Assembly: GCA_965178125.1 (NCBI GenBank) | Contig: OZ237738.1 | Span: 496,001-560,000 of the forward strand | Reading direction: 5' to 3' | DNA: 64,000 nucleotides | From: Bilabrum cf. latius | Taxonomy: Eukaryota | Part shown: one piece after another, positions 1 through 64,000 of the stretch | How the letters are laid out: each line of letters starts with the position of its first letter | How positions within the stretch are numbered: position 1 is the stretch's first letter | Made by a program: the position numbers and the translations under genes | The notes under the pieces: model-generated | Told to the model about the DNA's origin: nothing | Seen by the model: only the letters and a program-made list of their open reading frames with translations | The model's database searches: none

Positions 1-2
1 GA

Positions 3-3000
3 TCCAAGAGCATCTCAAACCGCGTGCTTCTCATGGCCGGCCTCGCGAGTGGGACGACGCGGATCACCGGTCTGCTGCAGTCGGACGACACGCAGGCTAT
101 GATGGGTGCCCTCACTGCCGTCGGGGCCAAGATGCGGTGGGAGCTAGGGGAGGGCGGAGGCCCCGTGCTAGTGGTGACCGGCACTGCGGGCGCGCTCTCG
201 GCTCCGTCGAAGCCCCTCCTATTCATCAAGAACGCGGGAACCGCTAGCCGTTTCCTCACCACCGCCTTGTGCCTGCTGCCGGCTCTTGAAGGTGACGGCG
301 TGGTGCTCGACGGCAACTCGAGGATGCGCAAGCGGCCGGCTGGACCACTGGTTGACGCGCTCCACAGGCAAGGATGCGAGCTGGCCTACGAGCCTATCGA
401 AGGAGAGAAGGGGCCTCCCAGCGAGCGGCGGGCGCTGCCGCTGCGCTTCCGAGGGGGTGGTCTGCCCGGCGGCAGGATCGAGCTGGCGGCCAAGGTGAGC
501 TCGCAGTACGTCTCATCCATCTTGCTCTCTGCGCCGTACGCCAAAGAACCCGTCGAGCTCGTGCTTGACGAGGAAAAACCCACTTCGCTGCCTTACATCG
601 AAATGACCACGGCGATGATGAAGCAGTTTGGCGTCGAGGTGGAGCAGCTGGCTCCAAACCACTACAGGATCCCGAGCGGCTGCTACTCGTTTGCCGGAGG
701 CGACGGATCCAAAGTGTTTGAGGTGGAGGCAGACGCATCGTCGGCGACCTACCCTGCAGCCTTCGCGGCGGTGACAGGGAGTGCCGTTCTTCTGCAGGGG
801 ATTGGCAGCCGCAGCGTGCAGGGAGACGCAGAGTTCTCCATGCTGCTCAAGCGCATGGGCTGCAAGGTGCACCGAACCCACTCCACGACCACCGTGATTG
901 GGCCCCCTCCGCGACCGCTAGTGCTGGACACTGCAGCCGGCGCATCTGCAGATGACGGCTTGATCGGACTGGGCAGCGTCGACATGAGCACCCAGACAGA
1001 CGCCTTCCTGACCATGGCGGCAGTCGCAGCGCACTCAGCTGGCGAGACGCACATCTTCAACATCGAGAACCAGCGAGTCAAGGAGTGCAACAGGATCCAG
1101 GCAATGCACGATGAGCTTGCCAAGTGCGGGGCTAGGACGGAGACTCGCCAGGACGGTATCCTCATCGCGGGAGCCGTCGCGGGCGAGGGGCTGCAAGGCG
1201 CCAGGATCCACTGCTATGACGATCACAGGGTTGCGATGGCCATGGCGGTATTCGGCGCTGGCCTCCTCGCCAGGCGCAGGGCCGCGAGCGGGCTGCTTAG
1301 TGCTGCACCCGTGTGCCCGATCGTGCTGGACGACCCTCTCTGCGTGGAAAAGACGTATCCCGAGTTCTGGGACCACCTGGAGACCATCCTCGGCGTGGAC
1401 GTCTCGGCAGCCGATGCAGGCGCGCTGTCCCCAGGTAGTGTCGCGGAGGTCCTGCACGCCAGGCTCGCGGGGACGCAGGGTTCTCGAACCGGCGGCTCCA
1501 CCCAGCCTGCTGCCCCGGGCCTGGCGGATCTTGCACCGAGGAATCTGCTGCAAGCGAAGCCGCGACAGCTGATCAACGCCTCCCTCGCACGACCCTTCAT
1601 GTCTGCGGTAGTCATTGGGATGCGGGGCGCGGGAAAATCGACACTCGCCCGAGCTGCAGCCGCTGGCCTGGGGCGCCCGTGGCGGCACATCGACCTGGAC
1701 GAGGTCCTCGTGAACGAGGAAGGCCGCACGGTCCAAGAAATCGTCGCGGAAGTAGGCTGGCCTGGGTTCAGGGCGAAGGAGGTCGACGTGCTTCTGGACT
1801 GCCTCTCCAGCGATGACCTATCCCAGCATTGCGTCATCTCGTGCGGCGGCGGAATCGTCGAGTCGCCCGTTGCGCGAGCTCTCCTCAGGGCGTACGCGCA
1901 GGGCGGTGCCGCGTCAGTGCGAAAGCTGGGGATCGAGTCGGGCTTGGTTCGGAAGAGTGCGGACGGCTCCGCGGCCTCGATCATCGCGAGCATGGATCCG
2001 AGGGACGTCCTGGCTCCGGAGCTCGAGCAGCTGGGGCCCCGTGCCGCTGGCAGCGGCCAGGCTCATGCTATCGTGTGCGTGACTCGCGCCATCGCCGACA
2101 TCGAAGCGGACTTGGGATTGGCCACAGACAGGCAGGCAGCGGTACGAGCGGCGCAGGCAGGAGGTTTGGTGCAGTCGGGGGGCAGCGGTGCTGCGGACGA
2201 GCAGCGCCCAGGCTACTCTGGAGGGGAGGGGTTGAGGGATGTGTACCGAAGGCGCCAGCCGCTCTTCTTCGAGACTTCGTCTCACTCTTTCGTGATCCGT
2301 GCCGGCGACAGCGACTGGGGTGCGATCTCTAGCGATTTCGTGGCGGCGGTGTCCGGGGCGCAGGGCCTCGATCTCGCCAGAGGGCAGCAGGGGAGCGGCC
2401 TCACGCTGGGTGCCGAGGTGCACGAAACCTTGCTGCTGGATTCTGCTGGCGCGGGAGGGCGCGATGCCGACGAGAATCTGCTCGCTATGCACGCGATTGA
2501 TCGCAGACACAGGTGCGTGTGGGACGCGCACTTTGCTGCCAAGCAGGCAGGCACGTTTTTCGTGTCTCTCACCCTGCCTGACGTGCACTATTGCGCGCCT
2601 CGATCGAGCGCTCATGGCGTGTCTCAGCAGCAACAAGACTAGCCCAAGCAAGTGGTGGTTGGGGTGCCCTCTGAGCTCGATGAGAGCGGGGCTGCAGTTG
2701 CCTCCGAGCCCGACGTTGCGCGGGGCCTGCGCGGCATTTCGGCAGGAGCAGACTCGATCGAGCTTCGGGTGGACCTGCTGGACGCGTGCGCCCGTGCCTG
2801 CGACATGGAGGCACATCTAAAGACGCAGCGATCAGCCCGGGACGCGGCGTATGGCGCTCTCGTCTCAGTCTCATACGCGCTCGGTTGCTAGGTAGCCGCG
2901 ATTCGTCGGCACGCAGGCCTTCCCATTGTATGGACGGTCCGCACAGCGGCCGAAGGCGGCAAGTTCACTGGTTCGCATGACCTGGCTGGCATGCTCATGC

Positions 3001-6000
3001 TGCTGGGTCTTCGTCTTGGGTGCGAGCTGGTGGACGTGGAGCACGGGCTGCCTGCCTTTGTGCGGCGGTGCGTCGGTCTCGCGGCTCGCTCGCGGGCGGT
3101 GCTGCTTCAGACACAATCGCTCTCGCGCGCCATTGGACCGACACCGGCCGCCAGCAACGTGCCGCCACCTCTGCCGAAATCGATTGCAGTTAGCGAGCTC
3201 CTGCCGTTGATGGCCTGGTCCTCGCCCACCATCATCTGGTCGAAACACTTTCCCGAGGCGCCCCAGCCCGCACAGTCGTACCTGCAGGAGTGCTTCGCTG
3301 CCATGCGCCAGGAGTCGATCGCTCTAGACCCGCTCGCCAAGGCAGGCCTGCGGGTCGGCTGCAAGGACGTCATCAAGATCGTGACGAGGGCCCAGGCACC
3401 TGCCGATGTGCATGCGGTGAGGAGTGCCAGCCTTGCTGATGCGCGAGCGGAGGCGCGGGACTGCCGCGACCAAGTTGCGAAGCTTGGTGCTGCTTCGCAA
3501 GGATCGACGGGACCAGCTGGTGCGAGCCATAGGGGTGCAGTAGACGTTGAGCGAGCCTTCCGGTTGCCCGGACTATGGGCCGTCCCTGTGTCTGCGTCCA
3601 CGAGGATCGTGCTGGCGATGGGCGACGAGGGCAAGCTCTCGAGGGTCTTGAACGAGTGCATGACGCCGTGCACTTCACCCCTCCTGCCGGGCGCAGCAGC
3701 TCCCGGCTAGCTGTCAGTTGCGCAGGTGCAGCGCCTGAGGGCCTCTCAGGGGCTTGTGAGGCCGCTGAAACTCGCTCTCTTCGGTCACCCCATCGGCAAG
3801 TCTCCGTCGCCGATCATGCACAACACGTCCTTCGCAGCGATGGCGCTGCCTCACGAGTACCTGCTGTCTAGCACGGAGGACCAGTCGATGGTGCGGGCCT
3901 CGCTGGAAGGAAGGATGAACGGCGGCGGGTCAGTCACTATGCCGCTCAAGATCACCACCATGCCGTGGATGGCTGGTCTGGCACCTGCTGCACGAGCCAT
4001 CGGAGCTCTGAACACCATTGTGAGGACGGACAGTGCCGACGCTGACCTGCGCCACTCCGGCATCGTGAATGTGCTGGAGCCCAAGAGGCAAGGCGAGGCA
4101 AGCGGCACAAGTGCGGTGCCGTTTTTCGGCTACAACACGGACTGGCTCGGCATTGCGATTCCCGTCTCGGCGGCGCTTCGTTGCCGGGACTAGGCCCTGG
4201 TCCAGTCTAGTGCGGCGGCTGGATCTGCTGCAGCGCCAATCGCCGGCGATTCGCGAGGATGCATTGTGCTAGGCGCTGGCGGCACCGCCAGGGCAGCTCT
4301 CTTTGCAGCCCGACAGCTTGGGCTCACGCTGTTCGTCTGGAACAGAACGGCGGCGAAGGCAGAGGCACTGGCTACCGAGGTGGGAGCCACCGCTGTGCCT
4401 ACTCTAGCCGAGTCCGCGACCCTGATGAAATCTGCTGGCTGTTCCCTGGACCTGATCCTGTGCACGGTCCCACCAGCTGCGTAGCTGACCGTGCCAGAGG
4501 CCCTGCTTCAGTCGAAGCCGGTCGTGCTAGATGCAGCCTACCTGCCAAGGACGACCGCACTGACTGCTCAGGCAGAAGCGGCGGGATGCCCGACCGTGCG
4601 AGGCATTCAGATGCTGATTGCGCAGGGCATCGCGCAGTCGGCGCTTTGGACTGGAAAGCAGCCGCCCTCTGGCAAGATCATGCAGTCGGTCCTTCGGTAC
4701 TACGATGCCGTGTCTCGCACTCTTCCGGGCGGTCAGGGGGCGATTGGCGCCGCAGCGGTTTCCAGTGCAGCTGCAGAGGTGCAACGAATCGATACCGAGA
4801 TCCAACGCATGGTGCAGGTGCGGACAGAGCTTCTGCAGCGGGCCGCCGAGGCGTCTGTGATCGACACTACGGGAGCAGCTGATGGTGGCCAGCAATCGGG
4901 AGGCACTCGCGCCGGGCAGCTGTTGGCCGCCCAACGGGATGCGCTTCCAGGACCCGTCCCGTCGTCTGCCATGCGAGTGGTCCTGGAGTCTGTTGACGCG
5001 GCGTGTGCCGTGGGCAGGCCGCACGCGAGCAGCCGAACCAAGAAGATTGCTTTCTGTGGCAGCGTTGGCTCCTTTGCTCACGCCGCCGCCATTCGCCTCA
5101 ACGCGTCGTCTGGGATGGGCGCTCGGCTGATCCCCTGCCTGACGGTACAGGATGTGTTCGCTCAGGTGCAGACCGGGAAGGTGGACGGCGGCGTCGCGCT
5201 GATCGAGTCCAGTCGGGAAGGCGTTGATCACCAGGCTCTGCGATGCCTCGTGTCAGCCAGCAATTCTGACGGCGTGGTTCAGGTGCTAGGCGCCAAGCAA
5301 GCGACAGCTGCTGCTGGTGAATCTGCCGCCGCCAAAGGTGAGTCCACCCTGTCTGCAACGGGTGCGGATTTCACCATTGACGTTGCAATCGTTCGAGAGA
5401 CGTTTGTGGCGCTCGACGAGGCACTGTGCAAGCCGAGAGGGATGGGTGGGTTGCGGTCTGCCACCAGAGTGATCGGCACGGGCCCCGCACTGCGTCGCTT
5501 CGTGCCCTACCTGCGGGTGGCCTGCTCCCGCGAGTGCAGCTTTCAGGTCGTGGAGAAGTCCGTGCAAGCAGCCGAGACGGCCAGCAGGCTTGCCCAGCAG
5601 GGCGAGCAGGCCTTGGCACTGGCACCACCGGCAGCAGCAGCCCAGTTCGGGCTGGAGATCGTGGCTCGCGGCGCGGAAATGGATAGGGAAGGACCCAGGG
5701 CCGAGCTGCTCACCGGCAGCGGGGGCGCCGGTGGGTCTGCGGGCTCTGGATCCTCTTCTATCCCAGCCATCGAGGACGTAGCGTCAGCCCTGCCAAGCAC
5801 CCACTTGTCGCCGCGGAGCTCGGTAGGACGGTACGTGCTGCTGACCAAGACTTCCATCGCCGAGCAGCTGCTGGTTTCCAGCACGGCCGGATCAGCGGGT
5901 GCCAGCAGCGGGAGCGCGCCTGCTGCCGACGGCATGCCGTCTGCTGCCGATGGCGTTGTAGTCCCGGCGCCTCGCCGAGCCAGCCTCGTGATCTCGCTTG

Positions 6001-6296
6001 CTGATCGCAAGGGCGCACTCGGCGATGTGCTCAGTACCATGGCCCAGCACGGCATCAACCTCACAAAGCTGGAGTCTTTCCCGGCTGGAGACGCGAGGGC
6101 GTACCTGTCTGCTGCATCGCCGGGGACTGGTGCGGAGTCTGCCGGTCTGCACAGGCCAGTGTTCCGTTTCTTCGTGGAGGCCCACGTGGATGAGAGCCCA
6201 GAGCCGCTGATGCGGGCTGCGCGGGAGCTGCGGAGCGGTGGGGCGCGTGTCAGGATCGTCGGGATCTACGACTGCGGTGCCCCTGCGACGACGTGA
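3..6296 (+). CDS. ARO1: AROM polyprotein (5'-partial): EPSP synthase, shikimate kinase, type I DHQase, shikimate dehydrogenase, plus C-terminal chorismate mutase-like/prephenate dehydratase-like/ACT extension
   Basis: One frame from SKSISNRVLL. Motifs: EPSPS (NAGTASRF, SSQYVSS, NQRVKECNRI, DDHRVAM, KTYPEFW); kinase P-loop GMRGAGKS; DHQase GADSIELRVDLL, LPIVWTVRT, AAPG*LS; SDH GHPIGKSPSP, SVTMPLK, GYNTDWLG, GAGGTARAA. Five in-frame TAGs (2640, 2889, 3708, 4191, 4482); ends TGA 6294-6296. Confidence 0.92.
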
Positions 6297-6465
6297 GATG
6301 GGATTGATCTTCGCTCGGTGCGTAGGTGGCACCTATTTTCTATTCAAACGAATACGCATGCTTCTGGCTTTCTTCAAACAAGCACAAGCTCAAAATCACC
6401 CTATCAGCCAACGTCGAGACGAACGGTGCCGCAGCAAGCCAACACGCCCAAGGCGAATTCAAGCA

Positions 6466-7645
6466 TTACGTTTGCTCATGGGCAGCAGCCGCTGCCGCTC
6501 CCCCCGTCGCTGGCCCGCTGGCTGCCCCTGCCCCGTCCCTGGACAGCGCGGCCACATCCTGAGGCCTCCCCACGAAATCGTCCATGGTGGAGTTCGTCCC
6601 GAACAGGTTGATGCAGAAATCGAAGGCGGCGGTTGGAATGATGCCACGGAGCATGGGCGAGAGGCCCACTGTCAGCGGCATGTAGACCACGGACTCCCGG
6701 CCGAGCACCGCCTTGACGATCCGGTCGGCGGCCCACTCCGCTTTCAAGATGGGCAGCAGGAGAGGGAAGCGCGTGGAAGCTCCCTCGAACATGCCGGTGT
6801 CGATGAAGAAAGGACAGATGCAGGACGTAGACACACCGGAGGCGCCCTTGCGCTGCAGCTCCATGCGGAGGCTCTCGTCGAAGCCAACCGCTGCCCACTT
6901 GGACGCGCTGTAGTCGCACTGCTTCGCGACTCCCGTGGTGCCCGCAGCCGAGGCGATCGTGATGACCTGACCGTGGTTTCTTTCCAGCATACCTGGCAAG
7001 AACGAGCGCACCGTCCAGAAATGAGAAATCACATTCACTTGGAACGTCCTAACGATCGCGCGAGGGTCCGCCTCCAGCAGCTCCTTGCCCTGCACAACTC
7101 CAGCGTTGTTGATCAAAATGTCAACGTCACCGGCTTCTTTTGCCTGCGAAGTAGGGTCAGGGCCAGATTAGAACGCCAATATAGACACGCGTCCACCAAA
7201 GTTGTACGGCAGATCGACCGCCGGCTATTTGTTTGGCCTACATTCGGCTGGGTCATATCATTTTGCTCACGGTTGCTTCCACCGTCTCCCTATTTGTTAC
7301 ATCTACTAGTGCAGTGCGGACTGTCTGCTTCGGTAGGTCGGGATCCTGCTCAGAGCTGGCAATATCAGCCTCAATTTCGGACTTGAGCTTGCCGAGAGCC
7401 TCTCCAGATCTCGGCAGGTCCCACAAGACCAGGGATGCCCCCAGCTTGGCAAACTTTCTTGCCATGAGTGCCCCGATTCCAGACGCTGCTCCGGTGATTA
7501 GGACGGTTTCTCCGTCCAATCTGGCACGCGTTGACAAGCTACTCAAAATGGATCGAGCTGCTGCCACCCCTCCAATGGCCAAAGCTACCTTTGCCCATCC
7601 AGGAAGCTTTGAAACACGCTTGATAGCTTCATTTACAACGTCCAT
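6466..7645 (-). CDS. Short-chain dehydrogenase/reductase (retinol dehydrogenase/17-beta-HSD11-like), 2 exons
   Basis: TGAASGIG, NNAG and YSASK motifs. Intron 7144-7270 (GTGAGC...CTGAC...CGCAG) joins VEAT|AKEAGDVDILINNAG. Ends TAA. Start ATG inferred. Confidence 0.85.
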
Positions 7646-7762
7646 GGCGTACTTGTGAGCCCCAGAACCAGAATTTGTGGCCGAGGGCGTCCACAGTTCA
7701 GTCGACGATCGCAATGGTTCCGCACTTGTGCGCGGCGCCACGACGATCCGTACGCACAGAAA

Positions 7763-9283
7763 ATGGCCCAGGTAGCCGAGTCTCTTGGGCCAACGTTGAA
7801 GCCAGACGCACCATGTGCAGATGAACTAGAGGCACAGCGCCGGCGATGGCTCGAACTGTCCGCAAAGAAAACTGCTGCCATGGCAAAAGTCGAGCCGCCG
7901 CCGAAGCACTTTCCTGACTCATTCAAAGCCCAAGTGCTGGCTGATGAGTCGTACATCGACCCGAGTGTTTTTAATTCAGATAAAATATAGCATAAGCTTG
8001 CTCGTGACGGCTATGTGGCAATCAAAGGACTGTTCAGCCCCGCCGAAGTGGAATTGATGCGCACCAGGATCCACGAAATAGTAGAGGCGTGGCCAGACAA
8101 ATCGCCAGCATCGTGTTTTGCAGACTCAGAATCAACGGTTACACCGCTGGTGGATTGGGCCGCTGACAAAGTGCTTGCCAGCGGAGAAAAGAGAGTTGAC
8201 GGCGTTCGACGGCTTTTCCGCGTTTGCTTGCACGACGACTCGTTCCGATCGGTGTGCAAGGATAAGCGACTGACAGCCCCGCTGCAGAGGCTGTGGTCCA
8301 GTGCAGAAACTCGCGGGGAAACCGCTGGTGCTGGGACCGAAGGTGAGGCGGGGGTCGCGCTCCTGCAGTCCATGTGTCTGCTCAAGCCTCCTGGCACGGG
8401 CGAGAAGAGGTGGCACGCAGACCAAGCGTACTTCCGCCTGCGACCGTCTCGCGTGTTCGCATACTGGATTGCATTGGATGATACCAACGAGCAGAACGGC
8501 TGCATGTTCGTGCAGCCTGGCTCCCACCAGCGAGGCCTCGTCCCCCACGGCAACCCAACTCCCGAGACGCACGTGCATTACTCGGTGCGGGACCCCTTTG
8601 TGCCCCCTGCGGCTCCCGAGGGCAGCGCTGCCACGACTGACGGCAAGGCTCCTGAAGACCCGCCCCCGCTGCCCCCCATGGACAAACTCGAGGCACCTGA
8701 AGACTCGTCCAGTGGGGAGAGCTCCTCCCTGAACCCCTTCGGGCCGCCGGTCGCAGTCCCCATGCGCGCAGGCGATGCTCTCCTCTTCCACGGAGACCTG
8801 ATCCACGGCACCCCCGCCAACCGGACGAAAGACAAGCGGCGCAGGGCGCTGCAGCTTCACTACGCATGGGCGGGCTGCGTGCCCTCCTCTTGTTCCCCGG
8901 GCGAGGAAGGCCCCTCCGAGGACGAGATGCAGCCCGGGGCAGTGCTGCTTGCTCCCAATGAAGTCACAGGGCCCGACAAGAAGGCAGCGGGATCGGAGTC
9001 GAAGGGTGGAGAGCCTTCAAGCTCTAGTGGCGAGGCGGCATGGGAGGAAAAGCGCGGCGCGGGGGAAGAATTGCCGGCCGGTGGCGCTGCATCTGCCAGC
9101 GGAAGGGCACGGTTGGACGATGACGCGAAGGCTTCTGATTCGCCGGCCATCGACGGCGCGGGCCCGCTGGCTGGGGCGGGGCGTTTTGCAGCCTGCATCG
9201 AGTCGCAGCACTGGTACTACCGCCGTGCCGAACTGCTTGCTGCAGGGTCTGGGGGTGGACCCGGCAGCTTGTGGCCGGCATGA
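7763..9283 (+). CDS. Phytanoyl-CoA dioxygenase (PhyH)-family Fe(II)/2-oxoglutarate dioxygenase
   Basis: DGYVAIKGLFS, KPPG, WHAD, WIALDD, NGCM...PGSH, HGTPANRT...RRAL motifs. One in-frame TAG at 7988; ends TGA. Start inferred. Confidence 0.85.
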
Positions 9284-9461
9284 CGATCCAGTTTGGTTTG
9301 AGTTGATCTCCGCGTGAGCTGGCAGCAGCCCTGTACAATCATTGTGGAAATAAGAACGACTGAGTCAGACTCGCAGAAATAGTTTTGTAGCACAAGCATT
9401 TGCACGCCCCAGGTTGGCTGGCGCGACACACCAGCAGCACGCAACCGGCAACGCGTTAAGA

Positions 9462-12400
9462 TCAAGCGCTCCGCAGTCCGAACAGGTAGGACCCAGACTT
9501 CGTCTGGAACTCTACATACTCGGTCGATGCCACCGCGCCCACGATTCCATCCGTCGGGGTGAACTTCCCGTCCGACCACACCACGTTCCCGCTCTCCTCG
9601 ATCGTCGCGCTCCCCGCAGATTGCCCCAGCAGCGGCACCCAGATCGCACCCAGAGCGCTCACGGGAATCGTAGCATGCAGCGAGAGCGCCTTCCCACCCT
9701 GCCCCGAGGCGTCCCAAGAGGACACCGCGTTGCCGCGCGGTGTGGAGACCTTCGCCGTCACGTTGGTGGGCCCGGCCTTGGTGGACACGCGAGGCTGCAC
9801 GATCACCGTGCTGTACCCGTCGCCGCCGGGCAGGATGCCGCCGAGGGCCTTGTACAGCCACTCGCTCGCCGCACCGGCCAGGAAGATGTGGTTGTGCGTC
9901 GGTGCAGGCGGATGCGTAGCGTCAGCGTAACCGGACCAGTCTTCCCATGCCGTGGTGGCACCCAGCGAGATCCAGTGCCCGTACGACGGGAACGTCCGCT
10001 GCAGCATCATGCCCAGAGCCTGCTCGTGGTAACCGCGGGATGACAGCTGCCACATGGTGTGCTGCACGCCCACGGAGCCGTACGTCAAGTGGCCGTCTTG
10101 CGCCTGCACGTTGGCCACCAGCCCTTCCGCAAGAGCAGCCTGGTCCTTGGCCGACACAACCCCGGACACCGACAGCACGGCCGATGTGACCGACTGCACC
10201 TCCAGGTCGGTCTTGCCGAAGAGGTTGGTGGTCTTGTTGCGGTAGTTGGGGTCGAACTGAGGCAGCAGCTCATCGGCCAGCTGCTTGTATCTCTGCGCGT
10301 CTGCCTCCTCGCCGATCGCGCCGGCCATCTCGATCATGGCCTCGAGTCCTCCAAGGTAGTTCTGGGCGGCCAAAACTCCCCCCGTGTTGGGAGTGGCGAT
10401 AGCACGGGACTCCACGGCGCACCAGCTGCGATGGGACACAAAATTGCTTGGAAAACCACGGCAACGCATCTATGCAATGTTGTAGGCCTTGCAAGTAGGC
10501 CGCGTACTATCTGTATGACGGGCAAGGCATCGCTTTGCTGGCTGGTCTCACTCTCCCCACTGAAAGAAGTTCGGAATGTTGCCGGGTGCGCTTTGGTTCT
10601 TGGCCTCTTCATAGAGCCCATCCATGTATGCCTTGAGGCTGCTCCAGTGCTCGCGGGCCGGGGTGTCGTCCCCGTAGAACTTCAGCATGTGTCGCGTGAT
10701 GATCGGGTACGCAATCGTCCAGGAGATGTCGTTGCGGGGCGAACGACCAGACACGCTGCTCTGCATGGGACCTTGAGGGACCACTGCAGCAACGTCTCCG
10801 GTGGGGACCTGCGTGTCCTGGATGGTCTTGAGGAAGCGCCTGTACACTGGGATCATGTTGAAGTTGTAGAAGGCGCCCCTCGACGAAGTCACGGCATCAC
10901 CTGCGAGGAGAGTATTGAAATTCAAGGCACACATAACGCTGCGGCGAATCTGTGTGGCGGGGCTGTACGGCTTGCAGTAGGTGTCGCTTTGCAAGCTTCT
11001 GTCGTTGAATCTCACCCAACCTGCGAAAGAAGAGGAAAGCAAACAAGTACTCAATGAAGCACTAGCTCGACACTAAAATGCGGCACAGACATGAGCTGGG
11101 GTGTCACATCGTCTCAACCTGCTCACCATCCGTGCTTCTCCCTTGTGGGGCAGTCCGTTGGCATGTACCCGGCGTTGTTGCTGTTGTAGCCGCGCACCGT
11201 CAGGTCCTGGATCTTGCGGAGCAGCTCGTCGTCACCGTTGTTGCCCCCGCTGAACTCTACGTTTCCAGTCTTGTCCAGCGCGTTGTTCAGCGTCAGCCCG
11301 GTCACCTCGATCTCGTCAAAGTTCGTCATGCCATCGCTCGTGATCTCGCAGTACTGGAACCCGTGCCACGTAAAGCGTGGAGTCACCGTGGCGATCTTTC
11401 CGTCGAACGTGTGGCGATCCGTCTGCTTCGTCTCGTCCCAGGGGAAGGACACGCTCCCGTTGGGGAACAGCACCTCACCATGCTTCATGACGAGGGAGGA
11501 GCCAGCGGGAGGCGCGCTCTTGAAGTGGACCTCAACGATGCCCACGAAATTGACGGGGAAGTTGAAGCGCACGCGGTTGGTGCCCAGCTTGGTCACGTTC
11601 GTAGTAGGGATCCGGTCCGTCACTTTGGACAGGGGCATGGCCAGCGCACCCGATTTGCCCGACGGGATCTGCTTTCGCGTGGCCACCACCGGTGACCATG
11701 CGATGCCGCCGGACGGCTTGAAGCCCGCCTCCGACCAGCCCTCCTGTAGCCGGCGCCAGTCGGTGGTGGCACCATCGTACGGATCATCAGCCAGGATGTA
11801 TCCCTCTGTAGCCGACAGGGACAGCACCTCGGGCTGAGCAGACGTGGAGGGCCGGCAGGTCGAGTTGGCAGACACGTGCTTCTTGACCCCGTGGCACGGG
11901 TCAGGCACCGCCGCCGATCCGGGTACCACCACGCACTGGTCATCGTGACAGTGCGGCTACACCACGCACCTTTGCTGGCCCACGCATGCGCTCTCCACGA
12001 TCGACCGCACGCCTGGCGCGTCGCAGCTGGGGTTGGGCTTGAACGGACCGCTGGAGCATGACCCGGCGGGGGTGCCAAAGGACGCGAACGGCACCGATGC
12101 GATTTCCTGCCCTGCAGGGCACTGCAGCGCATCAATCTCGCCCTCTTCCAGACTCACGCACGTCTTGGGACCCTCTGACGGCACGCCAGACACGAAGATC
12201 GTGCGAGCGCCGGTCGAGTCCTCCGCCACGATCGTCACGCGCACCGTCTTGCTGCCCGCGAAGCGAGAGAGCCACCAGCCGGATCCTAGCAGCACGCCAA
12301 ACCCGTTCTGCCCATCCACCACCAGGGTCGTGATGTCGTGCGCCTGCCACAGGACTGTCCGATCGAACTACAGCCACGGCATCACGCCGTGCTGCTGCGA

Positions 12401-12979
12401 CGGGACGATCACATCGGCGTCCTCGCTCACCGATTGCACCTCCATACCATTCACAAACACGCTGAATCCACCAGGTCCAGACACGTACGCCATCACGCGC
12501 CGCTAGGATCCCTTTAGCGCGAAGTCGGCCCGTACCTGACTCTCGTTGCCAGACGGACCCTCCACCCACGTGGAGCCGAACCAGTCGGCCTCATCCATAA
12601 TCCCAACAGAAAAATTACCGCCAGATACGGCAGAAGCTTCCCCGCCGCCGGCCGTCCATTGCACGGTCCAGGAGTACTTGGTATGCGCAGCCAATTCCGA
12701 TCCATTGTAAACAGCCCACGTCTGATCGCTTTCAATGGCATGATTCCACACGGTCTTGCCTGAAAACGTTTCTTGTACTGTGATGGACATGCCAGACTAG
12801 CCCAGGCCGCGGGAGCACTCTTGGAAATAGTTGCCACAGTCGATCTTGTACGAGAATCTGGGGCTGCCATGGTCGATCACGGGCGAACCAGAGAGGCCAT
12901 CAACTTGAAGAGAGGTTGGCGGGGGCAAAGCAGCAAATGCAATGCCACAGCATAGACTAAGCGCTGAAAGGCAGCGCAT
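9462..12979 (-). CDS. Secreted GH78 alpha-L-rhamnosidase with inserted SUEL/rhamnose-binding lectin domain, 4 exons
   Basis: Signal peptide; PRFTWHGFQY, PTDCPTREKHGWLGDA (after splicing), WGDWC, GATTAWEDW, HNHIFL. Introns 11021-11126, 10901-11015, 10426-10551. TAGs at 12797, 12503, 12368, 11957; ends TGA. Confidence 0.88.
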
Positions 12980-13155
12980 GGCAGATCAAACGTGCTACGC
13001 GTCGATGTTCGTGCATATGCGCATATGCTCTGAAATGGCTCGCTACTGGCTGACTAAGTCGGATTTCTAACGGCATCGACATGGCGACGGTGAACTCTTT
13101 AAGGCTTGGCACTCAAGCCCACGACAATAAGCTGCTGCTCTTTGCGCTGCACAAG

Positions 13156-15496
13156 TCATTGCGGCGGCGTACCGAAGCAGACCTCCCACACACCGTCCGT
13201 GTTCTGGGGGGCGCACGCTGCTGGCATGTCCGGGAGGTGGGCCAGGTCGGGCTTGCGGTCCACGGCCAGGCGGTCCAGCTGGGCGCGTAGCTCCGCGACG
13301 ATGGCAGGGTGCTTGTCCGCGATGTCACGGTGCTCGCACGGGTCCTCGTAGATGTCGAACAGGCAGGGCTGCTTGGCCGGATCGCAGGTGTCCACGGCGG
13401 GCGGGTCGTTGCCGCCCGGGCCACACTTGACCAGAAAGTCGGGGGCGTCCGGGCCGCTGAACTCGAGCCCTGGGGTGTGATACCACGCCTTTGGGCCACC
13501 GAGCCACATGAACGCACCAGTCACGAGCTTGTACGTCCCGTTCATGAGCGCGCCCTGCGGCTTGCCATGGGCATCCAGGTCGGGCGCGATGGTGTGCACC
13601 ATCCACGTGCGGTTGTGCTTGCCGTCGTCAGCGCTGCTCAGCCAGGCCCACTGGTCTCTGCCATCGCCCTCCTTAAAGGCGGGCTGGTGCAGCGAGGGCT
13701 GCGCGGTATCCGCCAATGGGAGTGGCATCGCGTTCGCGATGGCCATGGCCCTCTGGCTCGCAGGGCTCTTCCTCTCGGACCCATCGATGCCGTCAGCCGC
13801 AGCGTGAGTCAAAGTGTGGTACCAGTCAGTGACATGGACCATGCGGTCCGTGGAGGTCCCCTTAAAGGCAGAGGCGAGGCCAGCGCCGGCAATGATGCCC
13901 GCACCACGGACACCGCCGTCCGTGATAGTGAACTTGCGGCCTCTCAGCGGCATGTTGCTCGCGCAGTTGTGGTCGTAGCTGGACCCATCAACGTCACATG
14001 CCGGCCCGCCGTTATCGGTGGACAGAACAATGAGTGTGTCTTCCCAGAGCCCGGCCTTCTCGAGAGCTGCACGGACCTTGCCCACGCCCTCGTCCATCAA
14101 AGATACCATGGCAGCCACTGTGCGACGCCTGGGGTCCGCGATCGTTTTATTAAAGCGGTCGATTGCGTCTTGCGGGGCCATGAGAGGCATGTGCATGGCC
14201 TGCCACGCGAGGTACAGGAAGAGAGGCTTCTCTCCACTGCCAGCTTCTTCTTCTCCTTGCTTCTGCTGCTGTTGATGCTGCTTGCGAATTGCGTTCGATT
14301 TGGCGTGTTCTTCGATGGCATCTACCGCCCAATCTGTGAAAACGAATGTAGAGTAGTTCCCTGCATACTCGGGAGCAGGCCTTGCCTCATCCCATAGGTC
14401 GTACCCCCAGTAGATGGGGTCCTTGCCGCCGTCTGAAATGTTGCTCGTGCGGTGCGAGTAGTACTCCCTGCGGTTGACGAGACACGGGAGGGAGGGTAAA
14501 ATACCACGTTTGGGCGAAAAAAAGAAACACGACTAGCATGAACCAACCCATCAGGTCCTTGGGCTCACTCGGCTCCGTGGAGGTACCCCTGCGGAGTAGG
14601 GGGGCGGGCGGGAGGCCGGGCGAGGCACTCGCGAGATACTTGGGTGCGGGTTGATCGCACTGGTGCAGCGCTCAAGACACGCGCGAGGCCAGATAGGCCG
14701 ATCGGATCAAACCACTGTGTCGGGATACCGTCTCACCTTGTACGTGTCGTACCCGCGCTCGAGCGGCGTGTCGCTCCAGTTGGTCTGACCGAGGTGCCAT
14801 CTGTGTACAATGCAAGCGAAGCAGAGGCAATTTTATAATGCTACAGGCATACTTATTGAAATCTAAACAGGGGCGCGGAGACATGGGCGCTGCCAAGACT
14901 CACTTGCCCCGCATCACGGTGTGGTAGTCCATCTCCTTCAGTACCGCTGGCAGCAGCGGACACGGCGGAGCAGGGCTGCCATCCGAAAGTGGTCCCTAGT
15001 TACATGTCACGTTTAAGCTGGATGTAGTTCCGGCGCTAAACGGCGTGTAGATGCCGGTGTGAATAATGTTCCGACCAGCTGCGCATATTTCTAATGAAAC
15101 CTAGAGGAATTCGTGCCAATGCGGCTTTGCGCGTAACATAGAATGCATTGATACGAAAGGTTTGCTCAAGCTTACACATTAAGGACGACCTAGTTGGAGA
15201 GCAAACTGGAGCGACGTAGAAACGATTGAACCGCAGGCCTTCGTACGCGATCTTGTCAATGTTTGGAGTGGGGATCTACTTGGAACCATGGAAAGACACA
15301 TCAGAGAACCCGAGATCGTCCACTAGAATGTATACCTGCGGTTGTAATGAGGGGTATTGTTGCACTAGACACTGGCTCTGTACTGGATACAAGACGCGCG
15401 GTACGATCCATCCTGTCTCACGATGTTTGGGCGCTTCCCAAGCGTAGCCACGGTGCAGATACAAAGGCTAACAGCAAGTTGAAGCGAAGAAAGCAT
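13156..15496 (-). CDS. Arylsulfatase B-like sulfatase (S1 family), about 6 exons
   Basis: Signal peptide, then [30 protein letters not shown], catalytic [35 protein letters not shown]. Five GT-AG introns (e.g. 15336-15421) and a 20-nt exon at 14569-14588; ends TGA. Confidence 0.85.
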
Positions 15497-15898
15497 ATCC
15501 GCTGGCGTTTGGGGGATAAGTGGCAGATACTTGTTGAACCGCGAACGAGTGGGAGGAGCAATCATGTGGCCGAAATGTGCTCCGGCGGCGGTCTTTGATG
15601 ATGTGATTCCTGGCACGCCAAACCTTGAGTGCAAGCATTATGATAACCACGAGTGCTGCGCAATTAGACTGGATTAGTGTCCCGTCAGCGCTCGGAGAAG
15701 GTTAGCGTGGACTTGAGACTATACCGCCAGTGGCAGCTAGGCCGACCAAGCGATGCGCTTACCTGGAATCTGACTACATCCATACACGCACGTGCCGAAG
15801 TATTCCGCCGACTTCAGTAGCCGAACTTGCGTCCCAAATAGAGAGTCCCCGCGCGTTGCGACCTGGTTGGGCTGACCTTGGTCCGAAGGCACGCTCAG

Positions 15899-16109
15899 AG
15901 GTACCAGATTGTTGTCCCGCAAAATGCACGGCCATTCCGAAGTGGATCTGTCCGCGGGCGTGGGCCTCGAGACGAGGAATGTGGTGATCCAGGGGTCCGG
16001 CACCCAGGTGACGTACGCCAGACGGCTCTTCGGCGGCCACACCATGCCAGTGGCCATGAACGGGGGTATCTACCGCATTGAGAACGCAGAGGTGCGCAGG
16101 GCAGGTCAA
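15899..16109 (+). pseudogene. Inverted partial copy of the fibrocystin-L-like gene (segment ~28785-28985)
   Basis: Translates to GHSEVDLSAGVGLETRNVVIQGSGTQVTYARRLFGGHTM..MNGGIYRIENAEVRRAGQ, nearly identical to the minus-strand gene; no own start or context. Confidence 0.85.
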
Positions 16110-16158
16110 ATTAAAAAAGAATTCTCGCCGTAGTCTATCAATGTCTCAACGGATTTAC

Positions 16159-18097
16159 TCAGCCCGGCGCGTGCCCCACCGCCGCCAGCTGAGCCTCTAG
16201 CTCTTGCACTCGCGCCTCGGCCGCCTCCAGCCGCTCGGTCTGCGACTCCATCCAGGCCTGCTCCTCGTCCCCCAGCACAGCCCCATGCCCCTGCAGCACC
16301 TTCACGCACTCCCTGTGCCCGCCCACCATGGCTGCATGCAGTGGGGACACCAGCTGGCCACCAAGCACTCGCCCCTTCCTGTCCAGTCCCCCTGCCAGCT
16401 TGCCCAGCCTCAGCCGCTTGCCCAGCTCCAGCGGTCGCCCCGTGGCTGCCGCATTGAACACGAGAGCAGCGTCTCTCTGCGCGATCGCTGCGTGCCTCCA
16501 TGCGGCCAAGCAGTGCGCCCTGAAGCTGAAGCGCTCGATCAGACGGATCGTGGCTCTGTGTCGGTAGGCTTGAGTCTCAGAGCCTGCTGGGAGCTCCGCA
16601 GGTGCCTCGCCTGCGTTGTTCTTGATGTCCTTCTTTGCGCCTGCATGAAGCAGCAAGCGAGCGCATTCAACCCGCCCGTACTCCACGGCAGCATGTAGCG
16701 GGGTGCTACCGTCGTGGCTTTGAGCGTTCACATCTGCACCTGCACGGACCAGCACTCGCGCACAATCCACATGACCAGTCTCACAGGCCATGTACAGAGG
16801 CGATTCTCCTTGCGCAGCCCGAGTGACTACAGTCGCCCCGGCCTCCACAAGCAGACGCACACAGTCCACATGGCCGTCCTGGCTTGCAATGTGCAGCGGT
16901 ACAAAGCCACCATCCTTTGCTGCGTTCACATTGGCGCCAGCCCCCATCAACACACGCGCGCAATCCACGTCACCAGTCGCACAAGCCACGAACAGAGGCG
17001 ATTCTCCCGTCGCAGTCCGCGTATCCACAGTCGCCCCGGCCTCCACAAGCAGACGCACACAGTCCACATGGCCGTCCTCGCTTGCAGTGTGCAGCGGTAC
17101 AAAGCCACCATCCATTCCAGCGTTCACATTGGCGCCAGCCCCCATCAACACACGCGCGCAATCCACATGACCAGTCTCACAGGCCACGTACAGAGGCGAT
17201 GCCCCTTGCGCAGTCCGCGTGTCCACAGTCGCCCCGGCCTCCACAAGCAGACGCACACAGTCCACATGGCCTTCCTCGCTTGCAATGTGTAGCGGCACAA
17301 AGCCACCATCCATTACAGCATTCACATTGGCGCCAGCCCCCATCAACACACGCGCGCAATCCACATGACCAGTCGCACAGGCCATGTGCAGAGGCGATTC
17401 TCCTCTCGCAGTCCGCGTATCCACAGTGGCCCCGGCCTCCACAAGCAGACGCACACAGTCCACGTGGCCATACTCGCTTGCAATATGCAGCGGCAAAAAG
17501 CCACCATCATTTGCTGCGTTCACATTGGCGCCAGCCCCCATCAACACACGCGCGCAATCCACATGACCAGTCTCACAGGCCACGTACAGAGGCGATGCCC
17601 CTTGCGCAGTCCGCGTGTCCACAGTCGCCCCGGCCTCCACAAGCAGACGCACACAGTCCACTGTCCCATGCTCGCTTGCGGCGTGAAGAGCCGTAACATG
17701 TCCATCACCAACTGCATTCACATCAGCACCAGCATCAGTCAGATACTTCAAGCAGTCGACATGACCATTCCTTACACAGCAGAAAATAGGAGTCTATTGC
17801 TCCCTATTTCTGCTGCTGGCATCGACGCCAGCCTTCAACAGTCTCTACACTACCGAAGCGCTCCCAGTATCAGCTGCGAAAGATGATGGACAGTGTAACC
17901 AACTCGATATGATGTATTGCATCCATGGTTCCAACCGAATGATAACTAGGCGTTTGAATGCGCTTACCCGCAACATGGAGCAATGTGTTGCCCTAAAGCG
18001 AGCAAAACGCAAGGCTCGGCTCCTTCTAGAGAAGTTCCGATACTTTGCGGGAATCACCGCATTTCGCTGCATCAATGATGCGAGTCGTATTGTCCAT
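16159..18097 (-). CDS. Ankyrin-repeat protein, copy 1 (~614 aa, 2 exons)
   Basis: MDNTTRIIDAAKCG start; 94-nt intron 17874-17967; four in-frame TAGs (18026, 17993, 17845, 17794); five 198-nt two-ankyrin units; short C-terminal coiled coil; ends TGA. Confidence 0.85.
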
Positions 18098-18282
18098 GGT
18101 GGCAATTGGGTACTCGGAGATCGCAGCGCTAGTCTGTTGATTGTGTTTGAATCCTCGAATCGACAAACCAAAGCGTGCCTCACCGAGTCGCCGATCGGAG
18201 CTCAGCCCCGGCAAAGCAATGCTTCGGCAGCCATGACTGGAATGCATCCACCCGTCTCCTGAACAAAAACCGCGTGCATGGC

Positions 18283-19122
18283 GGAGGCATCCCCACATGG
18301 CCGGCGCCCAGGCCAGGTACCACTACGTCAAGTCGCTGGCCGTGCACGACTCCAACCAGAGGTGCGCCACCATCCACGGCAGCAAATACTACACCGTCTT
18401 CTCCATCGCATGCACCAGGGTAAGAGGACACAGCGTCTTCGTGGAGGACGGCGCCGAGGAGTGGAACGTGATCGAGGACAACCTCGTGGCCGGGACCATC
18501 CGCCTCTTCAACGCCCTCAAGGGCGACATGAAGCCGGCGTCCTTCTGGGCAGCCAGCCCCAAGCAGCTATGGACCGGCAACTATGCCGCTGGTGGGTAGA
18601 ACGACGGATATTGCGCGAGCTGCCTGGCGCTCTCCATGGACCGTCCTTCACCACCTCCATCTGCCCCGTGCACGACCACCTGGGGCACTTCCACAACAAC
18701 ACGGCGCAGGCCAACGGCGTGCAGGGGCTGCGCATCTACCCCGCGTACCTGCCGTACAAGCACCCATGCAATGAAGCAGAAGGACCTCCGGACATGTGCA
18801 GCAGACCTTCGCCAACCTCACGTCCTTCCGCAACGGCGCTCACGGCATCTTCAACAAGCAGGCCCGGCGCCATCCGGCTCAAGCACTTCAACCTCATGGG
18901 CAACGGCGGCGACGACGAGAGGCGCGTGAAAGCTCAAGAAGGTGTACGGACCTCCCGCGCACCAGCCCAACTCGGAAGGCAACCTGTACGTGCGCGACCC
19001 TGACCACCCCACGACCCCCGGCCACTGGCGGCAAGCTGGGCCTGTTCGCCCCCCAGGACGAGTACTACTACGGCAAGGACCTGACCTTCGTGGGGTACGG
19101 CAGCGGAGGGGCCGTCACCGGT
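18283..19122 (+). pseudogene. Inverted, frameshifted partial copy of the fibrocystin-L-like gene (segment ~27925-28780)
   Basis: HMAGAQARYHYVKSLAVHDSNQRCATIHG...GKDLTFVGYGSGGA; the homologous peptide jumps between frames. Confidence 0.85.
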
Positions 19123-19204
19123 GGCAGGGATTCTGACTGATGCTTGCGTGTACTGTTGCGACCCAGGAGTACGACGACCACTTGACTCTATCTCGATCCC
19201 TTAC

Positions 19205-21413
19205 TCAGCCAGGCGCTTGACCCTATGCTGCAAGCCGAGCCTCTAGCTCTTTCACTCGATCCTCGAATGCCTCCAGCTCCCTCACTTGATCCTCGAATGC
19301 CCGCGCTCGACCCTCAAGCGCTTCTGCTCGCGCCTCGGCCGCCTCCAGCCGCTTGGTCTGCGACTCTATCCAGGCCTGCTCCTCGTCCCCCAGCACAGCT
19401 CCATGCCCCTGCAGCACCTTCACGCACTCCCTGTGCCCGCCCACCATGGCTGCATGCAGTGGGGACACCAGCTGACCACCAAGGACTCGCCCCTTCCTGT
19501 CCAGTCCCCCCGCCAGCTTGCCCAGCCTCAGCCGCTTGCCCAGCTCCAGCGGTCGCCCCGTGGCTGCCGCATTGAACACGAGAGCAGCGTCTCTCTGCGC
19601 GATCGCTGCTTGCCTCCATGCGGCCAAGCAGTGCGCCCTGAAGCTGAAGCGCTCGATCAGGCGGACCGTGGCTCTGTGTCGGTAGACTGGAGTCTCAGAG
19701 CCTGGTGGGAGCTCCGCAGGTGCCTTGCCTGCGTTGTTCTTGATGTCTTTCTTAGCGCCTGCATGAAGTAGCAAGCGAGCGCATTCAACCTGCCCGTACT
19801 CCACGGCAGCGTGAAGCGGGGTGCTGCCGTTGCGGCTTTGAGCGTCCACATCTGCACCTGCACGGACCAGCACTCGCACGCAATCCACATGACCATTTTG
19901 ACAGGCCCAATACACAGGCACTGCTACATGCCTGTGCCTGGTATTCACAGTCACCCCGGCCTCCACAAGCAGACGCACACAGTCCATATGGCCTTCCTCG
20001 CTTGCAATGTGCAGCGGCACAAAGCCACCATCATTTGCTGCGTTCACATTGGCGCCAGCCCCCATCAACACACGCGCGCAATCCACATGACCAGTCCAGC
20101 AGGCCAAGTACAGAGGCGATGCCCCTGTGGCAGTCAGCGTGTCCACAGTCGCCCCGGCCTCCACAAGCAGATGCACACAGTCCACATGGCCGTCCTGGCT
20201 TGCAGCATGCAGCGGCGCATAGCCACCATCCATTGCAGCATTCACATTGGCGCCAGCCCCCATCAACACAAGCGCGCAATCCACATGACCAGTCCCACAG
20301 GCCATATACAGAGGCGATGCTCCTGTCGCAGTCCGCGTGTCCACAGTGGCCCCGGCCTCCACAAGCAGACGCACACAGTCCACATGGCCGTCCTGGCTTG
20401 CAGCATACAGCGGCGCAAAGCCACCATCCTTTGCTGCATTCACATCGGCGCCAGCCCCCATCAACACACGCGCGCAATCCACATGACCAGTCGTACAGGC
20501 CAAGTACAGAGGCGATACCCCTTTCACACTCCGCGTGTCCACAGTGGCCCCGGCCTCCACAAGCAGACGCACACAGCCCACATGGCCATGCTCGCTTGCA
20601 GCATGCAGCGGCACATAGCCGCCATCACTTGCAGCATTCACATTGGCGCCAGCCCCCATCAACACACGCGCGCAATCCACATGACCAGTCGTACAGGCCA
20701 CGTACAGAGGCGATGCCCCTGTCGCAGTCAGCGTGTCCACAGTCGCCCCGGCCTCCACAAGCAGACGCACACAGTCCACATGGCCGTCCTGGCTTGCAGC
20801 ATACAGCGGCGCAAAGCCACCATCCATTGCTGCATTCACATCGGCGCCAGCACCCATCAACACACGCGCGCAATCCACATGACCAGTCTCACAGGCCACG
20901 TACAGAGGCGATGCCCCTCTCGCAGTCCGCGTGTCCACAGTCGCCCCGGCCTCCACAAGCAGACGCACACAGTCCACTGTCCCATGCTCGCTTGCGGCGT
21001 GAAGAGCCGTAACATGTCCAACACCAACTGCATTCACATCAGCACCAGCATCAGTCAGATGCTTCAAGCAGTCCACATGACCATTCCTCACACAGCAGAA
21101 AATAGGAGTCTCTTGCCCCCTATTTCTGCTGTTGGCATCGACGCCAGCCTTCAACAATCTCTGGACTACCGAAGCGCTCCCAGTATCAGCTGCGAAAGAT
21201 GATGGACAGTGCAACCGACTCGATATGGTGTTTTGCATCCATGGTTCCAACCGAACGATTACTAGGCGTTTGAATGCGCTCACCCGCAACATGGAGCAAT
21301 GTGTTGCCCTAAAGCGAGCAAAACGCAAGGCTCGGCTCCTTCTCGAGAAGTTCCGATACTTTGCGGGAATCACCGCATTTCGCTGCATCAATGATGCGAG
21401 TCGTATTGTCCAT
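19205..21413 (-). CDS. Ankyrin-repeat protein, copy 2 (~704 aa, 2 exons)
   Basis: Paralogue of copy 1 with the same 130-nt first exon and 94-nt intron (21190-21283); six 198-nt units. Reading through TAG 19223 gives LAA*GQAPG-TGA, matching copy 1's LAAVGHAPG-TGA. Confidence 0.85.
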
Positions 21414-21593
21414 GGTGGCAATTGGTTTCTCGGAGATCGCAGCGCTATTGATTGTGCTTGGATCCACAAATCGACAAAAACGTGCCTCACCGAATCGCCG
21501 ATCGGAGCTCAGCCCCGGCAAACCAATGCTTCGGCGGCCATGACTGGAATGCATCCATCCGTATCCTGAACACCACCCGGGTGCATGAAAGAG

Positions 21594-22722
21594 GCACACC
21601 CACATGGCCCCCGCCCAGGCCAGGTACCACCACGTCAAGTCGCTGGCCGTGCACGACTCCAACCAGAGGTGCGCCACCATCCACGGCAGCAAGTACTGCA
21701 CCGTCTTCTCCATCGCATGCACCAGGGTAAGAGGACACAGCGTCTTCGTGGAGGACGGCGCCGAGGATGTGGAACGTGATCGATGAGAACCTCGTGGCCG
21801 GGACCATCCGCCTCTTCAACGCCCTCAAGGGCGACATGAAGCCGGCGTCCTTCTGGGCAGCCAGCCCCAAGCAGCTCTGGACCGGCAACTATGCCGCTGG
21901 TGGGTAGAACGACGGATATTGCGCGAGCTGCCTGGCGCTCCCCATGGACCGTCCTTCACCACCTCCATCTGCCCCGTGCACGACCACCTGGGGCAGTTCC
22001 ACAACAACACGGCGCAGGCCAACGGCGTGCAGGGGCTGCGCATCTACCCCGTGTACCTGCCGTACAAGCACCCATGCAATGAAGCAGAAGGACCTCCGGA
22101 CATGTGCATCAGACCTTCGCCAACCTCACGTCCTTCCGCAACGGCGCTCGCGGCATCTTCAACAAGCAGGGCGGCGCCATCCGGCTCAAGCACTTCAAGC
22201 TCATGGGCAACGGCGGCGACGACGAGAGGCGCGTGAAGCTCAAGAAGGTGTACGGACCTCCCGCGCACCAGCCCAACTCGGAAGGCAACCTGTACGTGCG
22301 CGACCCTGACCACCCCACGATCCCCGGCCACTGGCGGCAAGCTGGGCCTGTTCGCCCCCCAGGACGAGTACTACTACGGCAAGGACCTGACCTTCGTGGG
22401 GTACGGCAGCGGAGGCGCCATCGCCGGATGCGCCAAGTGCGCTAGCCAGACCGATATGAAGCAGGGCGGGTACACTTTCCGTTTCTCTGGGCTTCGGTTC
22501 TTCAACTCCACGAAGCGCGTGCGCTTCACGGCGCCCTACAAGCAGATCTTTTAGGATGACGATGGCAGCCTGACTGGCACCGCCGGCGGGTGGGCCACGG
22601 CCTACCGCGCGTTCAACGTGTGGCCCGGGCAGTGCGAGAGGCAGGGCGTGGAGTACGACAACGGCATCGTGTGCGACGACTCGGTCAAGGTGCGCCGGCT
22701 GTAGCTGGACCAGTACTCGCCG
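21594..22722 (+). pseudogene. Second inverted, frameshifted partial copy of the fibrocystin-L-like gene (segment ~27630-28750)
   Basis: Near-identical reverse complement from HMAPAQARY to VRRL*LDQY, with indels. Confidence 0.87.
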
Positions 22723-23270
22723 CTCCACGATGCATATACCATTCGGTGACTTTGGCAGGAATTTTGAAGCTGCCATAGTGCAGCGAACTTATCAAATAAA
22801 TAGAACCAAACTGTGGCAAATCTCCGGCCAGCGCACGAAAAGCCTCGACAGAAACAGCGGCATCAGGCGTGCGGCGTCAAACGCCAGCTGACAGCCTGTG
22901 TCGCTGCTCCCACGAGAGCAGTGCGTGAGAGGCACTTGAGCAGTCACGAAAAACTAGTCACAAAAGCAAGACGCCGCCCGAAGAGCACAAAGCAGGTCAA
23001 TTCCTGCAAAATGCTGTCGAACAGACGCCCAAGTCCGGGGGATCGCCCGCGATGGCCTGGCACGCACCATCCAAACATCCCCCCTCATCCCTCCCGCCAC
23101 CTCCTTCCCAACCCTTTATTCATCCCGAGCGCACCAAGGACCAAAAAATCCTTCGATGCGATGGCCAAGGAGCGTCGCGCATCGCGCTTGCGTCAAACGC
23201 CGGCGTCGCGCCGCTTCCGCCCCGAGATATCTATCAATCATTTCCTTTCCTGCCTCCTCCTCCCCGCCCT

Positions 23271-26200
23271 TCACACGATGGACCCGCCAGCCCCGCGCAC
23301 CCTGGTGGGCTTGGGTGCCACCCGAACGGTGGGCTTGTGCGCGTGGTGAGACTCACCACCGAACCCGGGCCCGGCCTCGGCGCCCCCCGCGTGGGAGCCC
23401 GCGATGACCCTCGCCCTCTCCTGCCACGTGGGGTTGGCCCCATGCCACTCCACACCGTTCTTGCGAGAACCGGGCTGCAAGGGCGAGCTCTGGATCTTGT
23501 TGGCACCGCTGGAGCCCTGCAGCTTGACCTGGTCGGCACCGGCACCGGCGCTGCCCTGCCTGCCGTACACGAAGAACAGGCCCACGAGCACGAGACCCAC
23601 CACCACGAGGCCGCCGACCACGGCGCCCGCGATCAAACCGGCGCCGATGCCGCCGTCGTCGTCCCCACCGGGCTGGGTGGGGGGGCGGATCACGCTGTCG
23701 GTGTCGGTGTTGTTGGCACCCGGGGACCGGGGCACTGCGAGGCCGACCAGCCCCGACACGTCGTCCACGTTGGTGTCCACGTATCCCTGGATCGTCACGT
23801 TGTTGTACGTGATGTTCTCGCCAGCGAACAGTGGCACGCCGGGTGAGGCCAGGTCCACGAAGTTGGCCTCCATCATGGCCTGCAGCAGGTCGTCCACCTC
23901 GGGGTCCGAGGGCGGCAGCACGGTGCCCCTCTCGCTCGTCATGGACTCGTCCGAGGGCGGGTCCTCCAGCGCCGGCCTCGAGATGCCGATCTCGGCGTCC
24001 TCCAAGGGGTAGCCCACGTCCAGCTCGCCGCCAGCGATGGCGTTCTGGATGGTCTTGCCCACCGCCACGAGGCGCTCCACCTGCCTGACCGTGTCCTGCT
24101 TCTCGAGGGAAGGCTCGGCCTCGTCCTGGATCTCCACCCCCACGTGGGCAGATCCCGCGGCCACCTCCACGATCTTGATCCGGTCGGCAGGGATGGACAG
24201 CAGGGTGGCCAGGTTCTGCACCACGTTCTCGCCGGCGAACTCGTCCACGGACACGGCCAGGGTCATGTTCAGCTGGATGCTGGACCTGCGCCGGATCAGG
24301 TAGTCGGCGCCGGGGTTCCCACCGCGCATGGTGAAGTACAGATGCCTGGCCTGCGGGTCGAACTTGTTGGCTCCGGCGGGGGAGTTGAGCGTGGGCAGGT
24401 CCGTGCCGGGCAGCGGCTGCACGAGCTGGCCGTTGTAGAACACGTCGATCGAGTTGGGCCGCTGCACGAACAGCTTGATCACCACGGCCTCGTTGGCGTC
24501 ATCCGAGTGGAACCGTCCGCGGAGCGTACCGGGCAGCGTGCCGCCGAACCGGAGGTGGTTCTCCACGCCAGACTCGAGCAGCATCGGGTGGTGCTGGAAG
24601 GGGAACCGCTTGGCGCAGCCGTCCGCGATCGGGTTCACCGAGGACGAGTTGCGCAGGCCGCCCGAGGGAGTCTCCCTCTGGATGCGCACGGGTCCGATGA
24701 GACGGAAGCCGCGGTCGCGATCCAGGCCGTCAAACACGGCGTGTACCATGTTGAGGGCGCCGCCGCGGATGCCGTCGGCGGGCGGCTGCTCCCCGGCGCA
24801 CTCCACGCCGGACCACGCGGCCACGCCCTCGCACACGGGAGAGTTGTCCGCGTTGCCGATGTCCCACTGCGACATGATGACCGAGTTGGCCTTGCCCGTG
24901 GACACGGTGGTGCCGTCCAGGTCCTCCACCTTGACCACGCTGAAGCCGTCGCATCCCTGGCGCGTGCACTTGGAGTTCGTCTTGTCGTTCTTGTCGAAGC
25001 TGAACTTGTTGTCGTGGCCGGTGTTGAACCAGTTGATGCCCCTGAAGAACATGGGCGGGAAGAAGTCCACCTGGGTCGGGTTGGTCACCACGGCCTTGCT
25101 GGCGTAGCTCTGACCGCCGCACGTCTCGCTCTCGTTGCCAAAGTGGGCAAAGTGCGTGTCGATCACGTGGTACTCGGCGTGCCTGGTCCCCGGCAGGCCG
25201 TACCGCTTCTCCCACGGCATCGAGCACATGCGGGTGGGCGTGTTGACCGGCCTGCACACCGGCATCTCGCTGTCGTGGGTGCACGTCTTGCCCCTGTTGG
25301 TGTACTGCGCAGACATGATGCCGGCGCGGCGGTACTCGCTGCCCAGCACGCTCTGGCACGACACGCCCCAGCCGTCGTTCTGGCTTACCGCAAGGCAGCC
25401 CACGCTGCCTCCGCAGGTCGACGCGCCTGTGGACCCGGCAAAGTTCGAGTTCTGCACCACCGTGTACGACAGGCGGGCGCGGCGGAAGTAGTTGGGCGAG
25501 AAGCCGATGTGGCTGTCCGTCACCGTCACGTGGTCCAGGCGGAAGTGGGCCAGCTGGTCCACGGTCACCACGCCCAGGTGGGCGGCCTTCCACACCGTGG
25601 CTCGCTGCAGCTGCACGCACTTGCTCTCGCCGCCGCCCGCGGTAGACAGCACGAAGAAGCCGATCTTGCTGCCGTACGCCTCGTTGTTCTGGATGGGGTC
25701 GTTCTCGGCCGTCTCCCACGGGGACGAGCACAGCGTCGGCCGGATGGTGAAGCCGCCGTCGTACGAGCCGCCCACCACGTTGCCGCGGAGGCTGCGGGGC
25801 TCCACGTCCAAGAAGAAGCCCGCGCGGTTCCGCGCCCACCGGTTGGTCTCGTCCGTGGCGCGGAAGACGCCGGCGACCAGGTTGTTCTCGATCGTCGCGT
25901 TCGTGGCGCGGCTGTCCAGCTCAAAGGCGGTGCGCACGGCGTGGTGGAACACGTTGTCCTTGGCCTCGACGTTCTTGGACCCAAAGCCCACCACGCCGTA
26001 GTTGTACAGGTCCGAGAAGGCGCAGCCGATGATCCTCTGCACGGGGTTGTTGGGGCTGTCGGTCCTCCAGGGGGAGAACTGCATGAACAGAGCAGAGTGC
26101 TCCATCTCGCCCTGGCCCTGCTGCTGCAGCTCCACGTAGCTGAGGTGGATGCGGCCCTGGAACTTGGCCCGGAGGCCCGACACGGCGTCGGCGGCGCCGT

Positions 26201-29200
26201 ACATCTCTCCGACCACCATGTGCCCGCCGAACGTGTCCTCCTCCTCGCCGTCCGCGACGGCCTCCATGTTGGACGTGATCCGCACGTTGCGGTTCAGCAC
26301 GCCCACGGCCGCGGCCAGCGTCACCGAGCGGCCCCCACCGAGGTCCACGGTGCCGGCAAAGTGGCGGTGCTCCAGCGCGGGCGAGAACCCGACCGTGCGG
26401 CCGTTGCTGCTCACGGAGCTCACGGTCACCGTCTCCAGCTCGTTGGGGTTGGAGCCGGAGCCGGGGTACTCGGTCGGCGCGATGGTGATGCGGTCCCCTA
26501 CCTTGATGTCGGTGTCGCGGTCCAGGGTGATGGACGTGTCGTCGTCGTCGGCGGTGGACGCCAGCTTGGCCCAGGTCACGTCCCGCTTGGCGCCGTACAT
26601 GAGCAGCTCGCCGCCCACGAAGATCACCTTGTCGTCGAGGTAGATGTCGTTGTCCACCACGGCCCCGTCGTCGATCTCGCCGCGCTTGGAGAACAGCTTG
26701 ATCTCGGCGTTGGCGCCGCGCCACGGCACGGCCTCGGTGCCGATGGTCACCCGGCCAAAGATGAGCAGGTGCTCGCAGTTGAGCTTCCTCGAGGTCCCGT
26801 CGTTCCGGAATTCCACGATGCCCTCCACCCGCACGGTGCGGTAGGCCGGGCTGTCGGTCAGGTCGTACACCAGCTTGACGGTGTTGGGCACCAGCAGGTC
26901 GTCGCGCGTGCCGTGCTGGTCGGCGGGGAAGTACTCGCTCCACAGCAGCTCCTCCTGAATGTCAATCACGCCCGGCGCGCGGCAGCCCTCGGGCGGGCAC
27001 TGCATCACCTTGGAATCGAAGCGGTGCTTGGTGTACCGGTGGGGGTTCCAGGGCCCGCGGGTGTCGTTGTGCGTGGCGGTCGACGGAGTCACGTTGCGGT
27101 TGTTCATCACCACGTACCAGCGGTTGGAGGTCTGGTTGTACCACCCGGTGCCCATGTCGTCCGTGGGCGTCGGCCTGCGCTCCACCCCGAACGGGTTGCC
27201 GGTCCAGTTGCCGATGGGCGGGCGCTCCCAGTACAGGCTGCGATGCGACTGGTAGTTGGACTTGGTGCGGTCCTGCTGCAGGTAGCCCGACGAGTCGGGG
27301 TCCACGGTCTGGTGGCTGGGGTTGAAGGGCATGCGCACCTCGTATCTGTGAGCGTAGTACGTCCTGTTCACAGACCACATCACCCACTCGTTGTCGTCGG
27401 ACGTCACGTAGGCGGGGTCCGAGTACCTCAGGCGCAGCCAGTTGAAGTCCACGCCGTACACCCGGTCGTTGTCGTACCGGCGCATCGAGGCGTCGTACAG
27501 CTTGCCGGTCACGATCGGGCTCACCCAGCCGTAGATCTCCTTGGGAAGGAACTGCTGAATGTCCCAGGCCTCGTCGGCTGTGTCCCTCCGCACGGTCATG
27601 GCCAGGTTCTGGTCGTCCAGCTCGCGCGGCGTGTACTGGTCCAGCTACAGCCGGCGCACCTTGACCGAGTCGTCGCACACGATGCCGTTGTCGTACTCCA
27701 CACCCTGCCTCTCGCACTGCCCGGGCCACACGTTGAACGCGCGGTAGGCTGTGGCCCACCCGCCGGCGGTGCCAGTCAGGCTGCCATCGTCATCCTAAAA
27801 GATCTGCTTGTAGGGCGCCGTGAAGCGCACGCGCTTCGTGGAGTTGAAGAATCGAAGCCCAGAGAAACGGAAAGTGTACCCGCCCTGCTTCATATCGGTC
27901 TGGCTAGCGCACTTGGCGCATCCGGCGATGGCGCCTCCGCTGCCGTACCCCACGAAGGTCAGGTCCTTGCCGTAGTAGTACTCGTCCTGGGGGGCGAACA
28001 GGCCCAGCTTGCCGCCAGTGCCGGGGGTCGTGGGGTGGTCAGGGTCGCGCACGTACAGGTTGCCTTCCGAGTTGGGCTGGTGCGCGGGAGGTCCGTACAC
28101 CTTCTTGAGCTTCACGCGCCTCTCGTCGTCGCCGCCGTTGCCCATGAGCTTGAAGTGCTTGAGCCGGATGGCGCCGCCCTGCTTGTTGAAGATGCCGTGA
28201 GCGCCGTTGCGGTAGGACGTGAGGTTGGTGTACGTCTAATACATGTCCGGAGGTCCTTCTGCTTCATTGCATGGGTTCTTGTACGGCAGGTACACGGGGT
28301 AGATGCGCAGCCCCTGCACGCCGTTGGCCTGCGCCGTGTTGTTGTGGAACTGCCCCAGGTGGTCGTGCACGGGGCAGATGGAGGTGGTGAAGGACGGTCC
28401 ATGGGGAGCGCCAGGGAGTTCATGCCAATATCCGTCGTTCTACCCACCAGCGGCATAGTTGCCAGTCCATATTTGCTTGGGGCTGGCTGCCCAGAAGGAC
28501 GCCGGCTTCATGTCGCCCTTGAGGGCGTTGAAGAGGCGGATGGTCCCGGCCACGAGGTTCTCATCGATCACGTTCCACTCCTCGGCGCCGTCCTCCACGA
28601 AGACGCTGTGTCCTCTTACCCTGGTGCATGCGATGGAGAAGACGGTGTAGTACTTGCTGCCGTGGATGGTGGCGCACCTCTGGTTGGAGTCGTGCACGGC
28701 CAGCGACTTGACGTAGTGGTACCTGGCCTGGGCGCCGGCCATGTGGGTGTGCGTGGGATACCGGCCAAGGATACCTCCCTGGCCCGCCCTGCGCACCTCT
28801 GCGTTCTCAATGCGGTAGATGCCCCCGTTCATGGCCATGGTGTGGCCGCCGAAGAGCTGCCTGGCGTACGTCACCTGGGTGCCGGACCCCTGGATCACCA
28901 CGTTCCTCGTCTCGAGGCCCACGCCCGCGGACAGATCCGCGTCGGAATGGCCGTACGGCTCGCCGTCAAAGATCTGGTACCTGTGCGTGTACCTCAGGGC
29001 CCGGGTCAGCCTCAGCCGGGTGGGCGACAGCACCTCGGCGACCTCGACGTCCTCCTGCTGGCGGTACGACCTCGTGGACGAGGTCACGAAGAGCCTGTCG
29101 CCCACGCGCCAGTCCACGGGCTCCTGCATCTCGATCACGTCCGATCCGGCCTCGCTCGTGGCCCCCAGCCTGGTCCAGGACCTCTTGCGCGGCTCGCCGT

Positions 29201-32200
29201 GCACCTCGAGGATGGCGTGCTGGCGGTGGGGCACGATCTCGTTGCGGGCGGCGCGGTCCGACAGAGAGAGCGTCTTGGCGCCGATCCCGGGCAGCTCGAT
29301 GTCCCTCCAGCGGTCTCCGTGCAAGGTGACGGTGACCTTGTTGGTGAACGGGTTGTCCTCCTCTCCGATCTGGAAATGCCCGCCGTGCACCCAGATGTAC
29401 GTCGACTGCAGGTGCAGCCCGTCCTTGCGGTCAAAGACCAGCTCGCCCTGCACGAGGATCAAAAAGAGGCGGGGCGGGCTCACGTCCAGGAGCACAGCCT
29501 GCCCCTCGGGGATGATCACCGTGTCTCCCTCCACCGGGGGCTCGTTGCCGGCCCACGTGGTGCGGGCGCTCCAGAGGTCCAGGTACCTAAAGTACACGGT
29601 CGAGTTTCCGATTGCCAGGCCGCGCCCGGCCACGGTCACGTCCACGGAAGGCTCGCGGATGCGGTCCCGGGCGCCCGAGGTGCACACGATCTCCGTGTCC
29701 GACGCGCTCGTCACGGTGCACGGCACGCCGTTCAGCGACACGGCCACGTCGGCGGTCGCCACCGAGGCGCCAAAGTTGGTGCCCGTGATGGTGACGGCCG
29801 TCCCGCCCAGCGCGGTGCCGAACACGGGCGAGATGCCGCCGTACGTGGGCGTCGAGCTCGTCTCGTAGTCGACCGTGCCGAGGCCGGACGTGTCCACGTC
29901 GACGGCGATGCCGGCGCTGCCGGCGGGCAGCGTCACCGACACGCCGCACTCGCCCGAGGTCACCGTGCTGCGGGTCACGCCCTCGAACTCGAGCTCGTTC
30001 ACGCGGCAGCGGCCGTTGCTGGACCTGTACCGCAGGTACCTGTACCCGTCCTCGGCGCCCAGGTCGTTGGTCTGCCTGCCCTCGGGCCCGTTGATGATGT
30101 CGATGTGGTTCCAGCCCTCGAGGATGGCGTTCAGGTCCACCGTCACGAGGTTGGTCCACGTCGTCCCGTCGTTGCTGCCCTCCACCACGGCCCCGCGCGT
30201 GTCTGCGATGCGCCAGAAGTCGGGGTACCAGGCGAACCGGGTCAGCACGGCCTCCCTGCCCTCGCCAAAGTCCATGCCCACGTGGCACGACGACGAGGAC
30301 GAGCTCGCGGTCGAGGCTGCGTCGCCGTCGAAGGCGTTCACGGCGCCGCTCATCTGGTTCTCGATCAGCACGGCGTCCGGGTGGGTGCCCCGCGTCATGA
30401 ACACGCGCGGCGTCTCCGAGTTGAAGGTCGTCAGCGCCTCGGCGTTCACCAGCGGCGCGGTGCGGCACTTGAGGGTCGAATAGGTGCTGCTCACGACCTC
30501 GCAGGACGTGTCGCAGACGCCCACGGCGGGCAGGTGCGCCACGGCGGCGGCCGAGTCGGAGCCCTCCGCCACGGCGGCGTCGCGCGCGGCGTACGCCGCC
30601 GCGGCCTCGGCCTCGGACACGGTGGGGAAGCCCTTGCCGGCGATACTCACGACGGCCCCGCCGCCAAAGCTGGAGGACGCGCCGGAGAGCCCCGTGGCGG
30701 CGTGGGCGGCGGTAAACACGGTCAGGGACGGGTCGCTGGACCACGCGAGGCCCTTGCCGGCCACGGTCACCCGCGGCGCGTGGGACCCGCCAAAGGCGTC
30801 GCCCACGGTGCACTCGACGGCTGTGTCGCTCCAGCTCTGCACGGCGCAGTCGGCCCCGCCGATGGACACGCTGCTCTGCCCCTGGGCCGCCTCGAAGCCG
30901 GACCCCGTGAGGGTCACGTCGGTGCCCTTCTCGCCGCTCTGGGGGCTGATCTCGTCCAGGTGCGGGGTCAGGGTCGTGTTGCCCACGTCGGTCGAGTGCG
31001 CGCCGGCCAGCGTCTCGGTCGCCACGACAGAGGCGCCGTCCGCGGACAGCACCTGCACGCGCACGGAGGACGTCACGACGCCGGGGGCGTTGGTGAACCC
31101 GGGGGTCATCACGGTCACGGAGCGGTGGGTGGCGCCCGGCTGCACCGCGGCCGCCTTGGTGGCGGCCGACCCCAGCTCGCTGCCCACGAAGGCGACCGCG
31201 TTGAGCTCCGTCGAGGAGTCGCTGCCGGCGTCGAAGCCGTACCCGCTGATGGTCACCAGCTGCCCGCCCCCGCTCGAGCCCTCCACGGGGGAGACGCTGT
31301 CGATGGCCAGGACGTGCGTGTGCTGCGGGGGGGTCGCGGGGCTCGTCACGTTGGCGAGGCCGTACCCGGCCACGTGCGCCGTCACGGCCACGGTGCCGGC
31401 GCGGTCGTCGGCCACGGTGCACACCACCCTGCCGAGCGTCTCGGCATCAGAGTCGTCCGCGATGGCGCAGTCCTTGGCGCCCACCTTGATGGTGGTGTCG
31501 CCGCCGGTCTTGAAGCCGCTGCCCTCCACGGTGATCTCGTTCGAGGCGGCGCTGTACGTGGCGCTGCTGATCTGGGGGGTGCGCGCCTCGTCAAAGGCGT
31601 AGTCGCACGTCCCGCTCGCGGCTCCGGCGCCGCACGCCCACGTGGCCGAGATGCGGTTCACGCGGACCTCCCAGCGGCCGCCCTGGATGCCGTCCGTCAG
31701 CGCGTCCGTGGTGACCCCGGGGGGCAGGCGCGTGATGGCGTCCGCGGTCGTGCAGGTGATCTCGCTGTCCGAAGCGGCCGTGACCTCGCACGGCACGGAC
31801 ATGAAGAGGTCCTCGTCCGTCACGTTGGCGAAGAACTGCACCAGGTTGCCCTCGAGGCTCGAGCTGAAGCCGGCGCCCGAGATGGTCAGCACGGTGCCTC
31901 CAGCCCAGCTGCCGGACGAGGGGGACACGGACTCGACGCGGAAGCCGGTGTCCAGCTCCACCCCGGAGTCCACGGCGGCGTACCCAGAGTTGTCAAAGTA
32001 CACGAGTGGGGTCAGGGCGGCCTGGGGCGGGGCCAGGGGGGCGGCCCTCAGCAGCTCGCAGGCGATCGTGGTGGCCGTCAGCGCGGTCACGCGGCAGGAG
32101 CGGCTCCCGAAGGAGACCTCCACGCCGTCGGCGGCCAGCCCGCTGGGCAGGTTGCTCGCGGTCAGCGTGACGGTGCCGGTCACGGCGGACGACAGGCTCG

Positions 32201-35200
32201 ACGGGCTGATGGCGGACACGGTGGCCACCACGCTCGAGTCGTACGCGAAGGCGCCCGACTCGGTCACTCCGTTCACCACCACGTCCACGGTGGCGTCCTC
32301 CTGGCCCGACCCGGCGGCCGGCGCCACGCACACGATCTCAGAGGCGGTCGCGCTCACGACGGCGCAGGCGCTGCCGTCCACCGTCACGGTGTTGTCGGTG
32401 CTGGCGTCCATGGGGTGGAAGCCGGTGCCGGTGATGGTCACCAGGGCGCCGCCCTCGCTGCTGCTGCCGCTCGCCGGCGACACGCTGTCCACGCGGGTCG
32501 TGTACGCGATCTGCGAGAGGCCGGACGCGCGCGCGGCAAAGCCGATGCCGCGGCCCACCTCCACCTCGATGTCGAAGGTGCCGGCGCTGCCGTGGCCCAT
32601 CGTGCACGTGATGCTCGTGGCGGTCGACGCAGTCACGGCGCACGAGGCGCCGCCCACCCTGACGTCGGTAAAGTACGTCGCGTCGTCGCACACGCCGTCC
32701 GTGCTGGCGTCGTCGCCGCAGCTCGTCGTGGTCGGCAGGCTGGAGGGGTCGAACGCGAGGAAGCCCTCGCCCGTGATGGTCAGCTCGTCGCCCTCGTCCA
32801 CCGAGGTGCTCGACACGCTCGTCACCGCGGGCGTGACGGCCTCCGAGTAGGCGAAGCTGCACGCGCGGGACTTGCCGGGCAGCGCGTGACCGGTGGCGTT
32901 GATGCCGAACATGTGGGTGTCGCAGCTGGCGCGCACGCCGTTGGACACGACCTCCACGGGGCCCACGTGCTGCCGGGAGCCCTCGGCGAGGACGGCCTCG
33001 GGGCCGAACGACGTGAAAGCGGTGCCGCTGCGCATCTGAGGGGGCACGGGGAGCGCCGTCTCCAAGAAATCGGCGGGCAGGGGGGTGTAGTCCACGCCCT
33101 CGGACCCGTCCCGCAGGGTCGTGTTCCTGAACCTGGCCTCGTTGCCGGCGGTGATCCTCGTCGTGTTCATCACCAGCTGCTTGAAGTCCTTGCCCCAGGG
33201 CTTCACGAACGAAATGCGCCAGTTGGATCCGTCGAGCGGGTTGCCGCCGCGAGACACGGTCACGTCGTCGATGCCCACCAAGGCCTGCACGGCCTGCTCC
33301 ACCTGGGCGTCGGTGGCATCGTACCTCAGGTAGTCGCTCGTCTGGTTGCCGTAGTGCAGCTGGAAGAGACCGTCGAGCGGCTCAGAGGCCTCCGTGGTGA
33401 TGCCGTCGAGGCTGCCGGCCGTGGCGGGCTCCAGCGTGAAGGACTGCCCGGCGGGGGCGCGGAGGAAATCGCTGCCGCCGGCAGACACGGGACGCGCGGG
33501 GCGCCTGCGGTTCCGGCTGGGGCAGTGCAGCGTGATGTCCCAGTGGTAACCGTCCACCACCTCCTCGCCGTTCACGTCCTTGTTGATCGTCACGCGGCTC
33601 ACCCCGATGGACCGGCACTGCGCGGCGTAGCGGTTGTCGGCGTCGCGGACCCCGCGGTACGCGTTGTACACGTCCCTCCAGCCGGCAGACCGGCTCAGCT
33701 CGCCGGACGAGTACTCCTGCCCGTCGGCCGCGACCATGCGCAGGCGCCATTTGCCGGAGCTGGCTCCCTTGACGGTGACCCGGTGCACCTCGCGGACCAC
33801 GGAGGAGATCAGCTACACGTTCTGCACCTCCTGGATGCCCCTGAGCGCCATGGCCGTGGGGTGCACCTGGAAGTCGTCGGGCGTGATCTCCACGCCCAGG
33901 TTCATGTACTCGTCGCCGCTGCCCTCCACAAACCGGGCGCGGGCGTACCTGCGCTCGCCGGCGGTCATGTGGATGGGGTCGGAGCGCATCCTGGCGTCGC
34001 GGAACTCGTCCGTGGTCACGTGGGGCGCGGTCACGATGGTGGTCATGGAATCGGAAGACTCGTCGTCGGACATCTCAAACCAGCCGTCGTCGTCCACCCG
34101 CGGGATCTTGAACACGTACGTGCCCGTGTAGGGGGCCACGAAGAATCCGGTCCAGTCGATCGCGTCCGTGTACAGCCTGTGGCTGCTCCGCTGCAGCTGG
34201 ATGGCGCCGGTCTCCACGCTCGTGGAGCGCAGGTGAGTGTTGGGGTTCCAGTTCCTCTCGGAGAACTCGCGGCGGACCCAGCCGCGCTGGGCGGGGACCA
34301 TGAGGTTTGCCCGGGCGGCCGCGGCGGTCTCTGCGTCGGTCAGGTTGCGGTCCGCGGGCGAGTCGAACGCGAAGGAGGAGGTCTTGCAGGTGATCTCGGT
34401 GCCGTCAGCCGACACGCTCTGCACGGCGCAGGGGCGCCCGGCCAGCTCCACGGTGTTGTCCTCCATGTCGGGGTCGAAGTTGGACCCGGTGATGGTCACG
34501 AGCGACCCTCCCTCGGTGCTGCCCTGGTGGAAGTCCAGGGAGGACACGTGGGGGTGGGACGTGAACTGCCACACCTCGCCGGTGCGGGCGTCCACCTGCT
34601 TGGCGCGGGACCGGGGCCACGCGGCGCCGCCGCCGAGGCCGCCGCTGGTCACCTCGGTGGTGTGCAGGGTGAAGTTGTGGCGGCCGGGCGCCACGCCGTC
34701 GGGCACGGTGCAGTGGGCGATGCCCACGTGCCAGTCGTGCGAGCGGATGCGGCTCGGCTCGGGGTTGTTGTCCTCGGTGAGGTCGCAGTTGAAGCCTCCC
34801 ACCTTGGCCGAGTGCTCCTCGTAGTTGGACGTCTGCAGGTACCCGGTGTACTGCATGTCGTCGCCCGCCTTGCCGCCGTAGGTCAGCTCGTGCAGGTAGG
34901 GCGTGCGCCTCGGGTGGTCCCAATACTGGAAGCGGCAGTCGTTCGAGGCCACGCACTCGGCCTGGATGCCGCGGTCCACGGCGGTGCCGGTCACGCTGAT
35001 GGTCTGCCAGGCAGTCCGCAGGTCGGGGCTGGGCGGGGTGTAGCACACCAACTGGCGAGCAGTCTGGTAGTAGCTCTCGCACTGCATCTCGTTCGTGCCG
35101 AGGTATGCCGCGACTGAGCCCTCGCGGCCGTCCAGATCGAATCCAGACCCGGTGATGGTCACGCGAGTGCCGCCGGCAGCCGATCCCTGCCTGCGGTACG

Positions 35201-35412
35201 GAATCGATGGGCGCGTCAAGATTCGTCTAGGGTGGGGCCCGGGGGAGGGGCAATCCGAACGCGGTCAAGGCCTAGATTGGCGCCATCGAAACGCGCCTCT
35301 TCACAAATTTAGCTCACCGTACGTCAATGCCGGTGATAGTCATTCGAGTGTGTGCATCCTGCGCGACCGCAGTCGCTGCAAGGAACGCGACGACCGAAGC
35401 CGTCGTGTGCAT
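23271..35412 (-). CDS. Fibrocystin-L/PKHD1L1-like giant type I membrane protein (~4004 aa): signal peptide, IPT/TIG repeats, PA14-like, two G8 domains, beta-helix repeats, one TM helix
   Basis: Four same-frame ORFs joined by five TAGs (33813, 28440, 28236, 27795, 27645). First exon MHTTASVVAFLAATAVAQ; intron 35191-35317. Many PxxGSxxGGTxVTITGxGF motifs; G8 (WAGNEPPVEGDTVIIPEGQAVLLD); TM IGAGLIAGAVVGGLVVVGLVLVGLFFVY; ends TGA. Confidence 0.9.
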
Positions 35413-36118
35413 GTTGCTGCTTGTTCGTTGTCTCTGCGGTGCACGGCAATAGGCGGAGAAATAGCTCCATACAAGTAGCTCAGGCAAGCATACACCATGG
35501 TATCGTTACCATTTCTCGTATACCGCGGCTCAACGCCCGGGCGAGGCAACGTAGGACCCGAAGCTGATCGGCAAAGAGTAGAAACAAACGCCAACGCAAG
35601 CTTCCGAACACGAACATCCTCACCTTTTGCGTTCTGTGCTGCTGCTTTCGGTGAAGCGCTTGCAAGATAGCTGCAATAATAAGGAGAAAAACATCTTTGG
35701 CGGGGTACATGTGGCAATACGCCCTAATATATGCCTCAATCAGCACAAAGGATACGGAGCGACGCGCGCGCAAAGCCTGTAGAGGGTGTGCGCGCTGACA
35801 CAGCCACCCGTGGACAACATTTCACCACTAGGATGGACCAATATCATTCAAACTAATTATTCTTACCGATATTCGGCGCGTCTCTCAAGGAGTGCAGCCG
35901 GTAGTTATGCGTTGGATCGCAGGTTCCTGCGCATCGTCGATGGGACAAACAATTCTTGCGGAACAATGGTCGCATGCGCGGCGCCGTTCGATGGATGGTC
36001 GCAAAACGCGACCTAAATACCAGGCTTCACAGGATCATGCTAGACAACAAAACACTATCAAAATAGGAACGATGCTTGCCATGATGCGCGATTCGAGGCA
36101 CTTGGCGCACCTCAATCG

Positions 36119-37234
36119 TCAGCTCTGCACGCACCGGCCCCGGGAACCAGACCCAGAGCCGTGCCGCGATTCGACGTGGGATACGAGAGCGACCGGGTCG
36201 CTGAAGCGCTCACCACATGTAGGGCACACCTCCCGGCCTGAAGGGGCGCGCCCATTGCTGCCCGACGACCCGTTTCCTGCACCCACGACTGCGCCCGCGC
36301 CTGCCTGCCGCAGCGAGGCAGCCAGCGCTGCCTGCATCGCTGCATCATCCCCGCCACCGACAGAGGCACCGGGCACGCCAGCACCCGAGCCCATGCTGCC
36401 GCCTGCAGCAGCAGCACCCGCTGCTCCATGCGCAGCCTCTACGTGCGCCACCAGCTCGATCGGGCTCGCGAACCGAGCAGAGCAGTGGGGGCAAGCCTCC
36501 CTGCCTGCGGCGCTGCCTCTGGTGGTGTCTCCCGCCCTGCTGCTCCCGCTCCGTCCCGCCGCTCGGTTGGCCCTCCATTCGGCCAGCTGCTGCTCCGCGG
36601 GAGTGGGGCCCAGGCCTCTGCGCGCTGAGGACGAGGGCGGCTTCGACTTCGATTTCGCTGCCCCGGCCCCGCGAGCTCCACCAGAGGCGGCCGTGGGTGC
36701 AGGTTTGGAGGACCCTGCGGGTCTCCGCTGCCTGGCGGCCTTTGCTCTGCTGGCAGCGGCGGCGGCGCGCCGCTCCCTGTCTTGCGCCCTTCGCCTTTCC
36801 TGGGCCTTTAGCCGCGTGCAATCGTGCGACTCGGGCAGCCTGTGCCGAAGGCAGGTATCCATGCCGCATGTTGAACAACGCTATCGGTTGCTGATGGTCA
36901 TAATTTCTTTGCATCCTTTGACTGGGCAAGTGCGCCTCCGGGCCCTTGCCGCCGTTTCCTTGGCTAGCTTGCGCTCGCATTCGCCAGACGCGAGATGCCT
37001 CTCGAAAACTTCATTGATGTCCAGAGATGCATCAATTTTCACCCCAGTATCGCATAAAGGGCAGACGAACGCCCGCATTTCCTTCGCCTTCGCCGACTCG
37101 CACGTGTGAGCCGAATACGTCCTGTGGCTCAAGCAGAACATTTTACCGCAACAGTCGCACTTGAATGGCAGGAAATCCTACTATCTACAGCTAGGGACCG
37201 CACATCGCGCGCCAACCGTGCTAAATTCGACCAT
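36119..37234 (-). CDS. AN1-type zinc-finger protein (ZFAND2/AIRAP-like, ~371 aa) with UIM-like segment, further Zn fingers and CaaX end
   Basis: MVEFSTVGARCAVPSCR**DFLPFKCDCCGKMFCLSHR, CPLC, second AN1 CLRHRLPESHDC, DDAAMQAALAASL, C-terminal CVQS. TAGs at 37181, 37178, 36881; ends TGA. Confidence 0.88.
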
Positions 37235-37404
37235 AATTCGTGCGTGTAGATTGTGACGGGGGACGCTGATTTACTTTGTGGCGAAACCGATTGTTTACGA
37301 CTCCGGATTGTCAACTCGTCACACTGGACCGAGCGCTGCTTTTTTGGCGAGCAAGTTTCCACCTGAAATTGCTCCGCAGTGGAGCCTAGCATTAGCTAAT
37401 TAAG

Positions 37405-40026
37405 ATGGAGGCCAAGAATTATGTACGTATTTGCTCGTAGAAATCTGCCAGATCGTTCGCGTATTACACCGAGGCGCCTGTATCGCGTGCCTTGTTCAAC
37501 TCGCTGGAATGTTCGCAGGTTAGAAGCATGGGAAAAGCGTATCAGGTGACGCAGTCATTTGTGTCTGCGCTGGTCGGGTATAATGCTGCAATAGTATCCC
37601 ACTACATGAACGATGACTCCAGGCTGACCTCGACACAGAGAAAGGTTCTGGGCCAGAGGTTGAAATCTCTCATGTACCATTGCCAGTGCCGCCCATTCGA
37701 GCATTTGCATTCGGCGTTCGTGTCCTGGAAAGAAAATGGCTCGATGTCACGTCACAACGTAGCCTCCGTCTTTGGCGAAGCGGTTGGACCTGATCGAGGC
37801 CCGATTCCATCGGGGCTTGCACCCCACGAGCCCGGTACGGGCGAGTACGAGCTATCAGTGGATGACTCCTCGTGGGGATTCGATGCAAAATGCTGGTCTG
37901 AAGTTGATCGAAGAGACATCGCAGCGATTGTTGGCCACAGGGTCCGCAACGGGATGATTGAGTTTCACGTCGAGTGGCAAGAAGGCACCGAGGAGCCCTT
38001 GCCATCGCCCGACAATGACTCCGACTCCGATGACAGTGATGACGGGTCAGGATCCGATAACGACGACACATCTAGTGCAAAGCAGTCCGGAGACGGGCGC
38101 AGCAGCAGTCCTCACGGGATCTCCGCGGCACCTAGTAGCTCCAGGTCTGCCCGCGGCGGGAAAGCCCCGCCCAACCAGTCCTCCCCCAGGTCCTCAGGCT
38201 CTGATTCCGAGTCCAGATCAGACGGATCCAACAGCGACGATGAAGATGAGGATGGCAACAACGAAAGGTCGGCGGCTGTGCGAGGGGACACTGTGAGGCC
38301 GAGGAAGCGTGCGCGCACGGGCGACGGGAGCAGCGCTGCCTCTGCCTCGGGCGGTAGCTCCTCTTCTTCGTCGTCTACGGGAAGCAAGACGGAGAGGCTG
38401 GCAGCGTGGGTGCCTGCATTCTTGGTCTCTGACTGCGAGATGTCTCGATCGTACAGGAGGAGGCATCCGGACTGCCTGTGCCCGGTGCGCGGCGAGGACG
38501 GGCAGCTGCTGTCCCAGCCCAAGAGGAGGGCGCAGGGCCCTGCGAGGCTCAAGACACTCGAGCTGCTGTGGCGAGAGTGGGACCGGCAAGGCGGAGCTGC
38601 CGTTATCACGAAGGTGCTGTCAAGAGACGACGCAGAGGACGCGAAGGAAGCTGCTGAAGGGGCGGATCGGGGCCAGGGCAATGGCCACGGGAGGGGCAAG
38701 GGACCCTCAGCGGCGAGCAGCCACGGAGGCAAGCGGGTCAGAGGTGCGGGAGCAGGCAGCGAGGGTGCGCTTGCCGCCCCTGCGGTGCACCGCCCCCACC
38801 GCTCTCTCATTCCGGACCATATCTTGAAGAAGTTCTGGTGGCACGACGCGTGGGCCGCGCGGTTTGCGGGTGGCCGCAGGAGGGGCGGGCATGGGGGGCC
38901 CAGGGGTAGGGGCAGGGGCAGGCGAGGCAGGGGCAGAGGCAGAGGCAGGGGGAGAGGACGAGGGCGTGGCAGGGGCGGGGGGAGGAACCCGTCGAGCACA
39001 GAGCTGGATCCAAACGCATACATCGATGAGTACGATCGCAAGTGGGGCCGCGACTTCGCCGAGGTCGCCCTAGTGGACGACATCGGATCAATGCAGTGGA
39101 GGCGCCGGATCCAGCAGGCGCACACCGCACTGCTGCCGCCTGGCGCTCCCTCCGTACGCGCGGAGCCACCTGGGTTCCATTCCAGCGCGCCATCTGGCGC
39201 CGTGCTGCTTGCCGCCGCTGCCCAGGTTCCAAAGCGAGGCGGGTCGGGGCCGAGGGCGCGGCCCATCGACAGAGAGCTCGCCTGGAGAGCAAAGCTAAGT
39301 GAGGCCAGTTCCAAACGAGTCGGTAGGACCGAGACGTCTGGCACGAGCACAGAGTATACGCATGCCAGTGCAGGGGCCGGCTCTGCCCCAGACAGCCGTG
39401 CTAGCGACACCAAGGAGAGCAGCGTGGCCGGCAGAAGTGGTGCACCGCCCGAGTCTGCCACGGCAACGCAGGCAGACAGCGAGCAGGGGCAGCAATCAGT
39501 TGGCAAGCCACAGGCACCCGAAGCCCCCGCGCAGCCCATGCTAACAGCCGAGTACGAAATGGGCATCGTTGTGCGCAGGTTGGGCAGCACCCGCAGGGTG
39601 ATGCAAGGAGGCGGCGCGCCTCCCTCGTCTGACACACCGGGAGTGCGAGTCGATCCGGTGCTGCAACGGTGGGCCAGAGCAGGTGCCAGGGTGCCCGAGG
39701 CGGCTGCCGTGCGACCACTTGGCGCCCCCTCGTCCAGTAGGCGGGAGGCAGGCCAAAGAAGAGCAACGCGCGGTGCTAGCGGTGGTGATGGCGATGGAGG
39801 TAACTGGGCTAGCCACGAGAGGACGCTAGCACTGGCTGGTGACGGCCGCAGGAAGCGTTCTTCAGACTACGGCGGGCTGGTGCTGGCCCGGGGGTCTGGC
39901 ATCGTCCCATGTCCCGTTCGGTCCTACCGTTCCTCGGTCAGGGGTGAGGAGCTGCTGTTTACGGCTGCACATCCACAGTTCATGCGTGTGCGGGGAACTA
40001 GTGGTATCGTGGATGACGTGGACTGA
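37405..40026 (+). CDS. Chromodomain-like, low-complexity protein with RG/RGG tract
   Basis: IAAIVGHRVRNGMIEFHVEW resembles a chromodomain start; RGRG run ~38875-38985. Upstream in-frame ATG 37405 is reached through TAG 37438; ends TGA. Confidence 0.6.
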
Positions 40027-40214
40027 CTCAGGGAGTTCAGTCAGAGTGCGCAGTTCCAAGCCAGGGACGAGTCGACGGCGAGCCGAGAGGAGCGCAGCCA
40101 CGCGCTTTCTTCATCATAAATACTTGTTAATGAGCTTCGTGTAGATGCTGAGCCCAATTGCGGTGATAATATAGCAACAGCACCGCGACGGCACAAGCGA
40201 CCGCGACCTCAGGC

Positions 40215-40844
40215 TCAGCTTCTCTCCGCGTCAGCAACATAGGGGTGAGGCTCGAGCCCAGACAGCAAGTCTTTTTCCGACGTGCCTTCGTCGAGTACCT
40301 CCAGGTTCATACCAGTAATTGTAGTCATCCCCTTGAACCGGAAATAGCCGCGAATGCATTTCCCACCGATCACGTGAGGCAGCCAGTGCCTATCGTCCGC
40401 CCACATTTCATCGAGCGGCGGCGACGAAGCTTCGAACCACTCTGGGCGCATTTCATCTGTCTCTTTCGGCTCCCCTTCGAATTTTGTAACTTTGAACAAG
40501 TGCACCTCCATGAATTCGTCTTCGCCTTCGAACTCGAACGAGAGTAGGCCAACCTGCTTGCAATGCTCAGGCGAACAGCTGAGCAAAGACTCCTCTTGCA
40601 GTTCCCGGATCGCTCCTTCGCGGACAGTTTCCCCCTTTTCAACTTTACCTCCGAATCCATTGAAATTCCCCTCGCCAAAGCCTCGGAGTTTCATGCCAAG
40701 AAGGATCCTTCCCTTCGGCAGCCCGCCTTGTTGAACAAGAACTAGAGTGAGTAGCTTTCTACGGACAGCCTTGTTCAATGATGCAATTGCCTTCATATCA
40801 AGCTGTTCAATGTCTGGTTGTTCTTTGCAATCAACCGCAGCCAT
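40215..40844 (-). CDS. NUDT1: Oxidized purine nucleoside triphosphatase (MTH1-like Nudix hydrolase)
   Basis: ILLGMKLRGFG, Nudix box GGKVEKGETVREGAIRELQEES, ETDEMRPEWF, MWADDRHW; ends TGA. Confidence 0.92.
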   Translation of the reverse strand: MAAVDCKEQPDIEQLDMKAIASLNKAVRRKLLTLVLVQQGGLPKGRILLGMKLRGFGEGNFNGFGGKVEKGETVREGAIRELQEESLLSCSPEHCKQVGLLSFEFEGEDEFMEVHLFKVTKFEGEPKETDEMRPEWFEASSPPLDEMWADDRHWLPHVIGGKCIRGYFRFKGMTTITGMNLEVLDEGTSEKDLLSGLEPHPYVADAERS

Positions 40845-41000
40845 GGGGTAATAGAATTCAAATAAAAGGTGTTCTCGCCTAGCTCCAAATTAAGGAACCT
40901 TCGCTTCTGACAACGTGCAGGTTCGTTGACGGATTCCCTTTCATATTGCCACAGCTCGCACTTTCGGGGCCATTGAGCTTATGTGGCCGTTGTGGAAGTG

Positions 41001-44000
41001 ATGCAAACAACTCCTGAATCAAAGAAGGCGGGGCGTCCAAGTGCGCCTACCCCAGGATCTCCAAAGGCTTCGTTGACACGTGACCAGCTGCTGCGATACA
41101 TCAAGCAACAGAAGGAAAAGATCAAACTTCTTTAGAGCAAACTTGAAGGCCCGCATGCAACTTCCGATGCCCATGATGTAAGGTCCCAACTGGATGCGTG
41201 CCGCGCGGAGAGTGAGAGAAGTGTGCAGCAGCTTCGCACTACCTTGCAGAAGGAGCGGGCCAGTCACGAGCGCTCCCGGTTAGATTTACGCGAGGCGCAG
41301 CTCTTGCTTCAGAAATAGAAAGATTTGCAAGCCGAATCGAACGCGGCTGCAACGGAGGCATTCGACTCCGTTTCGGAGGCCCACGATAAGCTCGAAAAAT
41401 ACAGGTCGGAGCTTGGGGAGTTGCGAGGAAAGCTCCAACTCAGTGAAGAAGATCGAATTCAGGCCCAAGACTAGGCATCGGCGGCCAAGTAGCAACTCGC
41501 TGATGCCCAGGCTGCGTTTGAAGCAGAGCGGAGCGCGGCCTCTGAGCAGCTGAGGGCCGCACATTCTGCTGCTGCCGAGGCTAGACGAAAGGCTGCAAGC
41601 CGTAGCAAGGGCGTCGATGAAAAATCTGCACTCAAAGCTTCGGAAGCTATGTCTAAGCAGAAAATGGAGCTGCAGCAGGAGCACGCACAGGCGCTGGACA
41701 GGCAGAAAATGGAGCTGCAGCAGGAGCACGCACAGGCGCTGGACAGGCAGAAAATGGAGCTGCAGCAGGAGCACGCACAGGCGCTGGACAAGCAGAAGAC
41801 AGAGCTGCTGGAACAGTACAAGAGCAGGCAGCAGATCATCTTGTCCAAAGTCAAAGAGAAGATGCGGGCCTCAAGCGTCGCAGGCAAGGCCAGGGAGCAC
41901 TTCCTGTGCGCTGCCATCGACGCGTACGCAGAGGCTATGCAGGCGGTGTGGCTCTCCATCGGCCTGTCTGGGGATGATGGCGCCAAGCACATGCCAGCCT
42001 GGGGTGAGGACGACGAGAAGCTCTATTTGGAGGCAGCAGGGAACCAGTCGAGTGCTGCTGCGCCTCAGTCGCAATAGGCATCGCCCGCAAATGCTGCGGT
42101 CACGCCTGCCAAGCAACGGCCTGGCAGCAAGGGTCCAGAGACTCCTGCTAGTGTGCGGAAGGCTGCCGGTCTGGCCGCTTTGCCTGAGGCTTCCCGTCCT
42201 CGACCACGCTTTAGCGCCAGCCGTGGTATCCTAGAGAGTGTGCAATCACAAATGGTCAAAGCAGTGTCGGACCTTCACAAGCGTGCTGCTGATGGTGCGA
42301 AATTGCAGGAAGAAGCAGCTAGTGCGATGCTTCGCTCGCTCAAAGAAAAGCTTGAGCAGTCGCAGCAGATGCTTGACGACTTGCGTCAGAAGCAGGACCC
42401 TGCCAACACCGTGCAACCGTAGCCTGTGCAACCGCAACTTAGTGTTACGGCATATCGTGTCCATGCCGACGTCGATCCAAGTCACTTAGGCGAATCTATT
42501 GGTCCTCAGTAGAGCGATGGGCAGCGTGTGGATGCGCTGCAGTCGGAGCACGAGGCGGAGCTGAAGCAGCGTGTGGATGCCCTGCAGTCGGAGCACGAGG
42601 CGGAGCTGAAGCAGCGTGTGGATGCGCTGCAGTCGGAGCACGAGGCGGAGCTGAAGCAGCGTGTGGATGCGCTGCAGTCGGAGCACGAGGCGGAGCTGAA
42701 GCAGCGTGTGGATGCGCTGCAGTCGGAGCACGAGGCGGAGCTGAAGCAGCGTGTGGATGCGCTGCAGTCGGAGCACGAGGCGGAGCTGAAGCAGCGTGTG
42801 GATGCTCTGCAGTCGGAGCACGAGGCGGAGCTGAAGCAGCGTGTGGATGCGCTGCAGTCGGAGCACGAGGCGGAGCTGAAGCAGCGTGTGGATGCGCTGC
42901 AGTCGGAGCACGAGGCAGAGCTGAAGCAGCGTGTGGATGCGCTGCAGTCGGAGCACGAGGCGGAGCTGAAGCAGCGTGTCGATGCCCTGCAGTCGGAGCA
43001 CGAGGCAGAGCTGAAGCAGCGTGTCGATGCGCTGCAGTCGGAGCACGAGGCGGAGCTGAAGCAGCGTGTGGATGCTCTGCAGTCGGAGCATGAGGCGGAG
43101 CTGAAGCAGCGTGTGGATGCGCTGCAGTCGGAGCACGAGGCGGAGCTGAAGCAGCGTGTGGACGCCCTGCAGTCGGAGCACGAGGCGGAGCTGAAGCAGC
43201 GTGTGGATGCTCTGCAGTCGGAGCAAGTAGCTAGGCTTGCCGTTGTTGCGAAACGTGCTGCAGATGCGGAGTCGAAGCTAGCCTAGTCTGTTGCTGACCA
43301 CGCGGCCCTGCAGTCGTAGCAGTAGCAGTTGGCGAAGTCGTCCGCAGCAGGACAAGCTGAGAGGCAACGCACGGTGGCAGACTTGCAGTCACAGCTGCAA
43401 GCTGCAAGAAGCCAAGCTCAGTCCCAGGCGGATGAAATGAAGTCTGTAGAGTCAGAAAAAGAGAAGCTTCGTACTCATGTGCAGACTCTCGAGGACCGGT
43501 CTGTCGCTTTGGATGACCGGTGCAAGGCCCTAAGCGATGCCAAAGCGAAAGAGGAGACTAGGACCGCTGGTCTGCAATAGGAGCTAGATGAGTGCTAGAA
43601 GTAGCTGGAAGCAGCGCGAGCTAGGGCGTAGAAGCTAGAGGGCCTCAAGACGTTCATGAAGAAGCAGCATGAGCTAATCAAGAAGCTCAAGGCTCAGATT
43701 ACCGAGCTTGAAGCTGCGAGGGCTGACGCCGGGGCCCCGCAGCTTCTATCGAGCGTGCAACCGTTGCTGTGGCTACCTGCCGATGCAGATCTAGCCGAGG
43801 TCAGCAGGAAGTCGTGGTCCAGGTACGCAATGACTCGACACGGCGCTGATAGTCTAGATTCGGAGAAGGAAGTAGGGGCTGGCGAGCGTGAAGAAATTGG
43901 CTAGCTGGCTGTGTGCATGTGTCGCCCAGCCAAAGAGAGCGCGGAGCCGAAGCCGCCGAGCCCTTCATTAGATGGTGGCGGAGCTGCCACTAGCGAGACC

Positions 44001-45749
44001 GAATCGGGCGACGTGAGGGGCGACATGCTTCTGGTGCTACCTGACACCTGGCTGGCGCGATACAATGCTGCTTCCCTCCCGCCTGGCGTGCCCAACCCAA
44101 TGCAAGCAGCAATCGTAGAACACTTGGTTGCCTTGGAGATTGATGACGACACTGGCAAGACACCTTTACCTGATGAAACCGACGTTAAGCATGGGTGTAG
44201 CTTTGTGTAGCAGTGGGCTGCCATTACTCAACCGCTTGTTGAGCGTGCACGGGAACGAGCACGCGTGGAGCGAGACCAGCTGTCTTTAAAGCTCATAAAG
44301 GCGGAAGAAGAGCTGAAAACTGTCAAGCAAAAGGCAAGACGTGCTGCCCTCAAAGGTAGAGACACTGCCCGGAGAGCGGAAGAGGTAGATGAGCTCAGAG
44401 CCGAACTGGAAGAGATAAGAACTGCATCGCAAGGAACCGTTCCGCGAGAGGAGATGGTAGCACTCCAAGACCAACTCAATCGAGTCACAGAAGAGCGTGA
44501 CTCGTAGCTCGAACGTCTCAGCCAGTTGGCTGCACAGATTGCTGAGTCTGAATCTCCTCATCAGGTGAGTCCAACAAGCAGACCAGCCGAGAGACAGGCG
44601 CGGGTGCTGGTCGCCACCCTGACTCTAGCGCAGGCAGCCATTGCGCCCAGCACACAGCCTGCACGTCACAGCATAGCTGCAGGATTCGACGAAAGGAGCG
44701 CAAGCAACGAGGCGCCTCCGCATCGAGCAGACGCCGCAGGCGCACCCAGCAAGCGAGGCTCAGAGCTTCGACTGCAGGCAGAGCTTGGCGTGTCCCGCGC
44801 CAAGGTGGCGAGGCTGGAGCGGCAGCTGGATGCTAGATGCAGCGAGGTGCAAGAGCTCAGGGACACACTTACTTTGCTCCGGTCGCGAGGCACAGGATCG
44901 GGCTCGACTGGTGTCGGCGAAGGCTCTCGCACCGACGCAGCATCCCAGATTGCTACACAAGCTGGTGTTGACCCGACAGCAACTAATGGCCAAGGTGTAC
45001 CTTCGGCTGCTGACAGATCCAACACTCAGGCTGATACTGCCGAGCCCATCGAGGCGAAGAACCCAGACGGCCCTGCACCCGATGAGGTCGCCACAAAACT
45101 CCTGGACCGTATCTTGGCAAGAGGTGGTGACGGTCGACAGTCTCAGGCTGCTTTAGTAGCGGCTGGTGCAGCGCGTGCAGGATACCCGAACGACTTGCAT
45201 GGTGGAGGCGGTGGCGATACCACCCTCCAAGATTTCGATTTGCTGGATGCCGCCACTGGCGATGATGGCGAAATGCCTGCAGGGGTGCTCGACGGCTTGT
45301 CGTAGGAGGCCTCTGGAAGCACGGTCGATGGGCAAGGACTAGAAACGACGGGCAGCAACGGAGAGGCCGTGAATGCGCGATCTGAGGGCCTTGAGCAGGA
45401 GAAGCGCCGGGCCCATCGGCTGGCAGCCGAGGTGTCGAGGCTCCGACACGAGCTCGCTGTAGTAATGGAGGAGCGGGCTGCCGATGGTGACTCGGCTCAT
45501 CGGTCTGGTGCGGCTGCAGACCAGCAAGTGGTGTCTCCAGGTGAAGAGGATGATCCGCCGCCTGATAATTGGCCGTATGTGCGAGCAATCATCGTGTCGT
45601 TCATGAAGGGGACTTGGCAGGAGAGAGCGGCAGCGTTTCGGGTGCTGCGTGTGGCGCTGCAACTCACTGACCCCGAGTCTTCAGCCGTCCAAAGTAGGCT
45701 TGCTGAGCAAAATAAAGGCGTTGGCTTGCTCGGAGGGCTGTTCGGATAA
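41001..45749 (+). CDS. GRIP-domain golgin-like coiled-coil protein (~1580 aa)
   Basis: Nine listed ORFs share one frame, broken by more than a dozen TAGs. C-terminal NWPYVRAIIVSFM...ERAAAFRVLRVALQLTDPE resembles a GRIP domain; ends GLFG-TAA. Not every inter-ORF codon was checked, so small introns are possible. Confidence 0.75.
41654..41793 (+). repeat. Coding tandem repeat, 45 nt x 3 (QKMELQQEHAQALDR)
   Basis: Near-identical direct repeats in the golgin frame. Confidence 0.9.
42522..43224 (+). repeat. Coding tandem repeat, 45 nt x ~15.5 (DALQSEHEAELKQRV)
   Basis: Units encode an identical peptide and differ only at synonymous sites. Confidence 0.97.
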
Positions 45750-45878
45750 GTGCCGCCTCGCGCGCGTGGACGGACGTGCAGGATTGCGGACGTGTCGGCT
45801 CGCGCGATAACGTGCCATTTACCTTTAGGCCGTGATATACTGTGTTCGTTTTGGCCACTTGGATCCACCTTCTGCAGA

Positions 45879-48800
45879 ATGTTCCGTTTAGCTGCCACAG
45901 GATTGATCGGAATTGTACTTAATACCTCTAGTATAGCTGCGTGCAAGACTTTCTCGATCCAGCACGTTAGAGTTGAGCAGCAAGAGTTGCTCACAAGTGC
46001 AACTCCCTTCGTTGACACGCCAGCTCCACGATTCTCATGGAGTATGGAAGGGAAACCACCGCTTGCATCCGCAATCATCCAGTAGTCATATAGGATTCAG
46101 ATCTCGGAAGCTGTAAGTGACAAGGTCGTGTGGGACAGCGGAATGGTTGCATCAAATCGCTCGGTTCTTATCGAGTACGGCTCGACTGGCCATGCAGACC
46201 CATTGGGCTCTCATGGCGAGTACAAGGTAAACGTTGATGTAACTTTGACTGTCGGGGAATCATGTGGAAGCTCAGATCTTCGGTTCCGCACCGGGATCCT
46301 GGTATCCAGCAGCGATGACGCATCGGCGGCCTGGGAAGCGATGAACTCAACGTGGATTTCGAGGACCTCTGAACTACCGAAAACGGAATGCGAATGCTAT
46401 GATGAAGAGCCACACTAGTTGCTCCGCCGTGAGATTGATCTGGAGGAGGAGCTTGGGATCGAGGCTAGCGCTGCCGTAGAGCGAGTGCACCTGTACATCG
46501 TCGGACTAGGCTATAACCGGCCGTGGATCAATGGAGCCCGGGTTGGATTGCGGGAACTAGACCCAGCTTGGACGACGTACGGCAACCGCACGTACTACTC
46601 CGCCTTCGATATTACCGCTAGCGCGATCCAGGCTGCCGGTGCGTGCGGCAAGCTGGTACTGGGCGTGGAGCTAGGCAACGGCTACCGGAACCCACTTCCT
46701 ATGCGATTCTTTGGGAGATTCAATTTCAGGGATGCTCTCACGTCAGTGGGGCCCCCGATCCTGAGGGCGGCGGTCGTGGCCGTCACCAAGGCACCGGCCT
46801 CCGGCACTTCCATGTCTTCATCAGACGGTGTCAGCGAGGAACAGATACGCGTGCGCGTCGTCGCAACAGAAGTTGAGAGCGGCAAGTGGAAGGTCGGCAA
46901 GGGCAGCATCGTTCGAAACAACGTGTACTTGGGAGAAGAGCACGACAACCGTTTGCTTGCGCCTCTGCAGCAATGGAGCCGGCCTGGGTACGAGCCAGCA
47001 AGCCAGTGGCCGGCAGCAGTCGAGGTCGCGGAAGGCAGTCCAGCCGACCCTCCTGCGGCCGGCGTGCTGCGGCTCCAGTTTGCACCTCCAATCCGAATCA
47101 TGGGCAGATTCGCACCTTCGAGCGTGACCCAGTTCCAGTCCAAGCCGGGCGAGTACGTCGTATCGCTCCAAAAGGAGATCGCGGGATGGCTATCTGTCAC
47201 AGGAATCAATGGAGGTGCAGGACGGGTTGTAAATATGACATTTGGCGAGATTCTGTTCGATGATGGAAGCGTGAATCCCATGACTACGCTTGCTGGCAAT
47301 ATTGGCAAGTGGAGTGACCACCAATGGGGTCCGTGCGCCAGGGTGCCAGCCGTGCAGCGGGACTCCGTGACCCTTGCAGGTACTGGAGACGAGACGTTCG
47401 AGCCCCAGTTTACGTTTCATGCATTCAGGCACATTCAGATATCAGGTTGGCCCGATGATGTGCTCGGGCCACCAAGCGCTGCAAACTTTGAGGCGGTGCA
47501 GATCTACACGGCAAACCAGCCGGCAGCTGCACCGCTGTCGAGCAGCAACCCCTTGCTGCAGCAGATTGACGCGATGACCCGCGGCGCCTTCGAGTCAAAC
47601 TGGGCCCAAGGGATCCAGAGCGACTGTCCAGGGAGGGAGCGGCTTGGATATGGCGGCGATCTGATGACGAGCTTTGGTGGGGCCCTTGCCACCTTCGACA
47701 GCGGTGCGTTCTATCGGAAGCGGGCACAGGACTATGCCGACGCCCAGATGCCCATGGGTGGGCTGCCTGAGACAGCCCCGTACGTCGGTATCAAGACGTG
47801 TGACCTGGGCGGGAATACTGGCCCGATTGAGTGGGGGGCTGGTCACCTGGCAATGCAGGTTGCTTTGCTGCAGCGAGAAGGTGATCTCCGACTGGTGCAT
47901 GACAGCCTTAACGTGTCTCGCCGGTGGATGGTCCTGCTCAACGAATCGGCTCACGATTTCTTGCTGGCCAACGCTTTAGGGTACTTTATCAACAACGTGG
48001 ACAACTCGTCATGCTTTGGCGAAGACGCCGAGCTTCAGGGTACGGCGTTTTTCTACCAGCAGGCGGTGTTTGCGTCAGCGACGGCTCGCGAAGCTGGGCG
48101 GCAAGACTGGGCCGACGAGTACAGTGCAATGGCGGCTGGTGCAAGAGATGCATTCATCCGCGCGTTTGCGAGCAGCTCCAGCGGCATCATTGGTCCTTAC
48201 AACAACATGAACGAGCAAGTCTTCGGCGTTGCATTCGGTCTCACCGGGGCCAGCAGCATCAGCGATCCGTATCTCAACGCTGAGACCTGGTGGGCAAAGC
48301 CCTCGATCGCGAGCCTTCGTGCCTTTGCGGACCAGTATAGGGCAGCGGGATACAAGTTTGAGCTTGCCGCCTTTGGCACGTGGCTGCTGATGAGCGAGTC
48401 ACCGCAGTGGTCTGTCCCCGCGGGCGAGGCTGCCTACGGGTGGGTGGCCAGCGAGACGTATCCTTCGTACGGCTATATGCTCGCGAATGGAGCGACCACA
48501 ACGCTGGAGCACTGGGACACGCCAGAAGAGCACGACTCGTGGAACCATGCGTGGCTGAACTCAGTGCTGGAGTTTATGCACGGCTACGTCGTGGGTGTAC
48601 GACTGCCCATGGATGCTGTCGGGGCCGACCACGTGATTGTCGGGCCCATGCCGTTTGGTTGGAGGGTGCTGGGCAACGAGAGCTGGGGCTTTGCACCGGG
48701 CCAGCGGCCTGATCCCTTGACGCATGCGGCGTGCACCAGGCTGCTCCCGACCGGCCAGGTGTCCGTGGATTGGTCGATCCGTGTGAACGGCAGCAGCCTC

Positions 48801-49145
48801 CCTTTGCTTCCTGCCGAGGCCAGGGAGCTGGCAGCCCGGTCGCACAAGCAACACTGTTCAGATGGTGCGCTTATGGAGCGGGATGGATTCACAAAGTTGG
48901 ACTTGGACCAAGGCATCGGGGTGCCCGAAGATCTGCCCCTCGTCTTCGAGATGGATGTGTCGCTCCCAGGGAACTTGCGCACTACGGTGTAGGTGCCTGT
49001 GTGCAAGGCAGAGGGCAGAGCTGTGCGGGCTACATGCGATGCTAATGTCCCTGCCCCTACGTATGTGGACGAGCCGGCACCAGCTGTGCAGTTCGAGCTG
49101 CTTGGGGCAACATCGTGCAGCTTTGCGGTAGATTGGGTGTGCTGA
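45879..49145 (+). CDS. Second GH78 alpha-L-rhamnosidase (~1088 aa, no intron seen)
   Basis: Signal-like N-terminus; PRFSW, GLGY, LDPAWTTY, PQFTFHAFRH, SDCPGRERLGYGGD, GATTTLEHW, SWNHAW. TAGs at 46083, 46416, 48990; ends TGA 49143-49145. Confidence 0.88.
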
Positions 49146-49260
49146 TCAGTTGTACACAGACAAAGAAATAGTTTACAAACAGATGTATCGGAATCAAGTG
49201 GTTTAATCGAGGTCGTCCTTTGCGGATGCATCCTCCGACGGGGATGCTATCCCGACCACA

Positions 49261-52200
49261 TCAAGCTGGGGCATCCCCGCGAACTACCATACTCAAACGC
49301 CGCTGTCGCGCTCGGCTGGCAAGGTCGGCCTCCGCCTGTGCCTCCATCACAAACCGATCCATGGATCGATTTCCACCGCTCCTCGAAGCATCGCTGGACC
49401 CGCTCCGGCTTCGTCCTCCTGAATCAGCAGCCTGCAGCTTTCGCGAACCAGATCGCGCACTGCTCCGCCTCCTACGGCTCGGCCTGCCGGATCGCACGCT
49501 GCTCCGCCGCCTGCCCGAAGAAGCTCCATCAGACTTTTCCAGCATCGCAGTGGCCTGAGCCAAAATATCAGCCTCTTCCACGTCAGTAGTGGCTTGCCCT
49601 GGGTCGTGAATGCTCGGCAAATGAGAAGCTTCCATCGATGGGCGCCTTCCTCGTGCTGGTGCCGAAGCCATCAGCACCATGACTCGGTCAGACGATCGGC
49701 GTCGACCCCTTCGGATCGACCCAGAATCTCCATCGGAAGCATGTCCCTATCCAGAGCTAGACGCCGTGTCATGCGCACCGCCAGCCGCACTGTGCCCATC
49801 GCTACCTAGGGCCCCCAGTACGCCGCCTTCCTGCGCCTCCCTGGCCATCTGCTGCCTCTTCTTAACTTGCTTGCGGTGCTATGACCTGGGAGAGTCTGGT
49901 TTCTAGGTGACCACCAGGTCAGCAAAGAACCACTGCGGCATGGAACCAGAGGAGCGCCGCCTTGGTGCCGTCGACCGTGCAGCCGAGCGCTGACTGAGCG
50001 CGTCGCTGCCGCGCCGCTCGCTGAGCGAAGCGATCGAGGAACCTGCTTGGGATGAAAGGCCAACCGCGTGATGCATGTCGTTTTCATCGGTGCTGCGTAA
50101 TTCAGGGGCAGGGGCGCGCTGATCGCTTGGACCCCCTGTGGAGCTGCTCGCGGCTGTGGCGGCCTCGTTGAACTGACCGGCTAGCTGGCGCCGGCTGCCA
50201 GATCGCGACGCGCCTTCAGCACCACCGCTAGTCGCTGACTGGCCCCCGAGAGACCGTTGCGATGTTCCAACCGGTAGCGGCTGGAAGAGCCACCCAGAAC
50301 CGCCACCCACTCCCATCGCAACCTGATCCGAGGCGTGTCTCCCAGACCGACTTACGCTCCTCGACTGCCCCGGGCTGGAGGAGTCAGGAGACGACCGCTT
50401 CAAATCACCAGCAAGAAGCGACTCCTGGGCTGCGGAAATTCGGCGAGACTGAGACCCAGTAGCTGCAGAATTTGCCGTTGAGCTCCTGCGTGGGCTTGCA
50501 GCAGACGATACCACCGACTCCTGTGCCTTTGCCTCCTGAGCTAAAGACGCGAGTGCAGAATTCTGGAAGAACCAGCCGCCAAACGCCCCCATGTCGTCCG
50601 AGTCATCCGAGTCGACCTCGGACTCGGTGACTGCGCGGATGCGCTCCTCCTCCGCCAGCTCAGCCCGGTCCCTCGCCTCCTACTCAATGGCTGCCGCCTG
50701 AGAAAAGAACCAATCAAGATCGCCAACAAGCCCGGTGCCCCCATCATCGCTGCCAGAGTCATCAGAGGAAGTACCGGCGGTACCAGCAGCGGCCTAGACA
50801 CTGCCCTTGCCGGCCAACTCTCCCTCTGAAGATTGCTTATCAGAGACACCAGCAGCTGCACCTTGCGCTACGCTAGCGTCCCGAAGGGCTTTCTTCGCTT
50901 GCTGCCGATCATCAGCCGTCTCCACCTTAAACCACCGGACGCCACCCGCCCCAGCATTCGCACGCACCCACCCATGGACCTCCTTGTCTAGCACGAGCGT
51001 CCGTGGAATGGCAAGTCCGTCCAGCATTTCCCGCAGCTGCTGCAGCCTGCTCGCTCCTGCCCCAGGACGCGCGGACCCCGGGATGGACCCAATACCCGAT
51101 ACTCTAGATCCACGGGAGGCTTGAGATAGCCGTGGCGAGCGATTGTCTTGCAGCGCGGCACCACGGAGCAGCATCTCAGAGAGCTCGCCCTCAAACTTGG
51201 GGTTCTGTTTCGCAATACGGTCCAGGGTGGAACTGCGCCGCCTCCTTCCCTTTGTGCTGGCTCGTCCTTTGCGAGCCGACTCCTCCTCGTCGTCATCATC
51301 ATCCTCGAAGCCTTCCGGGATGAGGCTCAGGCCGCCGCCATGGGCTATGCCCGAGCTTCTCGTGCCGATCTTCATTGCAGCACGCTCTGCCCCGCTCGGC
51401 ATCTCGTCCGACACGTGTGCTCCCCCGAAGGGCCTGCGAGACACGCCCTGCTCCACCTGCGGGTGGGAGTCCGGACTCGATACGCCGTCATCAATATCGC
51501 GACCGCTTCGGATCTGCTGCATCATTTGCATTGAGTTTGCCACAGTTGATACGGAGTTCTACAAGGCCCCAACAGCGCGTGCAATCATCAGCAAGTTCGC
51601 CCGTGCCTTGACCTGCTCAGCTAAAGCAGATTTCTTGAGGGTTCTGCGCTTCGCGACCATACCGGAAAGCTCCCACCGAATCTTATCCCACATCTCCTCC
51701 GCCTGCTTGGCGTAGTGAAGCAACCTGTCCTCAGGGTCGAGCTCGTCCGGATTCATGTCTCGGTTGGCCAGTCTCTTGGTCACTCTGAAGACGATCTCGC
51801 CGTGAGGCACGCCTTGCAGCTTCATGTTCAGCTCGACTTCGCGATTGTACGGCAGAGCACCAAGGTCGATCTGTGCTATACCCAGCTCATCCGGAGGTCC
51901 GAATCGATCCCAATCGAACACATCCAGCTTCAGCACCGTGCCAAGTTCCTCCAATGGCGAGAACAGGAAGGTCTCGCCGGCCCAGCGAGGGTTGAGGGTT
52001 CTCATCTTGATCTTGGTCTCGCCTACCTCCGGTCCAATGCGTACTCGGACGAAGGGGTCCGAGCTGTTGAGAATATCCGCAGCGATGAGGTTGTAACACC
52101 GCACAATTGTCACCGTTGCGCTGGTGCCAGTGCTCACCTGGGCCTTGGCATCCTGGATGGCAGCGACAAGAAGGGCGTTGATCAGCGACAGGAACACGAA

Positions 52201-55200
52201 GTTCAGCATCACGATGAACGTCACGTTGTAGATGACAGCGAAGATGGGGCGCGGCTGCGGGTCGGTGCAGTACGACGTGAACCCATCCAAACTGACCAGC
52301 ACAGCTCCATCCGGCGTGCCATCAACCGTGGGGGGCGTGAAATTGGCTGCGCCACCGCCTAGGATGAAGGTCTCGTACAGGACGCTATCAGGACTCACCT
52401 CCGCGTAGCCGTACTCGTCACACCCGAACATACCAATGTACATGATGTCTGTGGCATCATCGCCGATCGCACTCCGGAATAGGGTCATGAGAGCCACGCC
52501 AACGTTGCGGAAGTGCGCTGGGTCATTACGGGAGAACAGCACGACACCCAGCACAGCAAATAGGTACATGATGAGGATCACCAAGATAGACACGTACCCA
52601 AGGCTAGCAAGGCTCTTGAGGACCGACAGAACGAGCACACGCAAGCCAGGCAAGGTACGTACCAGCTTCAACACCCTCATCAGCCTTGGCAGCCTGGCCA
52701 AGCTCGCCGCTTCAAATGGAAGCAAGGAAACCACGATCACTGTGGCATCGAACTAGTTCCACCGATCATCAAAGTATGCCAGCGGTGTCGATCCCTCAGC
52801 GGCAATCTTCAAGAACATTTCAACCACGAACACACCAAGCGACAGCCAGTCCGCAATCGCAAGCGCAAGGAGAAGCCCCGGGGACAGGTTGGGCCACAGC
52901 TGCACTCCAACGGAGATACCAGCAAGCAGAATGAACACCATGATGATCACGTTAAACCAGTCCGTTTCGGTGACGTTGTCCTTTAACAAGTCTCCAGTAT
53001 CGTCCATATAGTCGTAAATCGGACCCGATACCTCTGGCCTGCAGGCAGGACAGCACCGGAGGCAGCACGGTTCCACGGGACACACGCAGCACCACTGCCG
53101 ATCCAGCATCTCTGCCTCGGTGAATGCGCTAGGGTCCGTCTTAGATCTGCCTCCGAGCCAGTACGGCAGCCAGTGCCGTATTGACGCAATGCCATCGCAT
53201 ATGACGATTTCTTCATCTTCGTCATCCTCGCCATCTGGGGACTTGCCGAGCAGGTGGTATCGCGAAGCCCGCCGGCGAGCCTGCGCAATACCAGTTGCAT
53301 GATGTGTCCGCTTCAAGCTGTTGGCCGGCACCCGAGCAGGACTGACGCTTGCCCTAGTATTTCGAAGGCTGAGTAGACCCGTCTTTTTTACGGCGGCTGC
53401 ATCTTTGCCTGCGATGAATACTTCCCTTTTCTTCGCACGCCTCCGCAGCCGTCGCATTCTTCGAGCGTCAAAGATGCCGAGTCCGCGCTCGTGCCTCAGC
53501 CTCCGCGCCTCCTCCACCGCGCGAGGAGACAGCGATCGGTACCCCCTGCCAGTTCGCAGCACGCTCGACTGCTTGGCAACGTGAGGCAGCTTAATGTGAG
53601 TAACCGAAGACCTCCGACGCCTCTTTACCGAGGCATGCGCTTGGCCGCCACGCGCCAGCCCGTCAGATCTATCGAGCACGTCGATGGCCGTGGCTGTCAT
53701 GATGTCATCCTTGGGATCGCGGGCATCTCGAGCGGCTGCACTGGCGCGGTGAACCAGCACTGTGGTCCGAACTCTAACCATCACCGCTGGGTCACCCCTC
53801 ACCCTGGAGACCGACCGGCCCCTTCGGCGCGCTCTGGCCTAATCAGCGGGCTCCTCCTCGTCACTTTCTACATCCGCACCGTCGGGAACGCGCCCGCCTG
53901 GCTTGCAAACAGGCAGAACTGCTGCAAGCAGGCGATGTTTGGTCCGAAGAAACTCCGGCAAGCCGACGCCGACTAGCGAGCATGTGGGCAGTCCCCTGAG
54001 GTCAGGTCTCGCCGTCGAGGCGTCAGGCCGCCGACGACGCCTGGAAGACTCTCTTTCCGGAGACACGCCGAGCCACTTGTAGCGCGACCTAGACTTGGAC
54101 GCTGCAACTGCTAATATGGCATCATCTTTGTCGTCGTCGTCGTCACGGGCTGTTGGCGCATAGGCAGCAGCTGCTGCTCCACCTCCCCCCATACCCTTTC
54201 CGTCCTCGCCAGCCGAATCTGTACCACGCGCCCCAGCCTTTGAAGACACGCTGCTGCGCGTTCGAATCTCGGAAAGTCGTGACCAAGGTACCGTTGAGTC
54301 TTTTACGGGCCTTCGGCTGGCGCTGTCGTCGGAATCCATAATGTCCAGGCTGGCATCAGCATCGCTATCGGCATCAGCGTCGGCGGCAGCTCCACCCTGT
54401 GCAGCCTTGTTCATCCCGATCATCCACAGCACACCTGCAAACGCACCCCGAAGCCTACCCCATGCCCTTTTCTTGCGCATTTCTTTCTGTTCGTGCAGCG
54501 TCTGGGCATCCTCGTCATCTGAGCTCTCAGTCTCGGCAGATGATGCGCTGCTGATCGAGCTGCCAGACTCTAAATCTGAATCCTCGCTGCCGGTAACCAC
54601 TCCATCATCGTCGTCGCCCAGAAGCCCGCCCCCTTTTGATGGCTCTGTGCTGTCAGGCAGCTAAAATCCTACCGCTCTCTTGCCGACAGGGCCAGCAGCT
54701 GCCTCTAATGCAGATCGCCGCCTGCCCCTGCCCTATCTTGACCGTCGCTTCCTTGTCCCGGCCTGCTAGGACCGCCTGCCACGGGGCTTTCGCCGGCGAT
54801 CTCCGACACCTCCTTCCTCATCTTCGTCTGAAGCAGCCTCAGCCTCGGCTTCCCTTTTCATCCTGGCGTTTTCAACAGCTGATTCAACCTCGTGACCCGC
54901 CCGACCCGCCCTTGCCGCGCTTGCCGACAACGTAATGCTTCTCTCAATCACGCCAGACGCATCAACAGAGCGATGCTGCGGTAGCTGCGGCCCCTATAGA
55001 CTCGCTGCAGCGCCAACTTGAAGCTCGCTGGCTGCGAGCACTCCCACCATCTGCCCCTTCTTTGCAGTGGTAGTGTGCCGCAGCCCAGCCTTCTTGCCGG
55101 CTGCCTCAACCACGTCTCCCCAAATGCTCGCTGCCTGATGCGGCTTGCCAGCCACAGTACCAGAACCTTCCGCAAGTCTTCCGGCGCCGCCGCTGCCGAG

Positions 55201-56055
55201 TGAGCTCGACGCCGGCAGCGCTGACACTCGCCTACCTCGGTCGCCATGCCTCTCCCTCTGCCGTCGGGTGGCCTTCACCACCGCGCCGCGTGATCCAAGC
55301 TGGGAGCCACCAGCGAGAAATGAATCTATCTCATGGGTGGGGCTTGCTGGGATGGAGCCATGCCCAGATGGTACCCTCCTGGCCGTACCGCGCCCGGCAG
55401 ATCCAGACGATGTGGTCTCGAGCGCTCCAGGCGGTCCTCGCCGCACTCGCATGTCCTAAATCGCGGCCAAGACATTGTGCTGTGCCTCAGTCCATTTTCT
55501 TGCTGTAGAATCCTGCATTGAGACTAGCTACGCTTCAGGCTTGCGGCTACCTGCCCCGACCACTGGCGCATTTCCCGTTACTTTGCCTGCATCCACGGCT
55601 TTTGCAATTTCTGTCCCATCTGGAGCGCGCAACACGCGCACCTTGGTCCGTTTTCGCTTCAAATTCTAAGCACGTCGCTTGTTCAAGCGTTCTCTTGCTT
55701 GCTTAAGGTTCTGCAACGTCTATGTGGGATGCAATATATTGCTCGAGTGCCGGCGCTCTGGCATGCGCAGCTACCGGTCGCTCACTTCCGTTACCACTCG
55801 CAGCTGTGCTCGGCTGCCCCGGCTTTCAGCGAGTCGACCAGAACCATGCGCTTTTGTGACGTCATGACCAGATACATGTGAGCTGCTCCTACGGCCGTGT
55901 GGCGGTGCGCGAGTGCCATCATCTTCGGAATCGTAGTCGTCGCTCTGCCTGGCAGACAGCTGCACAACTCCTTGAGATGCAAGCATTGTGTCAAGGTCCA
56001 GGCCTCCAGGGACGTGTCTGGTGCCCGCAGAAGCATCCCGACTTCCAACTTCCAT
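49261..56055 (-). CDS. Single-domain (6TM) voltage-gated cation channel with C2 domain and long disordered termini (~2264 aa)
   Basis: One frame interrupted only by TAG. S2 FVVEMFLKI, S3 WN*FD, S4 ARLPRLMRVLKLVR, pore HFRNVGVALMTLFR...TDIMY, S6, then C2 (AADILNSSDPFV...TLNPRW...VFDWDRFGPPDELG); ends TGA. Confidence 0.85.
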
Positions 56056-56666
56056 TGCTCAGGGCTCAAGACGCGGTGGAGACCTACAAAAAACTTGTTT
56101 TTACGACTACTGCACCATTGGGCAACAACTATAATCCATACAACAATATGCAGGTTGAATGCAACGGACTTGCCGCCGTGTGTTGAGGCAGCAGAAGAAA
56201 AGTGTCCAGCAGCTTGCGACCATGTGAATTGGTTTTAATCTTCTTCTTGAAAGTTCAACACGCTACAAAGGACCTCTTGCAAACCCCCCGCCCTAATCAG
56301 TCATTTCGCGCACGTTTCGCAGGCCTGGTGTCAGCACTCTACTGAGAAACCTTAACCACTGCATGCTCCGCGTTCACGACATTCCTGAAGTTCGCGGGAC
56401 TAAGTGAAATTGACGGCATCACACCATCCTCATCTCGATCATCATCCTTTAGCTCAGACAGACTGGACAGTTCTTCCGAGAACCGTCTTCGCTTACTTGC
56501 CTTCGGTCGCTTCCACTCACCAGCTTCGGCACCATCCTCGCTCTGCTGGCTCGTATCGTCGTGAATTGGTCGCAACTTGAGCTCGTGGTTACAACCGACG
56601 AAGCGACTGAACGAATCATTGCTGAGTCGATTGATTGATCGCCAGTATTGACTCTTGGGGATCAAC

Positions 56667-59600
56667 ATGGAGCGAACAAGGTCCGAACGCGACAGAGACT
56701 TACTAAATAGTGCGTCTAGTATGGTAAAATCTTTAGCTGGGGACCTGGCAGGAGCACTTGGTGAGGATCCACTTGCTTTGTTTCCTTTTACTTCCAGCTC
56801 AGTGAGTTGCTATTGTGGCAAAGTCAGCCTCGTGGTATTTCAATGGTCTCGCAGAAGATTCGTTGGAGCCGCGCGATGGTGCAAAAGCCGCTGCTTCAAG
56901 TCCTGGACACATTGCACTACTTCAACTTGCTGGATCTGAACGAATGGACCCAGGCTAGGACAGTGACACTACCAAACTGCCGGGGAACGAGGTATAGAAC
57001 AAGGTAACTGCATCCGGCGAGTAGCGTGTAGACAGGCTGCTCGCTGAAGCCAGTCAGATTATCTGCGACGGGGCCGTGGTGCGGTCCGAGCATTCGAGCG
57101 AAGACTTGCAGTCGATTCATTCCCCCAGACTTGCTTCAAGCGGCAGCTCACCGTCCTACACGTACACAGTCAGAGGTCCGGGCGCAGAGCAGCCCCATAG
57201 TCTGCACCTAGTCAGGAAGGGGTCGCTCGAGTCGCCCACGACCTCTCGAGTGCTGGCCGCGGCGGTGGCAGGCAGGTCAGGCCCAGCACACTCTGAGCCA
57301 CTGACCGCAGATGATGCGGTACTACGCATGAGGATGCTGCGGTCAAATGCCGTGCGAGCGGCTCTTGCGGGGGTGAGTGTGGACCAGGCGAGGGTGATTC
57401 CACTGTCCGTGCTGGACCGCTTGCGGAAGCTGGAAGACGATCGCGCGAGCCTGGTGAGCAGTTTGCAGAACGTGATGGAGCTGTACAGACTGTCAGCAAG
57501 GGGTACGAGCGGGGCATCGGGTATGGCGTCGCCGAGACAAGAGCACGGGGGAAATTCGGAACGGAGCGTTGCACTACCTGCAGGCATGTCGAGCGCCTCG
57601 AGTTCAAGTTCGGGTGTGGCTCCAGTAGACGGCGGCGGTGCTGCCGGCATGTCGCTTGTTCCATCCAAGGTTAGCGATACCAATCATCGAGGCGCGGACC
57701 AGACAGCACTTGACCTGTCTGACGATGTGTCGTCCACTCTGGCGGGCGGCGACAGGGACCTTGACGTGCTGCTGCGGCGAGACTGGGACGTTACTGAGCT
57801 GGAGGGCCCGGAAGTTGCGGCCATCATCAGCAGGCTGCGAAGGGCACTTCGCCAAGCCCTCGCTGAGAAATCGTTTGCGATGCAGCGGCTCGCTCAGGAG
57901 CGCAAAGCACTCATGGGCAGCATCAGCCAGCTGCGAGCCAGCCTCAAGGTCATTCAGTCTCGTCTGGCTTCCGGTGGAGGTGCACCAACAGTCGCGCATG
58001 GCGACGGGGGCGGGGCGTCTTCCGCCCTCGTGGCAATTGCTCATGAGGGCACAAGTGCTGATGCAGCAGCAGCCCCTGCCGCCCTCGGACTAGCCCGACG
58101 GGCTTCGTTCAACGCTGACCGAGCGATGCGTGTCGCGCAGTAGGCCCTCGCAGTGACGGCAGAAGTTGCGTAGGACTCAACTGCTCGGGTAGACTCACCC
58201 GACAATGAGGAAGTCGAAAGCAAGCGGCCGCAGCGCCTGGCGTCGGTCGCCATGTCGAGTCGACTGGCTGCGACGGCATCATCTCTCGAGCTGAGGCGGG
58301 AGCGAGAGGCTCTGCTGCAGTACGTGAGGTCGCTTGAGGACGAGCGAGCTGACGCGGTGAGCGAATCCAAGTAGCTTAGAGCTGATCTAGCGCAAGTCAC
58401 GGAACAGGCGACATCGCTGCACTCTGCATGCACTGACATGCGCAAGGCTCTGTCAGAAACGGTGGCTGACCTCGGCAAGAAGCAGCAGACTGTCGTGCAA
58501 CTTCGGGGTTCGCTTTAGGCATCCACGGCCGCGTTGGAGCAAGCGCATGCTCGATATAACGAGCTGTATCAAGAGAGTAATTCTTTGCAGAGGGACTTGC
58601 GCGCAAAGCTCTCAGATGTCAAGAAGGTGTCCGATGCATTTAGGCACCGTCACGGAGCCCTCGCAGATCGATTGTCAGCAAAAGAAGTCGAGTGCCAGCG
58701 CTTGCAAAGCCTGTTGGAGGATGCCAACCGCGGCAAAGTTGCGCAGCAGCACGATGCCGAGCAGGCCCACCAGACGGCCGTGGCGAGGATCGCCAGGCTG
58801 GCGGGCCAGGTTGAGAGCCTTCGGAAGGAATTGGACGAGGCAAGGCAAACGCCGCCAGAGTTGCCCAAAGTCAGAGCCGAACTTGAATCTCAGGTGCAGC
58901 GCACCGCGCACGTCGAGCAACGGGAGGAGGAATTGAGGCAGCAGCTCAATTCCAGCAAGAAGGACGAAATGCAGGTGCGTGAGAGGCTTGGGTCTCTTGA
59001 GTCTCGCCTCGAAGCATCAAAGTCAGAAGTGGAGAAGCTGGAGGCGAAACTTTCGGAGTAGAGACAGGCCACGGGTAGCACTCGCGAGGAGATGGAAGTG
59101 CGGCTGAAGCAGACGAGGGAGCAGCTAGAAGAGAAGCTAGCTGAGCTTGGTGCCTCCGACAGGAAGGTGAAAGGGTTGGAAGATAAGCTCGAGCTTGAGT
59201 CGAGTGCTTGCGAAACGCTCAAGCAGGAGATGGAGCTGGCTCGGTAGCGATCGAAGGACGAGGTGGCCCGCGTTGCAGCAAGGAAAGAGGCTGAAATTGC
59301 TCGTATCACCAAGGCAAAGGACGATTTGCAGCGCAGGTTCGATCAGGAGTCGGAAGAGCTCCGGGGTCAGCTGCACAAAGAGTCGATGAGAAAACATTCG
59401 ATTGAGTCGGTGACTCGCAGTCTGCAGGCAGAGCGGGATTCGGCAAGGCGCAGACTCAGAGAGTTAGACGGCTAGATCGAGGCTTAGAGAGAAGAAGCGG
59501 AATCTGCACGCAAGTAGCTGCAGAAGGCTACTCAGGAAGTAGCCAGTCTGCGGCGAGATCTCGAGGCAGCTCAAGACACCGTTTCGTAGCGGGAGCGGGA

Positions 59601-61455
59601 GTTATCTTCTGCCCACGAAGCCATCGCAAGCAAGCACAGGGAGGTAGAAGCGGCACAGCGGACGGTCAAGTCAGCAGGTGAAGAGTCTGTCTCAGCCGTT
59701 GAGCTCGCCAAAGACTAGGCCAAGAAGCTCTCGGACGAGCTGGTGGCATCTAGAGCGGAGAACCAAGTGTTGCTGGGCAGACTCGAAGGCATGGAAGCAT
59801 CCAAGAAGCAAGCGCAAGCCGATGCGTAGTAGGCACTGCAGCGAGTCTCTGAGGTGGATTTGTTGAGAAAGCGCACAGAAGACAAGTTGGCACAGCTGTT
59901 GGAGCAGCTAGCGGATGCTAGCCGGCAGTAGAAAGACAACGAACACAGCTTGTCGCGTGCCCAATAGCACGCATCAGCGCTCGAAACCCAGCTTGCAGAG
60001 AAGGATGAGGCGCTCCTTGCATCTTCAGACCGAGCAGAAAAGCTAGCTGCTTCGCTGTCTCGGGCAGAAGCTGACTCGAAGGCTTTTCGCGAGCAGTTGG
60101 ACTCGTTGGAGAGTCCAGATGCACGAATCGCGAAGCTGCAAGAGGACAATCGCGTTCTTGAGTCGGAATTATAGAGCGCGAGGGACTATCTGACAACCGC
60201 AGAGCGTGACCTGCAAGAGTCGAACAAGGAAGTTGATGCCTTGCGCTCGCAGCTGGACGGCTAGAAACGAGCAGTTCAGGATGGTCTTGTCCTGCGCGGT
60301 CGCTTCGAGCAGTCTCTCAAGGTGGCGACCCGCGCGAAGAAGGAGGCTTAGGAGCAGCTCGAAATGAGCAGCAAGCAGCTTGTCGAGAAAAATGCTGCCC
60401 TTGAGCGATCGCGCGCCGAACTTCGCGCACTTTAGGACCAGGTAAGGGGTGCTGACGACGCGGAAGGCAGAATTGAGGCGATACGGGGCGCCTTGGAATC
60501 CAGGTCGAACGCCTTGCGGACGGGAGTCGCGGTGCTGGCGCCTGAACTCCGTTCTATCAAGCGAGAACATGAACAGCTCAAAGAGAGTTTGTTGCGAGCC
60601 ACGTAGGCCGCTGAAGAGAGCGTGCAGCAGAAAGGAAAGCAGCTCGTTGCCAGAGTGGCTGCTGCCCTAGCTGATCGTCAGGAGAAGCATAGTGCCGCGC
60701 AGAAGGCATAGGCGGAGCAGATGGAGCAGCACCGCAAGCAGCTTCAAGATGCCAAAGGATAGGTGGAGCAGCTGAAGCGTGAGCTTGAACATGCAAAGCA
60801 GATCGCTCCTCCATCGCTGCCTGCGTCACGTGCACCGTCCGATGCTGACAAGCAGCGACGAGAGAAAGCAAGGAAACGGAAGGAAGAGCTGCGCAAGCGA
60901 CAGCTGGCACTGCAGGAAGAAGTTTCCAAAGCCAAGGCTCAGGTAGACCGACAGAGAGAATTAAAAGCACGCGGTGCGAGTGCCTTCTTGGATGGACTCA
61001 TCCCCCCGAGTCCTACCGCTGCTGCGAGTCCCACACCCAGCGGCGGCGGGCGGTCCCGTCGCAGCCGAAGGCTAACTATGAAGGCCTCTGCGCACGGTCA
61101 CGGTCTCACGCAAGGGACCGCGTTTGCGAAGGATGGTAGTAGCAGAGCAGGTGATGGCAGCTCTTTGGGAAGCGGTGGCCTCACTCCATCCATTGCTTCG
61201 ACGCCGGCTGGTGCCCGGTCACCCGGTCGCCTTGGTGCCTCGGCAGCCGATGGGGGCGATGCACACACAGTATCGGGAACGGGCGCTCGTTGGGGCCGGC
61301 TTCGTTCGTGGGTGAGTCAGGCTAGCATTGAAGAGCTCCACGATGTTGCTAAAGGTGAGCTTGGTCAGAGCGCTGCTTCTGAAGCGCACGACTGGGCCCT
61401 TCCCGCGAGTTCAACCGCTGAAACTCGGGACGGCGACAGCCAAGAAGAGTCTTGA
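56667..61455 (+). CDS. Long coiled-coil protein of unknown family (~1564 aa, 2 exons)
   Basis: E/Q/R/L/A-rich heptads in one frame with very many TAGs. Putative 94-nt intron 56761-56854 (GTGAGG...CGCAG); ends TGA. Confidence 0.7.
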
Positions 61456-61547
61456 CGATAAATGTTCTATCAGATCTACACTGGGTTTTGCCGCAGCAAT
61501 AATCACTATAATCATTGGATACGTCCTGCAACAGGCCTCAATTCTAC

Positions 61548-64000
61548 TTATCTACCTCCGTGCTTCTTACGTCGTGACAAGAGCTATGCCGCCCGGCCAA
61601 CAATGTAGGGTGATCCACCTGAATCTCTGCTGCCTCTACTGCCTTCCTCGTGGGAAGGTGGACAGACAGCCTCGTCAGATCCGGCCCCGATCCCAGCCTT
61701 GGCCCCTTTTGCACCATCTCCGGCATCTTCTTGGATCGTACCGAGCGAGAGGGGAGCTCGCGTCTTGACTCGCAATCCTGCACCCCGCACCGACAGCGGT
61801 ACCTCAAGCCTCTCTTCCCCCTGCTCACCTTCTCTCGCCACTTCAGCCTGCCTTGCTGCCCCAGATCCAGCAGTCCTTGCTCGCGGCGGCGTGCCTTGTC
61901 CTCTCTTGCGTTGAACTAGTACCTGTGCAGCAGAGCGCCGTGGACTGCCCTCAGGGGGGTCCGCAGGAGGCTAAATATAATCGAAATCGTCAGAAGCGTC
62001 CGAGCTGCCGCTCATTCCAGCAATAACAGCAGCAGGCAGGGGCTCACCATGAGCTGGGCGCCAAACTCCACTTTGCCTTTGACTGGCTCCCAACCTGCTG
62101 TCGAGCTTGCGCTACAAGCCCGGCGGGCCCGCGGGCGGTAGCCTTGCAGCAGCAACTGGCAGGTGCCCATCAGCCGGTGAATCTAGGCCACTTGCCCCAC
62201 CCCTCTCTCGACGTAAACTGAATTCCCACCGCGGTGGTGTCCTAGACCGAGGGCCCAACGCACTCGCGTCGATGCTGGACGTGGCACCTGCGTGGCCGAC
62301 AGGAGACTTCCATGGCCTTGTCGGCACTCTTAAGTTTGGAGAGGCAGCAGCATGCGGGGCGTAGTGACCTCGAACTGCTTGACCTCGGACCGCACCAGAG
62401 CCTGTGCTACTAAAGCTGTGCCTCGCTCCTCCCCTTGCTGAGTCGTGGGAGCCCTCCTCAGACGAGAGCGTCCTCTCCTCGAGCTTTTTATCGGCTACTG
62501 CCCGCGCCATTGCGGCTACTGTGGCCGTTGATGGCGGCACTGGTACCATACTGCGACTGGGCGACATTCTGGAGGCCGATTTCCGGAGACCTTTGTCGTA
62601 TTCTGTCGATGCATCTCTGCTAGGCGCCAGGAAGGAGCGGTTCTGCCTGCGCGGAGAGCTGCCAGGCAGCATCGTGCGTCGCCGTAGCTTATCTCCTCTT
62701 GAATTACCGAGCTGTGCTCCGTTGATGCCTGGAGGCATGGCTGCATGCATGACGCCCGCGGCCAGCATCTGCTTGGTCAGTGAACGAACACGCTCTCTCA
62801 GGCGAGCTTTGTCCCGCTCTGACCGATCCAAGCGTCTCTTCAAGCGACTATTCACATCTGCAAGCTGCTTCTGCCGCTGCTTGTACTACCCGAGGAGCTT
62901 GGTTACCTCACTGAGATCCTGTACCGATGGCTGCTGCCGTTGTGAAGAAGAGAAAGCGGCATCCACATCACTTCTATCAGGAGGAGCAATGGCACTCGAC
63001 CTTTGTGCAGCGAGGTCCAAAGCTCCGCCATCACCAGCAGCTTTCACTGTCGACAACACGGCCAATGCATCGCCCCTTGAGTTGTCAGCAGGCAGATCGG
63101 CATGAGTCGCAAGGTGTCGTGGCCCATCGCTGGAGAAACCGAGCAGCTTTGCTAGTCTTTCTCGTTTTGCTGCATCCGCTGCTTCTGCACGCATTGCTGT
63201 GAGCTCTGCACGAGCTTGAGCGGCATCCTCACGTGCTGCAAAAAGGGCTGCGTTCGTTTCGTCCAACTCATTGCGATCCGCATCTCGAGATGCCACGATT
63301 GCCTCCTTCTTTGCCTCTGCTGCAACGGCTGCGGCCTTGTGCTGTAAGGCCACCCGGAAAAGCATATGCTGCAGTGGATCGGAAGGCTCGAATGCGTCTC
63401 CAGTATGCCTTGCACTCGCACCTGCAGCGGCGCCATCGGCAGGCACGTCTTGTGGGTGCAGGGCGCGGGCAAGTGCCTCTTCCTGAAAGTCATATCGTGC
63501 TCTAGCTCCTTCGATGGATTCTTGCAGCTGCACCTTAGCCGCATACAAATCATCCGCGCTGAAAGAAATACAGAGCTGCTGGTACCGGTGGTCATCGGCT
63601 TGCTATGGGGCTCCACTGTTTTCTTCTACCAGCTACGCGAGTAACTCATCCAGGCGGTCTGCACGGTCTGCTACCGTTTCATCGTTGTCAGAAGCAGACC
63701 CTGGACCGCATTCTTCCGATGTACCACCGCTGCTGCCAGCAATGAGTGCGCCAGAAACAAGCTGCAATTTTGCAGTCATCAATTGGAGCCTTTGCCTTGC
63801 TTCGGCTCTCTCGTTTCGAAGCTCTGCGATTTCATGAGTTGACTGTGCGTTGGCGAGGTGCTTGTCAATGGAGGCTTCAATGGCATGCTCCTACTCATGG
63901 GCCTCCAACCGTGCAATGTCGCTTCCCCCCGATGCGGTCTTGATCTCTGCGTCGATATGCGCACTGGATACGCCCGTGATGGTATCCCAACGACTGATTG
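61548..64000 (-). CDS. Coiled-coil/low-complexity protein, 5'-partial
   Basis: One frame from the window edge to TAA 61548, interrupted only by TAG; coiled-coil stretches such as RLKRRLDRSERDKARLRERVRSL. Confidence 0.65.

Follow-up and report, generated by a model that had tools for sequence, protein, structure and literature searches.

Evidence for UAG as a minor glutamine codon beside UAA and UGA stops in nuclear DNA of a protist probably related to Cafeteria

Introduction

A nuclear genetic code in which UAG alone is reassigned to glutamine is listed in PMC11687900 for Iotanema spirale, Protocruzia tuzeti and two lineages of phyllopharyngean ciliates. The preliminary description of the DNA analyzed here had named Iotanema and some ciliates as examples of the few known cases of NCBI table 15, which agrees with this list (PMC11687900). 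For Iotanema, T32G in the GTS motif of eRF1 is reported in PMC5304391. According to PMC11687900, both UAR codons encode glutamine (NCBI table 6) in many ciliates, in Dasycladales and other Ulvophyceae, in hexamitin diplomonads, Streblomastix and Amoeboaphelidium. Other codes with decoupled UAG are those of the rhizarian exLh, with UAG for leucine, and of Scotinosphaera, with UAG for serine (PMC11687900), and in Oligohymenophorea sp. PL0344, UAA encodes lysine and UAG glutamate (PMC11687900, PMC10553269). The splitting of the two UAR codons into a sense codon UAG and a stop codon UAA is a rare arrangement. In the literature searched, we found no nuclear code change in stramenopiles.

Here, we analyze one stretch of DNA of 64,000 nucleotides, referred to as the window. 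We consider it highly probable that this nuclear DNA, which is GC-rich (62%), compact and intron-bearing and comes from a protist whose nearest named relative appears to be the stramenopile flagellate Cafeteria, uses UAG as an ordinary, minor glutamine codon and UAA and UGA as the sole terminators, the pattern of NCBI table 15. The assignment of UAG to glutamine beside terminating UAA and UGA, as claimed in the preliminary description, is supported by homolog columns, codon exchanges between orthologs, codon counts and RNA contigs.

Results

Sixteen nuclear genes were recognised in the window, and their introns are short and of the GT..AG type (Table 1). The two ankyrin-repeat genes encode proteins with 561 identical residues among 637 aligned ones, and an N-terminal exon of the fibrocystin-L-like gene was not found in the window. 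Conserved protein regions continue beyond in-frame TAGs: the Pfam domains SDH_C, PDT and ACT follow the last TAG of AROM, the GH78 catalytic domain follows the four TAGs of GH78a, and a conserved C-terminal motif of GH78b lies downstream of the TAG at 48990. A TAG at 10470, tried as a further coding TAG of GH78a, was rejected because RNA joints place it in an intron. Unless TAG is a sense codon, the spliced sulfatase frame is interrupted between Met and TGA.

Table 1. Genes of the window with their in-frame TAG triplets and stop codons. Positions are those of the window; n, number of in-frame TAGs.
Gene	Position	Strand	In-frame TAG	Stop	Support and structure
AROM (EPSP synthase, shikimate kinase, dehydroquinase, shikimate dehydrogenase) + prephenate dehydratase + ACT fusion	3..6296	+	n=5: 2640, 2889, 3708, 4191, 4482	TGA	Pfam, translation; 5' end open
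HSD17B11/13-like short-chain dehydrogenase (SDR)	6356..7668	-	n=0	TAA 6466-6468	PDB match 1.1e-40; 2 exons, intron ~7143-7269
PhyH-family dioxygenase	7763..9283	+	n=1: 7988	TGA	Pfam 1.4e-35
GH78 alpha-L-rhamnosidase GH78a	9462..12985	-	n=4: 12797, 12503, 12368, 11957	TGA	Pfam; 3 exons, introns ~10426-10551, ~10902-11124 (RNA joints)
Sulfatase	13156..15700	-	n=2 (spliced CDS), one at 15276	TGA	Pfam, PDB, joints in X5-X7; 6 exons incl. 20-nt micro-exon 14569-14588
Ankyrin-repeat gene 1	16159..18300	-	17845, 17794	TGA	Pfam; 5' exon model uncertain, intron ~17874-17967 (RNA joint)
Ankyrin-repeat gene 2	19205..21508	-	n=1: 19223	TGA	
Fibrocystin-L-like giant protein (TIG, G8, CEMIP beta-helix, C-terminal membrane anchor)	23271..35264	-	n=5: residues 484, 2275, 2343, 2490, 2540	TGA	GC3 0.95
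ZFAND1/Cuz1-like AN1 zinc-finger protein	36119..37234	-	TAG-TAG 37178-37183, 36881	TGA	Pfam, PDB
Low-complexity RG-rich gene, no family assigned	37405..40026 (37270-40026 in the gene census)	+	n=1, after first Met	TGA	
NUDIX hydrolase	40215..40844	-	n=0	TGA	Pfam NUDIX 8.1e-11
Coiled-coil P0002	41001..45749	+	n=18	TAA 45747-45749	16 tandem 15-residue repeats
GH78 alpha-L-rhamnosidase GH78b	45876..49145	+	n=3: 46083, 46416, 48990	TGA	
Ion_trans channel + C2 domain protein P0003	49261..56055	-	n=17	TGA	
Coiled-coil P0004	56944..61455	+	n=25	TGA	
Partial coiled-coil gene	61548..63998	-	n=7	TAA 61548-61550	Weak rootletin-like match

In-frame TAG is present in 14 of the 16 genes, the exceptions being SDR and NUDIX, and the census reproduced this earlier count as well as the earlier tally of gene ends, with TGA in 13 models and TAA in three. 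Frequent gene ends at TAG, previously named as an observation that would speak against the code, were not seen (0 of 16), in a sample with which rare UAG termination or rare sense UAA elsewhere in the genome is compatible. Neither of the two terminators ever occurs in frame: as had been claimed for internal TAA and TGA, the 18,439 codons of 15 modelled genes include 94 TAG, no TAA and no TGA, zero counts that are partly built in by models bounded by TAA or TGA, with frame length and transcript ends as the independent part of the evidence. The other two frames of the same DNA contain 213 TAG, 84 TAA and, against none in frame, 743 TGA among 36,878 triplets. With TAG as sense codon, frames of 2,097, 1,588, 2,264, 1,546 and 3,982 codons are obtained, and translation with table 11 splits these genes into pieces; given the off-frame stop density, open reading frames of 1,500-4,000 codons cannot have arisen by chance. 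TAG accounts for approximately 11% of the glutamine codons, and the base at position +4 has a similar distribution behind TAG and behind CAG (p=0.29, chi-square). TAG is in excess in the first tenth of the models (18 of 94), an indication that some N-terminal TAGs belong to 5' leaders. Condylostoma, Parduczia, Blastocrithidia and Amoebophrya have codes without a dedicated stop, with UGA and/or UAA in frame as sense codons; the absence of both triplets from the 18,439 codons ruled out such a code here.

Contigs of X5, X6 and X7 have GT..AG-spliced joints, among them that of SDR, which are missing from the DNA run X1, and their depth steps from gene to gene. X5 was flagged by the tool as 'probably DNA' and was taken as RNA from its joints and gene-wise depth; the RNA runs carry other coded organism labels, and the spliced RNA comes from two other studies. 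Spliced contigs of these three runs keep the TAGs of AROM, PhyH, GH78a and sulfatase. An X5 contig spans 923-6368 (AROM) and contigs of all three runs span the PhyH TAG at 7988, in each case with 0 differing letters, and none were reported for positions 1-15979 in the contigs of three studies, whose four runs comprise DNA and spliced RNA. In-frame UAG is present in mRNA and is not edited to CAG, as seen at the level of contigs, from which rare variants would drop out. TAG in RNA, which the preliminary description had proposed to confirm in reads, was seen here in contigs, with no CAG in its place within 1-15979.

Context-dependent usage of a codon as stop or sense is found in karyorelict ciliates and Blastocrithidia, and UAG could have such a dual meaning in the window, encoding glutamine inside genes and terminating translation at some gene ends. 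The 16-gene sample is compatible with this, and a TAG lies at most 12 codons from the annotated stop in ankyrin-repeat gene 2 (residue 722 of 728) and in the last gene (residue 805 of 816). However, none of the 16 genes needs a TAG terminator, since all frames continue to TGA or TAA, and both ankyrin-repeat genes share the TGA stop and the residues that follow the site of the late TAG. The RNA-defined 3' ends of five genes also belong to TGA (four genes) or TAA (one gene), located 65-112 nt before the contig end. Taken together, we judge a dual meaning of UAG to be improbable.

A code with both UAR codons for glutamine (table 6), in which UAA is scarce from high GC, is very unlikely. GC3 is high in the genes of the window (0.52-0.95), and TAA is also the rarest stop triplet off frame (84 of 36,878), but the A/G ratios of the CAR, GAR, AAR and TTR codons (CAA/CAG 0.26, GAA/GAG 0.32, AAA/AAG 0.25, TTA/TTG 0.15) predict 14-30 in-frame TAA if UAR encoded glutamine, whereas none was observed beside the 94 TAG (P(0) approximately 1e-6 or less). 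TAA inside conserved domains, which had been named as evidence for the UAR code, was likewise absent from the 18,439 codons. In addition, TAA ends three genes. The SDR transcript contigs end at 6356-6364, 102-112 nt past the TAA and before the next in-frame TGA, which is 216 nt past the TAA; homology to HSD17B13 stops 51 residues upstream of this TAA. In P0002, no in-frame TGA occurs within 600 nt after the TAA, and a readthrough frame would enter the signal peptide of the next gene. Two metagenome contigs from environmental relatives, L001 and L002, contain five TAG each and no TAA, with CAA present nine and five times, respectively. UAA is a terminator in the window and not a sense codon, and table 6 was rejected on these counts.

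Comparison with homologs suggests that UAG corresponds to glutamine. In the dehydroquinase domain of AROM, the TAGs at 2889-2891 (residue 963) and 3708-3710 (residue 1236) align with Gln in 119 of 120 and 120 of 120 homologs, GH78a residue 63 (TAG 12797) with Gln in 10 of 10 aligned homologs, and the first TAG of AN1 with Gln in 112 of 150 homologs and in all three PDB homologs. At these sites, the earlier statement that TAG stands where Gln is expected held. It did not hold for the sulfatase TAG at 15276, with D, F and Q among the three alignments listed, or for the second AN1 TAG (K31/L27/Q25/R25 of 150), while the coordinates 2889, 3708, 15276, 37178-37183 and 12797 were all confirmed as TAG. 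GH78a residue 206 aligns with Gln in the two closest homologs. In a Codetta-like score, the type of inference recommended earlier, 14 of 20 TAG columns had an occupancy of at least 50% and were scored; Gln reached +12.4 nats, the next best residue, Val, -10.6, and all non-Gln residues were negative, so that a lack of amino-acid preference, which would have spoken against the assignment, was not observed. The first 11 TAG columns gave +9.3 for Gln and -6.3 for Glu. As controls, 57 of 58 sense codons were decoded correctly, and random sets of non-Gln columns scored -13.6 +/- 5.1 and did not exceed 3.2 (2,000 draws). Of the 14 scored columns, 6 had Gln as the commonest residue; ordinary CAR columns are as mixed, with Gln as plurality in 42 of 188.

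The two environmental relatives, with orthologs 85.6% (L001) and 65% (L002) identical, also have in-frame TAG, mostly opposite CAG. In-frame TAG is common to at least two environmental relatives and therefore marks a lineage, beyond a single assembly. Between the window and L001, eight aligned places have TAG on either side, and the partner codon is CAG in five and TAG, ATC and TGG in one each. At fibrocystin residues 2343, 2490 and 2540, both relatives have CAG or TAG, except for GTG at 2540 in L002. Between the ankyrin paralogs, the TAG at 17845 is exchanged with CAG and the TAG at 17794 with GAG. These comparisons bear on whether UAG could encode a residue other than Gln (Glu, Leu, Trp, Tyr or Lys) or be decoded ambiguously by a near-cognate tRNA. 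Four conserved hydrophobic or aromatic columns bear TAG and would fit such a reading: GH78a residue 161 (V/I/L in 11 of 11, a counter-example to Gln), AN1 residue 118 (F46/Y42 of 150), fibrocystin residue 2490 (W21/I13/R10 of 80) and L001 residue 1023, where 63 of 80 homologs have W and the window has TGG. Nevertheless, we regard a non-Gln meaning as highly improbable, because the best rival is 23 nats under Gln, TAG occupies two invariant-Gln columns of dehydroquinase, one of GH78 and one of AN1, and TAG and CAG are exchanged between close orthologs. That the TAGs are artefacts, whether from pseudogenes, from errors of the assembly or from C-to-U differences between DNA and RNA that editing corrects, has a negligible probability, as no supporting point was found, 14 unrelated genes are interrupted by TAG alone and never by TAA or TGA, the TAGs within 1-15979 are identical in the DNA and spliced RNA contigs, and the metagenome contigs of two relatives show the same TAG habit.

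Discussion

The stop-recognition motifs of eRF1 are GTS, NIKS and YxCxxxF. An eRF1 gene is absent from the 64-kb window, in which neither a tRNA gene nor an Rfam match was found. By analogy with the mechanism described in PMC5304391, and as proposed in the preliminary description, UAG would be decoded by a tRNA-Gln(CUA), an anticodon that pairs with UAG and not with UAA and is one mutation away from that of tRNA-Gln(CUG). In parallel, eRF1 would have lost recognition of UAG and retained that of UAA and UGA (PMC5304391).

The closest named relative, as judged from two gene families, is probably Cafeteria roenbergensis. In a tree of one gene, the fibrocystin-L-like family (1,127 columns, 81 sequences), the window, L001, L002 and P0126 are sister to a clade with Cafeteria (SH-like support 0.996), in which most neighbours are unnamed, and the AROM protein of C. 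roenbergensis ends in an ACT domain like the AROM-PDT-ACT protein of the window. An independent origin of the code, as suggested earlier, is supported by this placement on the Cafeteria side and by the common AROM fusion ending in ACT. C. roenbergensis is a GC-rich heterotrophic stramenopile, as the organism of the window probably is, and its fibrocystin-L-like ortholog is 51% identical. In contrast, its deposited proteins (4,214 and 2,473 residues) were predicted in full length with a standard-type code and hence contain no in-frame stop.

Compared to described codes, table 6 codes (PMC11687900) are alike in UAG encoding glutamine, probably via a mutated tRNA-Gln, and differ in that UAA also encodes glutamine there, while here it ends 3 of 16 genes and is never in frame. 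The codes of exLh, Scotinosphaera and PL0344 (PMC11687900, PMC10553269) share the different meanings of UAG and UAA, but UAG specifies another amino acid, and Leu, Ser and Glu score far below Gln in the window. Protocruzia tuzeti and the two phyllopharyngean lineages are alike both in the decoupling of UAG from UAA and in the assignment of UAG to glutamine, as described in PMC11687900; they are, however, ciliates and thus Alveolata, and code changes are numerous among ciliates, whereas the window groups with the stramenopile Cafeteria in the single-gene tree. Iotanema spirale (Fornicata) belongs to Metamonada, an unrelated supergroup, and its code is known from a transcriptome only, with UAA as main stop (PMC5304391), compared to UGA here (13 of 16) in a genome of 62% GC. 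Nevertheless, according to the same source, only UAG is reassigned in Iotanema, to glutamine, with UAA and UGA staying stops, and the expected mechanism, in which a tRNA-Gln(CUA) arises from the CUG isoacceptor and eRF1 is changed, would be alike as well (PMC5304391).

Gene content and open reading frames

The G+C content of the 64-kb window is 61.8% and ranges from 0.57 to 0.69 over 4-kb bins. When the standard stops are applied, the long genes of the window are broken up, and the gene for the AROM fusion protein falls under table 11 into pieces, the longest of which has 879 residues. With TAG as a sense codon, open frames of 2,097, 1,588, 2,264, 1,546, 3,982 and 816 codons are obtained. The genes were identified as eukaryotic by Pfam and PDB searches; their total, 16, agrees with the preliminary description. 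The coiled-coil proteins P0002 and P0004 and five further ORFs had no match in the Pfam search.

Genes of the window and selected features within them
Feature	Number	Position	Strand
AROM, pentafunctional type, fused to prephenate dehydratase and ACT	one gene	3-6296	+
HSD17B11/13-like SDR	one gene
PhyH dioxygenase	one gene
GH78 rhamnosidases (GH78a, GH78b)	two genes
GH78a intron 1 junction, region		10901-11125	-
Sulfatase	one gene
Sulfatase micro-exon, 20 nt		14569-14588	-
Ankyrin paralogs	two genes
Repeated region holding the ankyrin paralogs		16000-21500
Fibrocystin-L-like giant protein	one gene	23271-35264	-
ZFAND1-like AN1 finger protein	one gene
NUDIX hydrolase	one gene
Ion_trans + C2 channel	one gene
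Coiled-coil proteins	three genes
P0002 (coiled-coil protein)		41001-45749	+
Gene without known family	one gene

In the AROM gene, the C-terminus is joined to prephenate dehydratase and ACT in a single polypeptide exceeding 2,097 residues. Shikimate and phenylalanine synthesis may thus be united here in a fusion specific to the lineage. P0002 contains 16 near-perfect tandem copies of the 15-residue unit RVDALQSEHEAELKQ and a second repeat unit in three copies; TAG is absent from the tandem copies of both units, which offer no TAG/CAG comparison between copies. The fibrocystin-L-like gene has an extreme, gene-specific codon bias (GC3 of 0.95, one CAA vs 125 CAG), while GC3 is 0.52-0.83 in its neighbours and 0.76 in its 85.6%-identical ortholog on the metagenome contig L001. 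The ankyrin paralogs share 561 of 637 aligned residues and sit in a repeated region in which depth is raised and uneven in all sequencing runs. A joint from 16102 to 18292 with 38 other letters in between is present in DNA and RNA runs alike, as if additional copies or a structural variant existed.

Codon counts and amino acid meaning of UAG

In the frames of 15 modelled genes (18,439 codons), TAG occurs 94 times, CAG 576 times and CAA 152 times, and TAA and TGA are absent; off frame, the same genes (36,878 triplets in two frames) contain 213 TAG, 84 TAA and 743 TGA. The NUDIX ORF adds 209 codons without TAG, TAA or TGA. As claimed previously from the sequence, 14 of the 16 genes contain in-frame TAG, and genes end in TGA (13/16) or TAA (3/16). 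TAG makes up 11.4% of the Gln-type codons, a share that drops non-significantly as GC3 rises (Spearman -0.41, p=0.12, 16 rows). The +4 base after TAG is distributed as after CAG (p=0.29), hence no special read-through context is seen at TAG. The first tenth of the gene models is enriched in TAG (18/94), and since several start codons are guesses, some of these early TAGs are probably located in 5' leaders.

The amino acid was assessed from alignments of AROM (120 listed of 132 matches), the fibrocystin-L-like protein (the first 80 of 120 listed, of 131 matches), GH78a and GH78b (11 of 18 matches) and AN1 (150 listed of 2,063 matches). They contain 20 TAG columns, of which the 14 occupied in at least 50% of the homologs were scored. 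Over these 14 columns, Gln reached summed log-odds of +12.4 nats, whereas all other amino acids stayed below zero, with Val next at -10.6; over the first 11 columns, Gln scored +9.3 and Glu -6.3. TAG columns thus prefer the residue proposed in the preliminary description, rather than being indifferent to the amino acid. As controls, the scoring procedure was applied to 58 sense codons, of which 57 regained their standard meaning, and to random sets of columns: sets of 11 CAR columns scored 6.1 +/- 5.3, and non-Gln columns scored -13.6 +/- 5.1, the highest of 2,000 draws reaching 3.2.

Among the individual positions cited earlier as Gln sites, the two TAGs in the dehydroquinase part of AROM were borne out, with Gln in 119/120 (residue 963) and 120/120 (residue 1236) of the homologs listed, as was residue 63 of GH78a (Q in 10/10 homologs). 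Of the TAG pair in AN1, the first held as well (residue 18, Q in 112 of 150 listed homologs), but the column of residue 19 is variable, and the sulfatase example turned out to be non-diagnostic, with D, F and Q in the three alignments shown. The column of fibrocystin residue 2540 has Q in 34/80, and that of GH78a residue 206 in the two closest homologs; variable columns are fibrocystin 484 and 2275, GH78b 112 and 1081 in addition to AN1 19. Three columns go against expectation in being hydrophobic or aromatic, namely GH78a 161 (V/I/L 11/11), AN1 118 (F46/Y42) and fibrocystin 2490 (W21/I13/R10). Among CAR columns, Q is the commonest residue in no more than 42 of 188, and the log-odds of TAG lie within the spread of the CAR controls, so that TAG columns resemble Gln columns, mismatches included. 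Between the ankyrin paralogs, the partner codons of TAG are CAG, GAG and GTG, once each.

UAG in transcripts

Positions 1-20000 of the window were compared with assembled contigs of four public runs, of which X5, X6 and X7 were drawn from two studies other than that of X1. X1 is DNA-like, with a single contig over 1-15973, zero differences and a flat depth of 29.7. Contigs listed from X5-X7 start and stop at gene borders, and their depth steps from gene to gene (14.8, 82, 156, 50 and 51 in X5). In addition, X5-X7 skip short segments with GT..AG borders on the minus strand (7142/7270, 10425/10552, 14466/14568, 14587/14736, 14800/14904, 15078/15176, 15333/15420 and 17873/17968), and none of these splice joints is present in X1. 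None of the runs is registered as RNA, and the RNA nature was deduced afterwards; judged from joints and depth steps, X5-X7 behave as RNA, including X5, which had been automatically labelled 'probably DNA'.

Across 1-15979, zero differing letters were reported in any run. X5 contigs without differing letters span all five AROM TAGs (923-6368), the PhyH TAG (7783-9348) and, in spliced form, four GH78a TAGs (9372-12991). These contigs, which as assemblies lose rare variants, show that UAG is present in the transcripts, a point for which the preliminary description had proposed a check in RNA-seq reads. When the sulfatase exons are spliced at the RNA joints, a single frame from Met to TGA results, in which two TAGs are the only internal stop triplets.

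The sulfatase gene includes a micro-exon of 20 nt flanked by introns of ~100 and 148 nt; joints in all three RNA runs support this micro-exon, and without it the frame would be lost. At the junction of GH78a intron 1, the contigs of three RNA runs show two letters matching neither side, and the obvious GT..AG model falls out of frame. Gene spacing is very tight across 6356-6368, 9348-9372 and 12991-13048: AROM and SDR are convergent with listed RNA contigs overlapping by ~12 nt, the 3' ends of PhyH and GH78a lie ~23 nt apart, and ~56 nt separate the GH78a 5' end from the sulfatase 3' end.

UAA as stop codon

From the A/G ratios of CAR (0.26), GAR (0.32), AAR (0.25) and TTR (0.15), 14-30 in-frame TAAs would be expected if UAA had the same meaning as UAG, vs 0 observed. 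Because ORF-based models produce part of this zero by construction, independent checks are important. The SDR gene stops at TAA 6466-6468, its RNA contigs finish at 6356-6364, and no in-frame TGA follows until 216 nt beyond the TAA, outside the transcript; homology to human HSD17B13 stops 51 residues short of the TAA. Reading through the TAA of P0002 meets no TGA for >600 nt and enters the following gene at its signal peptide. In genes with RNA-defined ends, TGA or TAA lies 65-112 nt ahead of the contig end. The earlier view that UAA still terminates therefore holds, on the count of in-frame TAA and on the SDR transcript, which ends before the next in-frame TGA. With a sample of 16 genes, rare use of UAA as sense codon or rare termination at UAG may occur elsewhere in the genome.

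Environmental relatives and placement

A fibrocystin segment was scanned against genome contigs, none of which came from a relative, and against metagenome contigs, where two, L001 and L002, carry orthologs 85.6% and 65% identical to the window protein. Both (1,687 and 1,281 codons, respectively) are open over their full length only with TAG as sense, and each contains five TAG, no TAA and no TGA. Between the window and L001, TAG occurs on either side at eight aligned places, with CAG (5), TAG, ATC and TGG (1 each) as partners. The TGG is at fibrocystin residue 3143, opposite TAG at L001 residue 1023, where 63/80 homologs have Trp; this may reflect a genuine replacement of W by Q or a sequencing error in the contig, or else hint at looser decoding. 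P0264, a database homolog 74% identical to AN1, ends at residue 210 where the window protein continues, and its start lies 56 residues ahead of the conserved Met. By its sequence, it may be a relative's gene that was shortened at an in-frame TAG by a standard-code gene caller.

The best named match of the fibrocystin-L-like protein is from Cafeteria roenbergensis (51% identity). In a FastTree LG+gamma tree of 81 fibrocystin sequences and 1,127 columns (SH-like support), the window groups with L001 (1.0), then with L002 (1.0) and with the database homolog P0126 (0.955), and this group is sister to the Cafeteria-holding clade (0.996). As a lead from one gene with few named tips, the organism may be placed among the stramenopiles near bicosoecids. 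The AROM of C. roenbergensis (P0007, 2,473 residues), among the top matches, has a terminal ACT like the AROM-PDT-ACT of the window. Rhabdomonas costata (P0006), the one organism name obtained from the cluster members of eight close homologs, was discarded as a pointer to placement because its AROM match is partial and uninformative. P0126, the closest sequence outside the clade of window, L001 and L002, was called as an unbroken protein of 3,778 residues, and this call hints at a lineage without in-frame TAG. If that lineage has the standard code, the code switch can be confined to a short branch.

Decoding and comparison with known systems

Codon meaning and presence in mRNA are shown here, whereas the mode of decoding is inferred. 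According to a study of Iotanema (PMC5304391), UAG as sense with UAA as stop leaves CUA as the only anticodon, which is one mutation away from tRNA-Gln(CUG), and needs an eRF1 with weakened UAG recognition, as in Iotanema with T32G in the GTS motif. Similarly, a tRNA-Gln with anticodon CUA, derived by one mutation from tRNA-Gln(CUG), would decode UAG here, and eRF1 would recognize UAG weakly and UAA still as a stop. In the window, ARAGORN found no tRNA genes and there were no Rfam matches at gathering score. By arithmetic, 95% decoding per site over 25 UAGs would yield ~28% full-length product; with up to 25 UAGs per gene, decoding must be nearly complete. Because DNA and RNA data are public, any tRNA and eRF1 changes behind the decoupling of UAG and UAA are directly readable. 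Gene callers set to the standard code will split the majority of long genes in this organism and in its relatives, so that annotation and metagenome binning need table 15.

UAG and UAA nearly always change meaning jointly. Searches of main texts, which took in few subscription journals, turned up no report of a changed nuclear code in stramenopiles or bicosoecids. The codon table is an already known one, and the lineage appears to be new. With slightly better than even confidence, we favor the view that a clade of GC-rich, free-living stramenopile flagellates beside the bicosoecids, comprising this organism and at least two environmental relatives, switched UAG alone to Gln, which would be the first nuclear code change in stramenopiles and would have arisen separately from the changes in Iotanema and in ciliates. 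According to a 2024 survey, UAG and UAA are split in only a handful of nuclear lineages: UAG alone encodes Gln in Iotanema spirale, Protocruzia tuzeti and two phyllopharyngean ciliate lineages, and Leu and Ser in two other taxa (PMC11687900). Each case of separate origin puts to the test which alterations of tRNA-Gln and eRF1 suffice for UAG to be read while UAA still stops, and a compact GC-rich genome with UGA as main stop provides a new background for this decoupling, unlike the AT-rich ciliates.

Follow-up and report, generated by a model that had tools for sequence, protein, structure and literature searches.

An AROM protein of Bilabrum cf. latius extended by a P-protein-like CM-PDT-ACT tail with replaced active-site residues

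Results

The AROM core and its in-frame TAG codons

The gene described here lies in a 64,000-nucleotide stretch of Bilabrum cf. latius contig OZ237738.1 (positions 496,001 to 560,000; "the window" below), and all its features are on the forward (+) strand, numbered from the first letter of the window. The AROM core portion occupies positions 3..4694, as judged by Pfam matches and motif positions. Four of the five AROM domains were detected by Pfam within the window, in the usual order and in one frame: EPSP synthase (EPSPS, 3-1379), shikimate kinase (SK, about 1617-1889), type I dehydroquinase (DHQase, about 2550-3722) and shikimate dehydrogenase (SDH, 3777-4694, including SDH_C at 4602-4694). 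In canonical AROM/Aro1 proteins of fungi, oomycetes and other protists, EPSPS, SK, DHQase and SDH are likewise ordered in one open reading frame (ORF), and the SDH regions of 38 listed AROMs are 30-46% identical to that encoded in the window. Since the AROM ORF is open at the left edge of the window, the DHQ synthase domain would sit outside it; an RNA-like contig (record 6 of run X6) extends 1541 nt upstream, past the AROM portion of the window. Motifs GMRGAGKST, SKHF, VIKIVTRA, AAPGQLS, SVTMPLK and YNTDW, which we take to be AROM catalytic motifs, were all found.

For the AROM frame to be unbroken upstream of position 4485, TAG has to be a sense codon at five in-frame sites (2640-2642, 2889-2891, 3708-3710, 4191-4193 and 4482-4484; span 2640..4484). 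All five codons are TAG, whereas the stop at the end of the ORF is TGA. Homologues show glutamine at TAG sites P0001 963 (36 of 38) and 1236 (37 of 38), while a codon comparison of the window with the metagenome contig L001 revealed CAG in L001 at 4 of 11 aligned TAG sites. TAG is, as predicted from these comparisons, a glutamine codon in the organism of the window. No tRNA genes, and so no suppressor tRNA, were found within the 64-kb window. The five TAG codons were absent from the account of the fusion frame given in an earlier reading made from the letters alone (the sequence-only reading).

The reading frame continues beyond SDH

The sequence-only reading had proposed that the frame runs past SDH without a stop. 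This is indeed the case: the stretch 4485..6296 contains no stop codon of any type until the ORF terminates with a TGA at 6294..6296, 72 nt before the end of an RNA-like contig at 6368. The SDH-tail fusion is independent of how TAG is read. The four peptides quoted in that reading were all located in frame 3 where it had placed them: EVQRIDTEIQ... at 4776-4832, IAFCGSVGSFAHAAA at 5046-5090, VFAQVQ...ESSREGV at 5154-5225 and SLVISLADRKGALG...LESFP at 5982-6083. While canonical AROMs end at SDH, the protein encoded in the window runs about 530 residues further. This tail comprises a short linker (4695..4736; tail residues 1-14, modelled at low pLDDT), an AroQ chorismate-mutase (CM)-like three-helix domain (4737..5012), a prephenate-dehydratase (PDT)-like domain of the periplasmic-binding-protein fold (5046..5849) and an ACT domain (5973..6272).

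Transcripts that split SDH from the tail would have spoken against a fusion, and no such split was seen. Record 8 of run X6, an RNA-like contig, spans 923..6368 with zero differences, zero gaps and no joint and crosses the SDH-tail junction, which is also bridged by RNA-like record 16 of run X7 (4625-4982). We infer that runs X6-X8 are RNA (X6 was automatically labelled "probably DNA") because splicing is seen and because both the contig ends and the depths go gene by gene; in X6, a 127-nt GT..AG intron is spliced from a neighbouring gene, and DNA run X1 retains this intron. The window itself may have been assembled from X1, which hence lends no independent support. With one ORF and one transcript-like contig, the gene is read as encoding a single polypeptide.

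The tail is homologous to bacterial P-proteins

A phmmer search with the tail retrieved 406 matches at E<=1e-3, mainly CM-PDT-ACT proteins of 350-430 aa. The closest language-model clusters are bacterial bifunctional CM/PDT proteins (score 0.92), and the closest named relatives are bacterial as well (Kofleriaceae, Opitutales, Kytococcus). As in the bacterial P-protein (PheA), the three domains AroQ CM, PDT and ACT follow one another in the same order, and the two can be aligned end to end, with the tail being only 23-31% identical to canonical P-protein homologues. Homology to the CM-PDT-ACT P-protein along the whole length of the tail is thus supported. The tail differs from P-proteins in its position behind a eukaryotic AROM and in carrying two long inserts in the PDT-like domain and one in the ACT domain. 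A structure model of the tail (mean pLDDT 76.4, above 90 in the domain cores) shows the two-lobe PDT fold followed by ACT; the PDT/ACT fold matches that of solved PDTs at TMt about 0.8.

PDT-like and ACT domains after SDH were part of the sequence-only reading, and both scored above the Pfam cut-offs when the HMM check was run. For PDT (PF00800), the scores were 46.5 bits with the whole protein and 50.2 bits with a 603-aa piece (cut-off 25.2; profile positions 1-163 of 181). The best Foldseek matches of the PDT-like model are PDTs 6vh5, 2qmx, 3mwb and 2qmw, with E values of 3e-19 to 4.5e-13 and TMt of 0.68-0.81. Four PDT motif positions were located: GSVGSFA (5058-5078), IESSREG at the ENS position (5202-5222), VIGTGPALRRF at the SHPQ position (5469-5501) and VGRYVLL at the TRF position (5823-5843). 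Two inserts, modelled at low confidence, lie at about 5256-5381 and 5685-5819.

The ACT domain (PF01842) scored 32.7 bits with the whole protein and 34.9 bits with the 603-aa piece (cut-off 27) and was modelled as beta-alpha-beta-beta-alpha-beta (tail residues 427-526, pLDDT about 90), strands 2 and 3 being separated by some 20 inserted residues. GALV and ESRP are regulatory motifs of PDT ACT domains according to PMC13217925; at these sites, the window protein reads GALG and ESFP. GAL (6012-6020) and ES-P (ESFP, 6072-6083), which are common to P-proteins and the tail, are retained, with G440 (98 of 98 canonical proteins), L442, S461 and P463 all kept. The arginine of ESRP is a phenylalanine in the window, and the same replacement occurs in 4 of 98 canonical proteins.

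AroQ-like helices had also been proposed, and for these the outcome was divided. A Pfam profile scan of the protein gave no CM_2 match at E<=1. A custom HMM trained on 76 CM segments of P-proteins matched from model position 3 to 74 (of 79) with 23.7 bits, a score that none of 500 shuffles equalled, and helices were modelled at residues 2-44, 58-69 and 76-92 of a 100-residue model (15-59, 72-83 and 90-106 in the tail model). In a Foldseek search with the CM-like model, 13 of 14 matches were CMs or CM-like, with a weak best E of 0.038 (TMt 0.77); the input alignment consisted mostly of true CMs, and the modelled fold is biased because of this. Among the best fold matches are the CM-like domains of DAHP synthases from Geobacillus (5j6f), Listeria (3tfc/3nvt) and Bacillus subtilis (5gmu/5go2). 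The CM part is visible only by means of the custom HMM and the fold model.

Residues conserved in canonical proteins are replaced in the CM-like and PDT-like domains

We aligned the tail with canonical proteins and compared positions at which the latter are conserved. In the PDT-like domain, TRF, ENS, the N-terminal loop and SHPQ each have conserved cleft residues replaced. The threonine of TRF (93 of 99 canonical rows) is glycine in the window, the asparagine of ENS (92 of 100) is serine, and the S/T that follows G-x-G-[ST]-[FY] (91 of 100) is alanine. Glycine and threonine take the places of the serine (69 of 94) and histidine (80 of 94) of SHPQ, and arginine that of the glutamine of QC (86 of 94). 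The glutamate of ENS, the arginine of TRF and the G-x-G-S-F loop are retained.

In the CM-like domain, we considered R11, R28, K39, R51, E52 and S84 (E. coli numbering), presumably the AroQ active-site residues. Equivalents of R28 and R51 are retained. The R11 column (R in 74 of 80 canonical rows), the E52 column (E in 70 of 76) and the S84 column (S in 57 of 77) hold alanine in the window, and the K39 column (K in 75 of 83) holds serine.

The sequence-only reading gave the motif states ESS, GTGP, GRY and ESFP correctly, and the motif loss is common to four relatives. The TRF site reads GRF in P0011, L001/P0003 and Cafeteria P0156 and ARY in P0005, and E[ST]SR is common to them as well. The CM region of P0011 was misaligned in the main alignment of canonical rows, and other comparisons were used for P0011 there.

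The architecture is rare, shared by relatives and conserved

An AROM with a PheA-like tail is also present in metagenome contig L001, in the 1602-aa P0011 and in P0156 of Cafeteria roenbergensis (FNF31_06850, 2473 aa, named "hypothetical protein"). The Cafeteria protein, whose gene model is a single one with no TAG interruptions, has PDT-like and ACT domains behind a complete AROM and has ESSR-G, GRF, ESFPA and FRFF[IV]E in common with the window. It is more eroded, with 25.3 bits for PDT, 24.7 bits for ACT (cut-off 27) and 10.9 bits for the CM-like part; the CM part of P0011 reached 13.1 bits with the same custom HMM. Since the architecture is present in FNF31_06850 and two further records, it characterises a lineage rather than a single isolated case.

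The architecture is not common. In a homologue search with the SDH region, 1 of 38 AROMs listed carries an ACT family and 37 do not; out of five AROMs whose Pfam domains were scanned, one has such a tail. A word-index search for long proteins with a similar tail, which is blind to distant relatives (P0011 and P0156 came by other routes), retrieved none. The sequence-only reading knew of no described example. This holds for papers, no published description of an AROM with a P-protein-like tail having been found in the literature searched, but not for public data, where FNF31_06850 and the two further records are deposited.

A FastTree analysis placed the five tails (window, P0011, L001/P0003, P0005 and P0156) in one clade among 104 rows, with an SH-like support of 99. 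Between the window and L001, dN is 0.285 for the tail and 0.342 for the AROM core; dS between these genes is saturated, which makes dN/dS unreliable, so the argument for constraint uses dN and identity only. ACT is 93% identical to that of L001 over 67 codons, with a dN of 0.042. By these sequence measures, the tail is conserved to the same degree as the AROM core, ACT most strongly.

Discussion

The sequence-only reading left a choice between an extended shikimate-to-phenylalanine polyprotein and a catalytically dead sensing module, and sequence evidence favours the latter. Since both formerly catalytic domains have lost residues that canonical proteins keep, the module has most likely lost the ability to produce prephenate or phenylpyruvate. 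We therefore put at somewhat better than even (a probability of about 0.55) the reading in which the tail would be a dead-enzyme, effector-binding regulatory module. One polypeptide would combine the AROM multi-enzyme (shikimate steps 2-6) with a module whose ancestor was a P-protein of bacterial type. The ACT domain would be bound by an aromatic end product, by default assumed to be phenylalanine, and the PDT-like cleft or the CM-like bundle may offer a further site for a pathway intermediate. Binding would alter the conformation or the oligomeric state of the module, which is how PDTs behave, and the AROM activities joined to it would be tuned in this way. A dead domain within AROM has a precedent in Candida albicans Aro1, in which activity is confined to four of the five domains according to PMC9074039.

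The retained cleft residues (the glutamate of ENS, the arginine of TRF and the G-x-G-S-F loop) would also fit a changed but live active site. An unlikely, but not negligible, reading is that the tail still works as a CM and/or a prephenate (or arogenate) dehydratase within a longer polyprotein: the P-protein domain order is preserved and the fold matches, the tail is constrained, the CM equivalents of R28 and R51 are kept along with these cleft residues, and the TRF-position threonine is absent from 6 of 99 canonical rows too. However, this threonine, part of a triad that PMC13217925 describes as critical to PDT catalysis, is replaced, as are the equivalents of CM R11, K39 and E52. The replacements are common to the whole tail family, and the CM parts of P0011 and Cafeteria reach only the low scores given above. 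Moreover, chorismate synthase, which acts between AROM and CM, is absent from the protein, and a chain from AROM to phenylalanine would thus be non-contiguous. Conservation of the replacement residues in the tail family is what a new function, rather than decay, predicts, and the PDT-like cleft may have gained another catalytic activity on a different substrate, with ACT still its regulator. The PDT-fold protein GqqA (7am0), one of our fold matches, is an acyl-homoserine-lactone acylase, but it keeps the cleft Ser/Thr residues (Y16, S17, T174) that are missing in the window (both points on GqqA from PMC8192741). There is no hint of a substrate, and the fusion to AROM favours a role inside aromatic metabolism; we regard a new activity as improbable.

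AroQ CMs are intertwined dimers, AROM is a dimer, and AroQ and ACT domains pair in known enzymes. The tail might be mainly structural, helping the AROM dimer to form or assemble and keeping it stable, without a ligand-dependent role. PDT-fold proteins are dimeric via ACT-ACT contacts, as stated in PMC8192741, which would agree with a platform of this kind. Against it, the ligand-binding ACT is the most conserved part and the glycine loop and ES-P are kept, none of which a pure scaffold needs, and nearly all listed AROMs, as well as four of the five scanned, manage without such a tail; we give a purely structural role little credence. An artefact of assembly or annotation, or a chance read-through of two genes, is a very improbable source of the fusion, and nothing was found in its favour: four independent records (window, L001, P0011 and P0156) have the architecture, RNA-like contigs bridge the junction, and no stop, start context or joint is found there.

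A parallel to a dead-enzyme regulatory module on AROM is provided by DAHP synthases with a CM or CM-like domain, which likewise are shikimate enzymes bearing the domain of a downstream enzyme, there serving allostery. The Prevotella DAH7PS-CM is an allosteric assembly of this kind, according to PMC8408635. In these fusions a single CM domain is attached to the enzyme of the first, committed step, whereas in the window a whole P-protein is attached to AROM and regulation would be its putative role. The committed step of the shikimate pathway lies outside AROM, and we know of no AROM that is allosterically controlled; feedback there would thus act at an unusual point.

Tentatively, and with slightly less than even odds, we suggest that a clade of heterotrophic stramenopile-like protists (the window organism, L001, P0005, P0011 and Cafeteria) acquired a pheA gene of bacterial type, fused it to AROM and turned it into a pseudoenzyme sensor. 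If this is true, these would be the first AROM complexes in which allosteric control by an end product is built in, exerted via a whole dead P-protein, and the tail would clearly illustrate how a two-domain enzyme can be reused as a sensor. The tail is also a lineage marker, a shared derived character tying the window organism to Cafeteria. It has long been asked whether the five shikimate enzymes of AROM are joined for the sake of channelling, co-ordinate expression or regulation, and a long-kept effector module without catalytic residues on AROM would be a natural experiment on the answer that invokes regulation.

Reading frame, domain order and genetic code

The G+C content of the window is ca. 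64%, and frame 3 of its plus strand is open from the first bases to the TGA at 6294-6296, except for five in-frame stops (2640, 2889, 3708, 4191 and 4482), each of which is TAG. Translated with TAG as glutamine, the frame gives a product of 2097 residues (P0001), in which Pfam families were found in the order EPSP synthase, shikimate kinase, type I dehydroquinase and shikimate dehydrogenase (SDH; N domain and SDH_C, the latter at residues 1534-1564, window 4602-4694). These are followed by a tail with PDT (residues 1682-1891, 46.5 bits, cut-off 25.2) and ACT (residues 1994-2033, 32.7 bits, cut-off 27), both above the Pfam cut-offs and both named in the sequence-only reading. Since the last TAG, at 4482, lies upstream of SDH_C, the SDH-tail junction is inside 4485..6296, which is stop-free under any code, as that reading had claimed; the four tail peptides quoted there were also found at their positions.

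Several observations make it well supported by sequence, and almost certain, that TAG encodes glutamine in this organism. Glutamine occupies the P0001 TAG sites 963 and 1236 in 36/38 and 37/38 homologues, respectively, and in the alignment of the window with L001, a related metagenome contig, four of 11 TAG sites face CAG. Ten long ORFs, six with Pfam support, contain 85 in-frame TAGs (25 in 56806..61455, plus strand) and end with TGA (seven) or TAA (three). After the TAA at 45747-45749 comes a separate gene, whose start looks signal-peptide-like by eye, and thus TAA apparently still acts as a stop, alongside TGA. No tRNA genes were found within the 64-kb window. Codes that reassign only UAG to glutamine are described, in excerpts from PMC11687900, for Iotanema, Protocruzia and phyllopharyngean ciliates. 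The nearest named AROM, with the same tail, belongs to the stramenopile Cafeteria; our literature search found no stramenopile with such a code.

Other ORFs of the window were also inspected. The 1590-aa coiled-coil-like ORF at 40977..45749 (plus strand; 18 TAGs, TAA stop) matches no Pfam family and carries more than 12 exact tandem copies of the 15-residue unit RVDALQSEHEAELKQ. Alpha-L-rhamnosidase-like genes with bacterial GH78-type domains, one with a SUEL lectin domain, are present at 45750..49145 (plus strand) and 11123..12985 (minus strand). On the minus strand, 49261..56058 encodes 2265 aa with 17 TAGs, an ion-transport domain, a C2 domain and long low-complexity flanks, and 23271..35264 encodes 3997 aa with nine IPT/TIG stretches, two G8 domains, a CEMIP beta-helix and PA14/GLEYA by Pfam, a combination that we take to be fibrocystin-like. 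Opposite the latter, 23847..35117 forms an open frame of 3756 codons that has no Pfam match and is probably a G+C-rich shadow frame. Two similar plus-strand ORFs, 16060..17886 and 19085..21202, are rich in repeats (units such as HKQTHTVHMAVLAC) and match nothing in Pfam; rather than genes, they may be repeated DNA.

Transcript-like contigs across the junction

DNA run X1 may be the source of the window, with which one of its contigs (21.6 kb) is identical. Runs X6, X7 and X8 are not registered as RNA (X6 is labelled "probably DNA"); at the AROM locus they nevertheless behave as RNA, because all three have spliced out an intron of the neighbouring short-chain dehydrogenase gene (7143-7269, 127 nt, GT..AG, minus strand; kept in X1), contigs end at gene borders and depth differs by gene (14.8, 82 and 156 in X6). 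Record 8 of X6 covers 923..6368 in one piece, without any difference, gap or joint. It includes the five TAGs as well as the SDH-tail junction, and its end lies 72 nt past the TGA; record 16 of X7 spans 4625-4982. Transcripts that split SDH from the tail were not seen. The transcript-like AROM contig overlaps by about 12 nt, at 6356-6368, with that of the dehydrogenase gene (adh_short in Pfam), which is convergent with AROM and lies on the minus strand at 6356..7668, its ORF being in pieces (6466..7167 and upstream of it). That the fusion is an artefact is thus very improbable, since record 8 crosses the junction unbroken.

Identity of the tail

The PDT and ACT identity of the tail is secure. 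An AlphaFold model built from an alignment of 106 rows has a mean pLDDT of 76.4, exceeding 90 in domain cores, and matches the solved PDTs 6vh5, 2qmx, 3mwb and 2qmw (E 3e-19 to 4.5e-13, TMt 0.68-0.81). A HMMER scan of 1.84 billion representatives with the tail returned 406 matches at E<=1e-3, led by three fragments of close relatives and then CM-PDT-ACT proteins of ca. 350-430 aa; in the nearest clusters, the members with names come from bacteria (Kofleriaceae, Opitutales, Kytococcus). A language-model look-up also led to bacterial bifunctional CM/PDT clusters.

The evidence for the chorismate mutase (CM) part is weaker but real. An AroQ-like helix region after SDH had been proposed; Pfam CM_2 gave no match to the AROM-tail product at E<=1, whereas a custom HMM, built from 76 canonical P-protein CM segments only, scored the window's segment at 23.7 bits (model positions 3-74 of 79). 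The same HMM gave 18.7 bits for L001, 13.1 for the unnamed protein P0011 and 10.9 for Cafeteria, and none of 500 shuffles reached the observed score in any of the four. In the models, the region consists of three helices with the proportions of AroQ. Folded alone, it had 14 Foldseek matches, 13 of them chorismate mutases or CM-like regulatory domains of DAHP synthases, with weak E-values (best 0.038) and a model alignment dominated by true CMs.

Replaced and retained residues

The window was compared with the 100 canonical rows of an alignment of 106 (104 of the 150 proteins listed by the homologue search, P0002 and the window, five other rows being family members); counts are canonical rows with the residue over rows filled at that column. 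The claim of eroded PDT motifs holds. The T of TRF (93/99) is G in the window, the N of ENS (92/100) is S, the S/T after G-x-G-[ST]-[FY] (91/100) is A, the S and H of SHPQ (69/94 and 80/94) are G and T, the Q before C (86/94) is R, and the N that precedes the TRF threonine by two residues (87/97) is S. In the CM part, in E. coli numbering, the equivalents of R11 (74/80), E52 (70/76) and S84 (57/77) are A and that of K39 (75/83) is S; those of R28 and R51 are kept. Also kept are the PDT glycine loop, the E of ENS (99/100), the R of TRF (92/100) and, in ACT, G440 (98/98), L442, S461 and P463; the ACT R-to-F change (ESFP) occurs in 4/98 canonical rows as well. According to excerpts from PMC13217925, the TRF triad is critical for catalysis and GALV/ESRP are regulatory motifs; in GqqA, a PDT-fold protein, the loop Ser and TRF Thr line the cleft bottom (PMC8192741, excerpt).

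The AROM core retains strings for the shikimate kinase P-loop and for the dehydroquinase K and H and SDH K and D contexts, whose roles are catalytic. The residue losses are accordingly confined to the tail.

Relatives with the same tail

The architecture is not unique to the window. The 4502-nt contig L001 has a single ORF with seven TAGs that extends from shikimate kinase to SDH and on into the same tail of CM-like, PDT-like and ACT parts; its identity to the window is 63% in the top tblastn segment and 69% across the aligned tail. P0011 (1602 aa) has SK, DHQase, SDH, PDT (48.3 bits) and ACT (49 bits). Cafeteria roenbergensis FNF31_06850 (P0156, 2473 aa), public but named only "hypothetical protein", has a complete AROM and, after it, PDT (25.3 bits) and ACT (24.7 bits, under the cut-off). 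P0005, a C-terminal fragment of another relative, is 57% identical to the window. Replacement of catalytic residues is family-wide, and all tail relatives share the derived states GR[FY] (ARY in P0005), E[ST]SR-G, ESF[PI] and FRFF. In a FastTree analysis of 104 rows, 99 of them canonical (from P0006-P0112), a single branch, with an SH-like support of 99, separates the five tails from all other rows; rows shorter than 260 aa, P0046, P0082, P0094, P0097, P0100, P0103 and full-length P0011 (represented by its tail) had been dropped.

Among 38 proteins of AROM length that a search with the SDH region retrieved, an ACT family is present only in P0156; none of the oomycete, fungal, ichthyosporean and choanoflagellate AROMs in that set does. 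The architecture is thus far from common, and the fusion appears rare and conserved in one lineage. The sequence-only reading knew of no described example: P0156 was already in public data, and the architecture also occurs in P0011 and L001, yet we found no description of an AROM with a PDT/ACT tail in the literature, supplements being outside the search.

Constraint and possible function of the tail

In the comparison of the window with L001, dS has reached saturation and no dN/dS is given; dN is not higher in the tail (0.285, 453 codons) than in the AROM core (0.342, 1000 codons). ACT is 93% identical (dN 0.042), and the inserts and pre-ACT linker evolve fast. Judged from these comparisons, the tail module is maintained, not decaying.

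The tail had been proposed to be either part of a shikimate-to-Phe polyprotein or a dead, Phe-sensing module. A divergent CM/PDT that is still active would fit the retained glycine loop, TRF arginine and CM R28 and R51 equivalents; with TRF, ENS and SHPQ residues replaced throughout the family, we consider it unlikely. The conserved replacement states could also mark a cleft with a new activity, which seems distinctly improbable, and we are equally doubtful of a purely structural tail, given an ACT that keeps its G440, L442, S461 and P463.

The sequence evidence favours the second proposal, and the best-supported reading, with a probability of about 0.55, is that a P-protein has become a regulatory module of AROM that binds a ligand and no longer catalyses. 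DAHP synthases, which are among the fold matches of the CM region, offer a precedent in carrying CM or CM-like regulatory domains (DAH7PS-CM; PMC8408635, excerpt), and an AROM with an inactive domain is described for Candida albicans (PMC9074039). As such a module, the tail would have lost catalytic activity, would bind an effector, Phe by default, and would thereby affect AROM.
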